Positions 1-64,000 of a DNA stretch of 64,000 nucleotides are shown here, in pieces. Where the stretch lies: assembly GCA_019058315.1 (NCBI GenBank), contig JAHPZH010000005.1, positions 288,001 through 352,000 on the forward strand. The letters are read 5' to 3'. The notes beneath the pieces were generated by a model. It made no database searches. It saw only the letters and a list, made by a program, of their open reading frames with translations, and was not told where the DNA came from. The DNA comes from Candidatus Helarchaeota archaeon (GTDB lineage Archaea > Asgardarchaeota > Lokiarchaeia > Helarchaeales > RDOG01). Both the position numbers and the translations under genes were made by a program. Position 1 is the stretch's first letter; each line of letters opens with the position of its first letter.

Positions 1-983
1 GCATTGTACATTTGAATCGCTTGAAGTGCACCCCCGATTGTTATCCTTGTGAGACGCTGTATGGGAATAAAGGAGACTCTTGCAACCTCTATGATCCCTT
101 CTAGTCCTCCGCTCCAAAAATGACCAGCAACCTTATCCAGATGAAGCCTTCCTGTCAAATAAAACTGGGAAGGAGCCCTGTAATAGACTATTCCATAGGA
201 AAAGTAATGGGAATCTCCACTCAAGATCATCTGGCATTTTTCTAATGAGTAATTGTTTCGTGAAAGGGTCAGAGACCCGTTCAATCCATGATATGACGCC
301 CGTGCCACAAGATAAGGAAATAAGAAATTGTCTCCAGAATTGGAATAAATAATATCAGGGTCGAGTTTTCGAACTGTATCTGATAGAGCAATCAATTTAT
401 CGACTTCGGTGGCTCCATCAATCGTGATATCTTCTTCGTTGAGGGTTACTTTTAGCTTTCGGATGGGGTCGTTCAAACTTGGAACTATGTAACTGGCACC
501 AATATCCGCGTCGAGATGTAAAATACGAAAATCTGGCAAAGTATAATCAATTTGATCTTGCGAATCTGCCAGCTTGAGATTTAAATGCCCATTTTTTTTG
601 GTATAATCGCCAAATGCAAGCGGAAAAAGATTGTTGTCATATAAAAACATCTGAGAAAGTGGAATATCTATGTTAAATACTGCACTGTTCTCAAGAGATA
701 CAACATCCCTAACCGTTCTTTTAAAATCTCGCACATTTACCTTTACCTCTATCACTTTTTTCTTTCGCTTGTGATTTATGTTGACGTACTTGTCAAGGGT
801 CTTTACATCTTCCACGCAATCATGATACCTTAATGCTCTTTTTAACTCGTATAAATTCTTGGAATACACATAAAATCTTGGATAATAATCAACGTGCATT
901 TTCTCTACTTGACCGTTCGGTTTCTTCAACCAAAGCGCTATTCCTCGATTTTCCACGTTCAGATCCAACAACCATGCTTTCAA
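1..983 (-). CDS. polB2: Family B DNA polymerase, PolB2 type (5' part; runs off the window edge)
   Basis: Hand translation from TTG at 983, open to position 1: KAWLLDLN..ALWLKKPNG..YYPRFYV..FNIDIPLSQMFLYDNNLFPLA..DPDIIYSNSGDNFLFPYL..HYFSYGIVYYR..LTGRLHLD..GLEGIIEVARVS..IQRLTRITIG. These motifs are typical of archaeal PolB2. Not in the ORF track because the stop is outside the window. Confidence 0.85.
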   Translation of the reverse strand, partial: MKAWLLDLNVENRGIALWLKKPNGQVEKMHVDYYPRFYVYSKNLYELKRALRYHDCVEDVKTLDKYVNINHKRKKKVIEVKVNVRDFKRTVRDVVSLENSAVFNIDIPLSQMFLYDNNLFPLAFGDYTKKNGHLNLKLADSQDQIDYTLPDFRILHLDADIGASYIVPSLNDPIRKLKVTLNEEDITIDGATEVDKLIALSDTVRKLDPDIIYSNSGDNFLFPYLVARASYHGLNGSLTLSRNNYSLEKCQMILSGDSHYFSYGIVYYRAPSQFYLTGRLHLDKVAGHFWSGGLEGIIEVARVSFIPIQRLTRITIGGALQAIQMYN

Positions 984-1047
984 TCTTGGAGCCTCTTATG
1001 TTCGCTTCTCATTGATCAAAAGATCATAATCTCTTAAAATTAGAAAC

Positions 1048-1087
1048 GGAGGGAGAGATAACTGAAAGAAAGTTAATTTGTCGGTTT
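1048..1087 (-). promoter_or_regulatory. Putative regulatory element upstream of polB2, shared with the radA-like operon
   Basis: + strand GGAGGGAGA-N11-GAAAGT..TTTGTCGG; same blocks at 22393-22434. Confidence 0.5.
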
Positions 1088-1193
1088 GCTTTTTGATTAA
1101 AATATTGAAAAATAGAATAAGTTTAAGGAGAATTTTTTCCCAGTTAAATTGTCAATTATACTATTAGAATTCAATTTTAAAGGATTGATTAAC

Positions 1194-1694
1194 ATGACAG
1201 ATATTGAAGAAGTAGATAAAAGATTTGAGTCAAAAATTAAAGAATTAAAAGAGATTCTACCAGAACATTATAAGAAAGATATGAGCTCACCGAGAAATTG
1301 CGCTGCTTGGACTGTTGCAAGTATTTTAGATATTTTAGGAATTGATAACCTTAACATTATTAACATGGCTACACCCTTAGCCGTAGTTGGTGGAAATTGT
1401 GGCGCATTGGAAGGCGGCTTAATGATGGTGGGCTTAATTCTCGGGAAAAAAGGAAAAAAACCCTTTAATCATTTGGTTGCAACTATAGAAGGATTAAAAT
1501 TTGTGAAAGCATTTGAAAAAGAGTTTGGTTCAATTAAATGTAAAGATTTAACCGGTCTTGATTTATTGACTGAAGAGGGACAAAAAGCTTATGTTAATGA
1601 AAATATCTGGGAACAAAAATGCTATAAACATGTTATTGGTGCAGTAAAGACCATTAGAGATTTATATAAACGAAAAATTGCTAAAATAATTTAA
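1194..1694 (+). CDS. C-GCAxxG-C-C family putative redox protein
   Basis: NCAAW, GNCGALEGG, IKCKDLTG, KCY; ATG at 1194 preferred over TTG at 1149. Confidence 0.8.
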   Translation: MTDIEEVDKRFESKIKELKEILPEHYKKDMSSPRNCAAWTVASILDILGIDNLNIINMATPLAVVGGNCGALEGGLMMVGLILGKKGKKPFNHLVATIEGLKFVKAFEKEFGSIKCKDLTGLDLLTEEGQKAYVNENIWEQKCYKHVIGAVKTIRDLYKRKIAKII

Positions 1695-1766
1695 TAAGAT
1701 TATTATTAAATACAAATTTTCAATTATTTATTTAAAAATTTAATAGACTTTAATGGACGAATAATT

Positions 1767-2285
1767 TTGGTCACAGTTGAGGAAGTAGAGAGACATTTTG
1801 AACTAAAAATTAAAGAATTAAAAGAAAATTTACCTTTGAAATATAAAAAGGAAAAAATTCAACCCCGAAATTGTGCTGCTTGGACTATGGCTAGTTTATT
1901 AGATATTCTGAACATTGAAGATACCAAAATTAATACTAATTTTATAAATATGGCATCCCCTTTAGCTGGAATTACTAGAATTTGTGGGGCTATTGGGGCT
2001 GGATTAATGATTATAGGATTAATTGTAGGAGAGAGGGGAGAAAGAGAAATTCCTCAATGGACAGCGGCAGCCGAGGGGATGAAGTTTGTAAGGCGTTTTG
2101 AAAAAAAATTTGAATCAATACAATGTCCTGTTCTAACAGGTCATGATTTACTAACATCAGAGGGAATGAAAGCATATATAAAGGAAGATGTTTGGGGAAA
2201 AAAGTGCTACTTGCATGTAACAAACGCAATTGAAATAATCGGTAGATTATATAAAAAAAAGATTGTAAATATCATTAAAATTTAA
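1767..2285 (+). CDS. C-GCAxxG-C-C family putative redox protein, tandem paralogue
   Basis: NCAAW, ICGAIGAG, IQCPVLTG, KCY; clearly similar to the upstream gene. Confidence 0.8.
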   Translation: MVTVEEVERHFELKIKELKENLPLKYKKEKIQPRNCAAWTMASLLDILNIEDTKINTNFINMASPLAGITRICGAIGAGLMIIGLIVGERGEREIPQWTAAAEGMKFVRRFEKKFESIQCPVLTGHDLLTSEGMKAYIKEDVWGKKCYLHVTNAIEIIGRLYKKKIVNIIKI

Positions 2286-2929
2286 TCTTTAGATTCTAAC
2301 TTTTTAGCTTCCTTTTCGGCTTCTATCTTTTTTGCCTCTTTCAATATTAGAATACCAATTATAGCACCTATGATGAATGGTATCGTTAATTGGAAAGGGA
2401 ATAGCCAAAAAGGCAGTAATAATGCGGGTGGGGGGTGTTGTTTATTTGGATCCCAAGTTCCTTGAATTACAGTTCTTAAATAGTAAGATATGGCAGCAGT
2501 TAACCAAGTATAAGCCCATGCTATAAATGTAGCAATACCTAACCATTTCGCTCGTTGTTTTCGATACAAATAAGATTTTTTGAAATAAGATAGATATGTT
2601 TTAAGTGTAATAATAACTACTACCGCAAAGGATGGCCAAACATGAATATTAAAAGACGGATCTTCTATTTCAAATGGTGGTGTACCAAATAATATCCCTC
2701 CAATAAAGCCCATCATTCCAGCCCACAGACCGAGATAGTATAGCGTCGTAGCAAAGCCACCAAATGCTCGATGTGATCTGAATATTACATCATTTAACTT
2801 TAAAAGAGCAAGTTTTTTCTTATGAAATCCAATCCAGTAACCAGTGAAGATTTGGACTGTTGCACAAAGGCAGCCTAGCAAGGTGACAATCGTATTATAC
2901 TCAGCTAATGCTATTGCCATAAAATACAC
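2282..2929 (-). CDS. Multi-pass membrane protein, possibly haem-b binding (DUF6529/cytochrome b561-like)
   Basis: About 5 hydrophobic helices; His at helix starts in RSHRAFG and FNIHVW. Confidence 0.5.
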   Translation of the reverse strand: MYFMAIALAEYNTIVTLLGCLCATVQIFTGYWIGFHKKKLALLKLNDVIFRSHRAFGGFATTLYYLGLWAGMMGFIGGILFGTPPFEIEDPSFNIHVWPSFAVVVIITLKTYLSYFKKSYLYRKQRAKWLGIATFIAWAYTWLTAAISYYLRTVIQGTWDPNKQHPPPALLLPFWLFPFQLTIPFIIGAIIGILILKEAKKIEAEKEAKKLESKD

Positions 2930-3059
2930 CTCTTAAAATATTTACAATTTTTCCCGGTTTATTGACACTTAACATAAGTAATTTTAAAATTTAATATTAT
3001 TTTTATTAATTTTATAAATAAAAAAATTTTTTGGACATTCTAATTCATTTTTTCTATTT

Positions 3060-3800
3060 TTAAAGAATCCATCCAAGAAAAATAAAACCTGTCGCAACCG
3101 TAACCCAGATATACCAAAAGCTAATACGAGGCCAAGGTCTATTCTTGATATTATAACCCATTTTAAATTGTTCATATCCAAAAAGTATCGCTAATATGAT
3201 TAAATTAATATCAAATACATAAGTCACCAATTCTCTTCTTTCAGGAGGTAAATAAGTCAAAAAGGCCAGATTTTGACCTAACCATGTTCCTATATGATCT
3301 AATTGAGCTTCAAATGGAAGACGAACAAAGAAAAATAAAAGCCCCATATGAGCAACTAAAATCCAAGAAAAAATCATAGAATGCATAATTACCCACTGCC
3401 AAGTACGTTTGGAAATACGTTCTTCAAAAAATAATCTACCTGATCTCCGCTCTATAAAAACAACAACAGCCCAAATTGAAAAAATTATTACGGTTAAAAT
3501 TGCCATTAATAATGTATTTACCAATCCACTAGCAGTTAACGGCATCATGAAGGATTGTATGAGAGAAATTATTCTACTGGTTATCGATTTATGATGAAAT
3601 GATGCACCTATTGTTATTATAATAATTGCATAAGCCCAGTTATGGGCCCACCTGGGGTCTTCTGCGAAGGCTCCTAATGCAAAGGGCATAAGCCAGAATA
3701 TTAAATATATTAATCCTAATAAAAAAAATCCAAAACCGGGACCAACTTGATATTTATTTGGTCTCCCCATTTCAATATCTTCTGAAGACAAATTAATCAC
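3060..3800 (-). CDS. Hypothetical multi-pass membrane protein
   Basis: 246-aa ORF with 6-7 hydrophobic segments. Confidence 0.65.
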   Translation of the reverse strand: MINLSSEDIEMGRPNKYQVGPGFGFFLLGLIYLIFWLMPFALGAFAEDPRWAHNWAYAIIIITIGASFHHKSITSRIISLIQSFMMPLTASGLVNTLLMAILTVIIFSIWAVVVFIERRSGRLFFEERISKRTWQWVIMHSMIFSWILVAHMGLLFFFVRLPFEAQLDHIGTWLGQNLAFLTYLPPERRELVTYVFDINLIILAILFGYEQFKMGYNIKNRPWPRISFWYIWVTVATGFIFLGWIL

Positions 3801-3962
3801 CCATAAAATAAAAAGAGTCTTCTCTTTCGAATTTTTGATTCTTTTGGTATAAAGGAAAGTTAATTTATTAGACTTTCTTTCATATTTTTTTGAACTTTAT
3901 ATTTTTTTATGATAAATTTAAGGATTATATATTCAATTAAAACATGACTAGAAATCTAAAAT

Positions 3963-4475
3963 GTGAAGAAAGTGGAAAAAAATAATAAAGAAATTTTAGA
4001 AAAAGCATTTAAATTAGGTCAAAAATACGAAAAAAGAAATACTGGATGTGCTCAAACAGCTATTGCAGCAATATTTGATGCTTTAGATATTTGGAATGAT
4101 GATGTATTTAAAGCTGCAAGCGGACTAGCTGATGGTTTAGGATTAACAGGAGATGGAAGCTGTGGTGCACTTGTAGGAGCTTCCATGGTAATTGGTTATT
4201 TATTCGGTAGGGAGAAAAAAGATTTTAACAATCCAATGAAACCTATGAAGTCTTATGAACTGGTTAAAAAATTACATGACCAATATGTAGAAAAATATGG
4301 CACATGTCGCTGTTATGATGTTCAAAAATCTCTTTGCGGAAGAACATTCGATTTATGGGATCCTAAACAAATGCAAGAAGCTTTTCAGTCAGGAATGTTA
4401 GAACATTGTTCCAAACTTGTTGGTACTATTGCACAAATGGCTACAAAAATAATTTTAGAAGAAAAAAAGAGTTAA
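3963..4475 (+). CDS. C-GCAxxG-C-C family putative redox protein
   Basis: GCAQ, ASGLADGLGLTGDGSCGALVG, CRCYDV, HCS. Confidence 0.88.
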   Translation: MKKVEKNNKEILEKAFKLGQKYEKRNTGCAQTAIAAIFDALDIWNDDVFKAASGLADGLGLTGDGSCGALVGASMVIGYLFGREKKDFNNPMKPMKSYELVKKLHDQYVEKYGTCRCYDVQKSLCGRTFDLWDPKQMQEAFQSGMLEHCSKLVGTIAQMATKIILEEKKS

Positions 4476-4503
4476 TATTTTAAGGATTTTTTTCCGACCT
4501 ATC

Positions 4504-7500
4504 TTACTCTTCTTCAATATTTTCCATTGCTTTTAGAAATTCTTCTCTCTCTTCAGGAGAGAGTCCAGCGAGTTCTTCCAGTATTACCAATTTTTCAATT
4601 TCTGGAATTTTTAAATCGAATATTCTGTCCATTTCGCTCTTGGATAAGATTGTAAATTCACCTTGGAAATATTCCTTAAGATAGGTCTGTTTAATTGATT
4701 TTATAGGCATTCTCCAATGAATTACATCCTTAATATCTTCATTTAAGGATTCACTACTTACTACACGTTTTGAAATTGATTTTTGCCTTTTTCTTAATAA
4801 AATAGCACTCGTGCTGATTCCAACACCTGCTGCTACTACCCCTATGATTATTATAATAATTATTATATTATCATAAGGAGGGAAGAATGGAGGAATCTTA
4901 AAGGGTCCATAAATTTTTATAGTAATATATAATGATTCACCAGTGTTATTTGCTTCATCAACTGGTCTTATTTCATAACTGTATTTTCCAGATGTTAAAT
5001 TTATAAGATCTGAGTAAAAATTCGATGTTGTATTTCCTAAACATTGTCCATTACGCCAGATTTGGTAATAAACAGTGCTATAATCAAAAGATGCTGTCCA
5101 TGAAATTGTTACATTACCTTGTTGAATGATAATTCCAGGATTTAAAGGTTTTGTAGGTGGTGTATTGTCTTGGACCGTTATGGAAGAAAAGAAAAAAGGC
5201 CCCCAATTATTAAAAGTATCATTGGCAATAATTGTATAAGATATTACTCCAAAAGCACTTGGAGTCCAATTATATTCATAAGTATTTCCTCCAATGGGAA
5301 CCATAGTATCATTTACTCCTCCAATTTCTATTATAACCTTCGAAATACCATCGGCATCATAAGCATCAATCCGAATCGAAGCTTCTTGCCCCAATTCTAA
5401 AGGATCTGTAATTTCAGTCAAATTTTCAAGCCAAGGTTCAATTGTAATAATTATTGATACATTAATATCTCCACTAACCGAATTCCAATTATTTAGATTA
5501 TCAGACATGTATACAGTATAAGGATAAATACCAATAGCACTAGGCTGCCAATCAGTCCATCTCCAAGTATTTCCACTTATATAATTCATTGTGTGGTTTG
5601 ATCCTTCATATTCTAATAATACTTGATTTATTCCTGAAAGATCAGATACATTGATAGTTATAGTTTCATTTTGACCCAAATCCAAAGGATCTGCGCTTTC
5701 TGTTAAGTTGCCATAAGTTGGAGAAGTAGTATCAATAACTTCAATTGTAGCTCCTCGTGAGTTCCAATTATTTGCACCATCTTCAGCCCAAATGGTATAA
5801 GGATAGTTGCCTATACTATTGGGTGTCCAATTATCGTATCTCCAATAATTTCCACCAATATTGGTCATGGTATGGTTAGATCCTTCAAATTCAATTAAGA
5901 CTTGAATAATACTTGACAAATCATAAACAACAGCATCTATTATTTTAGGTTGACCTAATTCCAGCGGATATATGGATTCGAGTACCGAATACATTATTTC
6001 CTCATCTGTTCCCCATTCACCATTAGTGTAATCATGCCATACCACATGGATACTGCTATTATTATCAGAAGTAATGCTTGCTGCAATACTATGATCATTA
6101 TTCCATCCATAATAATCGGATATACAAATTACATTAGACCAACCCGCGGTTGTATAGCTAGCATACTTTATATGATCTGCTGGACCTCCAAAATTAATCG
6201 AATCCTCCCAAACTACGTGGATATTATCATTTTTATCCGTGATAATACTGGGTCTAAAACTCCAATAATCATTCAATCCATAAATATCTGAAATACAAGT
6301 TGCATTAGACCAACCCGCAGCTGTATAGTTTACATAAAAAATTTCTCTATCTGTTCCCCATTCACCATCAGTTTCATCATCCCAAACTACTTGTAGATTT
6401 CCAGTCTTATCAACAGTGATGCAAGGGAGAAAACTGTCACCATCATTCCAACCATAAATATCTGAAATGCAAGTTGCATTAGACCAGCCTGCTGCTGTAC
6501 AATTTGCATAAAATATTTCTCTATCTGTTCCCCATTCTCCGTATGTATAATCCATCCAGACCACGTGTACATTTCCATTAATATCAGTAGAGATTCTAGG
6601 ATAATAACTACTATTATCATTCCAACCATAATAATCGGATATACAAGTTACATTAGACCACCCAGTAGCAGTATAATTTACATACATTATTTCAACATCA
6701 GTTCCCCATTCACCATCGGTATCATCATACCAAACCACATGAACATTTCCATTATTATCCACAGCGATATCTGGGTTAAGACTATTATGTACATTCCATC
6801 CGGTATAGTCATCTGAAATCACAGTTGCATTAGACCACCCAGCAGCAGTATAATTTACATACATTATTTCTATATCATTTCCATATTCCCCATTGGTACT
6901 ATCATACCAAACAACATGTATATTTCCATTATTATCCACAGCAATTCTAGGCCTCCGACTTGAATCATCATTCCACCCTGTATAATCGTCTGAAATCACT
7001 GTTACATTAGACCATCCAGCAACAGTATAATTTACATACATTATTTCAACATCAGTTCCCCATTCACCATCTGTATTATCCTCCCAGACCACGTGTATAT
7101 TTCCATTATTATCAGTAGCTATGGCTGGGTACCAACTAGTCCAATCATTCCACCCCGAACTGTCATCTGAAATCACTGTTGCATTAGACCAATTCATAGT
7201 TAGATTAATTATTGATGGAGGAGTGGTGTCTACCACTGTCACCGTCACGTTGTCCGTTGCCCAGTTGCCCGCAGTGTCGTTCACGCTGCACCTATAATCG
7301 TATGTGCCGATTCCCAGTGCAGGAAGGGTATACGTTATATTGGTTCCGACAGACCAGGTGCCGTCAGCCAGATAAGTGCCAACAAGTGTGATATTATACT
7401 CGTTAGGTGATATATCATTCCACTCCCATTCCAAGGTATACCCCGCAACTGCTCCCAGCTCCAATGTAATATCCGGTGCCCCTGCCAAAAGAGTTGGAGG

Positions 7501-10500
7501 AGCTGGAGGAATTAGCACCGTCACCGTAACGTTGTCCGATGACGAGTAGCCGAAAGTGTCGTTCACGCCGCATATATATACATATACGCCCATTCCCAGT
7601 GCAGGTAGGGTATATGTTACATTGGTCCCGACTGACCAAGTGCCGTCAGCTAGATAAGTGCTAATAATTGTAATATTATACTCATTAGGAGTTGCATCAG
7701 TCCAATTCCATTGTAGCTGATACCCCGCAACCGAGCCCTCATATAAATTGATATCTGGTGCGCCCGCCAGTAAATTCGGAGGTATGCTTTCCAGCACCGT
7801 CACCGTCACGTTGTCCCATGCCCAGTTGCCCGATGTGTCATTCACGCCGCACATATATTCATATACACCTGGTCCCAGCATAGGAAGGGTATACGTTATA
7901 TTGGTTCCGACTGACCAGGTGCCGTCACCCATATAAATGCCAATAAGGGTGATATTATACTCATTAGGTAATAAATCATTCCAATTCCATTCTAAGTTAT
8001 ACCCCGCAACCGAGCCCTCAGATAAGGTGATGTCTGGTGCGCCTGTAACTAAATTCGGGTTCATGCTGTCTACCACCGTCACCGTTACGTTGTCCGTTGC
8101 CCAGAGATCCGTAGTATCGTTCACGGCGCACATGTAATTGTATGTACCTAGTCCCAACGCCGGAAGGGTGTAGGTTATATTGGTCCCGACCGACCAGGTG
8201 CCGTCAGCAAGATAAGTGTAAATAAGGGTGATGTTATACTCGTTAGGATTTAAATCATTCCAAGCCCATTGCAATTGGTATCCCGCAACTGCTCCCAGCT
8301 CCAACGTGATATCCATTGCACCTGCTAGTAAAGTTGGAGGTATATTAAAAGGTTCAACTGTCACCGTCACATTGTCCCATGCCCAGTTGCCCGACGTGTC
8401 GTTTACGCCGCACATATAATCGTATATACCGGGTCCCAATGCAGGAAGGGTGTACGTTACATTGGTCCCGACAGACCACGTGCCGTCAGTAAGATAAGTG
8501 TCAATAAGGGTGATGTTATACTCGTTCGGTAATAAATCGTTCCAATCCCATTCTAATGTATAACCTGCAACCGCTCCCAGCTCCAGGGTGATGTCCAGTG
8601 CACCAGCAAGTAAATTCGGAGCCGTTCTGTCTACCACCGTCACCGTCACGTTGTCCCATGCCCAGTTGCCAAATGTGTCGTTCACGCTGCACATATATTC
8701 ATATACGCCTAGTCCCAGCACAGGAAGGGTATACGTTACATTAGTCCCGACCAACCACGTACCATCAGCTAAATAATTATCGACAAGAGTGATATTATAC
8801 TCGTTAGGATTAGTATCAGTCCAATTCCATTGCAGCTGATATCCTGCAACTGCTCCCAGCTCCAAGGTGATGTCAGGGGTAACCGCCGAAAGAAATGGAA
8901 TAAGTGGAAGATTTGCCACTGCCACCGTAAGGTTGTCCCATGCCCAGTTGCCCGACGTATCGTTCACGCCGCACATGAACTCATATACGCCTAGTCCCAA
9001 TGCAGGCAGGGTATAAGTTACATTGGTTCCGACTGACCAGGTGCCGTCAGCTAGATAACTCCCGATTAGAGTGATGTTATACTCATTCGGTAATAAATCA
9101 TTCCACGCCCATTCTAAGGTATACCCCGCAACAAAACCTTCATTTAGAATGATGTCAGGTGCTCCCGCTACTAAATTCGGAGGCGTAGTGTCTACCACCG
9201 TCACTGTCACGTTGTCAGATGCCCATGTGCTGTAGCCGAAAGTCTCATTCACGGTGCACATGTAATTGTATGTGCCTAGTCCTAACACCGGAAGGGTATA
9301 TGTTATATTTATACCAGAAACCCATCCACCACTATCTACCACACTGCCTACCAAAGTGATATTATACCGATCAGGTTTATAAGTAGACCAATTCCACTCT
9401 AAAACATAACCTGCAACTGCTCCCAGCTCTAATGTAACATCAGGTGCACCCGCCAGTAATAACGGAAGACAATTACAATCCACCGTTACCGTCACGTTGG
9501 CCCATGCCCAGTTGCCAGAACTGTCGTTCACGCCGCACATATACTCATATGTGCCCAGTGCCAAAGCCGGAAGGGTATACGTTACATTGGTCCCGACAGA
9601 CCAGCTGCCGTCAGCTATATAACTGCCAATAAGGGTGATATTATACTCGTTAGGAGCTACATCATTCCAATCCCATTCCAACATATAACCTGCAACAGAA
9701 CCCTCCAAAAATATAACATTAGGTGCACCCGCTACTAAGTTCGGAGGCGTGCTGTCTTCCACCGTCACCATCACGTTGTCCCATGCCCAGTTGCCCGCAG
9801 TGTCGTTCACGTTGCACCTATAATCGTATGTGCCTATTCCTAGCGCAGGAAGGGTATATGTTATATTGGTCCCGACTGACCAGCTGCCGTCAGCCAGATA
9901 AGTGCCAATAAGTGTGATATTATACTTGCTAGGATCAACATCAGTCCAAGCCCATTCCAACACATAACCCGCAACACTGCCCAGCTCTAAGGTTACATCA
10001 GGAGCACCTGCCAATAAATCTGGTTTTGGGTCGGGGTCTGGCACCGTTACCGTCACGTTATCCCATGCCCAGTTGCCCGCAGTGTCGTTCACGCCGCACA
10101 TATACTCGTATACGCCCGGTCCCAAGGCGGGAAGGGTATATGTTATATTAGTCCCGACAGCCCAAGTCCCGTCAACTACAACACTACCAAAAAGTGTGAT
10201 ATTATACTCGTTAGGTAATAAATCATTCCAATCCCATTCTAGGACATAACCTGCAACAGATCCCAAAGGTAACCAGGCATCAGGTGCACCCGCCAGTAAA
10301 TTAGGAGGCGTGCTGTCTACCACCGTCACTGTCACATTGTCAGTTCCCCAGTCGCCCGATGTGTCGTTCACACCGCACATATACTCATATACGCCTAGTC
10401 CCAACGCAGGAAGAGTATACGTTATATTGGTTCCCACCGACCACGTGCCGTCAGCTAAATAAGTGCTGACAAGTGTAATGTTATACAAGTTAGGTTCTAA

Positions 10501-13500
10501 ATCATTCCAATCCCATTGCAGCTGATACCCCGCAACTGCTCCTAGCTCCAACGTGATGTCCGGTGCGCCTGCTAATAAATTCGGAGGGGAGGGGTCTGGC
10601 ACCGTAACCGTCACGTTATCCGATACCCAGTTGCCCGAAGTGTCGTTCACGCCGCACATATACTCGTATGTGCCGATTCCCAAAGCTGGAAGGGTATATG
10701 TTATATTAGTCCCGACAGACCAGGTCCCGTCAGCTAAATAAGTGCCAATAAGGGTAATGTTATACTCATTAGGAAATAAATCATTCCAATCCCATTCTAA
10801 GGTATACCCCGCAACTGCTCCCAACTCCAACGTGATATCAGGTGCACCTGCAAGTAAATTGGGTGGCGTAATATCTTGAACAGTAATAGAATTATTTAAA
10901 AAATTCCAATAGCCATCTATAGTATCATTAGCAAAAATGGTATATTCAATAACCCCAATTAAGCTTGGTGTCCAATTATACTCGTAAGTATTACCACCAA
11001 TGGGATTCATTGTATAATTGGCATTAATTATTTTAATTATTACTGTATCTACACTGGTTTCATTATCATAAGCATCAATTCGGATACATGCTTCTTGTCC
11101 AAATTCTACAGGATCTGTAATTTCAGTTAAGTTTTCTAATCTTGGTGGAAAATAAACAGTCGTCCAAACTTCAGAAGATGTGCTAACAAATCCTACCTTG
11201 TCAAAAGTTTCAAGTACATAGTAATACGTATCCCCATCTTGTATATTATTATCAAGAACTGATGTATTTATTGTACCTGAAGTATTTGTTACTAAAGTAG
11301 TATAGGGTCCCCCAGAACTCGTACTCCGCCACAGTACATAATAATCAATGCCGCTACCAGTAGCGTTTCCAATTCCAGGATCATCATAACCTGGATTTCC
11401 AGACCAATCAATTAAAATTGATCTTGCTCTAGTTATTGGAGGTAGTGCAATTGGTTGAGCAGCAGTTGGTGGGGTGTTATCCAGTTCTAAATAAACATGA
11501 GAATAGACAGATATACCAGAAGTTTCATTTTTTGCAGTTATGTTTACTAAATAGTTAGAATCAAAACGAGTATTAGACATTGAAATTGTGTGGTTATTAA
11601 TATACTGTGTATTACCTAAATCAGTTGTAGATTCTGCTGTCCCTCCATTACTATCGATCCTCGACCAATCAACAGTGACGTTAAGCCCCGCAAAATTCGT
11701 ATCAATAATTAAATCGATAGTTGATCCATTTTTACAACTTAATGATGAAGGGGTTACGTATTCAAAGATAGGGTATGGAATTGGGGGAGCAGATTGTAAT
11801 TTGTAGCTAATAGGGGTGGTTGCAGGATTACTTAGATCTGTTTTATATCTTCTATATTCGAGTTCTGCCCGATCCACATCTGAAACGTTATCAAATAGGT
11901 CGTAAACAATCCTGAAATAGTAAGGATCTGTTGTTAATGTGCTTCCATCAGGTATATCAAATCCAGTAGCACACCATCCTAATTCACCAAATTGCTGAAT
12001 ATCATTTAAATACATATATGGCGTACCTCCATATAATTCAAATGAAGGTATCATCTCTTGTCTTGGCAGATACATCCACATTCCTCCATGAGTTTCAGAA
12101 GTAACCATAATATAATCTGCAATACCTTCATTACCGGAAGGTGGTATTGTGGGTGGGTCAGTTGTCGGATCCCCTCCATTTAACAAATTATCATCTGCAT
12201 CGGTTCCACTAAAATAAATATATTTTTCACTGCCAACCGGATAATCGGGATTGGCATCTGCAGGAACATATCCCGGATATCCGCCCGGATTCCCACCCAG
12301 AATGGCTGAAAAATCAGTTCTCGTTGCATTATCAAACTGAACTGTCGGTAACCACATACCTACATCTAAAAAATTATAACCCCATGCTGTAATAGAGAGT
12401 GCATCTTTATCACCTTGTTCCATATTTTGGTAAAAAATGTGTACAGATTGTTCAATATACCACTCTTCTACATCTCCTACAATAGGTATATTAGTTAGAT
12501 AAGCTTGTTCATAGCTATTTTTTTGCAAAATAACTCGGACTGGTCCATTTTTAACTGCCAGACGATCTCCTTCGGTATCCCACCCATTCCAACCCGGTTG
12601 ATTAGGTGGCAGGGATAGTTGTATTGCGTATTCATTTGGATTATCAATTCCAGTTCCGCGGGTATTATAATATGTTCCACCCCATGTTCCGTAGGTCATA
12701 ATATCTTTGTAAATATCGATAGCATCCAAACTTAAAATCGAACATGCTCTTTCTAAATGTAATCCCGTAAAACCTTTGTCCATTTCATAGACAACATCCA
12801 CTCCATCACTACCCGGAGCTATAATTTTCAAACTGTCAATTATATCAGGATCATTATTATTAAACCGTTTTTGGTAAATTGGTGTCGTGACGGTTAAATT
12901 GCTTGGATCCCAACTCACTTTAGTTTGAAATGTCGGTATTTCTTGTTTTGTTATATTATTAAAATAAATATACATGAAAGATACTCCCCCATCAATTGGA
13001 TCTGAAATGTTAATTTCCAATCTCCAAGGAAAATTTTGCCTATCCCACCACGTATTTTCTCCAACATACCTTCCATTTTCCATATAAAAACAAATTTCAT
13101 CATCATAGTCAATGGCATATGGTACTTGAGTTCCAGTATCCCTCCCGTATAGATCAATTGGTTCGTAGTTATCTGTTCCATTTTTAGAAACATATGTATG
13201 AGTCGAATTAAATATAGGATCATATAGGGGATTACCTAAAGGTCCAGATAACATTCCCCAATCCCACATTAATGGCCATCCCTTCTCATCTATTTGATAT
13301 GGCACTTCAACCCATTGGTTTGAAGCGTTATAATATAGAACACGAATATAACTTTCATTCAATCCCCCTAGTGCACTGAACACGTATGGACTCTCATTCA
13401 TTCTAATGATTAATGGGTAACCTACCCTAGTCAAATTTGGTTCATTTGCGACTTTTGAAGTTAATGGAAACTTAATGTCATAAATCTCATTGGGAATTCT

Positions 13501-13650
13501 AATTTCATTAAGGCTAATATATATGTTAATATCAGGATTATACGTTATTTTATCATCCAAATCAAAGAAAGAGCTAATACCAATAGAATTTAATAATATT
13601 AAAGTTGATATTAGAATTATTAATCCACATTTTAACCTTTTACTCTTCAT
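4504..13650 (-). CDS. Giant single-pass cell-surface protein (signal/anchor, N-terminal domain, FN3, 13 Ig-like repeats, 7-blade beta-propeller, Ig/FN3, TM helix, cytoplasmic tail)
   Basis: 3048-aa ORF; hydrophobic N-terminus; many N-x-S/T sequons; TM IIIIIIIIGVVAAGVGISTSAILL followed by RKRQK. Confidence 0.9.
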   Translation of the reverse strand: MKSKRLKCGLIILISTLILLNSIGISSFFDLDDKITYNPDINIYISLNEIRIPNEIYDIKFPLTSKVANEPNLTRVGYPLIIRMNESPYVFSALGGLNESYIRVLYYNASNQWVEVPYQIDEKGWPLMWDWGMLSGPLGNPLYDPIFNSTHTYVSKNGTDNYEPIDLYGRDTGTQVPYAIDYDDEICFYMENGRYVGENTWWDRQNFPWRLEINISDPIDGGVSFMYIYFNNITKQEIPTFQTKVSWDPSNLTVTTPIYQKRFNNNDPDIIDSLKIIAPGSDGVDVVYEMDKGFTGLHLERACSILSLDAIDIYKDIMTYGTWGGTYYNTRGTGIDNPNEYAIQLSLPPNQPGWNGWDTEGDRLAVKNGPVRVILQKNSYEQAYLTNIPIVGDVEEWYIEQSVHIFYQNMEQGDKDALSITAWGYNFLDVGMWLPTVQFDNATRTDFSAILGGNPGGYPGYVPADANPDYPVGSEKYIYFSGTDADDNLLNGGDPTTDPPTIPPSGNEGIADYIMVTSETHGGMWMYLPRQEMIPSFELYGGTPYMYLNDIQQFGELGWCATGFDIPDGSTLTTDPYYFRIVYDLFDNVSDVDRAELEYRRYKTDLSNPATTPISYKLQSAPPIPYPIFEYVTPSSLSCKNGSTIDLIIDTNFAGLNVTVDWSRIDSNGGTAESTTDLGNTQYINNHTISMSNTRFDSNYLVNITAKNETSGISVYSHVYLELDNTPPTAAQPIALPPITRARSILIDWSGNPGYDDPGIGNATGSGIDYYVLWRSTSSGGPYTTLVTNTSGTINTSVLDNNIQDGDTYYYVLETFDKVGFVSTSSEVWTTVYFPPRLENLTEITDPVEFGQEACIRIDAYDNETSVDTVIIKIINANYTMNPIGGNTYEYNWTPSLIGVIEYTIFANDTIDGYWNFLNNSITVQDITPPNLLAGAPDITLELGAVAGYTLEWDWNDLFPNEYNITLIGTYLADGTWSVGTNITYTLPALGIGTYEYMCGVNDTSGNWVSDNVTVTVPDPSPPNLLAGAPDITLELGAVAGYQLQWDWNDLEPNLYNITLVSTYLADGTWSVGTNITYTLPALGLGVYEYMCGVNDTSGDWGTDNVTVTVVDSTPPNLLAGAPDAWLPLGSVAGYVLEWDWNDLLPNEYNITLFGSVVVDGTWAVGTNITYTLPALGPGVYEYMCGVNDTAGNWAWDNVTVTVPDPDPKPDLLAGAPDVTLELGSVAGYVLEWAWTDVDPSKYNITLIGTYLADGSWSVGTNITYTLPALGIGTYDYRCNVNDTAGNWAWDNVMVTVEDSTPPNLVAGAPNVIFLEGSVAGYMLEWDWNDVAPNEYNITLIGSYIADGSWSVGTNVTYTLPALALGTYEYMCGVNDSSGNWAWANVTVTVDCNCLPLLLAGAPDVTLELGAVAGYVLEWNWSTYKPDRYNITLVGSVVDSGGWVSGINITYTLPVLGLGTYNYMCTVNETFGYSTWASDNVTVTVVDTTPPNLVAGAPDIILNEGFVAGYTLEWAWNDLLPNEYNITLIGSYLADGTWSVGTNVTYTLPALGLGVYEFMCGVNDTSGNWAWDNLTVAVANLPLIPFLSAVTPDITLELGAVAGYQLQWNWTDTNPNEYNITLVDNYLADGTWLVGTNVTYTLPVLGLGVYEYMCSVNDTFGNWAWDNVTVTVVDRTAPNLLAGALDITLELGAVAGYTLEWDWNDLLPNEYNITLIDTYLTDGTWSVGTNVTYTLPALGPGIYDYMCGVNDTSGNWAWDNVTVTVEPFNIPPTLLAGAMDITLELGAVAGYQLQWAWNDLNPNEYNITLIYTYLADGTWSVGTNITYTLPALGLGTYNYMCAVNDTTDLWATDNVTVTVVDSMNPNLVTGAPDITLSEGSVAGYNLEWNWNDLLPNEYNITLIGIYMGDGTWSVGTNITYTLPMLGPGVYEYMCGVNDTSGNWAWDNVTVTVLESIPPNLLAGAPDINLYEGSVAGYQLQWNWTDATPNEYNITIISTYLADGTWSVGTNVTYTLPALGMGVYVYICGVNDTFGYSSSDNVTVTVLIPPAPPTLLAGAPDITLELGAVAGYTLEWEWNDISPNEYNITLVGTYLADGTWSVGTNITYTLPALGIGTYDYRCSVNDTAGNWATDNVTVTVVDTTPPSIINLTMNWSNATVISDDSSGWNDWTSWYPAIATDNNGNIHVVWEDNTDGEWGTDVEIMYVNYTVAGWSNVTVISDDYTGWNDDSSRRPRIAVDNNGNIHVVWYDSTNGEYGNDIEIMYVNYTAAGWSNATVISDDYTGWNVHNSLNPDIAVDNNGNVHVVWYDDTDGEWGTDVEIMYVNYTATGWSNVTCISDYYGWNDNSSYYPRISTDINGNVHVVWMDYTYGEWGTDREIFYANCTAAGWSNATCISDIYGWNDGDSFLPCITVDKTGNLQVVWDDETDGEWGTDREIFYVNYTAAGWSNATCISDIYGLNDYWSFRPSIITDKNDNIHVVWEDSINFGGPADHIKYASYTTAGWSNVICISDYYGWNNDHSIAASITSDNNSSIHVVWHDYTNGEWGTDEEIMYSVLESIYPLELGQPKIIDAVVYDLSSIIQVLIEFEGSNHTMTNIGGNYWRYDNWTPNSIGNYPYTIWAEDGANNWNSRGATIEVIDTTSPTYGNLTESADPLDLGQNETITINVSDLSGINQVLLEYEGSNHTMNYISGNTWRWTDWQPSAIGIYPYTVYMSDNLNNWNSVSGDINVSIIITIEPWLENLTEITDPLELGQEASIRIDAYDADGISKVIIEIGGVNDTMVPIGGNTYEYNWTPSAFGVISYTIIANDTFNNWGPFFFSSITVQDNTPPTKPLNPGIIIQQGNVTISWTASFDYSTVYYQIWRNGQCLGNTTSNFYSDLINLTSGKYSYEIRPVDEANNTGESLYITIKIYGPFKIPPFFPPYDNIIIIIIIIGVVAAGVGISTSAILLRKRQKSISKRVVSSESLNEDIKDVIHWRMPIKSIKQTYLKEYFQGEFTILSKSEMDRIFDLKIPEIEKLVILEELAGLSPEEREEFLKAMENIEEE
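5980..7191 (-). repeat. Seven ~59-60-aa beta-propeller-like coding repeats
   Basis: WSN(A/V)TxISD..GWN..S..P.I..D.NGNxHVVWxD...GEWGTD.EIMY, seven copies. Confidence 0.85.
7222..10866 (-). repeat. Thirteen tandem ~92-aa (~280 bp) Ig-like coding repeats
   Basis: PPNLLAGAPDITLELGAVAGY.L.W.WND..PNEYNITL...YLADGTWSVGTNITYTLPALG.G.Y.YMCGVNDT.GNWAWDNVTVTV counted 13 times; also near-identical at DNA level. Confidence 0.92.
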
Positions 13651-13925
13651 TTTTCTTCACGACTTAGAAAAATTAAATTAGGGCAAATAAAAATAACTTA
13701 AACGTTTTAATTTCCCAAATTACATTAAAAATGATTTAATAAACCCAAAATTATAATTATTTTTTTCATTCCAAATTTTATAAAGGCGTTAGGTCCATTC
13801 TAAAAACTCTTATTTTAAAGAATTATGAGGTTAACCATATGAAATTAAGCAATTTATAAAAAAACGAAATGGTAAAAATTCAATAGTTTTAATTTCAAAG
13901 TTTAAAAAAGGTTGTTAGAATATTT

Positions 13926-14606
13926 TTAGATTTTAAATGACTCAATTTTATTTTTTCTGGATGAAATTCTTTCAGACTCTATATATATGTCTATTTTTAG
14001 TTTTGGTATCTTTAATATTTTAAGAATAGGAATTATGAATTTTAAATTGCCAAAGTATTTTGGAGATTTTCTATCATTTTCTATAAGTACAAATTCAAAT
14101 TTTGCTAGATTTGAAATAATTTCTTCAACTTTTTCTGAATTAATTTTGACTTTTTTTGCCAGTTCATTTAAAAAGATTCCAGGTTCAAGCAAGATATTTT
14201 CTAGAATTTTAAAATTCTTTGAATCCCTTATTAGAACTATTTTCTCATCTAAAATCGGATCGATGTAAGAATTAAAATAGATAATTTTGTTCTTTATTCT
14301 ATTTTTTCTAATAAAGTCAAATTTTTCCAGCATCTTTAGGTGCCAAATGGCTAATTGAGGGTTTATGTTTAAGTTTTCTCGAATCTCTCTCTGATGAGAA
14401 CCGGGATTTTTGGATATGTATCTATAAATATTTTTTCGTTTAATATTTTGAAGAACGGAATCCTTTGTTAGTTTAGTGCCTCTGATTATAATTTTTTTAG
14501 CGATTAACTGATAAATCGCTTCATTAATTTTTTTTTCACTTTCAATTTCATTTTTGAATATTTTTAGAGTTTTAATTGATACATTATAAAGTTCTTCAAT
14601 TGACAA
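13926..14606 (-). CDS. Winged-helix transcriptional regulator (tandem wHTH)
   Basis: RKNIYRYISKNPGSHQREIRENLNINPQLAIWHLKMLEKF and a second wHTH ILLEPGIFLNELAKKV; true start may be further upstream. Confidence 0.75.
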   Translation of the reverse strand: MSIEELYNVSIKTLKIFKNEIESEKKINEAIYQLIAKKIIIRGTKLTKDSVLQNIKRKNIYRYISKNPGSHQREIRENLNINPQLAIWHLKMLEKFDFIRKNRIKNKIIYFNSYIDPILDEKIVLIRDSKNFKILENILLEPGIFLNELAKKVKINSEKVEEIISNLAKFEFVLIENDRKSPKYFGNLKFIIPILKILKIPKLKIDIYIESERISSRKNKIESFKI

Positions 14607-14750
14607 TGGACCTTTTTTTACTAGTTTCTTAGCAATTTCTAAGACTGATTCCTCAACTGGAGGTTTTTTCGTTATTTTAAATGAAATCCTTCCCCAATTT
14701 ACTTTATTATATGTCTAATAACAATATAATTTATTTCCCTTATATCTTTT

Positions 14751-15425
14751 TTGAAGATGAAAATTCTTTTTAAAAAAGTAGAGAAAGAAATATTGAAAAT
14801 GCAAAATGATAGATTATTAAGAATCAGTGGGATTGTCGCTTCACTACTTGGATTAATATTAATTTTATTTGGAAATATTAAAACTCCAGCAAATTTTAGA
14901 ATTTTGGGTGATATTATTCAAAATATCTTGTTATTTAATATTATATTACTGTTATTTTTACCTGAACAAAGAAAGTTGGAGAATGCACTCATTTTGGGTT
15001 TATTTACGATGATCTTTGATTTCTTACTAGAAACTATTGCAGTTTATCTCAATTGGTGGTATCCAAAGGGAGGGTTTCAAGCCCGACCCTTTTTAATAAT
15101 ACCTTTAGAGATGGTGATTAGTTTTATGCTTATAGGGACTACGGTAGGAATAATTCTAGGTATTCCCGAAAAAATTCGAAATATGGACTTTAGACCTTTT
15201 AATTGGTTGAAATTTTTTGTAAAAAATCCAAGATATGATTTGATGTGGAGAATTTTATTTATTTTCGTTAATGCTGTAGTAGGAACTAATGGGGATTACA
15301 CTGCGGGATACGATATTTGGGTTCCAGGGCCAAATTGGCACTGGATTTATACGTTTTTTGTTTGGTTTGGCGGCGGGATGATCATTTTATCGGTATTTTA
15401 CTACCTTGAAAAAAAAAGGGAATAA
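14751..15425 (+). CDS. Hypothetical membrane protein
   Basis: About 6 TM helices; WWYP..IPLEM motif. Confidence 0.6.
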   Translation: MKMKILFKKVEKEILKMQNDRLLRISGIVASLLGLILILFGNIKTPANFRILGDIIQNILLFNIILLLFLPEQRKLENALILGLFTMIFDFLLETIAVYLNWWYPKGGFQARPFLIIPLEMVISFMLIGTTVGIILGIPEKIRNMDFRPFNWLKFFVKNPRYDLMWRILFIFVNAVVGTNGDYTAGYDIWVPGPNWHWIYTFFVWFGGGMIILSVFYYLEKKRE

Positions 15426-16334
15426 TTATTCAACAAAATTAATCTTGGGTTTATTTCTAGGAACTAGATACTTGAAATTTGTATCTTTTCTACCTAAAGC
15501 TAAACAATAACGGGCTTTATGATCTTTAGGAATTCCTATTAATTTTCTGACCTTTCTTGAATAATATATAGCAAACATTAGCATGCCCAAAGAGACAGTC
15601 CCAAGACCCATTGCTTCTGCCATGAGCATTAAATATGCCGCTGTAAGTGTAGTATTTTCAATAATCATGGTATTTACAGTATATTTTTTATTTGCTGTAA
15701 TAATGATAAGAGCTGGGGCACCCCAAAATAATACATCTTTTCCACCTTTTTCCATTTCTGCAAATATTCTCTTCATTGGGTCAATCGTTGAAAGCATTGC
15801 GTTAACCATATTTGCTGGGACAAAATTCTCTAGTATTTTGACCATTTTTTCTGGATCCTCTGGAAGTGAATTAACAATCATTGAAATTTCTTTTACAATA
15901 GCATTTCTGATTTCTTTAACTTTCTCGCCAGTAATTACCGTGAATTCAGATGGTTGGTCATTGTGTCCGGAGGGAGCATATCTTGCAGCATCGATTAGGC
16001 GTTCCAATTCAGATTTTGATATCGGATCAGGTTTGAATAATCTTGTAGATCTTCTAGACCTCATAAAATTCATGAGAGTTTCGGGATCTATTTTAAATTT
16101 AGGAATAGGTATCTTTTCAGATATATCATAACGGGCAATAGTAACTGCATCTTCGGGACATACACCCATACAATGTGCACATCTAATACATTGCGTCTTC
16201 GCCAGTTTACTTACCAAAATGCTTCCATTTTTTTCATATAAAGTTGCTGTAGGACAAGTCCTTACACATTCCATACATTGAATACATTTGTCTTGATCAA
16301 TTGAAACAGGACTGGTTTCACTCATATAATTCAT
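15426..16334 (-). CDS. Nitroreductase family protein with N-terminal 2x[4Fe-4S] ferredoxin domain
   Basis: CIQCMECVRTCP, CIRCAHCMGVCP; RRSTR, APSGHNDQP, LMAEAMGLGT. Confidence 0.92.
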   Translation of the reverse strand: MNYMSETSPVSIDQDKCIQCMECVRTCPTATLYEKNGSILVSKLAKTQCIRCAHCMGVCPEDAVTIARYDISEKIPIPKFKIDPETLMNFMRSRRSTRLFKPDPISKSELERLIDAARYAPSGHNDQPSEFTVITGEKVKEIRNAIVKEISMIVNSLPEDPEKMVKILENFVPANMVNAMLSTIDPMKRIFAEMEKGGKDVLFWGAPALIIITANKKYTVNTMIIENTTLTAAYLMLMAEAMGLGTVSLGMLMFAIYYSRKVRKLIGIPKDHKARYCLALGRKDTNFKYLVPRNKPKINFVE

Positions 16335-16355
16335 TCCTTCTTATTATATTTCATT

Positions 16356-16952
16356 TTAATTTTTATACATACCACGTAAACGAACTATATCCGCAAAAGC
16401 GGTTCCGTGAGGTATTCCCAACTGTGCTACATATTGGGCGAAAGTACCTACACTCTGGTCGGTATATTTATCCAAAAGAGCATTTAATCCTGCATTAAAC
16501 TCAGCCACTTTTTTCATATGGTCATTACTTCCTTGTTTCCCATCCTCAATGCCCACCATACATTCAATAAACAGTTTTCGTACGGCTATTACTTCCTCCT
16601 CAAATGTCTTTTCCACTTTATGCTCTTTGAAATTTGCTACTGCATAATACCATCGCCCCTTCTTGATTATGAAATCAACCTTGCCATCTTCTTCGGCGAG
16701 TTTCAAAGCTAGGGCTGGAACTTCTTCTTGTTTAACATCTTCGATAACCCCTCGGTCTCCCCACCTTTTAAATTTTCGAGTATCGTCCATATATTTTCCC
16801 ACTGCATATAAATTTGCTTCCGCCACTAATGTAAAATCCGCCTTATGCCATTGTACACGTTCATATTCCTCGTTTATTTGTACTTGTTTAACACCTAATG
16901 AGTCAAGTTTTTTTTGGATTTCATCTCTTGGAAAATAAGTTATATCAACCAT
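16356..16952 (-). CDS. Hypothetical soluble protein
   Basis: Coding-like composition; likely start MVDITY at 16952; no family recognised. Confidence 0.6.
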   Translation of the reverse strand: MVDITYFPRDEIQKKLDSLGVKQVQINEEYERVQWHKADFTLVAEANLYAVGKYMDDTRKFKRWGDRGVIEDVKQEEVPALALKLAEEDGKVDFIIKKGRWYYAVANFKEHKVEKTFEEEVIAVRKLFIECMVGIEDGKQGSNDHMKKVAEFNAGLNALLDKYTDQSVGTFAQYVAQLGIPHGTAFADIVRLRGMYKN

Positions 16953-17025
16953 AAAAAAAAAGGAGATTTCTGAAATTAAAATTGAATGCAATACTATAGA
17001 AAAAACATATTTAGATTGTTGAATG

Positions 17026-17793
17026 CTAACTTATTAATCCTAACATATATGGGATTGCCAAATATGGAACATAAGCTAATACAATCTCTACAACTACATC
17101 ATAAGCAAGTGCTCCGAATTCAATTAATGGAGGGGCTCGACTCAAGAAAGGATATAAACCAACTTCAATCCAGCGTGTTCCAGCTAACCATTCCGATAAT
17201 GTCCAGACGCTTATAAATGTTAACATTACAAATAATAAATAAAATCCTCTTTTTCGCTGTTCTGGTTCCGCTCTAATAAAGAAAATTATATTTATTACAA
17301 TCATTAAACTCATAAAAATCACTGCTATAATTGGAAACATATCTCTTATTGAAGGTACAAATAATCCAACAAATGGGAATTTGACGCTATCCCTAAGAGT
17401 GCTAAACACCAAAACTAAAAGTATAACTACAAATATTATGATTGAAGATTTCCTTGTTTCTTCATCCCTAATTTTGTCAGCTCCAAATGTTCCCAATACT
17501 GCCACTGCACTTCCTTCTGAAATTCCTTGTAATGGGGCGGAAATCCATAAGGGAATCTCGATTCCAAATAGGTATTTGGCCTGTATTATACGAGTGCCAC
17601 CTATTTGTAAAGACACCTCAACTAATGACCAAATTATTGTTCCAAATAGAAAGATCCAAAAATAATCTAGTCTTTCATTCTTTTTCCAATCATAAATTAC
17701 TAGAATAACTATGATGATAGATAGAAATAATTTGGTATTCCAATTAGTGCCAAAACTGCCACCTCTAATCATAAAAATACTTTCAATAACCAT
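17026..17793 (-). CDS. Hypothetical multi-pass membrane protein
   Basis: About 7 hydrophobic segments; two related WxLxE..GTR motifs suggest internal duplication. Confidence 0.65.
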   Translation of the reverse strand: MVIESIFMIRGGSFGTNWNTKLFLSIIIVILVIYDWKKNERLDYFWIFLFGTIIWSLVEVSLQIGGTRIIQAKYLFGIEIPLWISAPLQGISEGSAVAVLGTFGADKIRDEETRKSSIIIFVVILLVLVFSTLRDSVKFPFVGLFVPSIRDMFPIIAVIFMSLMIVINIIFFIRAEPEQRKRGFYLLFVMLTFISVWTLSEWLAGTRWIEVGLYPFLSRAPPLIEFGALAYDVVVEIVLAYVPYLAIPYMLGLIS

Positions 17794-17942
17794 ATTCTCA
17801 CTTCTAGATATTGAATATAATTCCAGCTGAACACTTTGAATATATTTTTAATTATTTTTACAATCAATTAAATAATCTATGGAACTATTTTGAGAATTTT
17901 ATTATTTTTCATATTTCGTTTAATTTAAATTTGAGATGTGTA

Positions 17943-19316
17943 ATGATGAAGGATGATTTGAAATCTCAAATAAGCAAATTTTTTTACCCAAAATCTGTTG
18001 CCATTATTGGTGCATCCCGTAGTCCCACTAAATTTGGGAACTTGTTTCTTAGATCTTTTATAACTAATAAATTCCCTGGTAAAATTTATCCGATTAATCC
18101 TAAAGCAGATGAAATTCTAGGAGTTGAAGCTCATAAAAATTTGATTGATATTCAAGATCCTATAGATTTAGCAATTATTACAACTCATCCTGCTGAAAAT
18201 ATAAAGTTGGTCAAAGATTGTGTTAAAAAAGGTATTGAAGCAATAATTATATTCTCTGCAGGTTATGCTGAAATTGGGGAAGCTGGAAGAGAGAGGGAAA
18301 AAGAGTTATTATCAATCATAAAGGGAAAAGCTAGAGTAATAGGTCCAAATTGTGTTGGAATTCATTCTGCTCCTGGTAGAGTTTCTTCCTTTCCTGCAAC
18401 CTCTTTCGATTTAGATGCCGAAGTGGCCGTATTATCTCAAAGCGGATATTTAACATCCCTTTTAACAAGAATTTTAACACTTCGTGGAATTCCTGTAACA
18501 TTTGCAGTTAGTTTAGGCAATTCTATTGATTTGAATATCTGTGATTTTCTTGAATATTTTAAAGAGGAAAATAATACGAAATATATAGGAATGTATCTGG
18601 AGGGTGTTTCTCAAGGAGACCGGTTTATAAAATTATGTAAAGACATGAGGGGCAAAAAACAATTAATAATTTGGAAACCGGGAAGAACTAATATAGGAAA
18701 AAAAGCTATATCAACCCATACAGCAAGTATTACTGGGGAAGATAAGATATGGAATGCTATTTTTAGTCAATATAGTATATTCCGAGTTAATTCAGCCGAA
18801 GAAATATTGAATCAAGTTATCGCATTAAAATTTTCAGAAACTATGAAAGGACCAAAAGTTGGTATTGTTGGTTCTCAAGGGGGATTAACCGTAACTACTG
18901 CTGAAAATTGCGAATATTATGGTATTGAATTAGCTAAATTAACTGATCACACTAAGGAACAACTAAGAAAAGCAATTCCGGAATTTGGCACTAGCGTTAA
19001 TAATCCAGTAGACATTTCAATTGCTGCAGCGATGAATTCAAAGCTTTATGCAGATGCTGGTAAAATAGTACTTAAGGATAAGAATGTAGACATTCTGTTA
19101 ATTAATGGAACTTGGATGTTAGACAGTCTATTCATAAAATATTTATTAAGTCTTAGAAAAGTAAACGATAAACCTATTTTTTTTATAGAACCATCAATTC
19201 CAGAGAGATTAAGATCTTATAGAAAACTCTTAAACAATAAAATTGGGGTTACTTTTACTTCATTTTCATTTTTAAGATTTTTAAAAAGCGCAATTGATTC
19301 CAAATTTAAAATGTAA
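17943..19316 (+). CDS. ADP-forming acyl-CoA synthetase alpha subunit (CoA-binding)
   Basis: PKSVAIIGAS, IYPINP, GPNCVG, SQSG, SLGN, YLEG, phospho-His motif STHTAS, NPVD; likely start 17943. Confidence 0.88.
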   Translation: MMKDDLKSQISKFFYPKSVAIIGASRSPTKFGNLFLRSFITNKFPGKIYPINPKADEILGVEAHKNLIDIQDPIDLAIITTHPAENIKLVKDCVKKGIEAIIIFSAGYAEIGEAGREREKELLSIIKGKARVIGPNCVGIHSAPGRVSSFPATSFDLDAEVAVLSQSGYLTSLLTRILTLRGIPVTFAVSLGNSIDLNICDFLEYFKEENNTKYIGMYLEGVSQGDRFIKLCKDMRGKKQLIIWKPGRTNIGKKAISTHTASITGEDKIWNAIFSQYSIFRVNSAEEILNQVIALKFSETMKGPKVGIVGSQGGLTVTTAENCEYYGIELAKLTDHTKEQLRKAIPEFGTSVNNPVDISIAAAMNSKLYADAGKIVLKDKNVDILLINGTWMLDSLFIKYLLSLRKVNDKPIFFIEPSIPERLRSYRKLLNNKIGVTFTSFSFLRFLKSAIDSKFKM

Positions 19317-19465
19317 AATTCAAAAAATTTTACCGATTTTAAAATATTATAAGTCAAATATATCATAAATTAGTCAAGAAATCTTATTTTAGTTAATGAG
19401 TTTGTGAAAAAAATTCTTATTACTTTTCTTAATTGTATTTTAAAAAGAATGTGAAGTTGATTAAA

Positions 19466-20794
19466 ATGACTGAAAGAAAAAACGTAGTTGTAGTTTCTGC
19501 AAAAAGGGCTCCAATGGGAAAAAGTTCTTGGAATCCCGCTGCTAAACCAGGAATTTTTTATTGGGCTAATGCTCAAGACTTTGGTGGACAGATTTTTAGA
19601 AATATTTGGGAAGATGCTAAGAAGAAAGCACCTGATCTCAAGCCAGAGGAGCTTGAAGCGATTGCGTATGGTTGTTCAGGGCAGTATGGAGCACAATCTG
19701 GAGATATAGCTCGGCTTTCCGCAGTGGTCCAAAAATCAAAAGATTTTTACCCGGTATTTGGGGTTACTTGTGATTCCTACTGTAATGCTGGAACTTCTGC
19801 AATACAATATATTAATAACATGCTAGCCCTCGGTCAAGGTGAAGTGGGAGTAGCCGGGGGACAAGAATTACTATCTCTTTTCCCTTTAGGCTCTTCAATG
19901 ATGGCGCACATACAAGATAAGAAAACAGGGAAACCCACTCATAAAAGAGTACTTGAAATGCATAAATTATTCATGAAACGAACATTAGGTCTTGGACCTG
20001 CAGGTGAAAAAATTGCTTGGATGTGGAATTTAAAGAGAGAAGATTTAGATGAATTTGCCGCTCGTAGTCACCGGAATATGATTAAAGTTCAAAGACAAAA
20101 AGATAAATACGAACCTAGAATAATGCCAATAACTATGCCGGTCTGTAATGAAAAAGGCAAACCAATAAAAGATCCTGAAACAAGAAAAATAAAAACAATT
20201 ACGCATACAGTTGATGAGACTCCACGAGCTGTTTATTTAGATAATCCTGAAAAAGCAATGGAAAAAATGAAAAGCCTTAAAGCACGATTTAGTGATGGAG
20301 AACATTTTCCCCCAAAGTACATACATGCTGGAAACGCTAGTGCGATATCGGATGGTGGAGCTGCGATGCTTTTAATGACCGAAGAAAAGGCATCACAATT
20401 AGGCGCTAAACCTCTTGCTAGAATTGTTGATATCTCTAATTCAGCATCGGATCCTTCAGTTGTTCTTACAGGACCTATTCCAGCTACAAAGAAAATATTA
20501 AAAAGAAATGGATTAAAATTTGATGATTTTGATTTGATACACATTAACGAGGCGTTTGCGAGTGTCCCATTTGTAGTCATGCACGAATTAGGAAGTAATG
20601 CTTTAACTGATGAGCGTTTAAATACGTCGGGGGGTGCTATAGCTGGGGGACATCCGATAGGAGCATCTGGAGTTGCTTGGGCTGTGGAGTTAATATGGGA
20701 AATGATCCATAATAAGAAAAAGCTTGGACTTTTCACCTTGTGTGCTGGGTTTGGCAATGGAATGTCTGTGGTCTTTGAAAATATGCAAATCTAA
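19466..20794 (+). CDS. Thiolase (acetyl-CoA C-acyltransferase)
   Basis: Catalytic Cys in SYCNAG; INEAFAS; GGAIAGGHPIGASG; TLCAGFGNG. Confidence 0.93.
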   Translation: MTERKNVVVVSAKRAPMGKSSWNPAAKPGIFYWANAQDFGGQIFRNIWEDAKKKAPDLKPEELEAIAYGCSGQYGAQSGDIARLSAVVQKSKDFYPVFGVTCDSYCNAGTSAIQYINNMLALGQGEVGVAGGQELLSLFPLGSSMMAHIQDKKTGKPTHKRVLEMHKLFMKRTLGLGPAGEKIAWMWNLKREDLDEFAARSHRNMIKVQRQKDKYEPRIMPITMPVCNEKGKPIKDPETRKIKTITHTVDETPRAVYLDNPEKAMEKMKSLKARFSDGEHFPPKYIHAGNASAISDGGAAMLLMTEEKASQLGAKPLARIVDISNSASDPSVVLTGPIPATKKILKRNGLKFDDFDLIHINEAFASVPFVVMHELGSNALTDERLNTSGGAIAGGHPIGASGVAWAVELIWEMIHNKKKLGLFTLCAGFGNGMSVVFENMQI

Positions 20795-20890
20795 CATTAA
20801 ATAAAATTTCTACTCTTTTTTTAAACAATTTTTTTTAACCATTTAAAAAAAATTAAGAGATTTTGAAAGATATTTCTCTTTATACCAAAT

Positions 20891-21082
20891 TTATGTATAA
20901 TAAGGTAGGGTAGGTTTATCAAATTCCAGGCCTATAAGAATTTCATAAGTTTCACAACTTGGACATTTGACATCATTTAGAGGGGTTTCGCCCTCTAATC
21001 CAAAAAATATATTGCATTTTATACAATAAAATGACAGCGTTGGTTTTAAATCCGTTTTTTTTAATTCAATTTTTTCCTTCAA
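20891..21082 (-). CDS. Small zinc-ribbon protein
   Basis: YCIKC...VKCPSC; purine-rich RBS-like AGAGG upstream. Confidence 0.6.
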   Translation of the reverse strand: MKEKIELKKTDLKPTLSFYCIKCNIFFGLEGETPLNDVKCPSCETYEILIGLEFDKPTLPYYT

Positions 21083-21241
21083 ATTTTTACTAACCTCTTC
21101 TATAATTTTTTTTCATTTTTTTATAGAATTTAAGGTCAAACTTCAATAATTCTAACATTTTCAGCCATTACTTTAATTATATCATTTTGTCGATTTAAAT
21201 TTTATTAATTTAATTAAATTAATAACTTTAACATTTTTCTT

Positions 21242-21517
21242 TTATTTTGGTGTTTCCGATTCTAAATTTTTTAATTTTTGAACCTCATCCTTCAGTTCTT
21301 GAATTTCTTTTTGTAATTCGAGTAAAATAGAGATGAAGAGAACCTCAGATACCAGTGGTCGTGAGATATAACCTCCAGCATCTGCTCGTAAGCGTGCCGC
21401 ATTCATAATTTTGTCGAAGTTCTTTTTATCTGCTGGACGCAAGGCTCGTCGAAATTCTGCCCAACTCGCAATTTCGTGTTCCAATATCATTCTAAACGTA
21501 GGTATTGTTCGTCCCAT
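21242..21517 (-). CDS. Small PolB2-associated helical protein (arCOG07300-like)
   Basis: MGRTIPTFR..WAEFRRALRPADK..F...; ATG overlaps the stop of the upstream radA-like gene (TAATG at 21519-21515). Confidence 0.75.
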   Translation of the reverse strand: MGRTIPTFRMILEHEIASWAEFRRALRPADKKNFDKIMNAARLRADAGGYISRPLVSEVLFISILLELQKEIQELKDEVQKLKNLESETPK

Positions 21518-22236
21518 TAAGGTTCCCCCAGCCAAAAGTTGAGATTTCTTTGTAGAGGTATCGGGGTTGATTTCCACATGATATTTTTTTGGAAACGACC
21601 TCCTTTGAGTTTATAGAAATCTATACGATTTTGATAATCTAATACATGAACAATTACATCAGCAAAATGACTCATAATCTTGCCTCCTGCTGGTTTAAAC
21701 CGTGAGTTCTGAGCATATCCTGTAGAAACTACAACAACCGCATTTTTTTCAAGCGCAAATTTTTTAAGCTTTCCGAGAATTTTTAAGAGATCTCCAAAGC
21801 AAGACTGTGTTTTGGGGTCGAACATACCAGTCAATCCCGAAATGAGAAGAAGTCGTGCCTCTAATCCTTTCATTTTATTTATGACAATATCGACCGTTTG
21901 TTCCCAAGTGAAGAATCGGGAGATGAGAATACGTGATAAGACATGACGAGGGTTTAGTTTTTTAGTGACGGATTTTTGGGAGATGAAGTAGGGATCAAAG
22001 GAAACATCACCGTCCACATAGATTACTTTCGAATTAAGACCATTAAGTGATCGCGGTAGTTGAGCTGTAACTGATAGCGTTAGAAAAATCTGTCTAATTA
22101 CAGATCTTTGCCCATATAAAAGATAAAGAGTTCTGGGCATAAATCCTCCATCAAGTAAGTCGTCTAATTCTGCATTTTCACTGGTCAATTTAGTTATGTT
22201 TTTTTGTCGATTGTATTCGTGTGAAGCGGAGTTCAT
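21517..22236 (-). CDS. Inactive RadA/RecA-superfamily paralogue of the type found with PolB2
   Basis: ELDDLLDGG, VTAQLPRSLNGLNSKVIYVDG, KPAGGKIMSH are RadA-like; Walker A degenerate (YGQRSVIRQ); Walker B lacks Asp (LLLISGL). Confidence 0.82.
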   Translation of the reverse strand: MNSASHEYNRQKNITKLTSENAELDDLLDGGFMPRTLYLLYGQRSVIRQIFLTLSVTAQLPRSLNGLNSKVIYVDGDVSFDPYFISQKSVTKKLNPRHVLSRILISRFFTWEQTVDIVINKMKGLEARLLLISGLTGMFDPKTQSCFGDLLKILGKLKKFALEKNAVVVVSTGYAQNSRFKPAGGKIMSHFADVIVHVLDYQNRIDFYKLKGGRFQKNIMWKSTPIPLQRNLNFWLGEP

Positions 22237-22392
22237 TTCATTACCTCAACAGCACATATTAACTTAAACTACAATATTTGAGTTAAAATTCCGACATTTC
22301 GACAGCCTCGGGTAGGAATTTGCCAACATTCGATCAATTCCTCTAGAATTTTAACACCATAGAGAGATACCTTTTGGAAAATATTAATTGTA

Positions 22393-22434
22393 GGAGGGAG
22401 ATCTGGAAAAGTGAAAGTATTGAATTTTTGTCGG
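22393..22434 (-). promoter_or_regulatory. Putative regulatory element upstream of the radA-like operon, shared with polB2
   Basis: + strand GGAGGGAGA-N11-GAAAGT..TTTGTCGG. Confidence 0.5.
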
Positions 22435-22659
22435 GTTTTTAAGAGAAGTTAAAAAAAACGAAAATGAAATTTGAAATATTTTTTCATGATTTTCTAAGGT
22501 AAAAATGGTTTTACTTGTACATTTATATTTCTAGAGTTGATTAATAAATGAATAAATTGAATTTAATATTATAATCAATAAAAAAGGTTTATATTTTACC
22601 GATGAATTGAAAGATTATTAAATTATAACTCAATTGCATTAAAAATTGGATTTAAAAAA

Positions 22660-23373
22660 ATGTCTTTAAATGGAATTGTTCCAGATTGGATAGGTTATAT
22701 GCAAGCAATAATTTATTTTATTCTTGCAGTATATTTAATTTATTTAACCATGAATACTAAATTGACGCATGTAGATGAATTTAGAAAAAAGTTCGTGTTA
22801 GCCATTCTCATTTTAATAGGCTCTGTTTCAATTTACGTGGTATGTCGAAATTTTTTTCATTTTTCAGAACAATTTTATGAAATTTTACTTGTAATTTTAT
22901 TTATTGGGTTGTTTTGTTTCATTTTAGCAATGTTACTTAGTTATCGAACTTTAGTCGAATATGTATCAGATATAATCGAACTTGAATATAATAATAAGAA
23001 AGAGATTTCAAAGGCTTTATTAATTTCAGTGATAATAGATATGATTTTTTTTGTCACTATTTTAATTTCTAATATTGTCCAATATATTTGGATTGAATTA
23101 GTTATAGGACGAGTTATTTTTATAGGTTTTTTCTTTAGTGCTGTTTATACTTTCGAATTACATCTTAAAATGAAAAACGCAAATATTAACGTAATGATTT
23201 ACTTTGGATTTGGATTTTTAAGTTTCGGTTTTTTAGAATTCGTTTCATTATTTGTTAATTTAATAAAAACTGAGCTTGGATGGGCTTTAGTAAATTTTAT
23301 TGTAAGTTTTATGTTAGCTATTTTTATTATTGGATATTTAAGTTTCAAAAGACATATTTTGACTAATAAATAA
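22660..23373 (+). CDS. Hypothetical 7-TM membrane protein
   Basis: Seven hydrophobic helices by eye. Confidence 0.65.
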   Translation: MSLNGIVPDWIGYMQAIIYFILAVYLIYLTMNTKLTHVDEFRKKFVLAILILIGSVSIYVVCRNFFHFSEQFYEILLVILFIGLFCFILAMLLSYRTLVEYVSDIIELEYNNKKEISKALLISVIIDMIFFVTILISNIVQYIWIELVIGRVIFIGFFFSAVYTFELHLKMKNANINVMIYFGFGFLSFGFLEFVSLFVNLIKTELGWALVNFIVSFMLAIFIIGYLSFKRHILTNK

Positions 23374-23480
23374 TAACTCTATCATAAGATGGAAATAGCA
23401 ATTTGAAAGAGAAGAGACACTATTCATGGAAATACGCTTTCTAAATTCTATTATTACCTGATTAATTTTTATAAACTCAA

Positions 23481-24098
23481 ATGAAACTATATAGAAATTA
23501 TAAAAAAACTTTCAACATTATTATTCTTAAATTAGAAATATTAAGATGTGATGCTTTGTCTTTTTTAAATAAGTTGGATAATTGGCCTTCACCAAATAAG
23601 ATACGACTTATGGCGATTTTTGGTCTCATTTTGACTATTCTGGTTTATATACTTATGGGAATGGTCTTTATGCAAGCAGGATATTCTATGAACTTCTTTG
23701 CAAGTCAGTTATCATTCAATGGATTTTCAATGAAGTTGGAATATTTTCCAATGGTAATTTTTAACGGATTAGGAGCTTATAGAATTGGACAGATTCTGGA
23801 TTATCTATTTATGGTCGGCTATGGGACTTTGATATTCTCTTTAGCTTTGATTATTGGTAGGAAATACGAGTCTACTTCGATTTGGAGAAAATCAAGTTTC
23901 ATTATTGCAGTAGTAGGTATTATAACAGCAATTTTAGATGGGTTAGAAAATGCATTCATATTACTCACACTTACAAACCCATTAGGCTTTCCAGATTGGT
24001 GGACTGTTGCGCATTCATGTTTTGCATTAGTTAAATATATTTGCCTCTTCTCATCAATTATTTGGGCGATTTTAGCAGCAATTAAAATTAAAATTTAA
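23481..24098 (+). CDS. Hypothetical membrane protein
   Basis: 4-5 TM helices; LDYLFMVGY..D.LEN..K pattern; start probably further downstream. Confidence 0.65.
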   Translation: MKLYRNYKKTFNIIILKLEILRCDALSFLNKLDNWPSPNKIRLMAIFGLILTILVYILMGMVFMQAGYSMNFFASQLSFNGFSMKLEYFPMVIFNGLGAYRIGQILDYLFMVGYGTLIFSLALIIGRKYESTSIWRKSSFIIAVVGIITAILDGLENAFILLTLTNPLGFPDWWTVAHSCFALVKYICLFSSIIWAILAAIKIKI

Positions 24099-24147
24099 TT
24101 TTTTTATTTTATTCTATTCTATTTTTCTATAATGGAGAATTTAAAAT

Positions 24148-24864
24148 ATGTTAATTATTCCAGCTGTTGATATTCGTGAAGGTAAATGTGTAAGACTATA
24201 CAAAGGTATTGAAGATCAAATTACAAAATATTTTGACAGCCCCGTTGAAGCTGCACAATTTTGGGCAGATCAAGGTGCCCCTTTAATTCATATTATTGAT
24301 CTGGACTCTGCTCTAGGGTTAGGTGAAAATATAGCTAGCATTAAAAAAATAATAAATGAAGTTTCTGCGAAATTTGAAATCGGAGGAGGGATTCGATCCC
24401 TTGAAAAAGCTGAAAGGATCTTTTCGTGGGGTGCAGAGCGAATTATAGTAGGAACCAAAGCGATTAAAGAACCGAACTTTATTCCAAAACTGGAAAGGGC
24501 GATTGGAAAGGCCCACATTATGGTTGCATTAGATTATCGTAAGGATAAAGTTCTTGTAAATGGTTGGAAAACCTCCACTTCTTATAATGTCTTTGAATTT
24601 GCAAAAATAATGGAAGAAAAAGGTGCTGGTTGGATTCTTTTTTCATCCGCTGAAGCAGATGGCACTCTTACTGGACCCAATATAGAAGCTACTACTCAAA
24701 TGGTCCAATCAACCTCTTTACCCGTTATTGCTGCTGGGGGTATAAGCTCGATTAAAGATATTGAAGCACTCGAAAATACAAAAGTAGCGGGAATTGTTAC
24801 TGGGAAAGCAATCTATGAAGGAAAATTAGATTTAAAAGAAGCATTGAAAAGATTTCAAAAATAA
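24148..24864 (+). CDS. hisA: ProFAR isomerase (histidine biosynthesis)
   Basis: IIPAVDIREGKCVRL, HIIDLD, IGGGIRS, DGTLTGPN, AAGGI, GKAIYEG. Confidence 0.96.
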   Translation: MLIIPAVDIREGKCVRLYKGIEDQITKYFDSPVEAAQFWADQGAPLIHIIDLDSALGLGENIASIKKIINEVSAKFEIGGGIRSLEKAERIFSWGAERIIVGTKAIKEPNFIPKLERAIGKAHIMVALDYRKDKVLVNGWKTSTSYNVFEFAKIMEEKGAGWILFSSAEADGTLTGPNIEATTQMVQSTSLPVIAAGGISSIKDIEALENTKVAGIVTGKAIYEGKLDLKEALKRFQK

Positions 24865-24887
24865 ATCTTTTAAAAATAAAAAATATA

Positions 24888-25598
24888 TTAACCCACATGT
24901 TGATGAGGAAGAGACCTCCAAATCCAAGATATGACTTCAGAAGGTGATCTTGTTTGAAATATGACCTTTCCTGGACCAGTTGCTTCAATTACTAACCCTT
25001 CCTTAGAAAATAATGTAGATTTTAAGCCTCCTACTTTTTTAATATCCCACTTTAAAGAACTTTCCATTGCTACTAAATGTGAATTGTCAATTCGTAATTT
25101 CTCTCCAGGTTCTAAATCTCGTTCCAAAAATCCGCCAAGTGCAGATACAAATAAATCACTATCTTCTTCTGCTTTTGTTAGTAGAAAAAACATTTTTTCT
25201 CCACCGAAAAGACCCTTTTTAAATCCTGAGAATTTTGTTCCAGTATCTAAAGTTGGAGAACTTGCGACAAATCCACCTGAGTAAACCATCCATTCTTCGC
25301 CGGCTTTTAGTTTTATATGCATTATATCACCAGGATACGGAGGGGCTAACCCTAATATTCCATCTCCAGTTTCTGCGGTGAATTCATTGATAAAAAAAGT
25401 CTCTCCCGCGAAAGTTCTTTTTACACTTGCCCAAAAACCCTTGGCGGCCTTTTTTGTATGTATTCCAATCGTTGTATCATGATATATCATGACTCCTGCT
25501 TCTGCATTTATGGTCTGACCTTCTTTAAGTAAAACATTCACTATAGAATAAGATGGGGCAAATAATATTTCGTATTTGTAATGAACTCCGTCTTGCAT
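24888..25598 (-). CDS. AIM24 family protein (TIGR00266-like)
   Basis: AEAGVM, GETFFINEF, LAPPYPGDI, IDNSHLVA, EGLV...GPGKVIFQTR. Confidence 0.9.
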   Translation of the reverse strand: MQDGVHYKYEILFAPSYSIVNVLLKEGQTINAEAGVMIYHDTTIGIHTKKAAKGFWASVKRTFAGETFFINEFTAETGDGILGLAPPYPGDIMHIKLKAGEEWMVYSGGFVASSPTLDTGTKFSGFKKGLFGGEKMFFLLTKAEEDSDLFVSALGGFLERDLEPGEKLRIDNSHLVAMESSLKWDIKKVGGLKSTLFSKEGLVIEATGPGKVIFQTRSPSEVISWIWRSLPHQHVG

Positions 25599-25767
25599 AT
25601 TTTTCTATCTCTTTAATCATTTATTTTGAATATTCAATAATATTCATCTATAAAATTATTAAGTGTTTACATAGCGGCATTTTCAAATAGGGATTGATTT
25701 AAAAGCCCTTACTATTGATTTTATATAGTTTTAAAACAAAGTCTAATTATATATCTGTTAATATTTA

Positions 25768-26949
25768 TCAATCAATTAAATGATTTTCTTCAACTTTAGA
25801 GATGAATGAAAAAACTACCGCTACAATTCCAATAATAATTAAGGTATAACTTAGTGACCAATCTACAAGCAGACCCACGAAAGGATTAAATATTGCACAA
25901 ACCATTTTTTCAAACATTGTTGCTGTGGAGATAACAGTTGCTCGTTTTTCAGAGGGAATATATTTGTTCATATAACTGATTAATAGAGGTCTTCGTGCTA
26001 AACCGAATCCACCAGCTAAAAATATAGCTAATAACACGAATGGAAGAAATGTAGTTAAGCCTCCAATAATGAACCCTATACCTGTTATAATGGAAGTGAG
26101 AAAGACTAATCTTTTTTTGGATCTGAAAATTTTTTCTAAACTTTCATAACTATTCATTATTGCAATTTCGATTATTAACAGAGCTACATTTATAAAACCA
26201 TAGTAAAAAATCTCAACATTTGCTTCTTTTAGCATTGGTTGCCAAAGCCAAATCATCCAATAGGAAACCGAAGCTAAAATAATCATATCAATTGCCAAAA
26301 TTTTTAGGATTTTATGTTCATGTAAATATCTCACTCCTTTTTTTAATATAGTAAAATAACTCATTGATTCTGAGTTTTCTTGTAAAGGTGGTTCTTTGAA
26401 CGTTAAACCTAAAAAAAATGCAAGACCAGTTGGAATAGAAACTAATAACATTGTTGCTCTTAGGTCAAAAATAACTGCGATTAAACTTCCAAATATAGCT
26501 CCAAGCATAATACCTACTAAATTGAAACTTTGCATCCTTCCCATGATTTTTTTAGATTTTTCTGTTTCATTAATCTCCTTTAAGCTATCATAGACAAATG
26601 CTTCGGTCGCACCAGAATATAAGCTCATTGATAATCCCCATAGAAATTCTCCTAACATGAAAATGAAAAAATTTGGAGTACTTCCATAAACGAGCGCCCC
26701 AGCAATATTAATTACACTAGCCAATAAAAGTGAATGCTTTCTTCCTAAAAAATCTGCCACAGTTCCTGTAGGAATTTCTAAAATAAAGAAACAGAAGAGA
26801 AACCAGCTCTGTAAAATCATTATTTGGAAGAAACTTAATCCACCCCAATCTGTGAAGAACGGGATTAATACAGGGGATACGAACATCATATTACGTAGCA
26901 TATTGAATAAGTATATTTTCCAAATATTCGCTTTGAAATTTTTAACCAT
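25768..26949 (-). CDS. MFS transporter
   Basis: LEIPTGTVADFLGRKHS (MFS motif A); about 12 TM; RATVIS. Confidence 0.92.
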   Translation of the reverse strand: MVKNFKANIWKIYLFNMLRNMMFVSPVLIPFFTDWGGLSFFQIMILQSWFLFCFFILEIPTGTVADFLGRKHSLLLASVINIAGALVYGSTPNFFIFMLGEFLWGLSMSLYSGATEAFVYDSLKEINETEKSKKIMGRMQSFNLVGIMLGAIFGSLIAVIFDLRATMLLVSIPTGLAFFLGLTFKEPPLQENSESMSYFTILKKGVRYLHEHKILKILAIDMIILASVSYWMIWLWQPMLKEANVEIFYYGFINVALLIIEIAIMNSYESLEKIFRSKKRLVFLTSIITGIGFIIGGLTTFLPFVLLAIFLAGGFGLARRPLLISYMNKYIPSEKRATVISTATMFEKMVCAIFNPFVGLLVDWSLSYTLIIIGIVAVVFSFISKVEENHLID

Positions 26950-27095
26950 ATTTTTAACCGAATTAACTATTTTTTTAAATAGAAACAAATAAAATTTAAT
27001 AATTAGAATATAATTACTGATTTAGATAATTTAAAAGAAAGAGAACTTTTAGAGAGGATTATTAGAATTGATTTATCGAAGCTAAATAGCTTTTT

Positions 27096-27623
27096 TTACA
27101 TCAATGCACTATCTTGCTTTTTCCTATCCAAAACAGCTTGGGTTATCAAGCCAAAGACATAGCCTATATTTTGACCAGATTTTGCGCTGCATTCAATGTA
27201 GCTGTTAATATTATTATCTTTGGCAAAACCTTCCGCATCTTCTCTTGTAATTGAACGATTTGGTAAGTCTATTTTAGTCCCAACCAAAACAACAGGAATA
27301 GAATCAGTATTTTTCCTGATTAAACCGAGCCATTCTGGAAGATTATTAAATGAGTAAGGTTTTGTCAAATCAAATACTAGTAAAGCCCCAGATGCTCCGC
27401 GGCAATAACCAGGAAGAATAAATCTAAAACGATCTTCGCCTCCAAAATCCCATAACTGAAGCGTAACTTGTTCTTCACCCAGCATAACCTTCACAGCGCT
27501 GAAGTCTACGCCTATCGTCATTTTGGTTCCCTCAAGGAAGATTCCCTTAGTAAATCGCAGTGTCATTGCTGTTTTACCTACACCGCCTTCACCAGCAATT
27601 ACCAGCTTGAGGATATATGTCAT
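27096..27623 (-). CDS. Rab-like small GTPase (Asgard eukaryotic signature protein)
   Basis: GEGGVGKT, TIGVDF, WDFGGEDRF, GTKIDL, ECSAK; no C-terminal prenylation Cys. Confidence 0.93.
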   Translation of the reverse strand: MTYILKLVIAGEGGVGKTAMTLRFTKGIFLEGTKMTIGVDFSAVKVMLGEEQVTLQLWDFGGEDRFRFILPGYCRGASGALLVFDLTKPYSFNNLPEWLGLIRKNTDSIPVVLVGTKIDLPNRSITREDAEGFAKDNNINSYIECSAKSGQNIGYVFGLITQAVLDRKKQDSALM

Positions 27624-27869
27624 TTTTTAACTTCCCAGTCGAATATACATTAATTCTTTAGTTAACCAGATTTCATTATTTGATATTTCTATAATCAAAA
27701 TTAAACTTTATGATATTTTAATTTAAATTCATTAAAGTATAATATTTTCTTATTTTATGTTTCAAATTATTAATCTGATTATTAAACAATATATTAAATT
27801 TTATTTGTCAACATAATTTAAAATTTTATTGAATTGGTTATTAAAGATAGATTTTTGGGTGTGTGATTT

Positions 27870-28274
27870 TTGGAACGATTTAAAATTAGTGAAAAAGATG
27901 CAGAAGAAATAATTAAAACATTAAATTTTTCTAAATTAAATGGTCTAATCGCCGTTATAGCTCAAGATATTAAAACTAATGAAGTAGTAATGTCTGCATT
28001 TGCTAATGAAGAAGCAATTAAGATGACTTTAACAACCGGATATGCATATTATTGGAGTCGTTCCAGAAATACATTGTGGAAAAAAGGGGAGACTTCAGGT
28101 CACCTACAGATAGTAAAAGAAGTTTATCTTGACTGTGATCAAGATGCAATCTTATTAAAAATAAACCAAATAACAGCAGCCTGTCATACAGGCTATTTTA
28201 GTTGTTTTCACAAAAAAATTATTGATGGAAATGTTGAGATAATTGGTGAACAAATTTTTAAGCCAATTAAATAG
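27870..28274 (+). CDS. hisI: Phosphoribosyl-AMP cyclohydrolase
   Basis: YWSRSRNTLWKKGETSGH, DCDQDA, ACHTGYFSCF. Confidence 0.96.
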   Translation: MERFKISEKDAEEIIKTLNFSKLNGLIAVIAQDIKTNEVVMSAFANEEAIKMTLTTGYAYYWSRSRNTLWKKGETSGHLQIVKEVYLDCDQDAILLKINQITAACHTGYFSCFHKKIIDGNVEIIGEQIFKPIK

Positions 28275-28319
28275 GATGGATTTTCAATTAAAAGAAAAAT
28301 TGAGTTAAAAAATTTATTC

Positions 28320-28664
28320 TTATCCTTCGATATCATCTAGAAAATCTAATAGATGGTCACGTACAACAACAAATGAAGGTCCTCCACCAAACTCTATTCC
28401 TATAGCAGCAGCTTCTAATACTTCATCTCTTTTTGCTCCAGCTGAAATTGCATTATTTGCATGATTTGCCATACATGGGATACATTTAGTAGCTACTGCT
28501 GCTGCTACCGCCATTAACTCTTTTAATTTCCGGTCTAAAGCTCCAGGTTTATAGTAATATTTGATTAATTCATTAAATCCCTTGTATAGATCTGGTGCTT
28601 CCTTCTCTAATCGCTCTCTATTAGCTTTTCTCTTTTTCAAAATGTCTTTAGCCTTATATTCCAT
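28320..28664 (-). CDS. Carboxymuconolactone decarboxylase/AhpD-like protein
   Basis: GALDRKLKELMAVA..KCIPCMANH...GA. Confidence 0.88.
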   Translation of the reverse strand: MEYKAKDILKKRKANRERLEKEAPDLYKGFNELIKYYYKPGALDRKLKELMAVAAAVATKCIPCMANHANNAISAGAKRDEVLEAAAIGIEFGGGPSFVVVRDHLLDFLDDIEG

Positions 28665-28754
28665 TATTACACCTCTTTTTTTTAATACTTTAAGAGAAAA
28701 TTATTAAAATAAAAAAATAACAACAAACACCTTTATCAATTATATGAAAAATAA

Positions 28755-31883
<3,129 letters not shown>

Positions 31884-31967
31884 AAATAGTTATTAATTAA
31901 ATTATAATAAAAAAACTATTGATTTATGATTTATATAATTTTAACAATATTTGAAAAGGTAATTTAA

Positions 31968-33023
31968 ATGATGAGAGATCTTCCAAGATTGAGGAATTAT
32001 AAAAGAAAAAGAATTTCTAGTCATGATCCAACTCATGGAAATCAAGATTTTTTAATTTTTAAAGGAAAATCAAAAAAAATTATAGCGGATATTCAAGGTG
32101 CAGGTTGTGTCAAACATATTTGGACTACGATGTCATCTGTTGATAGGTTATATTTACGAAATGTAATATTACGTATTTGGTGGGATGATGAAGAAAATCC
32201 AAGTGTTGAGGTTCCGATTGGTGATTTTTTTGGAATTGGTCACGGAATTTGTAAAGATTTTGTATCCTTACCCTTAACAATGTCGCCTCAAGATGGAAAA
32301 GGGTTTAATTGTTTTTTTCCGATGCCATTTGCAAAAAGAGCAAAATTTGAAATTGAAAATGATTCAAAAAGAAGTCTTTGGTTATATTTTTATATCGATT
32401 ATGAAGAATATGACTCATTAGAAGAGGATATGGGGCAGTTTCACGCAACATGGAACCGTGAAAATCCTTGTCAGGGTATTTCAGAAGAGGGATTAGATAA
32501 TATACAATTTTTATTATTAGGAAAAAATGAAGATTTTTCAAAAAATTATGTAATCCTTGAAGCTGAAGGAAAAGGACATTATGTCGGCTGTAATTATAAT
32601 GTCCATAATTTAAGAGAAACCACTGAACATAATTGGTTTGGAGAAGGTGATGATATGATTTTTATTGATGGTGATCCAAATCCTACAATTTATGGAACTG
32701 GAACAGAGGATTATTTCAATACTGCTTATTGTCCAGAAACAGAATATAATGCCCCTTTTCATGGTATTCCCCTTCCAGGTGGAAAGAATTGGTCGGGAAA
32801 AATTTCTTATTATCGATTTCACATTTTGGACCCAATTTATTTTGAAAAGTCAATAAAGGTTACGATCGAACATGGACATGCTAACAGAAGAACGGACGAT
32901 ATTTCTACTACTGCGTATTGGTATCAAAAAGAACCCCATAAAAAATTCAAACCCTTATTACCTGCAGAACAAAGAGCTCCTCGTAAAAAACCAAAGGCAA
33001 TAAAAAAAATAAAGAAAAAATAA
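31968..33023 (+). CDS. DUF2961 / glycoside hydrolase family 172 protein
   Basis: SSHD..GNQD, GCVKHIW, PSVEVPIGDFFG, WFGEGDDMIFIDG, GTGTEDYF, IEHGHAN. Confidence 0.9.
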   Translation: MMRDLPRLRNYKRKRISSHDPTHGNQDFLIFKGKSKKIIADIQGAGCVKHIWTTMSSVDRLYLRNVILRIWWDDEENPSVEVPIGDFFGIGHGICKDFVSLPLTMSPQDGKGFNCFFPMPFAKRAKFEIENDSKRSLWLYFYIDYEEYDSLEEDMGQFHATWNRENPCQGISEEGLDNIQFLLLGKNEDFSKNYVILEAEGKGHYVGCNYNVHNLRETTEHNWFGEGDDMIFIDGDPNPTIYGTGTEDYFNTAYCPETEYNAPFHGIPLPGGKNWSGKISYYRFHILDPIYFEKSIKVTIEHGHANRRTDDISTTAYWYQKEPHKKFKPLLPAEQRAPRKKPKAIKKIKKK

Positions 33024-33100
33024 TTACATTTTGAAATTATCAATAAAATTTTTTAAAATCTTTTTCTGGTTTATTTCCTTTAAGTTGCCAGTCGCCAAAT

Positions 33101-33955
33101 TCAATTAATTGTCTGTCCTTTTGCTGCTTGTACAGTATTTTCAAGGAGCATTGCAATAGTCATTGGACCAACTCCGCCGGTTGGTGGAGTAATATAAGAA
33201 GATTTTTCTTTTAAATTCTCAAAATCTACATCACCAACGATTTTACCTTCAACTCTTGAAAAACCTGCATCAATAATTATGACACCATCTTTAACCATAT
33301 CTTTTTTAATCAAATTCGGCACCCCTGCAGCTGTTATTATGACATCCGCCTTTTGTGTATGTTTTTTTAAATTATCTGTTTTGATATGGCATATAGTAAC
33401 TGTTGCATCTCGATTTAATAGCAGCATTGCTAAAGGTCTTCCAATAACAGTACTATGATTAATTATGGTAATATTTTTTCCCTCAAGTGATGGTAAGATT
33501 TGTTCTAACAAATATAATATACCTTTAGGGGTACATGGGATAAACCCAGACTCGTCCCTATTAGCTAATTTACCTGCATTTACGGGATTAAAACCATCAA
33601 CATCTTTTTCAGGTTTTATTTTTTCCATTATTCTAAGTTGCTCTAGATGGTCGGGAAGTGGTAATTGGACTAATATACCATGTATTTTATCATTTTCATT
33701 TAATTTCTTAATTGAAGAAAAAACTTCCGCTTCAGTTACATTGTTTGGAAAAACAATTTTTTCGGAATATATCCCAATTTCTTGACAAGCTTTTTCTTTA
33801 AGTCTGACATAGACTTTTGAACCAGGATCATCCCCAATTAAGATGGTTGCAAGACCGGGGATTATATTATGTGTTTTTTTTAAATTTTTTATTTCATTTG
33901 CTAATTCTTTTTTAATTTCATTTGCGGTTTTACTACCATCAATTATAATTCCCAT
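33101..33955 (-). CDS. folD: Methylenetetrahydrofolate dehydrogenase/cyclohydrolase
   Basis: HGILVQLPLP, KDVDGF, PCTPKG, GDVDF, GGVGPMTIAML. Confidence 0.96.
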   Translation of the reverse strand: MGIIIDGSKTANEIKKELANEIKNLKKTHNIIPGLATILIGDDPGSKVYVRLKEKACQEIGIYSEKIVFPNNVTEAEVFSSIKKLNENDKIHGILVQLPLPDHLEQLRIMEKIKPEKDVDGFNPVNAGKLANRDESGFIPCTPKGILYLLEQILPSLEGKNITIINHSTVIGRPLAMLLLNRDATVTICHIKTDNLKKHTQKADVIITAAGVPNLIKKDMVKDGVIIIDAGFSRVEGKIVGDVDFENLKEKSSYITPPTGGVGPMTIAMLLENTVQAAKGQTIN

Positions 33956-34024
33956 TTTTTCCCCCTTTTCAAAACTATTTGAATATTTTAAAGTGAATAA
34001 AATTAAAAAGAGTGTGTTAAATTT

Positions 34025-35329
34025 TTAATGGATATTTATGTACTGATAGGCTTGGGTTTTTGATTTAAAGCAATATTTGACTTCTTGAAAATCTTTTCGA
34101 AATTCCTTGACAAGTTGTTTTACTGATTTAATATCTTGTTGTTTGATGCAAATTCTTTCAATTAACTCTGCAATATAGTCCATCTCGCTTTCTTTCATCC
34201 CTAAACGAGTAACTTCTGATGTGCCTAATCTTATACCTGAAGGAGTCTTATAACTTCGTTTTTCTTTAATATCTTTAGGAATTAGGTTTCTATTTAAAAT
34301 AATTCCAGCCTGTTCTAGAACCTGTTCAACTTTATCGCCCCACCCAATTGTTTCTGAAAGCTTACTAATATCTGCTACTAGTGTATGAGATTCAGTAAAG
34401 CCCTTCTTTTCCGCCAATACTTCAAATCCGCGTTCATGTAATGCTTGTGCTAAAGCCTTTGCATTTTTTATAACTTGACCATGATATTCTTTTCCAAATT
34501 TTAACATTTCTGTTAATGTAATTGCCAATCCCGCTACATTATGAAGATGATGATTACTTAAAAGTGCTGGAAATGCAGCTAATCGCAATTTTTTGTTAAG
34601 TTCTTCATCCTCAATAGCTAAAACACTTCCATGTTGAGGTCCAGGAAAGGTCTTATGAGTACTGAGAGTAAAGACATCGGATCCTTCTTCCAATGGTTGT
34701 TGAAAATAACCAGATCCTATTAATCCTGCAACATGTGCTCCGTCATACATGGTATATGCACCAACTTCTTTAGCTGCCTCACTAATTTCCTTTACTGGGT
34801 GAGGAAATAGAAATACAGACGCTCCAAAAAGGACTAATTTTGGTTTATATTCTTTTAATTTCTTTATACTTCTATCTATATCCAAATTCATTTCTTCTTC
34901 ATTAAATTCAAAGAAATCAACTTTTAATCCATGAACATTTATAGCTGTACGATTGTGTGAAATGTGACCCCCTTGAGGTATTGGCATCGCCATCATTTTA
35001 TCACCGGGTTTAGTTAGACCGGTATAAACAATTAAGTTTGCAACAACTCCAGAGATAGCTCGAACATCTGCAAACCCTGCTCGCCAATATTTTTTTGCCA
35101 ATTCAATACATTTCAATTCAATTTTATCAATAAATTCGCAGCCAGCATATACTCGGCTACCTGCTACGCCTTCTGCGTATCGGTGAGCCAGATCAGTAAT
35201 TATCGCTTCCCGTACAGCGGGACTGCAAACATTTTCAGAAGCAATTAAAGGAATCGCATTAGCAAACATTTCATGGTGTTTTTTCATTAAATTCCTAATA
35301 TTCTTAAATTCATTTTCTTCCGAGGACAC
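34025..35329 (-). CDS. glyA: Serine hydroxymethyltransferase (archaeal type)
   Basis: LIASEN, HRYAEG, GGHISH, STHKTFPGPQ (PLP Lys), SGIRLGT. Confidence 0.96.
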   Translation of the reverse strand: MSSEENEFKNIRNLMKKHHEMFANAIPLIASENVCSPAVREAIITDLAHRYAEGVAGSRVYAGCEFIDKIELKCIELAKKYWRAGFADVRAISGVVANLIVYTGLTKPGDKMMAMPIPQGGHISHNRTAINVHGLKVDFFEFNEEEMNLDIDRSIKKLKEYKPKLVLFGASVFLFPHPVKEISEAAKEVGAYTMYDGAHVAGLIGSGYFQQPLEEGSDVFTLSTHKTFPGPQHGSVLAIEDEELNKKLRLAAFPALLSNHHLHNVAGLAITLTEMLKFGKEYHGQVIKNAKALAQALHERGFEVLAEKKGFTESHTLVADISKLSETIGWGDKVEQVLEQAGIILNRNLIPKDIKEKRSYKTPSGIRLGTSEVTRLGMKESEMDYIAELIERICIKQQDIKSVKQLVKEFRKDFQEVKYCFKSKTQAYQYINIH

Positions 35330-35490
35330 AGAAATTTCACCGTATGATAGTTTTTATTACATTAATTTTTGTATTCTTAATAAAAATTCCTAATGACAAT
35401 TTTTTTATGTAATAAAATTAATTCTCTATCTGCAAGTAAATTGTAATTTTAAATAAAATTTGAAAAGAAATATGAAAGGAGGTCAATAAT

Positions 35491-35736
35491 TTGGCAGATA
35501 CAATTGCATTCATCTTAATTGAAATCGCATCGGGTGAAGAATATAAATTTGTAAATGATGTTCGAGATTTAAAAGAAGTTACAGAGGCTTATATTGTCTA
35601 TGGAGCATGGGATATCATAGTAAGAGTTCAAACAGATAGTATGGGAGAATTAAATGCTGTTGTCCTTCAAATAAGAAAAATGCCGGGCGTGAAACGGTCT
35701 GCGACCTTAATAGCTCTAACTGGAGACAATATTTAA
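35491..35736 (+). CDS. Lrp/AsnC ligand-binding (RAM) domain protein
   Basis: AFILI..V.EAYIVYGAWDIIVRV..IRKMPGVKRSATLI. Confidence 0.88.
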   Translation: MADTIAFILIEIASGEEYKFVNDVRDLKEVTEAYIVYGAWDIIVRVQTDSMGELNAVVLQIRKMPGVKRSATLIALTGDNI

Positions 35737-35886
35737 AATTCTTTCTTTTTATTCATACTAAAAGATAAAAAAAACAAGTAATAAGGAAAATTATTTTCCA
35801 ATTTTAGATTTATTTAAAAGAGAACAATAATTTAAATAAATAATAATTATCCTTTTATATTAAAGTACAAAATTGGAGTTATTTCC

Positions 35887-36240
35887 ATGGGTAAATCGAA
35901 AAAAAAAGCAAAATCCAAAACGACTAAAAAAGTGAAATCACTTGAATCCCAAGCAAAAAAGAAAAAGTCTTGGGGAGCTAAAGAATCGAAAGGAAAAGAG
36001 AGACTTGAACGTGCTCTACTTATTCCTGAAGATGTACAGGAACAAATCTTAAATGATATACCAAAAATGAAATATATAACTTCAACTCAGCTCTCACTCA
36101 AATATGGTATCAAAATAAGTGTGATAAAGCCTTTTCTTAAAGAATTAGAAGAAAAAGATAGATTAAATCTGGTCCTTGCTAACAGTAGAATAAAAATTTA
36201 TGTTTCAGGAGCTAAGAAAGAGGCTGAGGCTGCAAGTTAA
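35887..36240 (+). CDS. rps25e: Ribosomal protein eS25
   Basis: Lys-rich N-terminus; IPKMKYITSTQLSLKYGIKISV..LKELE..IY. Confidence 0.88.
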   Translation: MGKSKKKAKSKTTKKVKSLESQAKKKKSWGAKESKGKERLERALLIPEDVQEQILNDIPKMKYITSTQLSLKYGIKISVIKPFLKELEEKDRLNLVLANSRIKIYVSGAKKEAEAAS

Positions 36241-36255
36241 GGACTTGTCTAAATA

Positions 36256-37509
36256 CTATTTTTTCGATCCATTAAATTTATGAATCGCATCAAACATTGC
36301 TACGATGTTTTCAGGGGGAACATCGGGTAAAATATTGTGAACGGTACTCCAGATAAATCCACCACCTGGTGAAAATATTTCTAACAATTCAGTCACATGT
36401 TTCTCTACTTCTTTCGGGCTTAAACGATTAATTACATTACGAGTATCTGCACCACCCCCCCAAAATGTAATATCCTCACCGTATTCTTCTTTCAATTCCT
36501 TGGGATCCATGTTCTTAACGTTAATTTGGACTGGATTGAGTATATCAACCCCAACTTCAATTAGATCAGGGATAAATTGTCTAATTGACCCGCAAGAATG
36601 GAAAAATATTTTCATAGAACTGTGTTTTTTGATGTAATCACATATTTCAGCATGTTTTGGTTTGAACATCTTTCGATATAATTTAGGATTAATCAAAGGT
36701 CCTTTATTTTCCCCGAGATCATCCCCAATACGAATTACATCTATAACATCTCCAACATATTTACAAACGAGTGATAGAGATGCGATGTGAAAATCCATAA
36801 GTTTATCGAGAAGTTTTTCAATTTTTGAAGGATTGCTGACCATATCCATTAAATTATTATCTATTCGTCTCAATGTGTGTAACATTTCAAATACACTACA
36901 TCCAAGTTCGATAGTTAAAGCTTTATTTGAAATTTTTTTTAATTCAATTGCATTTTCTCTTAATTTTCGCCAAAATCTTTTTTGTTGTAAATTATCAAAT
37001 GGAGCTGGAACGTGTATAGCCCCAAGATATTTGTTCATAATGGGCATTATGTCTGAAATCTCGTCAGGATAACCTTCTAGAAATGGAAAAGAGCATTGCT
37101 CAAAATAAAATGCACCCTCACTCATTTTAAGAACTACAGTCCCATCTGGAAGAACTACGTCATAGGAATTGTCTTCATTATGCCTAGGATGGAACCGTGC
37201 AGGAAATTGTACTTTATTACCCTTTAAATCAATATCGTACCAATCTTCATCTTTTTTATTATATACCCGACCAATACCCAATACATCAATTTGAAATCGA
37301 TCAATTATAATATCTTCAACTTGGGCTAGTTGTTGCACTATATCAATAATTCGGGTTTTTCCAGTTGTGATACCTAAATATTTTTTTAGATTATTATAAG
37401 CAATTGCATTTATACCTGTAACAAGTGTGCTTCCCAAATCTATCGGAATTTTGTCTGGTTCTTTATGGTTTATTGCTGCAAGTACTCGTTCTCTTGAGTT
37501 CATTCTCAC
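36256..37509 (-). CDS. Uroporphyrinogen decarboxylase-fold protein (MtaA/CmuA-like methyltransferase family)
   Basis: SRERVLAAINHKEPDKIP, GDDLG, FHSCG, LNPVQ, FWGG, GGGFI..HNI..VPPEN. Confidence 0.85.
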   Translation of the reverse strand: MRMNSRERVLAAINHKEPDKIPIDLGSTLVTGINAIAYNNLKKYLGITTGKTRIIDIVQQLAQVEDIIIDRFQIDVLGIGRVYNKKDEDWYDIDLKGNKVQFPARFHPRHNEDNSYDVVLPDGTVVLKMSEGAFYFEQCSFPFLEGYPDEISDIMPIMNKYLGAIHVPAPFDNLQQKRFWRKLRENAIELKKISNKALTIELGCSVFEMLHTLRRIDNNLMDMVSNPSKIEKLLDKLMDFHIASLSLVCKYVGDVIDVIRIGDDLGENKGPLINPKLYRKMFKPKHAEICDYIKKHSSMKIFFHSCGSIRQFIPDLIEVGVDILNPVQINVKNMDPKELKEEYGEDITFWGGGADTRNVINRLSPKEVEKHVTELLEIFSPGGGFIWSTVHNILPDVPPENIVAMFDAIHKFNGSKK

Positions 37510-37632
37510 AATTCTCCAATGGATTATAATAGTAGATTATAAATAGTTGAATCTATATTATAATAATCTAGAGTTAAATTAAAATCTAATTAAGATTTTT
37601 GGGGTTTTCTACCCAGACATTTACAAATATAA

Positions 37633-38931
37633 TTATGTTAATGATTTGAGGAATAATTTGAGTTTTCGTTTAACTTCCCTTCCTGTAACTGGTCTGGAAT
37701 CAACACAATCTACTTCAAAATTCAGGCATGGAATACCCAATTCTGCTTCAATAATTTCCTTCATCAAGGTGGCTATTGCGTGGGAGTGTTTACAGCCTAA
37801 ATGTCCGCCGTAAATTGCACAATCTGCCTTGTATTCTTTACCAATCCGAAGTAAATCATCAATGTAATATTCCGCAGGTCCTCTGGACTGTCTCCCCATC
37901 GGAACGTCTAAAATTTGTCTTGCTAACCCCTCAAAGATTGTATCATCATTACTCATATTTATAGGTTTACTAATTGTATAACCCAACATATCCATAACGG
38001 ATACAGCTCCGAATTTCCGCTCCATCCATTCAAATAGAAGAGGATCGAAGAATAAAGGAAGATACATCCACAGAACACGAATCTTTTCTTCTAAACCCCG
38101 GGATTGCAAAGCCCCGCGTTTTTCTTTAACTCGTTTCTTAGCCACATCTCGTTTGAATCTAGCATATTCAATAGGTCTGGGCAATCCCCCTGAAGTCAAT
38201 AACATGCTATAATTGTTTAGGGCTGCCCCAGATGGAAGAGGAGCTGGGATAGCCTTCATTAATTCCATTGCTTCCAAAATAAGTTCACGAGTTTTGTTAG
38301 AATTTTGTACTGTTTCAATAAAGTGATCATGATCCATTCTATGATTAATTCTCTCCTCTAACCATAGAACCAAATTTTTTAATTGTTGTGCAACATATGG
38401 AATGGTATTGGGATTATAGTGTTTATCTTCGGGATCGTGGGACCAATATGGAATATCAACAGTGAAGAATGGAGATTTTCCATAAATCTCTTTTAAAACT
38501 TGATATTGTGAATTCGTTGAATCGCAAGGTTGGCTCCCATAAATTACATAGTTTGGTACTGGAGCTTCCCCTACCATACTAGCTCCTATCCATACTTTTT
38601 GGGCATTGCATTGAGCACTATCGATCCCTCCTTCTTCTGCTATATCGATATATCTTAGGACCTCTTTGGACATAGCTATAGCAACTGAGCCGATCTCCTG
38701 GCACATCGGATAGCAGTCCATTGCATATATTATCTCTGGAGGGAAACAAAAATTCGTCATTACTGCTCTATGTTCTTTTTTAGCAACACGAAGGTTCTTA
38801 TAATAATTATAGTTAATATCTGCAAACTGCATGCCGGGGGATTGCTTTTTCGAACCTTTCACAAGGTTCATTGCCGTTTCGTAAGTATTTATAATTCTAT
38901 CCCATAAAAAGAATTGTGTTTCGTTCTCCAA
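37633..38931 (-). CDS. 2-hydroxyacyl-CoA dehydratase/benzoyl-CoA reductase family, alpha-type subunit
   Basis: Three cluster Cys (CNAQ, PCDS, GCKH); MCQE; tandem duplicate of 39058-40359. Confidence 0.85.
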   Translation of the reverse strand: MENETQFFLWDRIINTYETAMNLVKGSKKQSPGMQFADINYNYYKNLRVAKKEHRAVMTNFCFPPEIIYAMDCYPMCQEIGSVAIAMSKEVLRYIDIAEEGGIDSAQCNAQKVWIGASMVGEAPVPNYVIYGSQPCDSTNSQYQVLKEIYGKSPFFTVDIPYWSHDPEDKHYNPNTIPYVAQQLKNLVLWLEERINHRMDHDHFIETVQNSNKTRELILEAMELMKAIPAPLPSGAALNNYSMLLTSGGLPRPIEYARFKRDVAKKRVKEKRGALQSRGLEEKIRVLWMYLPLFFDPLLFEWMERKFGAVSVMDMLGYTISKPINMSNDDTIFEGLARQILDVPMGRQSRGPAEYYIDDLLRIGKEYKADCAIYGGHLGCKHSHAIATLMKEIIEAELGIPCLNFEVDCVDSRPVTGREVKRKLKLFLKSLT

Positions 38932-39057
38932 TTTGATTACCCAATAATTTGCCTCTATATTTCCTCCCTATAAATTAAAAAGGGATTATTAAGTAAATTG
39001 TATATACGAATATAAAAAAGTATGTTTTTAAGCTAATTAGAATATTTTTTTCTAATT

Positions 39058-40359
39058 TCATACTACAGATTTTAAAAACAGTTTCAATTTTCGTTTGACT
39101 TCGCGGGCTGTAACGGGTCTTGAATCGATACAGTCAACTTCAAAGGTTAGGCATGGAATACCTATTTCTTTTTCAATAACTTCCTTCATTAAAACTGCCA
39201 TTGCGTGGCTGTGTTTACAACCCATATGTCCCGAGTAGATCGCACAATCTGCCTTATATTCTTTACCAATTCGAAGTAAATCGTCAATATAAAACTCAGA
39301 CGGACCTCTAGATTGACGACCCATGGGGGTATCAAGAATTTGTTTAGCCAATCCCTCAAAAATTGTTTCATCGTTTTTCATATTTATAGGTTGGCTCATA
39401 GTGTAGCCCATCATATCCATTACACAGACGGCACCAAACTTTCGCTCCATCCACTCAAATAGAAGAGGATCGAAGAATATAGGAAGATACATCCACATAA
39501 CACGTATCTTTTCTTCTAAACCTCGGGTTTCCAAAGCTCCTGTCTTTTGCTTAACTCTTTCTTTTGCCAAATCTCGCATAAACTCAGCATAATCAATAGG
39601 TCCTGGCAACCCTCCTGAGGTTAATAGAACACTATAATTATTAAGTGCAGACATAGACGGCAGCGGGGCAGGAACAGCTTTCATTAATTCCATTCCTTCT
39701 AATATAAGTTCACGTGTTTTATTCGAATTTTCAACTGTTTTTATAAAGTGATCATGTTCCATCTGACGATCCGTTCTCTCTTCCATCCATGAGACAAGAT
39801 TTTTTAATTGTTTTGCGATATATGGGGTTGTTTCAGGATCATAATATTTATTACCGGGTTCATAAGACCAGTAGGGGACATCTATTGTGAAAACGGGAGC
39901 TTTGGTATAAATTTCCTTAAGAACTTGATATTGAGAATTTGTTGAATCACAAGGTTGACTTCCATAAATAATATAATCGGGATAAGGTGCTTCTCCTACC
40001 ATACTTGCTCCGATCCATACTTTTTGGGCATTACACTGAGCTTTATCAATACCTCTTTCTTCAGCTATATCAATATATCTTAATCCTGCATTTGCAATAG
40101 ATAGAGCGACACTCCCTATTTCCTGACACATAGGATAGCAGTCTATCGCATAAACTAATTCTGGAGGAAAGCAAAAATTTGTCATAATGACTGGTTTATG
40201 CTCTTTCTTAGCCTTACGAAGTTCTTTATAATAATTAAAGGACATATTTGCAAACTTTGAAGCGGGTCGTTCCTCATCCATACTGTCAATAAGCTGTAAT
40301 GCCATTTCATAAAGCTGTAATATTCGATCCCATAATATAAATTGTTTTTCATTCTCCAT
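39058..40359 (-). CDS. 2-hydroxyacyl-CoA dehydratase/benzoyl-CoA reductase family, alpha-type subunit
   Basis: CNAQ, PCDS, GCKH; E.DC.D.R C-terminus. Confidence 0.85.
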   Translation of the reverse strand: MENEKQFILWDRILQLYEMALQLIDSMDEERPASKFANMSFNYYKELRKAKKEHKPVIMTNFCFPPELVYAIDCYPMCQEIGSVALSIANAGLRYIDIAEERGIDKAQCNAQKVWIGASMVGEAPYPDYIIYGSQPCDSTNSQYQVLKEIYTKAPVFTIDVPYWSYEPGNKYYDPETTPYIAKQLKNLVSWMEERTDRQMEHDHFIKTVENSNKTRELILEGMELMKAVPAPLPSMSALNNYSVLLTSGGLPGPIDYAEFMRDLAKERVKQKTGALETRGLEEKIRVMWMYLPIFFDPLLFEWMERKFGAVCVMDMMGYTMSQPINMKNDETIFEGLAKQILDTPMGRQSRGPSEFYIDDLLRIGKEYKADCAIYSGHMGCKHSHAMAVLMKEVIEKEIGIPCLTFEVDCIDSRPVTAREVKRKLKLFLKSVV

Positions 40360-40432
40360 TTGAAAAACCTCTTAATTTAACCCTTTATAATTCCAACTCT
40401 TTGTAATTAATTAAATTAGAAATAAAAAAATT

Positions 40433-41767
40433 TTAAACTATATTAGTTAGGAACGTTTTAAGACGATTTTTTATCGTTTTTGAATCCACAACTCTTCCAT
40501 CCATTGTATCTAGCTCGAATGTAAGAAATGGGATATCAGTTTCTTTTTTAACTTCTTCTGCCATTAGAGATGCGACAGCCCAACTGTGCTTACAGCCAAC
40601 ATGACCACCCCAGATACAACAATCCCCCTTGAATTCTTTAATTAACCAGATAATATCATCAAGGTAAAATTCCATTGGACCCCGAGATTGACGAGCCATG
40701 GGCATTTCCAATACAACCTTTCCTAAATCATTGTAAATACGTTCTTCTGAACTTGTATCTACAGGTCTAGCCATTTGTAAGCCGAGCATATCCATAACTA
40801 CCGTTGCTCCGAACTTACGTTCCATCCAATCAAAAATATAAGGATCGAAGAAGATCGGAATGTATACCCAAATTATCCGGATTTTCTCTTCCTTTCCTCT
40901 TAAAGCCAAAGCACCTTGCTTCTTTTTTACCCTTTCCTTTGCGGTTTCCAAAGTCCATTTACAATAATTAAGTGGACTCTCAGTACCAGCAGCAGCTAAC
41001 AACACCATATAATTTGTAAAGGCTGTTAAACCTGGTAATGGTGCAGGAACTGCTTTCATTAATTCTGTTGCTTCAAGAATCCATTCTCTGGCTTGATTGG
41101 AGAGTTCTACTGTCTTTTTCAGATTTTCAAATTCCATTTTATGACCCGTTTGTTGTTCTAACCATTGAACCATGTTTTTGAGTTGCTTTCCGAAATACGG
41201 AATAACTTCGGGATCATAAAATTTGTTACCTTCTTCATAAGTCCAATAGGGCGTATCTAACGTGTATGTCGGTCTTTTATAAATATCTTGGATTACTTGA
41301 TATTGGATGTTAGTAGAATCACAAGGTTGTGAAGCGTAAACGATTAAATCTGGATCTGGGGCTTCATTAACCATGGCAGCACCCATCCAAGTTTTTTGAG
41401 CATTACATTGAGCTCTATCAATTCCCTTTTCTTCAGCTATGTCAATATATCTTAAATTTGAACCTGCCACTGCAATAGCAACTGAACCAGCTTCCTGACA
41501 AAGGGGGTATATATCCATTGCATAAAATAATTCTGGTGGGACACAAAAATTATACATGACTACTGGTCGACCTGTTTCCCTAGCTTTATAATAACCCATA
41601 CTATAATCATACATAACGTATAGGAATTCCGTATTTCCCATAAAACCTTGTTTAATCTTTGTCGCTTCATCCATAGTATCTGCCATATCTTTACCCATTT
41701 TCCAAAAGCCGGAAAATGTGTCCCATAATAAGTTTTTATTATCTTTTTCTACTGAATCCTCAGTCAT
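40433..41767 (-). CDS. 2-hydroxyacyl-CoA dehydratase/benzoyl-CoA reductase family, alpha-type subunit
   Basis: CNAQ, PCDS, GCKH; start overlaps the stop of the beta-type gene (ATGA). Confidence 0.85.
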   Translation of the reverse strand: MTEDSVEKDNKNLLWDTFSGFWKMGKDMADTMDEATKIKQGFMGNTEFLYVMYDYSMGYYKARETGRPVVMYNFCVPPELFYAMDIYPLCQEAGSVAIAVAGSNLRYIDIAEEKGIDRAQCNAQKTWMGAAMVNEAPDPDLIVYASQPCDSTNIQYQVIQDIYKRPTYTLDTPYWTYEEGNKFYDPEVIPYFGKQLKNMVQWLEQQTGHKMEFENLKKTVELSNQAREWILEATELMKAVPAPLPGLTAFTNYMVLLAAAGTESPLNYCKWTLETAKERVKKKQGALALRGKEEKIRIIWVYIPIFFDPYIFDWMERKFGATVVMDMLGLQMARPVDTSSEERIYNDLGKVVLEMPMARQSRGPMEFYLDDIIWLIKEFKGDCCIWGGHVGCKHSWAVASLMAEEVKKETDIPFLTFELDTMDGRVVDSKTIKNRLKTFLTNIV

Positions 41768-42897
41768 TCTAACACTTCCAAAAATGCTTGGACTCTTGTT
41801 TTCATCTGACCTATTCCGCTTGTAACATATTCTCGTTCAAGATCTAAAATGGGAACACCGAGTTCTTTGAATCTTTTTTGAGTCATATACCGTTCACCAG
41901 TCCAAAAGTCGCAGAATTTCATATTTTCGAAAACTACACCGTCAATATGAAAATTTTTAATCATATCAAGCATAAATTTTTCACGAACTTTGAAATCTCC
42001 ACCAGCATCTATCATTCTGGGGCATGGACTTTTCGTTAGATATTTAATAGCAAGATTTTCTATGGGATCTTGAGAAGTATCAGGCATATCCCAGAAATAT
42101 CGAGTGCCAAAGCATAGGGAATCGGTCACAACCAATCCCCCTAAATCTTCAATGATTTTTACATAATCAGGTTCATCTAAAATACTACCAATTAGCATGA
42201 GACGTGGTTTTCCCACGATGTTTTCTCTATTTGGAAGTTCCTTCAAAAATTGGCTAAGCATTTCATTAAAATCCTCTTTAGGAATCGCTGTCGCCGCTGT
42301 GGTTATATTTAGAGCTTCAGTACCGCTAATTCTTGGTGCTTCTGTCTTTCTAGTTTCATATAATTTGCTTAAGAGAGCTCGAGTCTCATTATATAATTTT
42401 GTTGAAGATTTGATTTTATCTTCAGTAATTTGAACTTTGAAATGTTTTTCTAAACTCTCTTTTAAAGTTTTAATTTCTTTTATGAACCATTTTATAGCTA
42501 AATCATCAGTATGATGTGGAATGCTTAGAAAATGCATGTATTGAGTGGATTTAACTTTATATTTCCAATTATCGTACATTCGCCTCATATGGTCACATGA
42601 ATTGAATGCCACTAAACCATCAGAAAAATTAAATCCATCTGTTAATGCTTTATCTAAAATATAACGTGCAGATGAACAATTTAATCTTGATAATAATCCA
42701 TCTGCATGTGTAGTATCAGTATGTCCACGAGCAGAAATGCGATAGGGAAGAATACCTCCAGCATGAATGATTTCATCCGGAATATAACAACAAAAATAAC
42801 CAATTACTTTTTTTCCATCTTTTTTCCATTTAGTTATCCATGGATTAGGTAAAGGACTGGCAGCAGATTCAAATTTTTTCATTAATTCCTCAGACAA
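41764..42897 (-). CDS. 2-hydroxyacyl-CoA dehydratase/benzoyl-CoA reductase family, beta-type subunit (HgdB/BcrC/BzdN-like)
   Basis: GKKVIGYFCCYIPDEII, NSCDHMRR, KFCDF, GQMKTRVQAFLE. Confidence 0.88.
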   Translation of the reverse strand: MSEELMKKFESAASPLPNPWITKWKKDGKKVIGYFCCYIPDEIIHAGGILPYRISARGHTDTTHADGLLSRLNCSSARYILDKALTDGFNFSDGLVAFNSCDHMRRMYDNWKYKVKSTQYMHFLSIPHHTDDLAIKWFIKEIKTLKESLEKHFKVQITEDKIKSSTKLYNETRALLSKLYETRKTEAPRISGTEALNITTAATAIPKEDFNEMLSQFLKELPNRENIVGKPRLMLIGSILDEPDYVKIIEDLGGLVVTDSLCFGTRYFWDMPDTSQDPIENLAIKYLTKSPCPRMIDAGGDFKVREKFMLDMIKNFHIDGVVFENMKFCDFWTGERYMTQKRFKELGVPILDLEREYVTSGIGQMKTRVQAFLEVLE

Positions 42898-43093
42898 ATA
42901 AATTCACCATATTCTAAAATTCACTCATATTTATAACACTATTATACTTAGAAATTGAAATTATAAAATCTTCTTTAATTATCACACTTGAACAATTTAT
43001 CTAACGGGCTTTAATTAGGAATTTGTCTCAAATTAAAAAACAATTCCAAGAATTAATGGATTTTTAAAAAGAGAATGAAAAAATAAAAAAGAG

Positions 43094-44251
43094 TTATAGT
43101 CTTTCAAGCAAGTATTCTGTAATATCATACAATTTTATCTTTGATCCAGATTTTTCAATTGCGTCTTGGAGGTTACGGTAACAAAATGGGCAAGAAGTAA
43201 TTAATATATTTGCGCCTGTGGCTTCAGCTTCTTTAATTCGTTCCACTGCAATATCAACAGACCAATCTTTAAAGGCAGATTTCACACCTCCACCCGCTCC
43301 GCAGCACCAAGCATTTTTCTCATTTCGGGGCATTTCAATAAGATTTTTTTTACCCACAATAGCTTTAATTAACTTCCTTGGAGGCTTATAAATTCCACAA
43401 TGTCTTCCCAAGTGGCATGGATCATGATATGTTACTTTCTCATCAACAGTTTTTATTTCTAATTTTTTTTCAGAGAGTAATTTAGATAAGTATTCAGTTA
43501 TATGTAAAATATCAAAATCAGGTTTCTTGCCATAGAGTTTTTCGTAATCTTTCTTTAATGTTCTATAACATCCAGCGCATGAAGTTACTACAATTTTTGC
43601 CCCTGTTTTCTGGACAACATCTAAGTTGTGATTTGCGATTTCTTTTACACTATTTATCTGTCCGGTTCTTAAAAGAGGTGAAGTACAACACCATTCTTCA
43701 GGAGAAATTGTAAAATCAACGGCCATTCTTTTAAGAAGATCATATGTTGCCCTTGCAATTTTATTTTGCCTATATGAAGAGGTACAACCAACGAAATAAA
43801 GAACTTCAGCTTTATCTTTTAAATCGGCTTTTTCTTTGTCAGTAAGCCAATTTAAACGATTTTTATGAGGCTCAGCATAGGGATTGTGCTCTTTGTCAAT
43901 ATAACCAGAATAACCCTTATGTTCTGGTAACGGACCACATCCTGCTTCTACAGCTTCTGTTCGAAGTGCTTCAATAATTTCTACGATATGGTCTCCAATC
44001 CTCATATCGCAGATCTCACCGCAATTACCGCAGACAGGGCATGAAAATATTTTTTTTACTATGGAATCTGAGAACTTAATTTTTCCTTCGATAATACCTC
44101 TAGCAATCCAGACTTTACCTGAACCAAAATAAGGCTCAAACATAAACCTTTCTCCTGCAGGACAAGAAGGTAGATAAGTTTCTGAAGTATATTTACAAGT
44201 ATTACATCTTGTACAAATATATACATATTCTTTGACTTCGTCTAATGCCAT
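43094..44251 (-). CDS. Fe-S oxidoreductase (GlcF/HdrD-like; 4Fe-4S plus two CCG domains)
   Basis: CTRCNTC, CPVCGNCGEIC, WCC, TSCAGC, YHDPCHLGRH, CCGAGGG, SCPFC. Confidence 0.9.
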   Translation of the reverse strand: MALDEVKEYVYICTRCNTCKYTSETYLPSCPAGERFMFEPYFGSGKVWIARGIIEGKIKFSDSIVKKIFSCPVCGNCGEICDMRIGDHIVEIIEALRTEAVEAGCGPLPEHKGYSGYIDKEHNPYAEPHKNRLNWLTDKEKADLKDKAEVLYFVGCTSSYRQNKIARATYDLLKRMAVDFTISPEEWCCTSPLLRTGQINSVKEIANHNLDVVQKTGAKIVVTSCAGCYRTLKKDYEKLYGKKPDFDILHITEYLSKLLSEKKLEIKTVDEKVTYHDPCHLGRHCGIYKPPRKLIKAIVGKKNLIEMPRNEKNAWCCGAGGGVKSAFKDWSVDIAVERIKEAEATGANILITSCPFCYRNLQDAIEKSGSKIKLYDITEYLLERL

Positions 44252-44261
44252 ATTTTACACC

Positions 44262-45728
44262 TTATAGATTCCATCGTCCAGGATTCATAATTTCATTAGG
44301 ATCTAAAGCTTTTCTGACTCGTCTTGCTACTTTCACCCAATTTGGATCCATCGCTTTCAAGACTTTTTCAGAAGCCCAAGCGGGACATTTATACGGAATT
44401 GCACCAGAAGGTAAAGTAGCGGTTTCTAATAACTCTTGTAACATTGCTCGAACTTTCTCAGATTCTCCAGGAACAGCTTTATTAAATGGAACAAGATATC
44501 TTACAACCACAAAATGTCCAGCATCCATCATTTTTGAGAAGACTAATGGCTCAAAACCATGCTTCTCCATTACCTTCCAACCCTTATCATATGCATCTAT
44601 CCAAGTATTCGGGGGACAATATGTACCTAACCAACTCATCCCAGCCCCTTTATATTCTCCAATTTGTCCTCTAAATTCCATAAATGCTGGTAAACTTTGG
44701 GGTAATTTCATAATATCACCTTTCCCCATTGGAACAAAATCAATTTTCTTTCCATCTTCTTCTGCTACTTCTTGTGTAATTTCTTTTACTCTTTTTTGTT
44801 TTAATTTATCCTCTTCTTTTGTATCAGAGAATAAAATGATGATAGAAGTCAACATTGCTTCATTTAGACCTGCAGGAGGAAGTGGGTGCTTCATACCCGT
44901 CATCATTTTAATAGTAGGGGTGGAAAAGGTAGATTCTCCGTGAATAAGATCTCCATTAACTAGTCTCCGAAGTGTTTTATCAGCAGCAGAAAGACTTCTA
45001 TATGAAACGGTAATTGTGTTTCTCACAGTGGGGTTGGGAACAATTTTAACAGAACATTTTGTAACCACACCGGTCATTCCTTGCCAACCAATGAAGAGAC
45101 TTGTTAAGTCTGGCAAAGGGTATTTCATATTCCAGTTATCTGATATTGTATTACTCCCAATCTTTACGATTTCTCCCGTAGGAAGTACAACTTCCAATCC
45201 AACAATCCAATCACCCATAGCTCCCCATCTGACGCTAAATTCAGTGAGTCCTTCTAATAGAGCATTTGCTACTATAGATGTATATGGAGGAGAATAAGCA
45301 TAAGAATATATGAAGTCGGGATGATTTGTAGCAAGATATGCCTTCATATGCCCAAAAGTAACACCTGGTTCTACAATAGCATATTTTGCAACCTCATCAA
45401 CTTTGAGGATCTTGTTCATCCGTTTTAAATCAAGCATTATACCACCATGAACTGGAATGGTAAGACCCCCAATGTTAGCTGCTGCTATATAAGGTACAAC
45501 AGGAATTTTTTCATCATTTGCAATTTCAAGGACACCTCTAACTTCTTCCGTTGAATTTGGCATAACTATTGCTTCTGGATTACCTGGTTTGGCTTCTGTC
45601 ATATCTCGAGCATAAATATAGAGATCTTCTGGATCAGCTGACACCCATTGGTCGCCAACAACTCCAATAAGTTTATTAATTATATTTTCGTTTAATTTTC
45701 CATATTTTTCTGTCATTTTCGTCAACAC
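44262..45728 (-). CDS. FAD-linked oxidoreductase (GlcD/D-2-hydroxyacid dehydrogenase-like)
   Basis: LDLKRMNKIL, VEPGVT, GLEVVLPTGE, G..GVVT, DPNEIMNPG. Confidence 0.9.
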   Translation of the reverse strand: MLTKMTEKYGKLNENIINKLIGVVGDQWVSADPEDLYIYARDMTEAKPGNPEAIVMPNSTEEVRGVLEIANDEKIPVVPYIAAANIGGLTIPVHGGIMLDLKRMNKILKVDEVAKYAIVEPGVTFGHMKAYLATNHPDFIYSYAYSPPYTSIVANALLEGLTEFSVRWGAMGDWIVGLEVVLPTGEIVKIGSNTISDNWNMKYPLPDLTSLFIGWQGMTGVVTKCSVKIVPNPTVRNTITVSYRSLSAADKTLRRLVNGDLIHGESTFSTPTIKMMTGMKHPLPPAGLNEAMLTSIIILFSDTKEEDKLKQKRVKEITQEVAEEDGKKIDFVPMGKGDIMKLPQSLPAFMEFRGQIGEYKGAGMSWLGTYCPPNTWIDAYDKGWKVMEKHGFEPLVFSKMMDAGHFVVVRYLVPFNKAVPGESEKVRAMLQELLETATLPSGAIPYKCPAWASEKVLKAMDPNWVKVARRVRKALDPNEIMNPGRWNL

Positions 45729-45932
45729 ATTTGTATTAATTAGTTAATTAAATCTAATTTAATTGTAATTTGACTTAGAACTTACTTTGTTATAAGTCAA
45801 TTTATTAGATTTAAAAATAAATTTCGTTGTTATACAAATTATTTAATGAATATTATAATATTTTGAAAAATTGCACAATGCCTACAATTTATTATTAGAA
45901 ATCATAACTAATCAAAGTAATTTTAAAATAGC

Positions 45933-47111
45933 TCAAATTCTTCCTATTGTCTCAAATGGTATTTTATGACAAAACGGACAATCAACTGCACTATACATTT
46001 TTATCCAGCTTTTTAGATCTGATTCAAATTCTGGTTCAAACTCAAATAAGAGTTTTAATACTTGCGCTTTATTTAGTAGATAATTACCTTTCCAATTAAA
46101 ATTGACATAGTTTTTTTCATTTTTTACTTCAAAGTGAATATTTTTTTGTTGTTCAGTTTTTTCAAAGCTCAAATTGATCTCAAGCTCTTTATGATTATCA
46201 TACCAAATGCCACAACTAATTGGGTGTATATTTTTATGGATTTGGTAATTTAATTCCAAAGTATCTATATTTTCTAAATTTATTTGATAGAAAAAACAAG
46301 CCATGTAAGTTTTTTTTGTCTTTGGACAAGAATATAATCTCTTTTGATCAGCAATTTCAATAATATATGACTCTCCGATATGTAATTTTTGGAAAATATT
46401 CTTAAAAGTATCATGGGGAACAAGAGCATTTACTATATTTAGTTTTTTATTTTGATGTTCATAAATCTCGGGTTGGATTTCAAAAGGCTGTCGATTTTGA
46501 TCCAAAATCTGTAGATTGTACTTATCAGATTTTGAAAAAAGTGTTATATAATTAATGGGAGGTGTTATATTTGACAATTTCAAATAATTTCTTTTCTCAT
46601 TATAATCCATAAGACCATCTTTTTGGATTTTCCAATCAACAGATTTTTTTAATATCCATGTGTATCCTGTATAATTTGTAAAGAAGCTTGAAAGTTCTTC
46701 ATATTTTTTAAACCAGAATTCTTTTTTTCCTTCCAAGCTTGGTTTATCTTCATCTAAAGGTAAGAGTCGTAACAAACCATCTATCTTTTCTTTTATTCTC
46801 CAGAAATCAGAGATTACACGATATCTTTTTCTCTTTATTTTTTCAATTAAGCCAATATTTTTTAAATCATTTAAAGCACGACGGATATTATGTATTGGTT
46901 CATTTAATTTTTCACTCAATTCCTCTGTAAACTCACCCTTCTTGCTATGCAACAGTTCTTTATACAGATTTAGGGCTAGACCCTTTTTTCCACCTATAAC
47001 CCTTCTCCATGCTCCAATTACATTTTTACTAATCTTATTAAAATCAAGAGCTAAAGTTAAAAATCTCGAAATCTTATTTTCATACGGTTTATACTCTCTT
47101 ATTTCAGCCAT
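45933..47111 (-). CDS. wHTH DNA-binding protein with an unrecognised C-terminal domain
   Basis: TEELSEKLNEPIHNIRRALNDLKNIGLIEK (wHTH); terminal CPFC; divergent from the ArcS-core gene. Confidence 0.65.
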   Translation of the reverse strand: MAEIREYKPYENKISRFLTLALDFNKISKNVIGAWRRVIGGKKGLALNLYKELLHSKKGEFTEELSEKLNEPIHNIRRALNDLKNIGLIEKIKRKRYRVISDFWRIKEKIDGLLRLLPLDEDKPSLEGKKEFWFKKYEELSSFFTNYTGYTWILKKSVDWKIQKDGLMDYNEKRNYLKLSNITPPINYITLFSKSDKYNLQILDQNRQPFEIQPEIYEHQNKKLNIVNALVPHDTFKNIFQKLHIGESYIIEIADQKRLYSCPKTKKTYMACFFYQINLENIDTLELNYQIHKNIHPISCGIWYDNHKELEINLSFEKTEQQKNIHFEVKNEKNYVNFNWKGNYLLNKAQVLKLLFEFEPEFESDLKSWIKMYSAVDCPFCHKIPFETIGRI

Positions 47112-47239
47112 TTTTATTCACAATTTAATATATTTCTAATAAAAATAATTATTCATTCTAATGTATTACATTTTTTGTAATAAAAAGTTCTTTAAAAAAA
47201 TAGTTTTTTATATATTAAGACAATAAATAAAAGATTCTG

Positions 47240-47875
47240 GTGTATATTTTGAACGATAATCCACTTTTGTTCTTAAAAGGTGTCGGTAAGGATTATGTAG
47301 ACAACCCTATTTTCAATAATGCTCATAAAAAAATTATTGCTGAATATAAACCTTCTATTTCTGGTAAAATTGCGCTTTTTACTGTCTGTTCATGGGGTAA
47401 ACCTTATAGACAAAGCTATATTCATTATTTCATATTGAGATCCTTAATTAAAGCAAATTTATTAGATAAATTACAATTAATTGTTATTACTAATGCAGGT
47501 GTGGTCCCATATGAGTTAAGTGATAATTATCCATATTTTGCATATGATTGGGATCCACTACTTGAAACTCCAAAAATAAAGAAATTATATATTGAAATAT
47601 TAAATAAAAGATTAAATGAATTTTTAGAACATAAGAAGAAGTACTACAGTAAATTTTGCTGTTACTTAAGACATCAAAGCGAATCTTATCAATCTATAAT
47701 AAATATTGGGTTTGCATTAAAGTTAAAAATCCCAAATTTCGCAATTCATGAAGATAAAATCACACAAGACGAAATATCTCAAGTTTCTTTAGATTTCTAT
47801 GAAGATCATGATTTGGTCTTAATTACTAAACGTAATCTGGATAATCTTGTGAATAAAATAAAGGAGATAATTTAA
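47240..47875 (+). CDS. Stand-alone archaeosine synthase (ArcS) core / DUF5591 protein
   Basis: VCSWGKPYRQSYIH fits the ArcS signature (P)C-X3-KPY-X2-S-X2-H; GVVPYEL..YPY..YD; no TGT-like or PUA domain. Confidence 0.8.
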   Translation: MYILNDNPLLFLKGVGKDYVDNPIFNNAHKKIIAEYKPSISGKIALFTVCSWGKPYRQSYIHYFILRSLIKANLLDKLQLIVITNAGVVPYELSDNYPYFAYDWDPLLETPKIKKLYIEILNKRLNEFLEHKKKYYSKFCCYLRHQSESYQSIINIGFALKLKIPNFAIHEDKITQDEISQVSLDFYEDHDLVLITKRNLDNLVNKIKEII

Positions 47876-48600
47876 TGCTAGGTTCATGGTTTGATCAGGA
47901 TAAACAGGAAATTACTGTTATTTTAACTAATTTTCCATGTTCCTATAATCAATGCACTCATTGCCCTTTTGATATTGAAAGTATAGATGACGAGAAAGAA
48001 GTTACTATCACAAATAAACAAATAATTGATGAAGCTATAGAAAAGGTCGTGGAATTTGACCTTAAAAGAGTGAAGATTTTTAATGGAGGCAGTTTTCTTG
48101 AGTTACCAGATGAGGTATTTCCAATCCTTAAATCAATAACGGAGGGTAAGGATGTAAGCATAGAATCTAGACCAGAATTTCTCTCCAAAAAATCAATAGC
48201 ACTCATTTTTGATAAATTAAAACCTTTAAAACTTAATGTTTTCATTGGTTTTGATTCTGCGGATGATAATATTCGAAATGTCCTCCTTAATAAGGGTATT
48301 CCAAAAAGTGAATTAGACCGTATTTTAAATGAATTAAAAGATATTGAGAATGTCCAATTCTTTTCATATGTATTATTTGGTATCAGGGGAGTATCTGAAG
48401 AATCAGTTAAAGAAAGTGTTCTCTATTTTAATAATTATTTAAATGGAGTTTCCGCTATTGAATTTAGAGAAAATCCAAAATCTGAATTAAAACATCAAAA
48501 AATATCAGAATCGCTTAAAAAATTCCTAATTCAGAATTGTTTAAATGTTGATTTTATAGGGGATGATGATGAACAATGGTTATTGCCCGAAGAATCTTAA
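47875..48600 (+). CDS. RaSEA-like radical SAM protein (archaeosine synthase beta subunit family), shortened
   Basis: CSYNQCTHCPF, VKIFNGGSFL, IESRPEF, IGFDSADD.IR..LNKG; translationally coupled to the ArcS core (TAATG). Confidence 0.75.
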   Translation: MLGSWFDQDKQEITVILTNFPCSYNQCTHCPFDIESIDDEKEVTITNKQIIDEAIEKVVEFDLKRVKIFNGGSFLELPDEVFPILKSITEGKDVSIESRPEFLSKKSIALIFDKLKPLKLNVFIGFDSADDNIRNVLLNKGIPKSELDRILNELKDIENVQFFSYVLFGIRGVSEESVKESVLYFNNYLNGVSAIEFRENPKSELKHQKISESLKKFLIQNCLNVDFIGDDDEQWLLPEES

Positions 48601-48638
48601 GATTTTTGATTTAATAGTCTTTTATAAGGAATAAAGCT

Positions 48639-49961
48639 TTACATAACAACTTCTGTAAGGAATTCTCCAATTTTACCCCTGATAGTTTCTGATGTTACCT
48701 CTCTTGAATCATAGGGGTCACAAGCTATAATTAAAGATGGAACACCAGTCTCTTGACGAACTGATTCGGCAATTAATCGAGTAATTGAGTATGCATGCTT
48801 ACAAGCGAATTGGATTGGAATTATGACACAATCAATCTTATAATCCTTAACCCAGCGCATTACATAGTCCACATAGTATTCTGCGGGGCCTCTACACGTT
48901 CCAATCATGGAGAAGTCCAGAGTACCCTTTGCCAAGCTCTCAAAACATTTCTCTATTGTAGATGTATCATGAGGTTGGACTGGGTAAAACCCTAACAGGT
49001 CCATTATTATAGAAGCTTTGTAAGTCTCTTCTAGCCAAGGGAATAGCTCCCTATCGAAAAAGACGTGTGTATATGGCCAGGCTATGCGTATATTTTCGCC
49101 AGGGACGCCAGCTACTCCGTTTTTAACATTGTTTGCTGCATTATCTCTAATTAATTTTGTTGCTTTAACACCAACTTCAGTACCACCACGGGTGACCATT
49201 GTAAGAAAATTTTTCATAGGTTCAAGGCTGTTAACGGGACAAGGGACAGTTTTTAGGAGTTCATTGAATTCCGAGATATTTTCACGTGCTTGATTAACCC
49301 AGATCATTGTTTGTTTAAATTTCTCTTCATCTAATTTTCTATTCGTTTGTTGTTCTAACCAGGATATGAAATATTTTAATTGATTTAAAATATAATCCAA
49401 TGTTTTTTCATCAAAAAACTCGCTATTTGGGTCATTATAATCCCAATATGGAATATCAATGTTAAACTGGGGCACTCCTGTTAAATATTGAAAAACTTGG
49501 TAAGTCGTTGCTATTGAATTACACGGAGTCGAAAGAAAGAAAATAATATCAGGAATGGGTGCTATTCCATTTTCAAAAGCACCTATTAAAGGTCTTTGTG
49601 CATTACATAGAGTTGGGTTATCACCATATCCTATTTGATTTGTAAGATCGATGTAAAATTCATTTGCATGCATTGGAGCAAGACCAACACTAAAAACCTC
49701 TTGCATAAGAGGTTCTAAATCCATTGCATGAAATAATTCAGGACCATAATTAAATGGATGCATTACAATTGGTTTTTCTTTAATTCTAGCATTACCTACA
49801 TCAACGAACATATCTAGTACCATTTCCATAAATGGATCATATGGCTCGCTTTTAGCACCCACGAGAAATCCATCAAATAAAATTTTCCAAAGCTTAAAAT
49901 CCTTACCCCATTTTGCCCTTCTGTATTGCTTATATTTATTATACCATGGTTCCTCCATCAT
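48639..49961 (-). CDS. 2-hydroxyacyl-CoA dehydratase/benzoyl-CoA reductase family, alpha-type subunit
   Basis: LCNAQ, PCNS, ACKH; LMQE. Confidence 0.85.
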   Translation of the reverse strand: MMEEPWYNKYKQYRRAKWGKDFKLWKILFDGFLVGAKSEPYDPFMEMVLDMFVDVGNARIKEKPIVMHPFNYGPELFHAMDLEPLMQEVFSVGLAPMHANEFYIDLTNQIGYGDNPTLCNAQRPLIGAFENGIAPIPDIIFFLSTPCNSIATTYQVFQYLTGVPQFNIDIPYWDYNDPNSEFFDEKTLDYILNQLKYFISWLEQQTNRKLDEEKFKQTMIWVNQARENISEFNELLKTVPCPVNSLEPMKNFLTMVTRGGTEVGVKATKLIRDNAANNVKNGVAGVPGENIRIAWPYTHVFFDRELFPWLEETYKASIIMDLLGFYPVQPHDTSTIEKCFESLAKGTLDFSMIGTCRGPAEYYVDYVMRWVKDYKIDCVIIPIQFACKHAYSITRLIAESVRQETGVPSLIIACDPYDSREVTSETIRGKIGEFLTEVVM

Positions 49962-50018
49962 ATTACCTCAATTAAACATTTCCCAATATGAAAAATAAAA
50001 AAAATATCGATAATTAAT

Positions 50019-50804
50019 CTATTTCTTCTTTTCATACTCTTCTTTAGCTAGAAGAGCTGCACCGACTGCTCCAACAATCTGAGGGTCAACAGGTAACGGT
50101 TTGGTTTTTACTCCTAACCTTTTCTCTAAGTATGTAACCACACCAATATTTTTTGCGACTCCGCCAGTTATTGTTACATCTTCTTCAAGACCAACTTTAT
50201 AGACCTGAGACATGATTCTAGCTGCGATAGCATCATGTATACCTGCAACGATATCAGCAACTTCGGCACCATCAGCTATACGACTTACAACTTCTGTTTC
50301 AGCGAATACACTACATTGAGCAGTAATAGCTATTGGGCTTTTTGCTTGAAGAGAGATAGGACCGAGCTCTTCAAGCTTTAACTCTAGAGTTCTAGCCATA
50401 ACCTCTAAAAATCTCCCTGTTCCGGCAGCACATTTATCATTCATAGCAAAGTCAAGGAGCTTTCCATCCTTACTAACTTTTATAACTTTAAGATCTTGAC
50501 CACCCATATCAATTATCGTTCTTATCGATGGAATAAACGAATGGGCACCTTTTCCATGACAAGTTATTTCAGATATGTTTTTATCGGCAAAAGGTATTTT
50601 CACACGACCATAACCTGTTCCAACAATAAATTCTATATCCTCTTGAGTTAAATTTGATTTTTTTAGAACCTCATCCATAGCATTTCGAGCAGTTCTTTCG
50701 GGTTTAACAGTAGTTGGGACTATGCTATAGGCTATCATTGAACCGTTTTTATATATAACAGCTTTACCGGTCAAAGAACCGACATCACAACCTGCAATAA
50801 TCAT
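50019..50804 (-). CDS. ATP-dependent [4Fe-4S] activator (HgdC/HadI/BzdQ-like, ASKHA fold)
   Basis: GCDVGSLTGK, TGYGR, EITCH, DMGGQD, NDKCAAGTGRFLE, CSVFAETEV, GGVAKN. Confidence 0.95.
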   Translation of the reverse strand: MIIAGCDVGSLTGKAVIYKNGSMIAYSIVPTTVKPERTARNAMDEVLKKSNLTQEDIEFIVGTGYGRVKIPFADKNISEITCHGKGAHSFIPSIRTIIDMGGQDLKVIKVSKDGKLLDFAMNDKCAAGTGRFLEVMARTLELKLEELGPISLQAKSPIAITAQCSVFAETEVVSRIADGAEVADIVAGIHDAIAARIMSQVYKVGLEEDVTITGGVAKNIGVVTYLEKRLGVKTKPLPVDPQIVGAVGAALLAKEEYEKKK

Positions 50805-50818
50805 TAATAAAACCTCTA

Positions 50819-52198
50819 TTACATGACTACTTCCGTTAAAAACTCTGAAATCCTTCCTCTGATAGTTTCAGCGGGTACTTCTCTTGCATCGAATGGATCA
50901 CACCCGAAAATTAAAGACGGAATTCCAGTTTCTTCCTTTACAACTTCTGCCATTATCCGAAGCATAGAATAATTATGTTTGCAAGCGAATTGCATTGGTA
51001 CAATCACACAATCGCATTTATATTCCTTAACCCATCGTACAACGTGATCTATATAGAACTCTGCTGGACCCCTACAACTACCGACCATAGACATGTCTAG
51101 TGTTCCTCTAGCTAGGCTTTCAAAGCATTTTTCTACTGTAGATGTATCGTGAGATGGAACGGGGTAAAATCCTAGGAGATCCATAATAGTAACTGCATTA
51201 AAATTCTGTTCGAGATATGGAAATAGGTTCATCTCATCGAAGAAAACGTGGATGTATGGCCAAGCAATCCTGATTTTCTCGTCAGCTATGCCTCCAACTT
51301 TCTTCTTAACATTTGCTGATGCAACATCACGGAGTGATTTAGTTACCTTGACAGCCCCTTCAGTACCTCCGCAAAGTGCCATAGTAAACCAATTACTAAA
51401 TCCTGCTACACTGTTAACGGGGCAGGGAACTGCCTTTAACAGTTCTTGAAATTCCATTATATTTTCACGTGATTGATTAAGCCAACCCATTGTTTGTTTA
51501 AATCTTTCTTCTTCAAATTTTTGATTTGTATTCTTCTCCATCCAAGATACAAGGTTCTTTGACTGATTCAAAATATATCCTAATGTTTCTTCATCGTAAT
51601 AATCCTTGAATTGTTTTCTTTCTGGGTCATACTCCCAATATGGGATGTCCATAACGAATGTTGGAAGGTTTCCAACTAAATGTTGAAAGACTTGATATGT
51701 TATGGCTATAGAATTACAAGGAGTACTGGTAAAAAATAGCAGATCTGGGATAGGTGCAGCTTCTTTGAAATATGCTCCAATTAGAGGACGAGAAGCATTA
51801 CAGATCGTAGGATTATCACCGAATCCCATTTCATCAGTAAGGTCAATGTAAAATTCGTTCATACGGACGGGAGATAAGCCCACACTAAATAATTCTTGCA
51901 TAAGAGGTTGGATCCCCATCGCATAGAATATTTCTGGACCATAATTAAAAGTATGCATAATAATTGGCTTTCCTTCTACTCTTGCACTGCCAACATCAAG
52001 GAAAACATTTAGCATCATTTCCATAAATGGAACAAGTGGTTGATCCTTCGTTTGAGCAAGCATTGCACTGTACATACCCTTCCATAAACTAAAGCCCTTA
52101 CCTTTAATCTTTTCTCGACCCATTTTTTTATACTTTTTAAAAGTTTCCGCGTCCATTATTTTAGTATCGCCACCTTCACTACCAAATATACTTGCCAT
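50819..52198 (-). CDS. 2-hydroxyacyl-CoA dehydratase/benzoyl-CoA reductase family, alpha-type subunit
   Basis: ICNAS, PCNS, ACKH; LMQE. Confidence 0.85.
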   Translation of the reverse strand: MASIFGSEGGDTKIMDAETFKKYKKMGREKIKGKGFSLWKGMYSAMLAQTKDQPLVPFMEMMLNVFLDVGSARVEGKPIIMHTFNYGPEIFYAMGIQPLMQELFSVGLSPVRMNEFYIDLTDEMGFGDNPTICNASRPLIGAYFKEAAPIPDLLFFTSTPCNSIAITYQVFQHLVGNLPTFVMDIPYWEYDPERKQFKDYYDEETLGYILNQSKNLVSWMEKNTNQKFEEERFKQTMGWLNQSRENIMEFQELLKAVPCPVNSVAGFSNWFTMALCGGTEGAVKVTKSLRDVASANVKKKVGGIADEKIRIAWPYIHVFFDEMNLFPYLEQNFNAVTIMDLLGFYPVPSHDTSTVEKCFESLARGTLDMSMVGSCRGPAEFYIDHVVRWVKEYKCDCVIVPMQFACKHNYSMLRIMAEVVKEETGIPSLIFGCDPFDAREVPAETIRGRISEFLTEVVM

Positions 52199-52202
52199 TT
52201 TT

Positions 52203-53330
52203 TCATCTCGCCTCTAATACTTCTAAGAATGCTTGAATTCGGGTTTTTATAGCTCCAGCTCCACTAAGCACATACTCTCTTTCCAATTCGAGGGATGGAA
52301 TACCTTGTTCTTTTAAATCTCTCCGAAGCATGAAAATTTCACCCCACCAGAATGGACAGAACTTCATCCTCTGGAATAAAACACCATCAACATTATATTC
52401 TTTAATCATATCATTCATAAATTTCAACCTTTCAGGATATCCATCTGTCATACGTGGGCATGGCACCTTTGATAAATAGCGCTTAGCAAGAGCTTCTAGT
52501 GGATCTCCTGTTTCATCAACAAGATCCCAGAAATATCTAGATCCAAAACATAGTGAGTCCATAACTACAACACCACCAAGGTCCTCAATAAGCTTCATGT
52601 ACTCTGGATCATCCAACATACTTCCAATTATCATAATTCGTGCTTTAGAATTAGAAATATCTTTTTTAGCTTCCGCATCTTTTAATAATTGGGTTAAAAG
52701 TTCATTAAATTTATCTCTAGGAATCGTAACTCCTGCCACAGTAACATTTAACATTTCAGTACCAGTAATGGGAGGGGGATCACGTTTTCTAAGCTCATAT
52801 ATTTTTTTTAGAAGTTTACGGGACTCATTATAAACTTTAATTGAGCGTCTAAGATTATCATCTGTAATCTCTACTCCAAAAGCCTTCTTCAAACTATCCT
52901 TGAATTTAACTAATTCATGAGTAAACCAATCAATAGTGACATCATTAACAAAACAGGGAATACTTAAGAAATGATGGAAAGGAAATGGAGCCTTATATCT
53001 TATATTATCATAAAGACGACGGATTTGATCGCAAGTATTACCACAAACAATACCATCAATGAAATTGTATTGTTTTCTGTTTGCCAATTCAAGACAACAA
53101 CGAGTAAAACTACATGTAGTAGCAGACATATAAGCATCACCCATTGGAGTATCGGTACATTCCATTCCTATTGCTCTCATTCTAATTGGAAGAATATCTG
53201 CAGCGTAAATAAGCTCATCCGGTATGTAACTACAGAAATAACCTAAAACCTTTTTTCCTTCTTTTCTCCAGTTATCAATCCAAGAATTTGAAAGAGGAAT
53301 TGCTTGAGCAAATTCATTAATATTAGACAT
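52203..53330 (-). CDS. 2-hydroxyacyl-CoA dehydratase/benzoyl-CoA reductase family, beta-type subunit
   Basis: GKKVLGYFCSYIPDEL, TCSF, NTCDQIRR, KFCPF, KTRIQAFLE. Confidence 0.88.
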   Translation of the reverse strand: MSNINEFAQAIPLSNSWIDNWRKEGKKVLGYFCSYIPDELIYAADILPIRMRAIGMECTDTPMGDAYMSATTCSFTRCCLELANRKQYNFIDGIVCGNTCDQIRRLYDNIRYKAPFPFHHFLSIPCFVNDVTIDWFTHELVKFKDSLKKAFGVEITDDNLRRSIKVYNESRKLLKKIYELRKRDPPPITGTEMLNVTVAGVTIPRDKFNELLTQLLKDAEAKKDISNSKARIMIIGSMLDDPEYMKLIEDLGGVVVMDSLCFGSRYFWDLVDETGDPLEALAKRYLSKVPCPRMTDGYPERLKFMNDMIKEYNVDGVLFQRMKFCPFWWGEIFMLRRDLKEQGIPSLELEREYVLSGAGAIKTRIQAFLEVLEAR

Positions 53331-53486
53331 AATTAAAACCTTCAAATTAAATAAATTGAAAATGAATTTATGTTATATAAGAAAAACCAAAGTAACCTTA
53401 AAAAAATAATGATAACTCTTAGTTATTTCACAATTATAGTTTATTATTTACTAAATTCCGAATAAAATTGAGGCGAGGTAAAGAAA

Positions 53487-54806
53487 TTGGAAGATGAAGT
53501 ATATAAAAAGTATAAAAAAATTAGTAAAGAAAAATGGGGAAAAGATTTTAAATTATGGAAAATTATGTTTGATGGGATTCTGATAAGAGCGAAGACTGAA
53601 CCTTTTACTCCAGCTACTGAATTGTTACTCAATTATTTTGTGAATGTTGGTAGATCTAAAATGAAAGGTAAACCTCTTATAATGCATCCTTTTAACTATA
53701 GTCCTGAATTATTTCACGCTATGGGCATCGAACCGCTCATGCAGGAGATTTTTTCAGTCGGTCTTGCTCCACTTCACGCAAATGAATTTTATATTGATAT
53801 AACAAATCAAATAGGTTATGGAGATAATCCGACTCTTTGCAATGCACAGCGACCTTTAATCGGTTCTTATATTCAGAAGATGGCGCCTATTCCGAATCTT
53901 CTTTTTTTTCTATCTACACCATGTAATTCTATCGCCACCACTTACCAAGTTTTTCAAAACTTAACCGGAGTACCCCAATACAATGTTGATATTCCCTATT
54001 GGAACTATGATGACCCAAATAGTGAGTTTTATGATGAAAAAACATTGGATTATATTTTAGATCAATTGAAACGTTTCATATCCTGGTTAGAACAACAAAC
54101 GAATCAAAAATTAGATGAAGAGAAATTTAAACAGACAATGATCTGGGTTAATAAAGCACGTGAAAATATAATGGAGTTTAATGAATTATTAAGGTCTGTT
54201 CCATGTCCCGTTAACAGTATGCAATCTGGTGTAAATTTTTTAATAATGATAACCAGTGCTGGTACTGAAAATGCCGTTAAAGCGTCTAATTGGATACGTG
54301 ATCAGGCGGCAGAAAACGTCAAAAACAGAATAGCTGGCGTCCCTGACGAAAAGCTCAGAATAGCTTGGCCTTACACTCATGTTTTCTTCGATGCAGATTT
54401 GTTTCCTTGGTTAGAAGAAAACTACCATGCTGTTACAATAATGGATATTTTAGGTCATTATCATGTAAATCCTCATGGTACCTCAACCATTGAAAAATGT
54501 TATGAAAGCTTAGCTAAGGGTACATTGGACTTATCTATGATTGATACATGCCGTGGACCGGTTGAATTTTTTATAGACTACCTTATACGCTTTGTTAAAG
54601 ATTATAAAATTGATTGTATAATTATTCCAATCCAATTTGCTTGTAAACATGCATATTCATTTTTAAGAGTAGTTTTAGAAGAAGTTCGTAAAGAAATCGA
54701 TATACCCTCATTGATGGTCCCTTGCGATCCTTATGATTCAAGGGAAGTAACTTCGGAAACAATTAGAGGAAGGATTGCAGAGTTTCTTACAGAAATTGTA
54801 ATCTAA
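53487..54806 (+). CDS. 2-hydroxyacyl-CoA dehydratase/benzoyl-CoA reductase family, alpha-type subunit (divergently oriented)
   Basis: LCNAQ, PCNS, ACKH; close paralogue of 48639-49961. Confidence 0.85.
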   Translation: MEDEVYKKYKKISKEKWGKDFKLWKIMFDGILIRAKTEPFTPATELLLNYFVNVGRSKMKGKPLIMHPFNYSPELFHAMGIEPLMQEIFSVGLAPLHANEFYIDITNQIGYGDNPTLCNAQRPLIGSYIQKMAPIPNLLFFLSTPCNSIATTYQVFQNLTGVPQYNVDIPYWNYDDPNSEFYDEKTLDYILDQLKRFISWLEQQTNQKLDEEKFKQTMIWVNKARENIMEFNELLRSVPCPVNSMQSGVNFLIMITSAGTENAVKASNWIRDQAAENVKNRIAGVPDEKLRIAWPYTHVFFDADLFPWLEENYHAVTIMDILGHYHVNPHGTSTIEKCYESLAKGTLDLSMIDTCRGPVEFFIDYLIRFVKDYKIDCIIIPIQFACKHAYSFLRVVLEEVRKEIDIPSLMVPCDPYDSREVTSETIRGRIAEFLTEIVI

Positions 54807-54817
54807 AAGAGATTTCT

Positions 54818-55288
54818 TTAATAAGGTTTTGAAATTTCTTCCATAGAAATTTTCTTTTCCATTACGATAAATTTTTTTTCAAACCCATACTTATTAAATA
54901 GTTTTCCTTCTTTTTCTAAATCACGAACGTTAGTTTCGACCCTGCTAACTCCCATATTTTTAAAAAATTCAAACGATGCATCAATTAATGCTTTTCCAAC
55001 ACCTTTTCCACGACTAGTAGGAGAAACCACAAAATTAGAAATATTACCATAAGTTTCTACAAAAGGAGAGACCAAAACTTCAGCTATAATCATTCCCACA
55101 ATTTTATTTTCGTCTTCCGCTATCAACATACCTTGTTGATTATACTTATCTATAGTTCGCCTTTGAATACCATTTTTAAATCTTTTCTCATCAAATTGAG
55201 AACCGGTAACTTTACATAATTCGACCATTAAGTTTTTCATGCCTTTATAATCTTCATTACTCTCTGGGTTATATACTCTTGTTTTCAT
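54818..55288 (-). CDS. GNAT family N-acetyltransferase
   Basis: FVVSPTSRGKGVGKALI acetyl-CoA-binding motif; LFNKYGF. Confidence 0.9.
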   Translation of the reverse strand: MKTRVYNPESNEDYKGMKNLMVELCKVTGSQFDEKRFKNGIQRRTIDKYNQQGMLIAEDENKIVGMIIAEVLVSPFVETYGNISNFVVSPTSRGKGVGKALIDASFEFFKNMGVSRVETNVRDLEKEGKLFNKYGFEKKFIVMEKKISMEEISKPY

Positions 55289-55369
55289 TTCTCATCCCGT
55301 CAAATTTTATTTTTATTACAATTAAAAAAAAAAGATATTTGAATTTATTTATTTTCAAATATAGCCTAG

Positions 55370-57394
55370 TTATGCAACGGGAATATCTGGTTTTCCGTAC
55401 TTTTCTCTAATTTTTTGTCTTAATATCTTTCCTACAGGGGACATAGGAAAATCTTCAGCAAAAATTACTGATCTTGGTTTTTTATATCCTGCAATTTTCC
55501 CTTCAACAGTTTTAACTACTTCCTCTTTTGTCATAGTTTCTCCTTCTTTTAGGACTACTACAGCACGAACTGTTTCTCCCCACTCTTCATCCGGAACTCC
55601 AATTACAGCGACTTGATCGATTTTTGGGTGTTCTAGGAGGATTTCTTCCACCTCTCCTGGAAAAACTTTCTCGGCTCCAGTATTTATACATTCTTTCTTA
55701 CGTTCTACTACATAGACTTCTCCATTTTTAATGTAACCCAAATCTCCACTATGAAGAAACCCTTGTTCGTCGATTGTTTGTTTAGTTTTTTCTGGATCTT
55801 TATAATATCCTTTCATTACAGATCCACCCTTATAGCATAATTCACCAATTTCGCCTTCAGGTAATGGATTGTTATTCTCGTCAACAACCTTCATTTCGTG
55901 TCCTTCTAGAATTGTACCCACACAGCGATCTTGTACTTCCTTTGGATCTCCATCTATCCGCATTGTAGCCACTGGGGCCATTTCCGTTTGACCGAACGCG
56001 TCGACTACGATTGCATTTGGGAAATATTTTAAGATTTTTTGTTTATATTTAGCGCGTAATACAGCAGCACCTGATAAAGCAATAGCTACAGACCCCAAAT
56101 CGAATTTTTTATCGGTTTTTTCAAGATAATCCAAAACTCGTTTCCACATAGTTGGAACTAGAAATATTTGTTTTAATTCTTCACGTTCTACCATTTCCAA
56201 AAGTTCTTCACTACTGAATCCTTTACTCTTTAAGAATACGATAATCGAACCTCGAAACATCCAAGATATTAAGAACACAGCATAGGAAGCTAAATGGAAT
56301 AGTGGAGGGACCATAATTGATTTATCTATATCCTCTTCTTCGGGTCTACTCCTCATTGCCTTTTTTAATCTATTTGCTACCTCTTTTTCACCCGTGACTT
56401 TAATCCTTCCTTTCATCATCAATCTTATAATTTTAAACATAAGCTTGATTTTTCCCCATCTACTATAAGCTAATGGTTGAATGTTAGCCAAATCTCTTGC
56501 TTGGTCAGCAACTCCGAATGTGACTATTCCATGATATTGCCCTTCAGGTGGTATACCTACAAATGGCTTTATTTTATCTTCTCGAATTGCAAATGTCATA
56601 ACAGGAAGTGAAGGACCCTTTTTTGTGGGATTTTCTAAAACAATTACTTTTTCCTTCATATCAGGATCTTCATAAAAAATATCTGGAATCCATGAAACTG
56701 TAATATAATTTTCAAGCATTCTTCTCTGTAATTCATTTTTCGCAAATATGGGATCATCTAGATCTTTTATAGGAGGCAAAATTGCCCCTAGGAAAGCCAT
56801 TGCACTCTCTTCATTGTATAATATATTATCATAAGTTAACATTACACCTTTAGGCCTCCCAGTTGTACCTCCAGTGTAAATTATCACAGCTACATCTCTA
56901 TCCTTTACGTCTACTTTAATCACTTTATCTTTAGCCTTATCGATAAATTTATCATAATTTATCATATCTTTTGGAGTATTTGGACCGTCATGAATCAAAT
57001 ATTTTACCTTGGGAATCTTATCTCGTATTTTTTGAAGCTCCTCCATGGCATCGTCATCAAAAATGAAAATTTTGGAATCACTATTATTTAAGAGAAACTC
57101 CATTTCAGAAGCGACATAACGGAAATTCATAGGGACAGGGATTGCGCCAAGGGATTGTACAGCCAAGTTGTTTATTACGAATTGGGGAGAGTTATAACTC
57201 AGAAAACTGACTTTATCTCCTTTTTTTATACCTAAACTCCTTAATGCATTAGCTAATTTATTTATTCTTGTAAGTAATTGTTTCCATGTGTATTTTTCTT
57301 CACCATATATCATGGCGATACGATCTTTTGGGAAATATTTAGCTTTAATTAAAACTGCTTCAAAAAATTTACCTAATTGGACCATAAAATTCAC
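55370..57394 (-). CDS. AMP-dependent acyl-CoA synthetase with an internal inserted domain
   Basis: YTGGTTGRPKG, PLFH, FGQTE, GEL, GYY, SGDLG, RKKE..GAEKV.P.EVE, GKIL. Confidence 0.92.
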   Translation of the reverse strand: MNFMVQLGKFFEAVLIKAKYFPKDRIAMIYGEEKYTWKQLLTRINKLANALRSLGIKKGDKVSFLSYNSPQFVINNLAVQSLGAIPVPMNFRYVASEMEFLLNNSDSKIFIFDDDAMEELQKIRDKIPKVKYLIHDGPNTPKDMINYDKFIDKAKDKVIKVDVKDRDVAVIIYTGGTTGRPKGVMLTYDNILYNEESAMAFLGAILPPIKDLDDPIFAKNELQRRMLENYITVSWIPDIFYEDPDMKEKVIVLENPTKKGPSLPVMTFAIREDKIKPFVGIPPEGQYHGIVTFGVADQARDLANIQPLAYSRWGKIKLMFKIIRLMMKGRIKVTGEKEVANRLKKAMRSRPEEEDIDKSIMVPPLFHLASYAVFLISWMFRGSIIVFLKSKGFSSEELLEMVEREELKQIFLVPTMWKRVLDYLEKTDKKFDLGSVAIALSGAAVLRAKYKQKILKYFPNAIVVDAFGQTEMAPVATMRIDGDPKEVQDRCVGTILEGHEMKVVDENNNPLPEGEIGELCYKGGSVMKGYYKDPEKTKQTIDEQGFLHSGDLGYIKNGEVYVVERKKECINTGAEKVFPGEVEEILLEHPKIDQVAVIGVPDEEWGETVRAVVVLKEGETMTKEEVVKTVEGKIAGYKKPRSVIFAEDFPMSPVGKILRQKIREKYGKPDIPVA

Positions 57395-57634
57395 ATCTAT
57401 TTTTTAAAAGCAAGTCGGATTGAACTTAATACTTAAAAAAAATGTAATAAAAAAATCTAATACTATAATGTCTTTTTTTTTATTAAAGTCTAATTTAAGT
57501 ATTTAAATTAAGAATAAATCAATAAAGAAATCTTAAGGAATTATCAATCAAGGAGAAAAGGGCATCTCAAATAGCCATATTAAAAAATAATGGAATTTTT
57601 AAATGAGAAAAAAAAAAGAATGTAAAAGAATTGT

Positions 57635-57850
57635 TTAATAGCCTTTAATTGCTAGATCAATGTCTCCTTTTGTAATTTTCTTTCTTCCGGCATGTTTAGT
57701 GAGTGTATATGCTCTTTTTGAGACTCGAACTGCTTCGTCTTGTAACCAGACAATTAAATGTGCTATTGCATCTCTCGCGACAATCTTTGCCCCTGAATCC
57801 GCCATGACAGCACGGAGAGGCGACCAAGCAAAATATCTTTTCTTTGCCAT
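57635..57850 (-). CDS. Archaeal histone
   Basis: 71 aa: SPLRAVM..GAKIVARDA..L......A....KHAGRKKITKGDI. Confidence 0.9.
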   Translation of the reverse strand: MAKKRYFAWSPLRAVMADSGAKIVARDAIAHLIVWLQDEAVRVSKRAYTLTKHAGRKKITKGDIDLAIKGY

Positions 57851-57992
57851 ATTTCTTCCCTTCATAAATCATTTATTCTTATCTTTTTTTAATTTAGAGA
57901 ATTGAATCTCTTCAATTTTTCTATTTTTAAAATTTTGATAATTTATTTTGTTTATGAAATATATAGTTGTTATTATTAGAAGATCATTTAGT

Positions 57993-58019
57993 TTTTATAA
58001 AGATTTTGCTATTATGTCG
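57993..58019 (-). promoter_or_regulatory. Putative BRE/TATA promoter of the left histone gene
   Basis: Minus strand CGAC-N7-CAAAATCTTTATAAA; mirrored at 58456-58482. Confidence 0.5.
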
Positions 58020-58455
58020 AAATTTTCGGACACTATGTGATTTAATTCGAGTCAATTTTCTTATCATACTTTTTTGGAGAAATTACTATCCTAGAATTTT
58101 CTTGTTGTAATAAATTTTGATCATAATCAGATATATTTAGAATGTATAATTCAACACAATTTTCTTTTCTATAAACTATATTAATTAAATAATAATTCGA
58201 ATAATATCTAATTAAATTATGACTCGTCATTCTGATCATATATTATTTCAATAATATTCACAAATTATTTATAAAAAATAATTCAAAAACCTGCTAAACT
58301 AATCTTTAGCAAAAAAAATAAGGTTTTAAGAAATTAAAATTTAGCTTTTTTTCTCGTACATAAATTATTCAACAATAATGCGAAAACTTCGAAAAGGCGA
58401 TATCACATTTTATCATTGAAATTTTCAAGTGCATATTGTATTATTATGATATTAC

Positions 58456-58482
58456 CGACGAAAAAACAAAATCTTTATTAAA
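58456..58482 (+). promoter_or_regulatory. Putative BRE/TATA promoter of the right histone gene
   Basis: CGAC-N7-CAAAATCTTTATTAAA about 50 bp before the start; RBS-like GAGGT before TTG. Confidence 0.5.
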
Positions 58483-58533
58483 ATTAAATGAAACTTTAAT
58501 AACGACAAATAAAGTCAATATGAGGTAAGAAAT

Positions 58534-58749
58534 TTGGCGAAAAAAAGATATTTTGCTTGGTCGCCTCTCCGTGCTGTCATGAAAGATGCCGGAGCAAAGA
58601 TAGTAGCACGTGATGCATTGGCTCATCTTATAGCATGGTTACAAGACGAAGCAGTTCGAGTCTCAAAAAGAGCATATACACTCACTAAACATGCTGGAAG
58701 AAAGAAAATCACAAAAGGAGACATAAATCTATCAATTAAAGGTTATTAA
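58534..58749 (+). CDS. Archaeal histone, paralogue of 57635-57850
   Basis: 71 aa, nearly identical histone fold; TTG start after GAGGT. Confidence 0.9.
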   Translation: MAKKRYFAWSPLRAVMKDAGAKIVARDALAHLIAWLQDEAVRVSKRAYTLTKHAGRKKITKGDINLSIKGY

Positions 58750-58837
58750 ATCAGAATAATCTTTCATTCCTTCCTTTTTTTTATTTTTTAAAGATAAAAA
58801 TAGTTATCTTTTTCGATTTTTAGTAGCATATTGAAAA

Positions 58838-59506
58838 TTACTTTTCATATTCAATCGGATCAATTAGTCCTGCCATTTCAAAACCATTTAAGCGTAATAG
58901 GCATGAATCGCATTGTCCACAAGCTTTTTTACCACCTTTATAACAGCTCCAAGTTTTTTCATAGGGAACATTTAATTTTGACCCAAGTTGAATAATCTCT
59001 CTTTTATCCATATGGATAATTGGTGTTTTAATGTTAATATTTTGTGCTTTTGATCCTAATTGAATAGCTTTTTGCATCGCTTTTATGTATTCAGGACGGC
59101 AATCTGGATAACCAGAATAATCTATGAAGTTCATACCTGCAAATATAGTATCAGCACCAATTATTTCAGCATAAGCAGCTGCAAAAGCTAGAAAAATAGT
59201 ATTTCTCATAGGAACATAAGTTACAGGAATTTCACTTGTCATCTCTTCCATTTCTCTGTCTAAAGGAACCTCAATATTTTGATCGGTAAGAGCCGAACCC
59301 CCAATTTGAGTTAAATCAACTTTTAATATCTTGTGTTCTTTAGCTCCCACTGAGCTTGCAATATTTTTTGCGGCATCTAATTCTCTTTTATGTCTTTGTC
59401 CATAGTCAAAAGAGAGGGCATATACTTCATAGCCTTGATCCTTTGCATAATATATTACTGTAGATGAGTCCAATCCTCCAGAAAGTAAGCAAATTGCCTT
59501 TGTCAT
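58838..59506 (-). CDS. queC: 7-cyano-7-deazaguanine synthase
   Basis: SGGLDS, FDYGQRH, TYVPMRN, YPDCR, SCY..CGQCDSC. Confidence 0.96.
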   Translation of the reverse strand: MTKAICLLSGGLDSSTVIYYAKDQGYEVYALSFDYGQRHKRELDAAKNIASSVGAKEHKILKVDLTQIGGSALTDQNIEVPLDREMEEMTSEIPVTYVPMRNTIFLAFAAAYAEIIGADTIFAGMNFIDYSGYPDCRPEYIKAMQKAIQLGSKAQNINIKTPIIHMDKREIIQLGSKLNVPYEKTWSCYKGGKKACGQCDSCLLRLNGFEMAGLIDPIEYEK

Positions 59507-59519
59507 TCATTAATCCCCT

Positions 59520-59984
59520 TTATAAATCCCCATATGCAGCCCAAGAGCCCGTATTTTCATTAAGCATTATTTGAAATTTTTTAACATTAAGCCTTTCTTT
59601 TAAAATTGAATAGATATATTGAGCTAAACATTCCGCAGTTGATGCATCAATTGGTATTTGGGCTATATCTTCTTTGGGTATTGAATAGAATTTCTCAGTC
59701 TTTTTAATTTTAATGTCTAAATTATTTCCATTTTCATTAACATGGATAGCAGGATTTTTCATAGGTAGAATTAATTTATGATCCAGATGTTCTATCGATT
59801 CTAGAATTATCTTTTTTACTTTTAAAAAATCAATAATCATAGAATTATTATCCAAATCCCCAAAAATCTCAATTTTAACATAGTAATTATGGCCATGTAT
59901 CCGAGAACATTTATCATGTTCAATTAAAAAGTGGGCAGCACTGAAATTTAGTTTTGGATCATCTAAAATTAATTTGTGACTCAT
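59520..59984 (-). CDS. queD: 6-carboxy-5,6,7,8-tetrahydropterin synthase
   Basis: FSAAH, CSRIHGHNY, IDF, LDH, STAE. Confidence 0.92.
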   Translation of the reverse strand: MSHKLILDDPKLNFSAAHFLIEHDKCSRIHGHNYYVKIEIFGDLDNNSMIIDFLKVKKIILESIEHLDHKLILPMKNPAIHVNENGNNLDIKIKKTEKFYSIPKEDIAQIPIDASTAECLAQYIYSILKERLNVKKFQIMLNENTGSWAAYGDL

Positions 59985-59996
59985 TTTATCATCTCA

Positions 59997-60782
59997 TTAT
60001 AAATATCCTAGAAATTTATGAGTTTGAACAGAAATTCCTATTTGATCTGGGGTGAGATACTTAGCTGCAGCTTCTGTTAATTTGCAAATATGTTGAAAAT
60101 TAGGAATTATTGCTTTATTTTTTTTCGCACTTACTATTTGAATAGCTAATGGAACATCTAATTCTGATAATCGACTGGCATACCATTCAATATTTTCAAC
60201 TTTTGTGGAAATTGTTACCACAACTTTCGCAAAAATCTTCTTCTGTGCATTTACAAAAAATTTTATGGTCTGAAATTCTTTTTCCACTATCTTTTTCCAT
60301 TCTTTTAATTTGATTGCCGTTTCATCTTTTATATCACAACAACAATAATCAAAAAACTCGACAATTTTTTTAGCATTTTCAGGTAAAGATCCATTAGTTT
60401 CAAGATAAAGTTTAAAATCTGATAATTGTTCTACCAACTCGCATAAAAATTCTATTTGGTAAAGAGGTTCTCCACCTGTAATACTGATTGAATGGAGATC
60501 TGGAGTGGAGATTTTATTAATCCAATTTAAAATTAATTCCACATCAACAGGATTTTGTAGATTGATGAAATCACCACATCCAGGAGTCTTTTCCACTTTA
60601 AAATCTTTGATTTTCACAGTTTGTGCAAACGGGGAATCACACCAGACACATGGATGCGAATCTTTAGAAAAATTGCAACCTGCAAAACGAATGAAGCATT
60701 GTCTTTTACCATAACAGCTACCTTCTACTGCAAACCCTTCGCCTTGAAATGAAGAAAAAATTTCTACTAAGTATCCTGGCAT
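59997..60782 (-). CDS. queE: 7-carboxy-7-deazaguanine synthase (radical SAM)
   Basis: EIFSSFQGEG, FIRFAGCN..CVWCDS, TGGEP, LETNG, QTHK; in an operon with queD and queC. Confidence 0.92.
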   Translation of the reverse strand: MPGYLVEIFSSFQGEGFAVEGSCYGKRQCFIRFAGCNFSKDSHPCVWCDSPFAQTVKIKDFKVEKTPGCGDFINLQNPVDVELILNWINKISTPDLHSISITGGEPLYQIEFLCELVEQLSDFKLYLETNGSLPENAKKIVEFFDYCCCDIKDETAIKLKEWKKIVEKEFQTIKFFVNAQKKIFAKVVVTISTKVENIEWYASRLSELDVPLAIQIVSAKKNKAIIPNFQHICKLTEAAAKYLTPDQIGISVQTHKFLGYL

Positions 60783-61275
60783 CTACAGATCCTTCAATAT
60801 TTTTTATTTTTTCTTAGATTTGTATATTAAAACCCTTTCCAAAAACTATAATTGTCAAATATAAACGCTTTTTATTTAAAAAAAACTTGAATCCCTTCCT
60901 TATTTTTATCGACAAAAAACAAAATAATCTGAAATCTTACTGATTTTAAAATATTTTCATAATCTAATATGAATTAACATGTAATGAATAACTAATTATA
61001 TTATTAATTTTAATTTGTTACAAAATTTGTAAAACAATTATAATTTTATAATAACCAAATTAAAAATTAAAATAAAAATGAGGAAAATATCAAATTTTCA
61101 AATATTTCCAACAAAAATAAAGACATTACTAAGATATTTTAGGTCAAATTATATTTTTTATTGGTACTGATATCATATGATTTTCAAAATTTACTATTAA
61201 TTCAATAGATATTATAAACATTTAAACAAAAACCTTAAATATTTCCCTTTTGAAACCTATTACGAGGGTATCAAT

Positions 61276-61662
61276 ATGGATCTGACCGATTTTAAAGCAA
61301 AGGATATTATGGTTCAAAAACTTGTCACTTCAAATCCAGATGAGAAAGTTGGTTCAACGGATATTTTAATGGTTCGGAGGGGTGTTGGTTGCTTATTAAT
61401 AACCAAAGATGAAAAATTAGTCGGAATTCTAACAAACCGTGACATTATTAGGTTAAAAAATTCTACTGACGCAATTCATAAAACTGTAGGTCAGATAATG
61501 ACGAAAAACCCAATGACAATAACTGCGGATACTGATTTGAAATCAATTATTAAAATTATGGTTACACATTCAATAGAACATCTACCTGTAATTGAAAATG
61601 GAAAACTTGTTGGTTTGGTCGGTCATAATCAAATTTTTAGGTCAATAATGAAATTAATATAG
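61276..61662 (+). CDS. CBS domain pair protein
   Basis: KDIM..LVGILTNRDI..VGQIMTKNP..HLPVIENGKLVG. Confidence 0.9.
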   Translation: MDLTDFKAKDIMVQKLVTSNPDEKVGSTDILMVRRGVGCLLITKDEKLVGILTNRDIIRLKNSTDAIHKTVGQIMTKNPMTITADTDLKSIIKIMVTHSIEHLPVIENGKLVGLVGHNQIFRSIMKLI

Positions 61663-61698
61663 AGTAAAAATTGCTTCGAATTTTAAATTTGAATAATA

Positions 61699-61893
61699 TT
61701 AAGCTTTTACTTCATCTATTTCTGTTTCTGTTTTAGCTTCATATATTAAATAAACCCCAGTTAGAATAAACATTATGGGTATAATTACACCAATTGTGAA
61801 TAATACCTCACTTAAAATGAATAATGTAAGAATAATTCCTCCAAAAACCAAAATAATTATCCCTAAAATTAATTCAGTCTTATATAAAACCAT
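61699..61893 (-). CDS. Small 2-TM membrane protein
   Basis: Two hydrophobic helices and an acidic tail. Confidence 0.55.
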   Translation of the reverse strand: MVLYKTELILGIIILVFGGIILTLFILSEVLFTIGVIIPIMFILTGVYLIYEAKTETEIDEVKA

Positions 61894-62010
61894 AATTTTA
61901 ATTATATTTGGTATTATTATAACTTTTTTGGAGTTCTAATTAAAATCCATAAAATTCTTTAAATCCTAAATTTAAATTAAAAATGAATAGTAAAAAGATA
62001 ATTTGTTCTG

Positions 62011-62838
62011 ATGTTGATTACTCTAACTCAGAACTCAATCAATTTAGGAGATTTGCATTTGTCGATAAATAATAAAGAAATTGTTGAAAAATTTAAATCA
62101 GTTTTTAAATTGAAAGATTTACCAATTGCTTTTTTTTATACAGATAATCCTCCTCAAGACGTCTATAAGCCAAAAGCAAAATCCATAGAAAATCTTCCTT
62201 GTATAATCCAATTTTTGAATGGAGTTAGGAAAGGTAGGACTCTTGTCCTTGGTAAAGAGAGTAGAAATTTGTGTCCTGGAGGATTAGCCTATTTAGGTTT
62301 TAAAAAGATATTTCCTGGGTTAGAATATTTTTTATCGACAGGAATAAGAGATAAAGAAGGTAATTTGGTAATAGAGGGGGAGAGATTTAAAAAAACTCCA
62401 GAAATAGCCAGAGAACTGTATGGCAACATTCCTTATAGAAAAAGTCCAGCAAAATATGCCGTATTCATGCCTTTAGATAAAGTAAATAACGAAATATATA
62501 AACCAAGTCTTGTAATTTTCTTCGTTAACATGGATCAATTAAGTGGTTTAATTCAATTAACACATTATGATTTGACTAATAATAGAACCGTAATAGGATA
62601 TGGTTCTGGCTGTAGTTCTATTGTGACAGAACCATTAGATGAACTTGAAAAAAGTGAGACCCCTAGAGCTGTAGTCGGTATGTTAACAGACATTTTATCA
62701 AGAGGACATATAAAAAGAGATGAAGCAACTTTTACTGTTGGTTATAAAAGGTTACTTCAATTATATGAAAACATTGAAGGAAGTTTTATTGAATTAGAAG
62801 CTTGGAAAAAAATACAAAATAGGAATAAGATTAATTAG
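62011..62838 (+). CDS. DUF169 family protein
   Basis: PIAFFYTD, CPGG..YLGF, FLSTG, GERF.K, PSLVIFF..DQLSGL, SGCSS. Confidence 0.8.
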   Translation: MLITLTQNSINLGDLHLSINNKEIVEKFKSVFKLKDLPIAFFYTDNPPQDVYKPKAKSIENLPCIIQFLNGVRKGRTLVLGKESRNLCPGGLAYLGFKKIFPGLEYFLSTGIRDKEGNLVIEGERFKKTPEIARELYGNIPYRKSPAKYAVFMPLDKVNNEIYKPSLVIFFVNMDQLSGLIQLTHYDLTNNRTVIGYGSGCSSIVTEPLDELEKSETPRAVVGMLTDILSRGHIKRDEATFTVGYKRLLQLYENIEGSFIELEAWKKIQNRNKIN

Positions 62839-62873
62839 TTAATAAAGTTTAGGTAATAGAAGGAATTTAGGAA

Positions 62874-63281
62874 ATGATGGAAGATCTACCTATAAATTCG
62901 AAAGATTTTCACTCTTTTGGTGAATTAATAGGATTAAAATTCACAAAAGTAGAAAAGGGATATAGTCAATGTGTAATAGAAGTAAATGAAAGATTATTTA
63001 ATCCACATAAAGTTTTACATGGAGCGGTACTTTATTCGATGGCTGATACTGGTATGGGAGGGGCAGTTTATCCATATTTAGAAAAAGGTGAACTGTGTGC
63101 AACTGTAGAAATTAAGATCACATATTTTTCAGCAGTAAAATCGGGTAAAGTTGTATGTGATACAAAAGTAATTCATAAAAGGAAAAAAATTGTTATTTTG
63201 GAATCGGAAATAAAACATGATGATCAGCTTATAGCAAAAGCTATAGGAACCTACTCAATTTTCAAAGTAAAACATGATTAG
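62874..63281 (+). CDS. PaaI family thioesterase (hotdog fold)
   Basis: NPHKVLHGAVLYSMADTGMG, TVEIKITY. Confidence 0.9.
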   Translation: MMEDLPINSKDFHSFGELIGLKFTKVEKGYSQCVIEVNERLFNPHKVLHGAVLYSMADTGMGGAVYPYLEKGELCATVEIKITYFSAVKSGKVVCDTKVIHKRKKIVILESEIKHDDQLIAKAIGTYSIFKVKHD

Positions 63282-63299
63282 AATCAGGTGTTATAAAAT

Positions 63300-63926
63300 T
63301 TGGAATGGAATCCATTAAAATGGCCATATTATTGCATTGCTGGTATTATTTCCATCTTGTTTTTTTTCATTTTCAGTTATATTGCTTACCTTCACTTTCC
63401 AATTAACTATTCAATATTTACAAATTATGTTTCTGAATTGGGTAATTCATTACGAAATCCAAGTGGTGCTATCTATTTCAACATTGGAGTAATTTTAACA
63501 GGAATTGCTCTTTTTCCATTCTTTATTGGGCTTTACTTATGGTATTCAGAAGTCACTTGGAGGACTACACTCATAATTATTTCTCAATTATTCGGTTTTG
63601 GTGCAGCTTTTTCTGTGATTATGGTTGGCTTTTTTCCCGAGCACCTTATAACTGCCCATTTATTCTGGAGTTATCTTTTTTTCATAATGCTTCTTATTTT
63701 TACTCTCTTGATTTCAATCTCTTTATTTACCCATCCCGATTTTAATAGAATAATAAGTATTTTTGGCTTTGTAATTGTAGCTCTTTATGTATTATTTTTT
63801 TATTTAGTGATTAATAATTTGTTCATAGGGCTTAATTATATACTCGAATGGCTTATGGTGATATTTATTTTTACTTTATTTGGTTTAATCACATTAAATA
63901 TGTTTAAATTAAAATATCCATCATGA
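63300..63926 (+). CDS. DUF998 family membrane protein
   Basis: YS..TNYVSELG, FN.G, VGFFPE....H, LEW. Confidence 0.8.
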   Translation: MEWNPLKWPYYCIAGIISILFFFIFSYIAYLHFPINYSIFTNYVSELGNSLRNPSGAIYFNIGVILTGIALFPFFIGLYLWYSEVTWRTTLIIISQLFGFGAAFSVIMVGFFPEHLITAHLFWSYLFFIMLLIFTLLISISLFTHPDFNRIISIFGFVIVALYVLFFYLVINNLFIGLNYILEWLMVIFIFTLFGLITLNMFKLKYPS

Positions 63927-64000
63927 AATTAAATATTTTCAAATATTGAAATAAGATTTTATTTCATTTAAATCAATTACAGATAAGATTTTTATCTAAA

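Follow-up and report, generated by a model that had tools for sequence, protein, structure and literature searches.

A complete PolB2 mutasome is probably encoded in this genome of a Candidatus Helarchaeota archaeon, split over two transcription units that are most likely co-regulated through a conserved box. The window, the whole stretch of 64,000 nt that was analysed, lies on contig C2 of the genome G000 (5.8 Mb); about 6 % of the genome is missing from the assembly. A PolB2 mutasome would function as an archaeal translesion and mismatch-extension polymerase complex. In the region of the window it appears to be encoded whole, with polB2 alone as one unit and the coupled genes of an inactive RadA paralogue (iRadA) and of PPB2 as the other. 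An earlier note on this DNA had placed a polB2 gene at 1-983 and a pair of iRadA and MGRT-type genes 20 kb away on the same strand, and the annotation agreed with this layout:

1..983, minus strand: 5' part of polB2 (Pfam DNA_pol_B and exo1, NCBIfam match, active-site motifs)
1048..1084, minus strand: polB2 upstream element (score 20.2 with a matrix from relatives)
984..21241, no strand assigned: unrelated genes between the units, ~20 kb (gene calls and profile matches)
20891..21082, minus strand: Zn-ribbon ORF, 63 aa (CxxC...CxxC), downstream of PPB2
21242..21517, minus strand: PPB2 (arCOG07300), 91 aa, all-helical (N-terminus MGRTIPTFR)
21517..22236, minus strand: iRadA, 239 aa, RadA/Rad51 fold (Walker A GK[T/S] and Walker B Asp lost; C-terminal QRNLNFWL)
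22291..22305, minus strand: proximal element CTGTCGAAATGTCGG, 55-69 nt upstream of the iRadA ATG
22393..22436, minus strand: distal upstream element of the iRadA-PPB2 unit (word matches; consensus of the relatives)

The window begins within the family B polymerase gene and holds its 5' part (3-983, minus strand, 327 codons); the complete gene is located at G000:C2:286773-288983 and codes for 736 aa from a TTG start at window position 983. In the other unit the ATG of PPB2 overlaps the stop codon of iRadA (TAATG) on the same strand. The organisation as one operon, with three adjacent genes in the same orientation, was not found in G000, where 20 kb lie between the units. That unrelated genes split the cassette was confirmed by the proteins encoded in between: three C_GCAxxG_C_C paralogues, a 3048-aa repeat/surface protein, an HTH protein, a nitroreductase-ferredoxin, a CoA ligase, a thiolase and the 63-aa Zn-ribbon ORF. 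Known RNA families were not found in this ~20-kb stretch. The word CGACAA is present ~105 nt upstream of the Zn-ribbon ORF; it is uncertain whether this ORF is part of the system.

The characteristics of the polymerase support its identification as an exonuclease-dead PolB2. The product had Pfam matches to DNA_pol_B and exo1, and its best NCBIfam match was to NF004416/NF004418, end to end. In an alignment of 29 orthologues the motif C HGIVDS was invariant, the motif A DF[T/S]SMYP was kept (DFTSMYPT in G000) and the Exo I DxE was lost throughout. The first Asp of the motif C DxD is replaced in the G000 protein (I-V-D), and its active-site segment is near-identical to that of a Lokiarchaeota PolB2 which the published table lists as 'IVD'. 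G000 holds two PolB genes in all. The second one matched the replicative type NF004417 above the cut-off, which leaves the gene in the window as the only non-replicative family B polymerase and as the sole partner candidate, in agreement with the earlier assignment. For the second unit, the sequences supported iRadA and PPB2 (arCOG07300) as the partner families. iRadA had a Pfam match to Rad51 at 1.4e-18, and Walker A GK[T/S] and Walker B Asp were absent from all 10 iRadA aligned; the 5 other RadA paralogues of G000 have kept the Walker A Lys and the Walker B Asp. The loss of these residues agrees with the proposed inactivity of the paralogue. The MGRT-type small protein is indeed the 91-aa PPB2: MGRT[V/I]P.FR forms the N-terminus of 27 of 29 PPB2, the two deviations being probably due to start-codon calls, and the G000 arm MGRTIPTFR has the conserved Arg3 and Arg9. 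In its predicted fold (mean pLDDT 77), a disordered N-terminal arm precedes four helices. PPB2, helical and with the MGRT arm at its N-terminus, is not the clamp-binding adaptor of the mutasome analogy; the PIP-like motif sits on the C-terminus of iRadA, where a clamp-binding motif is predicted. The terminus QRNLNFWL fits the PIP-like pattern QxxLxx[F/W][F/L], and PIP-like C-termini were present on all iRadA, e.g., QTSLDHFW in G001 and [K/R]NxTLDxW[F/L/V] in the sister family.

A PolB2 mutasome of iRadA, PPB2 (arCOG07300) and PolB2/Dpo2 has been described (Makarova et al. 2014, PMC4104785; Timinskas et al. 2025, PMC11791011), and the tables of the later study already include Lokiarchaeota operons (PMC11791011). 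Since the genes in the window are those of the published complex, the mutasome reading is not new and by itself adds nothing to these accounts. The likeness covers the IVD motif with a dead exonuclease, the Walker-less iRadA, the MGRT arm with Arg3 and Arg9 and the location of the PIP-like motif on iRadA, not PolB2, as in most published archaeal cases. The differences are the arrangement, with two units 20 kb apart here and three in Helarchaeota-type relatives instead of one operon, and a conserved promoter box for the units, which is absent from the description of Timinskas et al. 2025. That study covered only neighbouring genes and called interspersed arrangements rare (PMC11791011). The earlier note had compared the cassette with the bacterial ImuA/ImuB/DnaE2 mutasome. 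This likeness holds in its logic, as Pol V (UmuD'2C-RecA) and ImuA-ImuB-DnaE2 also combine a damage-induced non-proofreading polymerase with a RecA-family protein and a clamp motif; however, the system is already published as PolB2 mutasome, and there it was likened to Pol V, not to ImuA/ImuB/DnaE2 (PMC11791011). The bacterial mutasomes are homologous to the G000 parts in the RecA fold only. Their polymerases belong to the Y or C family, whereas the polymerase in G000 is of family B and no C-family DnaE2; the small partner is a 91-aa helical protein. An ImuB-like adaptor, with an inactive Y-family fold and a beta-clamp motif, is absent and the clamp motif is carried by iRadA itself.

The separation of the units is not restricted to this genome. 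In all five relatives of the own order with both genes, polB2 and iRadA were located on different contigs, and in the Helarchaeota-type genomes G002 and G004 PPB2 resided on a third contig, resulting in three units. Most other Promethearchaeota encode PPB2-polB2 together and iRadA 1-5 kb off, and the canonical iRadA-PPB2-PolB2 operon was present in G032, G010, G026, G038 and Bathyarchaeia. Synteny in related Asgard genomes revealed linked genes in most Promethearchaeota, but a split in the own order. With the genes on different contigs in all five own-order genomes, the split is neither a one-off event nor a recent 20-kb insertion particular to this genome. It is an old, order-wide dispersal, with break points that vary between Asgard lineages, and goes beyond the published accounts. 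The Asgard genomes present a series of operon break-up, from contiguous genes over a detached iRadA to two and finally three units, a gradation that offers a natural experiment on whether PolB2, iRadA and PPB2 still form one system. A functional uncoupling behind the split, in which iRadA-PPB2 serves another polymerase or recombination control and PolB2 acts alone, is very unlikely. In haloarchaea, extra two-gene iRadA-arCOG07300 operons occur (Makarova et al. 2014, PMC4104785), and at the thresholds used four relatives had iRadA without a PolB2 match and four PolB2 without an iRadA match. Such gaps, however, occur in fragmented assemblies and often coincide with contig ends. The near-invariant PPB2 arm (27/29) and the invariant PolB2 motifs are alike in split and unsplit genomes, and the same box kept by both units also argues against an uncoupling. 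Purified Dpo2 of S. islandicus is active without partners, so that a role of the partners is putative in every system.

Upstream of polB2, the coding strand reads CCGACAAA (1077-1084), then CTTTC-TTTCAGTT-ATCTCTCCCTCC (1048-1072), and the TTG start codon follows 85 nt after the beginning of the box. The distal element of the iRadA-PPB2 unit has the order CCCGACAAAA, AATACTTTCAC, ATCTCCCTCC; it lies ~160-200 nt upstream of the ATG, with the box at ~180 nt, and its spacer is 10 nt long where the order has 4 nt. Common to both regions (1048-1084 and 22393-22436), in the same order on the coding strand, are CCGACAA(A), ACTTTC and ATCTC(T)CCCTCC. The composite CGACAA-N-CTTTC-N-CCCTCC is found nowhere else in the 5.8-Mb genome, but this count is post hoc, since the pattern was derived from the two sites. 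Unbiased comparisons within G000 did not separate the pair from background: the longest common word of 9 nt was reached by 47 % of shuffles and is thus not significant, and the local alignment scored 51 versus 47±11 for 3000 random intergenic pairs, of which 35 % scored at least 51. Judged by G000 alone, the two regions resemble each other no more than randomly drawn intergenic pairs do. This similarity not above the null would fit shared words that arose by chance or as a lineage-typical promoter feature without a role in damage, with independently expressed units. The commonness of short AT-rich motif parts, the lack of enrichment of loose patterns over reversed controls (a looser box had 23 matches genome-wide versus 19, and the matrix from relatives 10 versus 5) and the location of the sister family's 11-mer TTTCAGAAAAT mostly inside coding sequence point in the same direction. 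We consider this explanation unlikely in view of the relatives, in which the strict box precedes the orthologous units of five other genomes with PolB2 of only 45-58 % identity, keeps its orientation and a similar distance, is 6-fold less frequent in the reversed control and stands also before DNA-repair genes.

The box of the order is A[C/G]TTTC-N4-A[T/C]CTCTC, often with AATA in front, and was present before polB2 and/or iRadA in G001, G003, G004, G005 and G006. The pattern STTTCNNNNAYCTCTC gave 30 matches in these five genomes versus 5 in the reversed control; about half of the matches were intergenic and pointed to a gene mostly starting ~90-130 nt downstream. Order-wide, the distances from box to start ranged from 85 to 181 nt, mostly ~90-130 nt. 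With a matrix derived from the relatives only, the polB2 site of G000 scored 20.2 and ranked fifth genome-wide, among 10 matches versus 5 in the control, whose maximum was 23.9. The distal iRadA site was one of only 3 matches in G000 to the relatives' consensus with flexible spacer, and the reversed control had none. The motif exceeds chance because it is conserved in the relatives and because the relatives-only matrix places the polB2 site fifth. The claim of the same upstream motif at both loci therefore stands through the relatives' conservation and the matrix, but not through the unbiased within-genome tests. Conserved upstream of both units, the shared element makes their joint control plausible. 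This promoter box for the PolB2 units goes beyond the published mutasome papers. The box also preceded TIGR03916 DNA-repair radical-SAM genes in two genomes; upstream of the G000 orthologue no box was found. In G000, the box preceded a PLD-like nuclease gene, two paralogous genes for 52-64-aa proteins and, at -92, the single Y-family polymerase gene.

The word CCGACAA/TTGTCGG may alternatively be the true operator, a site for a LexA-type dimeric repressor that binds TTGTCG-N4-CGACAA-like palindromes and is released on damage. In most genomes of the sister family, TTGTCGG is located ~53 nt before the iRadA ATG and ~12 nt before a TATA-like run, and the proximal CTGTCGAAATGTCGG before iRadA in G000 has the position and orientation of that box at -53. 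The word is inverted in both distal elements of G000 and occurs again proximally before iRadA; two palindrome-like copies follow just downstream of polB2 (C2:286183 and C2:286262), and 7 copies were counted in 60 kb around the loci versus ~2.6 expected by base composition. On the other hand, own-order genomes besides G000 have the word only before the polB2 of G001, most sister-family genomes lack it upstream of PPB2-polB2, and CCGACAAA occurred 81 times genome-wide versus ~88 expected, likewise a base-composition estimate. An operator role of this word, rather unlikely on balance, is compatible with co-regulation of the two units through the conserved box.

The box resembles the sole experimentally defined archaeal DNA-damage element. 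In Sulfolobales, the DNA-damage-responsive element (DDRE) has the hexamer ANTTTC within the 20-mer AATAGTTTCRGWDTACTCWS, is bound by Orc1-2 and sits 23-55 nt upstream of the start codon (Sun et al. 2018, PMC6061795; for element and Orc1-2 also Le et al. 2017, as cited there). In S. islandicus, DNA damage induces PolB2 (Dpo2), which is required for targeted mutagenesis (PMC7390963, PMC8764526). Both elements share the core A[C/G]TTTC[A/G], AATA in front and xxCTC[T][C] 4 nt after, and both are found upstream of the PolB2 (dpo2) gene; ACTTTC, which fits the hexamer, is present at both G000 units. Compared with the S. islandicus 20-mer, the best G000 site agreed in 19/20 positions and the next in 18/20, and none in the reversed control came that close; the order consensus AATA[C/G]TTTC[A/G][C/G]NNA[T/C]CTCTC is by eye compatible with the 20-mer at ~16/20. 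The Asgard element differs by AT or AC at positions 14-15, versus TA in Sulfolobales, and by its distance of mostly ~90-130 nt to the start codon versus 23-55 nt. G000 has four Orc1/Cdc6 genes, of which one is Orc1-1-like and the other three best match 1FNN. The Orc1-2 homologue 1W5S was the best solved relative of none of the four proteins, a clear Orc1-2 orthologue was not found in G000, and upstream of the four genes no box was found. Another related motif is the UV-B promoter motif TTTCACTTTCA of Halobacterium sp. NRC-1, which Boubriak et al. (2008, PMC2556686) reported upstream of radA1, top6B and two genes of unknown function. It also stands before DNA-repair genes and has tandem TTTCA-type words similar to CTTTCTTTCA at polB2 and CTTTCACTTTTC at iRadA of G000, but its second half differs from the order consensus (ATCTCTC), and unlike at Halobacterium radA1, a box was not found before radA in G000. 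We tentatively suggest, as a possibility, an Orc1-2/DDRE-type damage regulon in Asgard, in which the AATA[C/G]TTTC..CTCTC box joins the dispersed mutasome genes with the Y-family polymerase, the PLD-like nuclease, the radical-SAM protein and the 50-64-aa proteins. If true, the element would be ancient and pan-archaeal, and the operon could break up without loss of co-regulation.

In the proposed mechanism, the products of the separate units most likely come together in trans into the complex that has been modelled for contiguous operons. As in this published model, a PPB2 trimer would place its MGRT arm between PolB2 and iRadA, and the C-terminal PIP-like tail of iRadA would tether the complex to PCNA. 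Expression may be damage-induced, with the box most likely bound by a putative damage-responsive activator that keeps the dispersed genes co-regulated. This box system would be a functional analogue, perhaps even a homologue, of Orc1-2/DDRE of Sulfolobales. If confirmed, the box, with its short list of target genes and the candidate regulators, would open a way to study damage signalling in the prokaryotes most closely related to eukaryotes and would support an ancient origin of the regulatory element across Archaea.

The polB2-type gene and, in the same orientation at a distance of about 20 kb, the coupled pair for an inactive RadA and a protein starting with MGRT, as described in the earlier note, were confirmed in the Helarchaeota genome (5.8 Mb, ~30 % GC, 12 contigs), of which the window covers C2:288001-352000. 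In the following, iRadA denotes the RadA paralogue with an inactivated ATPase site, PPB2 the small partner protein arCOG07300 and PolB2 the family B polymerase named Dpo2 in Sulfolobus. Protein family matches revealed only unrelated proteins encoded between the two loci, and no Rfam family searched for was matched in window 1-24000.

Features of the two loci and of the DNA between them (contig C2)
Window 3-983, minus strand: 5' part of polB2, 327 codons out of a 736-aa open frame continuing to C2:286773
Window 21517-22236, minus strand: iRadA gene, 239 aa, ~20 kb from polB2 on the same strand
Window 21242-21517, minus strand: PPB2 gene, 91 aa, its start overlapping the iRadA stop as TAATG
Between the loci: three C_GCAxxG_C_C redox proteins
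Between the loci: 3048-aa repeat protein
Between the loci: HTH protein
Between the loci: nitroreductase-ferredoxin
Between the loci: CoA ligase
Between the loci: thiolase

The three paralogous C_GCAxxG_C_C genes, annotated as 'putative redox-active', lie within 3.3 kb (window 1149-4475). The first of them and polB2 are divergently oriented around a common 165-nt intergenic region; TTGTCGG is located ~12 nt ahead of a TATA-like run facing the redox gene. The 3048-aa open frame (window 4504-13650, minus strand) has a middle part with a GC content of 0.41-0.48 against a background of ~0.32, consistent with repeat expansion. On the 3' side of PPB2, a 63-aa Zn-ribbon open frame (CIKC...CPSC; window 20891-21082, minus strand) has a weak match to TackOD1 as sole family match and a CGACAA word ~105 nt upstream.

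The polymerase matched the Pfam DNA_pol_B and exonuclease domains, and the best NCBIfam profiles, NF004416 (367 bits) and NF004418 (349 bits), aligned end to end, with the next model at 177 bits. In an alignment of 29 PolB2 orthologues motif C reads HGIVDS in all, thus the first Asp of DxD is an Ile; motif A (DF[T/S]SMYP) is retained and the Exo I motif DxE is absent. Timinskas et al. 2025 (PMC11791011) list in a supplementary table a 'Candidatus Lokiarchaeota' iRadA-PPB2-PolB2 operon with an active-site segment that is scored 'IVD' and is almost letter-identical to the one found here; because of this near identity, the polymerase is, as judged from its sequence, a PolB2 in the published sense. 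HGIVDS, the profile matches and the published 'IVD' segment speak against a grouping with PolB1 or PolB3. A different polB2 as the real partner is likewise not available, as the only other family B polymerase of the genome, on contig C6, matches the replicative-type NF004417 above cut-off. Beyond the class, the nearest relatives of the polymerase are from Bathyarchaeia (38-40 % identity); they were obtained by an alignment-based contig scan, while a scan with a single protein query gave none. A PolB2-specific 'DK' loop motif was considered and rejected: the GR.H.D block resembles a generic archaeal PolB block, and the Lys after it is present only in this genome.

The 239-aa protein matched the Rad51/RadA family. 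Its Walker A GK[T/S] is missing and its Walker B Asp is replaced by Ser, with the same losses in all orthologues, whereas both Walker motifs are intact in the other five RadA-family genes of the genome, two of them RadA genes and three encoding paralogues. The 91-aa protein starts with MGRTIPTFR, and MGRT[V/I]P.FR was present in 27 of 29 relatives; in the predicted fold a disordered N-terminal arm is followed by four helices (mean pLDDT 77). It is PPB2 (arCOG07300), with the published 'MGRT arm' and its Arg3 and Arg9. These protein identities are practically beyond doubt, and on the sequence evidence the three proteins are the complete PolB2 mutasome set, placed in two units. A probable leftover of an iRadA duplication is the 136-aa open frame at C2:12808-13218, whose middle part shares 64-71 % identity with the C-terminal half of iRadA; no PPB2 adjoins this frame, and a box of the type described below is absent upstream.

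The C-terminus of iRadA, QRNLNFWL, fits the sequence pattern QxxLxx[F/W][F/L], therefore the clamp is predicted to be bound by iRadA rather than by the small protein. Clamp-type tails were also present on iRadA of the own-order relative G001 (QTSLDHFW) and, at the extreme C-terminus, of the sister family ([K/R]NxTLDxW[F/L/V]); a PCNA-type tail was absent from PolB2. This agrees with the report of PCNA motifs mostly on iRadA (Timinskas et al. 2025, PMC11791011). The implied analogy of the small protein to the clamp adaptor ImuB was thus imprecise. The broader 'mutasome-like' reading is right in outline, but not new: an operon of PolB2, arCOG07300 and inactive RadA was reported by Makarova et al. 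2014 (PMC4104785), who suggested that the products form a complex, and Timinskas et al. 2025 (PMC11791011) coined 'PolB2 mutasome', modeled a PolB2:iRadA:PPB2x3 pentamer with scores of 0.8-0.9 and likened it to Pol V. S. islandicus Dpo2 is described as damage-inducible, as required for targeted mutagenesis and as an extender of mismatches and lesions (PMC7390963, PMC8764526). Two aspects are new: in Asgard archaea the operon is dispersed to graded degrees, and each dispersed unit has a conserved box similar to the damage-responsive element (DDRE) of Sulfolobales.

Forty genomes of the class were searched (Promethearchaeota, Helarchaeota, Hermod-, Thor- and Odinarchaeota), among them Helarchaeota Hel_GB_B as a member of the own order. 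PolB2 orthologues were found in 36 of them, and iRadA orthologues likewise in 36 of 40.

Arrangement of the three genes (G000, the genome under study; G001 to G006, relatives of its order)
Bathyarchaeia: iRadA-PPB2-PolB2 contiguous
Most Promethearchaeota: PPB2 immediately 5' of polB2; iRadA 0.9-5.1 kb upstream, convergent, or more than 6 kb off, with unrelated genes between
G000, G001, G003, G005, G006: iRadA-PPB2 paired; in the relatives polB2, where found, on another contig (none detected in G005)
G002, G004 (Helarchaeota type): PPB2 on a third contig

At the closed-contig locus of 'Harpocratesius' neither partner was inside 6 kb. Dispersal, with break points that differ, is thus a trait of Asgard lineages that has solid comparative support, and all three genes are kept. 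The cassette is indeed split by ~20 kb of unrelated genes in this genome, yet the split is order-wide and not a local event. A comparison of flank synteny with the relatives, intended to date the insertion, revealed no common neighbours.

Both upstream regions carry CCGACAA(A) ... ACTTTC ... ATCTC(T)CCCTCC on the coding strand. In the whole genome this composite pattern, itself built from the two sites, occurs only at them. At iRadA the spacer is 10 nt long and the copy is ~180 nt away from the ATG. Unbiased tests within the genome were not significant: the longest common word of 9 nt was matched by 47 % of shuffles, and the Smith-Waterman score was 51 against 47+-11 for 3000 random intergenic upstream pairs. 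Looser box patterns were not enriched over controls, and the radical-SAM orthologue, the radA genes and the orc genes lacked an upstream box. The case for the motif rests therefore on cross-genome conservation, and the earlier claim of a common motif stands in that it is present at both loci and kept in relatives.

The polB2 and iRadA upstream regions of G001, G003, G004, G005 and G006 carry A[C/G]TTTC-N4-A[T/C]CTCTC, usually with AATA ahead, and a weaker copy at -108 precedes the PPB2 gene that stands alone in G002. In the same five relatives STTTCNNNNAYCTCTC had 30 matches versus 5 for the reversed pattern; about half were intergenic and directed at a gene mostly starting about 90-130 nt downstream.

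Box-bearing genes in the relatives
polB2: G003, G006
iRadA: G001, G005, G006
TIGR03916 'DNA modification/repair radical SAM', above cut-off: G003, G005
HerA-like ATPase: G004
92-aa TrmB-like HTH protein: G005, G006 (orthologue in the genome under study at C6:44605-44856)
48-64-aa protein family without known relatives: G001, G006

A matrix built solely from the sites of the relatives was scanned over the genome under study; the reversed genome as control gave a top score of 23.9.

Matrix matches in the genome
Rank 1, C11:638719, score 34.1: 5' of a small-protein paralogue
Rank 2, C3:1299368, score 29.4: 5' of a small-protein paralogue
Rank 3, C3:1298245, score 21.9: 5' of a PLD-like nuclease gene
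Rank 5, polB2 site, score 20.2: 5' of polB2

A flexible-spacer consensus had three matches, one at iRadA and one at each small-protein locus, versus none in the control. The only Y-family (DinB/Dpo4-like) polymerase of the genome (C11:197529-198665; locus L217, C11:197437-198665) has the box variant ATTATTTTCTATAACCTCTC (ATTATTTTC-TATA-ACCTCTC) 92 nt before the ATG, one of only three matches to A[AT]TA.TTTC.{4}A[TC]CTCTC. The 304-aa PLD-like (HxK) nuclease gene (C3:1298245-1299306; L135:446-1504) carries AATACTTTCAGTGTACTCTC at -147. By sequence, both units thus carry a conserved box that is common to a small gene set with a flavour of DNA metabolism, and co-regulation through this box is probable.

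The two top box matches (C11:638719-639010, locus L136; C3:1299368-1299664, locus L135) are located 98-103 nt 5' of paralogous 52-64-aa proteins ending ...FW.LY...LNS, of which the G001 and G006 orthologues have the same box; each gene is followed by one for a small CxxC or membrane protein. The proteins lack a Pfam match, and an ESM Atlas look-up of the 64-aa one gave no usable match. They are candidates for damage-induced microproteins.

The S. islandicus consensus AATAGTTTCRGWDTACTCWS, with ANTTTC in it, is positioned 23-55 nt 5' of start codons; Orc1-2 gives a footprint on it, and NQO induction depends on it (Sun et al. 2018, PMC6061795). The own-order consensus AATA[C/G]TTTC[A/G][C/G]NNA[T/C]CTCTC coincides with it at ~16 of its 20 positions. 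In the genome under study, the PLD-like nuclease site matches the 20-nt element at 19 positions and another site, C6:37838, at 18, with no site within two mismatches in the reversed genome. The tandem TTTC words of the polB2 and iRadA sites also resemble the Halobacterium UV-B motif TTTCACTTTCA (PMC2556686). Damage induction is a slightly favoured reading. Unlike the Sulfolobus element, the own-order box lies farther from the start codon, and the genome has no clear Orc1-2 orthologue: among four Orc1/Cdc6 genes one is Orc1-1-like, and three of non-initiator type, at C6:65440, C11:236319 and C3:1275763, have as best solved relative 1FNN, not the Orc1-2 homologue 1W5S. A regulator of the Orc1/Cdc6 type is rather doubtful. 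At C3:1275763-1278121 a second full radA with intact Walker A and an Orc1/Cdc6 paralogue 28 nt 3' of it share one strand, which looks like a radA-orc operon.

A second word, TTGTCGG, is a possible separate operator. Both distal elements have it in inverted form, and it recurs in forward orientation ~60 nt before the iRadA ATG (CTGTCGAAATGTCGG, window 22291-22305); it is not conserved in other own-order genomes. TTGTCG(G)...(C)GACAA occurs in two palindrome-like copies, TTGTCGGATTAGACAA and TTGTCGAGACCGACAA, at C2:286183-286268, about 500-600 nt 3' of polB2 and 1.7-1.8 kb before the window start; they form a possible operator cluster. In the sister family, ATTTCAGAAAATTGTCGG is strongly conserved in the iRadA promoter, ~53 nt from the ATG and ~12 nt ahead of a TATA-like run; the PPB2-polB2 promoter has only T[C/T]AGAAAAT in common with it. 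The sister-family 11-mer TTTCAGAAAAT was rejected as regulon marker because most matches were inside coding frames.

In the proposed working, a damage-responsive factor would bind the box and induce both units together. PPB2, iRadA and PolB2 would assemble in trans, iRadA tethering the complex to PCNA, and PolB2 would extend primer ends opposite lesions or mismatches. The Y-family polymerase, which would be co-regulated, may perform the preceding insertion step, an order of action already proposed for Sulfolobus Dpo4 and Dpo2. For the Asgard archaea, the graded dispersal of the operon is a solid comparative result, accompanied by a conserved box with a putative regulatory role.

Follow-up and report, generated by a model that had tools for sequence, protein, structure and literature searches.

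To our knowledge, among Archaea only the Sulfolobales are known to have a DNA-damage regulon for which both the cis element and the regulator have been defined. The damage-responsive element (DDRE), 5'-ANTTTC-3' within AATAGTTTCRGWDTACTCWS, is bound there by Orc1-2 (PMC6061795; PMC9738581; PMC12490963). In S. islandicus, the 20-bp consensus AATAGTTTCRGWDTACTCWS was derived from 21 induced promoters (Sun et al. 2018, PMC6061795). Mutation of the ANTTTC core abolishes induction by NQO, Orc1-2 footprints on the element, and the induction of the polymerase Dpo2 (PolB2) depends on Orc1-2 (PMC6061795).

PolB2 is part of a mutasome together with PPB2 and iRadA, as described by Makarova et al. 2014 (PMC4104785) and Timinskas et al. 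2025 (PMC11791011), and all three genes are damage-induced in Sulfolobales (PMC11791011). The word 'promoter' is absent from PMC11791011, the available part of PMC4104785 describes no promoter box for the mutasome, and our literature search returned no description of the element reported below in Asgard archaea.

We analyzed a window, the whole stretch of 64,000 nucleotides, from the genome of a Candidatus Helarchaeota archaeon (G000; 5.79 Mb, 12 contigs, about 30% G+C). A sequence-only reading had proposed that polB2 and a radA-like operon in this window share an upstream motif of three blocks containing ANTTTC. We consider it probable, with considerable room for doubt, that the two sites are copies of a transcription factor element homologous in form to the Sulfolobales DDRE, which co-regulates the mutasome and repair genes after damage.

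Two composite sites and the split PolB2 mutasome

Each of the two sites lies upstream of a minus-strand gene, and the three blocks have exactly the sequence, positions and spacing that had been proposed. On the plus strand, GGAGGGAGA, GAAAGT and TTTGTCGG occupy 1048-1056, 1068-1073 and 1077-1084 at site 1, and 22393-22401, 22413-22418 and 22427-22434 at site 2. Blocks 1 and 2 are 11 nt apart at both sites, while the distance between blocks 2 and 3 is 3 nt at site 1 versus 8 nt at site 2. The following features were annotated around them:

3..983, minus strand: N-terminal 327 codons of PolB2; start codon TTG at 983, with GAGG as ribosome-binding site in front
1031..1041, minus strand: putative TATA-like box AATTTTAAGAG, site 1
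1048..1056, minus strand: C-rich block TCTCCCTCC (equivalent to GGAGGGAGA), site 1; 3' half of the unit plus extension
1053..1073, minus strand: damage-element-like unit of the PolB2 promoter; coding strand ACTTTC (1073-1068) overlapping TCTTTC-AG-TT-ATCTC-TC (1069-1053)
1077..1084, minus strand: CCGACAAA box (equivalent to TTTGTCGG), site 1
21242..21577, minus strand: PPB2 (arCOG07300-like), small helical protein; likely start at the internal MGRTIPTFR
21517..22236, minus strand: iRadA, Rad51-fold protein, 239 aa
22291..22304, minus strand: direct repeat of two TGTCG(G) boxes (TGTCG-aaa-TGTCGG), 55-68 nt upstream of the iRadA ATG
22378..22389, minus strand: putative TATA-like box AATTAATATTTT, site 2
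22393..22401, minus strand: C-rich block TCTCCCTCC, site 2
22396..22418, minus strand: damage-element-like unit of the iRadA-PPB2 promoter; tandem ACTTTC (22418-22413) and ACTTTT (22412-22407), then CC-AG-ATCTC-CC
22427..22434, minus strand: CCGACAAA box, site 2

The pattern GGAGGGAGA-N9-13-GAAAGT matched twice in the window versus not once in each of 100 dinucleotide shuffles. By themselves, GGAGGGAGA and TTTGTCGG have 25 and 81 copies in the 5.79-Mb genome, and the two-block and three-block composites were found at sites 1 and 2 only. The spacers between the blocks are entirely unlike at the two sites, which excludes a recent duplication of a longer stretch.

The polymerase at 983..3 carries the Pfam domain DNA_pol_B_exo1, and the full product of 736 aa, whose gene extends beyond the window, matches an NCBIfam type B polymerase. 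We assign this family-B polymerase to PolB2 from the gene order in relatives, whose orthologues have a PPB2 gene immediately in front (f4, f10, f16 and other groups). The PPB2 of the window is homologous to these genes directly preceding PolB2, and since the homologue of the small gene fronts the polymerase orthologue in relatives, the set represents the PolB2/PPB2 (arCOG07300)/iRadA mutasome. The third member is an inactivated RadA: the Walker A motif of iRadA reads YGQRSVIRQ and lacks GK[ST], while the true RadA of G000 has GEFRTGKTQ. The two functionally linked genes that had been placed behind the motif are thus PolB2 and iRadA-PPB2 of the published mutasome, present in G000 as two units.

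The degenerate Walker A of iRadA, the N-terminal MGRT.P.FR arm of PPB2 and the linkage of an Orc1/Cdc6 paralogue to repair genes are shared with the published mutasome. Unlike there, polB2 lies 21 kb from iRadA-PPB2 in G000, with a copy of the box at each part, and no orc1/cdc6 gene adjoins PolB2, one following radA instead. In family f4, the mutasome genes are neighbours, yet not always in one operon, and the f4 genome G030 has a minus-strand gene between them. The attribution to Asgard archaea holds as well, as the relatives are titled Promethearchaeia or Promethearchaeota, including 'Loki_b32'.

Several other genes were noticed around these loci. Tandem paralogues of the putative redox protein family C_GCAxxG_C_C (window 1194-1694 and 1767-2285, plus strand) are transcribed divergently from the PolB2 promoter region. 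A second RadA paralogue (C2:281941-282927, a frame of 343 aa, 79% identical to RadA) lies about 4 kb beyond polB2, and C2:12823-13110 encodes a fragment 64% identical to iRadA residues 122-220, near the motif gene for a 149-aa protein (C2:15021-15470).

Read on the coding strand, blocks 1 and 2 form one unit, ACTTTY(-ACTTTY)-N4-WNCTC-TC, located 0-13 nt before a TATA-like box. The core form is (AAT)ACTTTY-N4-WNCTC-TC, often with a tandem second ACTTTY and a C-rich tail. Behind the 11-nt spacing are two hexamers at each window site, overlapping at PolB2 and in tandem at iRadA. The spacing given by the sequence-only reading was therefore correct for both sites, but it conceals the second hexamer, the real unit being hexamer-N4-ATCTC. 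Likewise, only part of the three-block motif stood: blocks 1 and 2 belong together, and the third block is a separate element.

At site 1, the TATA-like box begins 7 nt after the C-rich block and its TTTTAA core 11 nt after the 22-nt matrix site described below; the corresponding distances at site 2 are 3 nt and, for a TTAATA core, 6 nt. A TATA-like hexamer follows 8/8 motif sites of G000 within 0-13 nt, although such words are common at 78% A+T, and we regard the TATA-like box after every motif site as a suggestive promoter mark only. In G000, 36-157 nt separate the end of the unit from the start codon, a placement other than the -23 to -55 of the Sulfolobus element, whose genes are mostly leaderless. 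The placement relative to the TATA-like box resembles that in Sulfolobus.

We scanned G000, 11% of which is non-coding, with AATAGTTTCRGWDTACTCWS, a definition independent of this genome. The best match genome-wide, AATACTTTCAGTGTACTCTC (C3:1298245), agrees with the consensus at 19/19 specified positions and the second-best, AATACTTTCGGAATGCTCTC (C6:37838), at 18/19, both in non-coding DNA. From the non-coding base composition, about 0.001 perfect (19/19) and about 0.06 one-off matches are estimated to occur by chance. By eye, the PolB2 site of the window agrees with AATAGTTTCRGWDTACTCWS at 14/19 specified positions and the iRadA site at 10-13/19, depending on the hexamer aligned. In G006, the iRadA promoter starts AATAGTTTC.

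ACTTTC, which fits the ANTTTC hexamer, is present on the coding strand of the promoter at both window sites. Across relatives the last base of the hexamer is C or T; ACTTTT occurs in many of the Loki relatives and ACTTCC in a few. The proposed link to the Sulfolobales ANTTTC element turned out stronger than first noted, as the whole unit fits AATAGTTTCRGWDTACTCWS, with both halves and the spacing. The view of the motif as a candidate Asgard DNA-damage operator is supported too, with one reservation: 'operator' implies repression, and a site upstream of a TATA-like box fits activation equally.

The Asgard unit thus has the hexamer of the Sulfolobales DDRE, a second half (T)ACTC/ATCTC at the same 4-nt spacing and, at several sites, the flanking AAT. 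It is also promoter-proximal with a fixed orientation and precedes PolB2 (Dpo2) and homologous-recombination genes, whose control in Asgard archaea is predicted. The two differ in that the host belongs to Promethearchaeia and not to Thermoproteota, the Asgard hexamers are often in tandem and end in C or T, the C-rich tail is longer, the start codon lies farther away and at varying distances, and no ups or ced genes are in the Asgard motif set. The tandem hexamers, the C-rich tail and a companion TTGTCGG box are lineage-specific features of the Asgard element.

Conservation at orthologous promoters

The iRadA orthologues of 30 relatives share only 33-43% protein identity, so that neutral non-coding DNA is expected to be scrambled at this distance. 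The upstream regions of the iRadA genes of 21 relatives nevertheless align on the block TTTTTACTTTYAATSACCYCTCTCTGTCTC between unconserved flanks, and in f4 the distance from this block to the iRadA ATG is constant at 165-172 nt. Orthologous promoters were scored with a matrix built from five G000 sites, with both window sites left out, at a threshold of at least 12. On the coding strand of the iRadA promoters, 21/24 reached this score (median 17.9), versus 0/24 on the opposite strand (median 2.3), 2/28 RadA promoters (both from the same order; median 3.65) and 0/29 Hef promoters (median 3.3). Hence, the box is specific, strand-bound and conserved.

In G001 (same family) and in G003, G004 and G006 (same order), PolB2 does not have PPB2 directly upstream and has its own ACTTTY...CTCTC box, namely CGACAAAaaACTTTCacttctctc in G001, ACTTTCgggtaTCTCTC in G003, ACTTTCataaaggaCTCTC in G004, and ACTTTT with TCTCTC further on in G006. 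Only 2/4 of these separate PolB2 promoters reach a score of 12 with the fixed-spacing matrix.

PolB2 was found in 64/151 genomes sampled across the phylum. In f10, which has a higher G+C content and comprises at least 12 genera, tTA[C/G]TTTC[A/G]G with a C-rich tail (for example GTCCCCCTC) precedes PPB2-PolB2 at 23/23 loci, mostly 63-144 nt before PPB2 and at about 300 nt in two loci, again between unconserved flanks. ACTTTC or AGTTTC is present in 23/23 of these promoters, and TTACTTTCGG is one of the box forms seen. The underlying 8-mer has 33 copies in 95 kb of these loci, counting both strands, and 23/33 are the promoter sites. The two loci of f15 and f25 have ATTTTCAGRTATCTCTC before iRadA (f15: ATTTTCAGGTATCTCTC; f25: ATTTTCAGATATCTCTC), and f29 has ACTTTCTGG beside the TATA box. 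The motif is thus conserved at orthologous promoters across Asgard classes, as 21/24 iRadA promoters of the class, 23/23 PPB2-PolB2 promoters of f10 and the two loci of f15 and f25 agree. Outside the phylum, a marine group II archaeon presumably has a like box, TTCACTTTCAC, before its PolB2 unit.

The largest related family, f4, differs from this picture. None of its 79 PPB2-PolB2 loci (0/79) reached a score of 12, and one box common to both mutasome units in every Loki family was rejected on this result. The PPB2-PolB2 promoter of f4 instead shares with iRadA a second box beside the TATA box, TCAGAAAATT-N5-GTAT, whose reverse complement contains ATTTTC, and in many of these promoters ACTT(A)CTTYTGG follows the TATA box ahead of the ATG. 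Evidently, the circuit has been rewired between families and is not uniform.

We also considered Hef and RadA orthologue promoters as further tests of conservation and set them aside, the unit being absent from them outside the order. The RadA promoters of f4 (L073-L094) have a strongly conserved box of their own, TTGAAAAATTAGAASTCTATTTTATTTAAAATA, beside the TATA box, as do the Hef promoters (L099-L122) with a stretch containing GACTCTGTAACTTTATAA; both boxes end in RACTCT/GTCTAT words. The nhmmer profiles of two f4 elements, 'element A' and 'element B', returned nothing significant in G000, its own sites included, as the forms found in f4 diverge too much and are too short. A contig scan with a single PolB2 fragment found no relative, and an alignment of nine sequences contained no stretch conserved enough for a search.

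The third block behaves independently of the unit. Among the motif sites of G000, CCGACAAA/TTTGTCGG is present at the PolB2 and iRadA sites only. In relatives, CGACAAA abuts ACTTTC at the PolB2 gene of G001, and the f4 iRadA promoters have the box as TTGTCGG. The two direct TGTCG(G) boxes at 22291..22304 are the counterpart of 'element B' in relatives, where 20/21 aligned f4 promoters contain AGAAAATTGTCGGnGTA at about 45 nt upstream of the iRadA ATG. Past the 3' end of polB2, at C2:286183-286330 (L065 6184-6330), there are three TTGTCG boxes, about 1.7-1.8 kb before the window start and about 2.7 kb from the site-1 box. They form palindromes of the type TTGTCG-N4-CGACAA, including the perfect palindrome TTTTTGTCG-AGAC-CGACAAAAA. 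The boxes past polB2 probably make up a complete operator, and the third block would be one half of it; we read the third block as a half-site for a separate dimeric, locus-specific regulator.

Gene set and candidate regulator

The 740 kb of non-coding DNA of G000 were searched by a pattern scan and then with a 22-nt matrix. The motif is not randomly distributed: besides the exact composite, unique to two promoters, about nine matrix matches of at least 19 stand against 0.45 expected from shuffles, although the pattern that yielded the seeds had been drawn from the window sites, and two matches without the seeds are a modest excess. Nine sites, comprising seven seeds and two new ones, scored at least 19.7, followed by a gap to 17 or below. 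Left out one at a time, the seeds scored 14.4-27.1; the PolB2 site dropped from 26.2 as a seed to 19.3 and the iRadA site from 24.7 to 14.4. The sequence-only reading had held the hexamer alone to be too short to be significant, and rightly so: the composite carries the case, with the conservation at orthologous promoters as the decisive part.

Besides the mutasome, the unit precedes genes for a Hef helicase (NCBIfam equivalogue, above the cut-off), a PLD-like protein and the 149-aa protein mentioned above, which has no known repair role; two sites are without a clear target gene. The true radA lies behind a weaker variant of the box, found by the pattern scan only. Two strong boxes precede paralogous genes with products of about 52-55 aa (C3:1299368-1299700 and C11:638719-639050). 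These products share W.P..ST..KI.(F/Y)LK..F and FW.LY..VK.LNS, and a Cys-rich ORF comes after each gene (a zinc-ribbon-like one of 89 aa and a membrane one of 119 aa, respectively). As the promoters are themselves paralogous, they count as one event. The small proteins are candidate damage-induced microproteins.

In 27 f10 genomes, a pattern search yielded 25 matches versus 14 in a reversed control. The matches away from PolB2 precede UvrB and, in two genomes, NreA-like genes. Boxes of the TACTTTCGG type precede deoxyhypusine synthase in two genomes (L174, L177) and a DUF3795-DUF763 pair in two genomes (L194, L195). An unannotated Cys-rich gene with a CxxC pattern like that of this pair adjoins iRadA on the opposite strand in the f4 genome G030.

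The motif sets of both G000 and f10 thus combine PolB2 (Dpo2) with recombination or repair genes. The motif stands before repair genes and not before unrelated genes at a similar rate, with Hef, the PLD-like protein, RadA-Orc1/Cdc6 (weak) and the small proteins in G000, and UvrB and NreA-like genes in f10.

In analogy to Sulfolobales, the regulator would be a non-initiator Orc1/Cdc6 paralogue. G000 has four Orc1/Cdc6 paralogues (C6:26 kb, C6:66 kb, C11:236.3-237.5 kb and C3:1275763-1276953), one initiator-like and three divergent. One of the divergent paralogues (396 aa) follows radA (379 aa) on the same strand after 28 nt (C3:1275763-1278121; L060, L129), and this pairing is kept in G001, G004 and G002. 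Its apparent co-transcription with radA behind a weak box makes it the candidate reader in G000. Among solved archaeal Orc proteins, all three divergent paralogues score best against 1FNN. The structure 1W5S, a homologue of Orc1-2 (PMC12490963), ranks last for the RadA-linked paralogue and fourth for the other two. A placement of the RadA-linked protein in the Orc1-2 clade was therefore dropped, the similarity to solved structures not being supportive. A further Orc1/Cdc6 paralogue shares 45% identity with the RadA-linked protein and is arranged tail to tail with a TFB paralogue (C11:236319-238089; L128).

In the mechanism that we propose, a damage-activated regulator would bind the unit directly upstream of the TATA-like box and help TBP and TFB to load there, and this loading would induce the motif genes after DNA damage. 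Four points of this model are predictions: that the site activates and does not repress, that damage induces the genes, where the unit lies with respect to the transcription start, and which protein binds it. The unit would in this way co-regulate the three subunits of the PolB2 translesion polymerase, encoded 21 kb apart, together with a small set of repair and recombination genes, while the third block CCGACAAA/TTTGTCGG may serve a second, locus-specific regulator.

Weighing of alternatives and relation to other systems

A cis-regulatory site could also belong to a programme other than the damage response, coupled to the cell cycle or to replication, and be read by a factor unrelated to Orc1/Cdc6, such as a wHTH or RHH protein or a TFB paralogue that takes CTCTC as an unusual BRE. 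The programme could drive the expression of recombination and polymerase genes. The CTCTC block does abut the TATA-like box, where a BRE would sit, and G000 has eight TFB paralogues. What makes us regard this reading as rather unlikely is the close fit of the unit to a consensus that is experimentally damage-responsive in Sulfolobus (PMC6061795), together with the damage induction of the PolB2, PPB2 and iRadA genes wherever tested (PMC11791011). The motif genes speak to both sides: UvrB, NreA and Hef point to repair, but deoxyhypusine synthase in f10 and the 149-aa protein in G000 are not repair genes, RadA and Orc1/Cdc6 are replication-linked too, and Makarova et al. 2014 considered that the PolB2 complex might act in replication (PMC4104785).

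It is much less probable still that the conserved stretch works in RNA, as a 5' leader that controls stability or translation, even though the motif is strictly on the coding strand and its 157 nt to the iRadA start codon leave room for a long leader. The stretch has no Rfam match and no folding signal (z = -0.72 and +1.57), the alignment of 21 sequences has by eye no covarying helix and only linear blocks conserved, every site has a TATA-like box downstream of the unit, and in Sulfolobus this word is bound by its regulator as DNA (PMC6061795). Least credible of all is a likeness of the window sites by chance, or as a functionless remnant of a promoter duplicated when the operon was split. There are only two exact copies, and short block matches between A+T-rich spacers are easily found among many region pairs, but the blocks are kept between unrelated spacers, and the unit recurs at orthologous promoters despite 33-43% protein identity and in other classes. 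The orthologous promoters (21/24 for iRadA, 23/23 in f10) exclude both chance and a duplication scar.

We therefore return to a damage-responsive element as the preferred reading. Like the bacterial SOS box of LexA, it is a short shared box before a translesion polymerase and other repair genes and would allow the coordinated expression of dispersed genes. It differs in that its sequence is unrelated to the SOS box and not palindromic, its place is upstream of the TATA box and not over the core promoter, and the factor in the Sulfolobus model activates as well as represses. The origin recognition boxes ORB and mini-ORB resemble the unit in having a GAAA/TTTC word and a G/C string on one strand, and the unit, like them, would be read by a protein with a wH domain and an AAA+ ISM. 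In an ORB, the two parts follow each other in the opposite order, and the Asgard unit is without a dyad and lies before genes, not in an origin. The motif as an origin recognition box was set aside on the differing order of the parts.

Should the element operate in Asgard archaea, it would provide a first handle on the damage response in the closest prokaryotic relatives of eukaryotes, with a predicted gene set of the PolB2 mutasome, Hef, RadA, UvrB, NreA and several small proteins. A shared box would account for the co-regulation of a three-subunit polymerase complex after its operon was split, and a regulatory role of Orc1/Cdc6 paralogues outside Sulfolobales would become directly testable. 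More tentatively, and with less confidence than we place in the element itself, the ANTTTC element and the core of its regulon might be an ancient archaeal damage circuit, extending from Thermoproteota to several Asgard classes and read by non-initiator Orc1/Cdc6 proteins. If so, a checkpoint-like transcriptional role of Orc1/Cdc6 would predate the split leading to eukaryotes.

Finally, a repeated hairpin-like element is present in G000 in at least five copies (C1:22134, C3:1300550, C5:109578, C11:733208 and C11:641104). It consists of a GC-rich inverted repeat, gagcccaaccctcg / cgagggttgggttc, around the conserved loop ACTTTTTAACCCCCTCCTCCCTACATTCCCC; a small RNA gene and a miniature mobile element are both conceivable.

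Follow-up and report, generated by a model that had tools for sequence, protein, structure and literature searches.

A compact ArcS-core and radical SAM gene pair with a divergent wHTH gene as a candidate archaeosine synthase locus in a Helarchaeota-type Asgard archaeon

A stretch of 64,000 nucleotides from Candidatus Helarchaeota archaeon (assembly GCA_019058315.1, contig JAHPZH010000005.1, positions 288,001 to 352,000), called the window here, was analysed. The three open reading frames proposed in the initial annotation were located at the positions given there, and all of them were genuine. Their coordinates are listed in Table 1. The mini-ArcS stop overlapped the radical SAM start within TAATG, and a GGAG was located 8 nt 5' of this start. 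The two genes are translationally coupled. They were adjacent and overlapping in the window and in all related loci. The gene order was repeated on five related contigs, which meant that the locus was vertically inherited. The locus had also been described as an AT-rich island, and this description did not hold. Its GC content was 27.3%, compared to 36-38% for the neighbours and a genome mean of 30.5%. However, this corresponded to the 12th percentile among the 2.7-kb windows of the genome, which was inside the normal range, and the GC-rich part was the flanking metabolic genes. Horizontal transfer, considered because of the AT-richness, was ruled out by the normal-range GC content and the conserved synteny.

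Table 1. Features of the locus and of the precursor genes, in window positions
Feature	Position	Strand	Description
wHTH gene	45933-47111	-	ORF, 392 aa; divergent from the pair
Divergent promoter core, candidate operator	47160-47198	no strand	Conserved spacer block
mini-ArcS gene	47240-47875	+	ORF, 211 aa; DUF5591/ArcS core
Radical SAM gene	47875-48600	+	ORF, 241 aa
queC, queD, queE-like radical SAM gene	58838-60782	-	NCBIfam matches

Profile searches were performed to identify the domains of mini-ArcS. DUF5591 (PF17884) matched above its cut-off (E 1.4e-9, 38 bits), and no match to TGT, TGT_C2 (C2) or PUA domains was obtained. This was consistent with the initial annotation, in which a Cys-X3-KPY-X2-S-X2-H signature had been noticed without a TGT-like or PUA domain. 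The motif was C50-SWG-KPY-RQ-S-YI-H62, and C50, K54, P55, Y56, S59 and H62 were invariant among 14 homologues. The leading Pro of the motif was replaced with Val in mini-ArcS and was present in crenarchaeal homologues. When mini-ArcS was compared with the C1 domain of full-length Lokiarchaeial ArcS by hhalign, the probability was 97 with 27% identity. The ArcS models NF040592 and NF053620 gave 26-30 bits, whereas their cut-offs are 440 and 600. An AF2 model was obtained with pLDDT 86, and its sole significant PDB fold match was 2q07 (AF0587), which matched mini-ArcS weakly in sequence and shared the Cys-KPY motif. These results suggested that mini-ArcS is the C1 catalytic core of ArcS alone, and it is predicted to be a lysine:preQ0 (nitrile) transferase.

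The radical SAM protein carried C22-x4-C27-x2-C30 (Cx4Cx2C), and the three cysteines were invariant among 9 homologues. Its best family was TIGR01210 (RaSEA) with 59.6 bits, below the cut-off of 212 (E 2.8e-16), and the alignment covered model positions 13-185 of 313. Queuine lyase (QueL, PDB 6P78) was matched to a similar degree (E 1.2e-15, 61 bits), while true members of the QueL clade gave 160-177 bits with 6P78. In both FastTree and IQ-TREE analyses, the short family and QueL formed a group (support 99) that did not include the RaSEA-type proteins of 300-390 aa. The short archaeal family formed its own clade, sister to the QueL clade and outside both the QueL and RaSEA clades. The earlier description of the protein as RaSEA-like was imprecise, as the two trees placed the protein with bacterial QueL. 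The grouping on the QueL side instead of with canonical RaSEA appears to be a new point. The protein is predicted to be an enzyme of the RaSEA/QueL group acting as a preQ0-Lys C-N lyase. Such a placement ties the archaeal lyase to bacterial QueL and suggests that one arose from the other. It also poses the question of the substrate, tRNA or free base. QueL is the enzyme of bacterial queuine salvage, which converts free queuine to preQ1 (Yuan et al. 2019, cited in PMC11130926). Among proteins with a solved structure, it is the closest homologue of the radical SAM protein, with a shared length class and Cx4Cx2C and an analogous predicted chemistry, C-N cleavage that leaves nitrogen on the 7-deazaguanine side chain. 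In contrast, QueL is bacterial and is not coupled to DUF5591, and the archaeal short family is a separate clade beside it.

It was considered whether the radical SAM protein might be a QueL-type lyase that forms preQ1 from queuine and feeds the bacterial-type queuosine pathway of this genome, the DUF5591 protein being unrelated or auxiliary. The 6P78 match was as strong as the RaSEA match. In addition, a bacterial-type Tgt adjoined a true QueF in the genome of the window and in another genome with the pair (G121), and the former also had QueA. However, the radical SAM protein was coupled to an ArcS core in every examined locus for which neighbouring sequence was available (one contig ended early), and its neighbour was this core, not queuine-salvage genes such as bacterial Tgt or nucleoside hydrolase. 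It was also encoded in Desulfurococcales genomes in which only arcTGT was seen, with no bacterial Tgt or QueF. Together with the position in the tree, beside the QueL group and not within it, this made a role in salvage highly improbable.

The rest of the deazaguanine pathway was searched in the genome. The initial annotation had placed queEDC 10 kb away from the pair. queC was confirmed (QueC model, 240 bits, above the cut-off), and queD was retained with 74-89 bits for the QueD/6PTHBS models, below their cut-offs. The third gene was queE-like, with just 28-49 bits for the QueE models, far under the cut-offs (all NCBIfam). The three genes are predicted to supply the preQ0 precursor from an operon separate from the pair. 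In a relative (L013), the distance between QueC and the pair was just ~4 kb. No TGT-family or DpdA match was obtained on the whole contig, as the annotation had noted for tgt and dpdA in the window, and arcTGT was encoded outside this contig (490 bits). The sole TGT-family genes found were arcTGT, the bacterial-type Tgt and a 324-aa fragment. Mini-ArcS and the radical SAM protein were the only ArcS and RaSEA homologues found in the genome. Profile searches of this genome, which was 94% complete, gave no full-length ArcS, canonical RaSEA, QueF-like protein, strong GAT-QueC-type match or DpdA, and QueF-like enzymes could escape PF14489. Among full-length arcS, raSEA, arcTGT and dpdA, for which the annotation had proposed a search, arcTGT alone was found. 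The QueF of this genome was rejected as a QueF-like archaeosine synthase because it kept the NADPH motif ELKSLKLY, passed the preQ1-synthase cut-off and was adjacent to the bacterial-type Tgt.

A stand-alone protein of 171 aa with TGT_C2 and PUA domains was also encoded in the genome. It was found in 114 of the 121 Asgard genomes, whatever their type of ArcS, including full-length ArcS, and in other genomes C2-PUA was fused to long arcTGTs. The near-universal presence and the fusions ruled it out as the missing subunit of ArcS. They indicated a split C-terminus of arcTGT. The assignment of this protein to a split arcTGT and not to ArcS appears to be another new point.

The two genes of the pair lay side by side on Helarchaeota-type, Lokiarchaeota and Desulfurococcaceae contigs. 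In a closed Desulfurococcaceae genome (G129), a queuosine-precursor transporter (TIGR00697, 178 bits) was encoded in the same operon as the pair. This genome encoded arcTGT, and profile searches gave no QueC, QueF-family or DpdA match. A more distant version was observed in three genomes of the order Desulfurococcales as fusions of the radical SAM and DUF5591 parts (451-485 aa), whose radical SAM half was a separate lineage in the tree. In sister Lokiarchaeial families, canonical arcS and raSEA followed the gene order of the pair. Two further families of the order to which the genome of the window belongs had arcTGT, and ArcS, mini-ArcS and RaSEA were not detectable in them. In this group, the final archaeosine step may be optional or may proceed by another route.

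Archaeosine is near-universal in archaeal tRNA. To our knowledge, its last step has been assigned only with full-length ArcS-RaSEA, QueF-like or Gat-QueC. For Helarchaeota-type Asgard genomes and several Desulfurococcales, no candidate other than the pair was found, and the pair would partly fill this gap if the following reading is true. We consider that the pair is probably a compact two-subunit archaeosine synthase of the ArcS-RaSEA type acting on tRNA, both the chemistry and the tRNA substrate being deduced. In this mechanism, arcTGT would insert preQ0 at position 15 of tRNA. Lysine would then be attached to the preQ0 nitrile through its epsilon-amino group by the ArcS-core protein, and the radical SAM partner would cleave the lysine C-N bond, so that the formamidine group of archaeosine remains. 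With the target specificity set by arcTGT, the classical tRNA-binding domains of ArcS would be dispensable.

The ArcS-RaSEA archaeosine synthase complex was reportedly described by Yokogawa et al. in 2019 from Thermococcus kodakarensis (Euryarchaeota). The complex is also treated in PMC11298593. According to that source, ArcS of T. kodakarensis needs neither tRNA shape nor tRNA sequence, its minimal substrate is the preQ0 nucleoside, and specificity is set by arcTGT. The pair shares with this complex the two protein families and the gene order, the C1 core with Cys-X3-KPY-X2-S-X2-H, a partner of the same radical SAM group and a predicted position after arcTGT. However, ArcS has ~580-700 aa, whereas mini-ArcS has 211 aa and no TGT-like N-terminal, C2 or PUA domain. 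RaSEA has ~310-390 aa and mostly Cx7-11Cx2C, whereas the partner here has 241 aa and Cx4Cx2C and lies outside the RaSEA clade. Several observations were counted against the synthase reading, the two families with arcTGT and no detectable ArcS, mini-ArcS or RaSEA among them. In addition, the scores of both proteins fell far short of the curated cut-offs for ArcS and RaSEA, the radical SAM protein grouped with QueL, a free-base enzyme, and domain profile searches gave no recognisable RNA-binding domain in either protein. A complex prediction for the two proteins gave a score of 0.01, which carried no weight either way. Among the alternatives of the initial annotation, the minimal archaeosine synthase was the best-supported one. 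The annotation had set against a new role the case in which the genome's only ArcS and RaSEA are vertically inherited and make tRNA G+15 with a separately encoded PUA subunit. This case largely applied, as the sole homologues and the vertical inheritance were found, but the PUA protein belonged to arcTGT.

The pair might instead act before insertion on preQ0 as free base, nucleoside or nucleotide, in parallel with its sister QueL. The size and Cx4Cx2C shared with QueL, the well-supported common group apart from RaSEA, and the lack of an RNA-binding domain in the profile searches were consistent with this, as was the base transporter in the operon of the pair in Desulfurococcaceae. In addition, Bon Ramos et al. 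2017 (PMC5485725) suggest that active-site differences in arcTGT of Crenarchaeota without ArcS might admit the G+ base. However, the same source states that the G+ base is not used by canonical arcTGT. Fujita et al. also assayed the base, and they report the preQ0 nucleoside as the minimal substrate of ArcS (PMC11298593). The linkage to a transporter would be equally expected if arcTGT first inserts imported preQ0. We regard action on a free substrate as unlikely. Its product would be the archaeosine base or a preQ0-lysine compound, inserted by arcTGT or having another fate.

We then turn to the wHTH protein. Its N-terminal winged helix (~29-106) was followed by a linker helix and then by a C-terminal all-beta domain (~152-358), and the AF2 model had pLDDT 77. 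HTH matches to TrmB, Sta1 and Lrs14 were weak and covered residues 48-98. PF01978 (TrmB) gave 22.5 bits against the Pfam cut-off of 25.6, and it was listed among the precomputed Pfam hits of the crenarchaeal homologues. The wHTH gene was divergent from the pair, as noted in the initial annotation. Profile searches gave no family match for the C-terminal domain. Foldseek of the model returned only generic beta-sandwich matches with TM ~0.3 and no ligand-binding homologue. The M1 aminopeptidase N-domain and OST subunits were among these matches. In Desulfurococcaceae, the pair also has a divergent neighbour, and this was a homologue of the wHTH protein (E 2e-20). Six Helarchaeota-type loci and two Desulfurococcales-type lineages had a homologue in divergent orientation to the pair, and searches with the protein and its profile reached no lineages beyond the Helarchaeota-type and two crenarchaeal ones. 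In a genus of another Asgard family (g21), a homologue was flanked by a bona fide DpdA (330 bits) and by QueT. As to whether the three genes travel together, they did so on the five related contigs and in Desulfurococcaceae. However, no wHTH homologue was found in G121, which has the pair, and this meant that wHTH is not a catalytic subunit.

The spacer between the divergent genes was examined by alignment of five orthologous spacers, from loci with wHTH proteins 64-87% identical to that of the window. The best-conserved part was a block with the palindrome TATTACA-N5-TGTAATA at 47164-47182, which overlapped AATGTA-T-TACATT at 47160-47172. A TATA-like box, TTTAAA (~47192-47197), directly followed the palindrome, ~45 nt 5' of the mini-ArcS start. 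The Desulfurococcaceae and DpdA/QueT spacers did not show the palindrome in this form. We infer that this region is a candidate operator. The wHTH family adjoins deazaguanine genes in three contexts that are unrelated to each other. Together with the conserved palindrome, this points to a candidate dedicated transcription regulator of deazaguanine genes, which appears to be a new point. The regulated module of the initial annotation was supported and strengthened, as the family accompanies deazaguanine genes in more than one phylum. In the preferred reading of the pair as a tRNA-level synthase, wHTH would be an accessory transcription factor acting at the palindrome between the two promoters, and it would probably sense a 7-deazaguanine compound via the beta-rich C-terminal domain.

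The wHTH homologue beside DpdA was also consistent with a DNA-marking function, in which a DNA transglycosylase would insert dPreQ0, the pair would convert it to dG+ like viral ArcS2, and wHTH would be the DNA-binding part. Viral ArcS2 is a core-only DUF5591 protein that works with DpdA on DNA, and expression of ArcS2 of Vibrio phage nt-1 with DpdA2 gave dG+ (Cui et al. 2023, PMC10516641). Both this ArcS2 and that of Sulfolobus virus STSV2 are stand-alone C1 cores of similar size, and these viral homologues were 28-33% identical to mini-ArcS. In contrast, the closest relatives of mini-ArcS were cellular archaeal proteins, and no radical SAM partner was annotated at the one viral locus inspected. 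The DpdA model (NF041059) gave nothing above the cut-off in the genome of the window, G121 or the closed G129, and the TGT-family genes were limited to the three named above. The synteny of the pair loci was stable, no restriction or defence neighbours were present at them, and G121 had the pair without wHTH. DNA as the substrate is therefore very improbable, and the initial suggestion of DNA or another nitrile gained little support.

The wHTH family was compared with known regulators. In the literature searched, a protein regulator of deazaguanine genes was not described, and the family would be one if the prediction is true. Like TrmB/Lrs14-type archaeal regulators, it has an N-terminal winged helix, weakly similar to the TrmB type, a divergent placement and a promoter palindrome. 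However, TrmB regulators have their own sugar-binding C-terminal domain, whereas that of the window protein is all-beta and its HTH is below the Pfam cut-off. The bacterial preQ1 riboswitches are a functional analogue, as the wHTH family is likewise located at transporter and deazaguanine genes. A base-level pathway, in which the pair would make the G+ base for insertion by a permissive arcTGT and the wHTH family would be the first deazapurine protein sensor, seems quite unlikely to us. If it is true, wHTH would be an archaeal counterpart of the preQ1 riboswitch, controlling transporters, synthase and DpdA.

Small DUF5591 ORFs of other Asgard families were rejected as the same system because the short radical SAM partner was missing there. 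The short radical SAM family was found in 0 of 120 sampled Asgard genomes besides that of the window (E <= 1e-12). By their length of 200-295 aa, these ORFs may be forms of ArcS without the N-terminus, like AF0587.

The window carries genes for a winged-helix (wHTH) protein, a mini-ArcS and a short radical SAM protein, and the three open reading frames matched the coordinates of the initial annotation exactly. The start of the radical SAM gene overlapped the stop of the mini-ArcS gene (TAATG), with GGAG located 8 nt upstream of the start. The 2.7-kb stretch had been described as an AT-rich island, and this description did not hold. Its GC content was 27.3% against a mean of 30.5% for the host genome G000 (5.79 Mb, 12 contigs, 94% complete), which placed it at the 12th percentile among 2.7-kb windows, within the genome range. 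The GC-rich flanking genes (36-38%) were themselves the outliers.

Close homologues were labelled as Helarchaeota, Hodarchaeota, Lokiarchaeota or Promethearchaeota MAGs, which places the organism among the Asgard archaea. The gene order radical SAM, mini-ArcS, divergent wHTH and FAD oxidase was common to five related contigs, followed by a CCG protein and dehydratase where the contig was long enough. The wHTH proteins of these contigs were 64-87% identical to that of the window. Since this order recurred on five related contigs, the module is inherited vertically within the clade. At the related locus L013, genes including queC followed the mini-ArcS-radical SAM pair within about 4 kb. In the window and at L065, the acyl-CoA ligase and queCDE genes lay on the far side of a dehydratase set and its activator. 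This arrangement points to an insertion, or alternatively to a loss in L013, that parted the pair from the preQ0 genes. On a Lokiarchaeota contig, an ORF without family match lay between the two genes of the pair.

Coordinates of the features (L numbers, loci on G000 or on other genomes and contigs)
Feature	Location	Strand	Remark
wHTH protein, 392 aa	window 45933-47111	-	
Mini-ArcS, 211 aa	window 47240-47875	+	
Short radical SAM protein, 241 aa	window 47875-48600	+	
Stretch after the pair, with dehydratase set and activator	window 48639-57394, also L065		
queC, queD, queE-like gene	window 58838-60782		queD below NCBIfam cut-offs
Stretch compared with it, with acetyltransferase, acyl-CoA ligase, histone, queC	L013:6508-10627		
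132-aa ORF	L012:5734-6132	+	
Bacterial-type Tgt, 373 aa; true QueF	G000 contig C3, L014:304-1425; 1447-1827	both -	TIGR00430, 461 bits; TIGR03139, 129 bits
Split arcTGT: TgtA, 542 aa	L009:1471-3099	+	
Split arcTGT: C2+PUA, 171 aa	L022:1441-1956	+	
324-aa TGT-fold fragment	L010:955-1929	+	
Arrestin-like protein	L010:79-717	+	
Radical SAM-DUF5591 fusions, single chain	L054:2409-3767; L055:3313-4770; L056:2452-3807	+; -; +	
Locus with DpdA, 405 aa	L051 (G041:C4:1209968-1214062), also L049, L050		NF041059, 330 bits; tail-to-tail with wHTH homologue

The only Pfam match of mini-ArcS was DUF5591, above cut-off, and its NCBIfam match fell on the ArcS C1 region (26-30 bits against cut-offs of 440-600). 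The motif C-X3-KPY-X2-S-X2-H was unchanged across 14 homologues. Outside Asgard archaea, Desulfurococcales carried mini-ArcS proteins of 40-45% identity. The core alone is not new, because a stand-alone ArcS core was described by Cui et al. (PMC10516641).

The radical SAM protein carried Cx4Cx2C and had no Pfam match; among NCBIfam models it matched RaSEA best, with 59.6 bits where 212 is the cut-off. Among solved structures, the queuine lyase QueL gave the best match (6P78; E 1.2e-15); it shares the size and the motif of the window protein. An exhaustive search gave only about eight close cluster representatives, and the other matches were RaSEA-type (300-390 aa, mostly Cx7-11Cx2C) and QueL-type proteins. 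Trees were built with FastTree (128 rows) and IQ-TREE in quick mode (57 rows). The short archaeal family was supported at 96-98 in the two trees. In both, it formed one group (support 99) with a bacterial clade verified as QueL by 160-177 bits to 6P78, and RaSEA and the fused type fell outside this group. As the trees were unrooted with SH-type support only, this is a grouping and not a direction of descent. The cut of preQ0-lysine by RaSEA is analogous to QueL cleavage. QueL cleaves a C-N bond to convert free queuine to preQ1 (PMC11130926). No description of the short radical SAM partner, its QueL relationship or the wHTH family was found in a literature search that was incomplete for three key papers.

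In G000, the only other DUF5591 match was arcTGT (542 aa; TgtA model 490 bits). No full-length ArcS, RaSEA above cut-off or DpdA was found in this genome, nor the separate canonical ArcS/RaSEA set that the initial annotation had considered, and the pair is the sole candidate for the last archaeosine step. G000 had one plain QueC with weak PP-loop paralogues and no strong GAT-QueC-type match. Its QueF-family gene kept the NADPH motif ELKSLKLY, scored above the preQ1-synthase cut-off and adjoined a bacterial-type Tgt; QueA (357 bits; contig C5, L052) was located away from them. The three form a bacterial-type queuosine branch, and QueF was therefore rejected as a QueF-like archaeosine synthase. 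The QueF-Tgt pair was also present in the same-family genome G121, and QueA lay near the mini-ArcS pair on a Lokiarchaeota contig.

TgtA of G000 stopped after the C1-like domain. The TGT_C2+PUA gene was on a separate contig, between proteasome-activating nucleotidase and NAC genes. Of 121 sampled Asgard genomes, 114 gave TGT_C2+PUA matches. In many, among them genomes with full-length ArcS, the gene stood alone; in others it was fused to arcTGTs of roughly 680-700 aa. Split arcTGT is common across Asgard archaea, and the 171-aa protein was rejected as an ArcS subunit. A further protein held only the C-terminal third of the TGT fold (PF01702, 32 bits; ArcS model positions 102-238) and adjoined an arrestin-like protein with Arrestin_N and Arrestin_C matches.

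Most sampled Asgard genomes had full-length ArcS (ORFs of 615-800 aa). In sister Lokiarchaeial families it was directly followed by canonical RaSEA (361-397 aa), a gene order as in the pair. Of the 121 sampled genomes, G000 alone yielded a member of the short radical SAM family; beyond the sample, the family was found in G121 and in MAG contigs. Four genomes from the two other families of the order of G000 (82-93% complete) had no match to ArcS, mini-ArcS or RaSEA, and two of the four had DUF5591 matches in arcTGT-sized ORFs (535-546 aa). In these families, the last step may be missing or achieved otherwise.

The closed Desulfurococcaceae genome G129 had an operon of a queuosine-precursor transporter (TIGR00697, 178 bits), radical SAM and mini-ArcS, together with arcTGT, and no match to QueC, the QueF family or DpdA. 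Salvage through to archaeosine would thereby be complete in this genome, and no last-step candidate other than the pair was found. Three other genomes of the order Desulfurococcales encoded fusions of 451-485 aa with radical SAM at the N-terminus and DUF5591 at the C-terminus. In the tree, their radical SAM halves branched apart from the short family, in a lineage of their own alongside a 423-aa protein that is probably a fusion too. The existence of the fusion shows that the predicted radical SAM and DUF5591 activities work together.

The favoured reading is that the pair acts as a compact ArcS-RaSEA-type synthase on preQ0-tRNA. ArcS of T. kodakarensis needs neither tRNA shape nor sequence, its minimal substrate is the preQ0 nucleoside and specificity is set by arcTGT (PMC11298593), so the missing domains of mini-ArcS are unproblematic. 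A rival route through a free base or nucleotide is kept in play by the kinship with QueL and by the linked transporter. Genomes whose only TGT-family match is arcTGT also carry the pair, which speaks against queuine salvage. A DpdA search of three genomes, one of them closed, came back empty, which disfavours DNA modification and weakens the more exotic proposal of action on DNA or another nitrile. The pair is real and conserved, and from sequence comparison it is a predicted variant of the known archaeosine synthase system.

The wHTH protein gave weak TrmB, Sta1 and Lrs14 winged-helix matches at residues 48-98. Its AF2 model (pLDDT 77) consisted of a winged helix, a linker helix and an all-beta domain with generic fold matches only. 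The divergent spacer contained the palindrome TATTACA-N5-TGTAATA adjoining a TTTAAA box, together the best-conserved block of five orthologous spacers. A search of G121, a genome with the pair, gave no wHTH homologue, and the protein is therefore read as accessory, not catalytic. It is a putative dedicated regulator, probably ligand-sensing. Members of the family adjoined 7-deazaguanine genes in three settings and were otherwise rare (one true match among 201 sampled Thermoproteota). In the first setting, the gene divergent from the G129 operon encodes a protein with 23% identity across 351 residues (E 2e-20) to that of the window. The same layout recurred in a second crenarchaeal lineage: wHTH, divergent transporter and, next, the beginning of a short radical SAM gene. 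In three genomes of one other Asgard genus, a 41% identical homologue lay between a bona fide DpdA and a QueT transporter, from which it was divergent at L051. Loci of this type are candidate chromosomal 7-deazaguanine DNA-modification loci in Asgard archaea.
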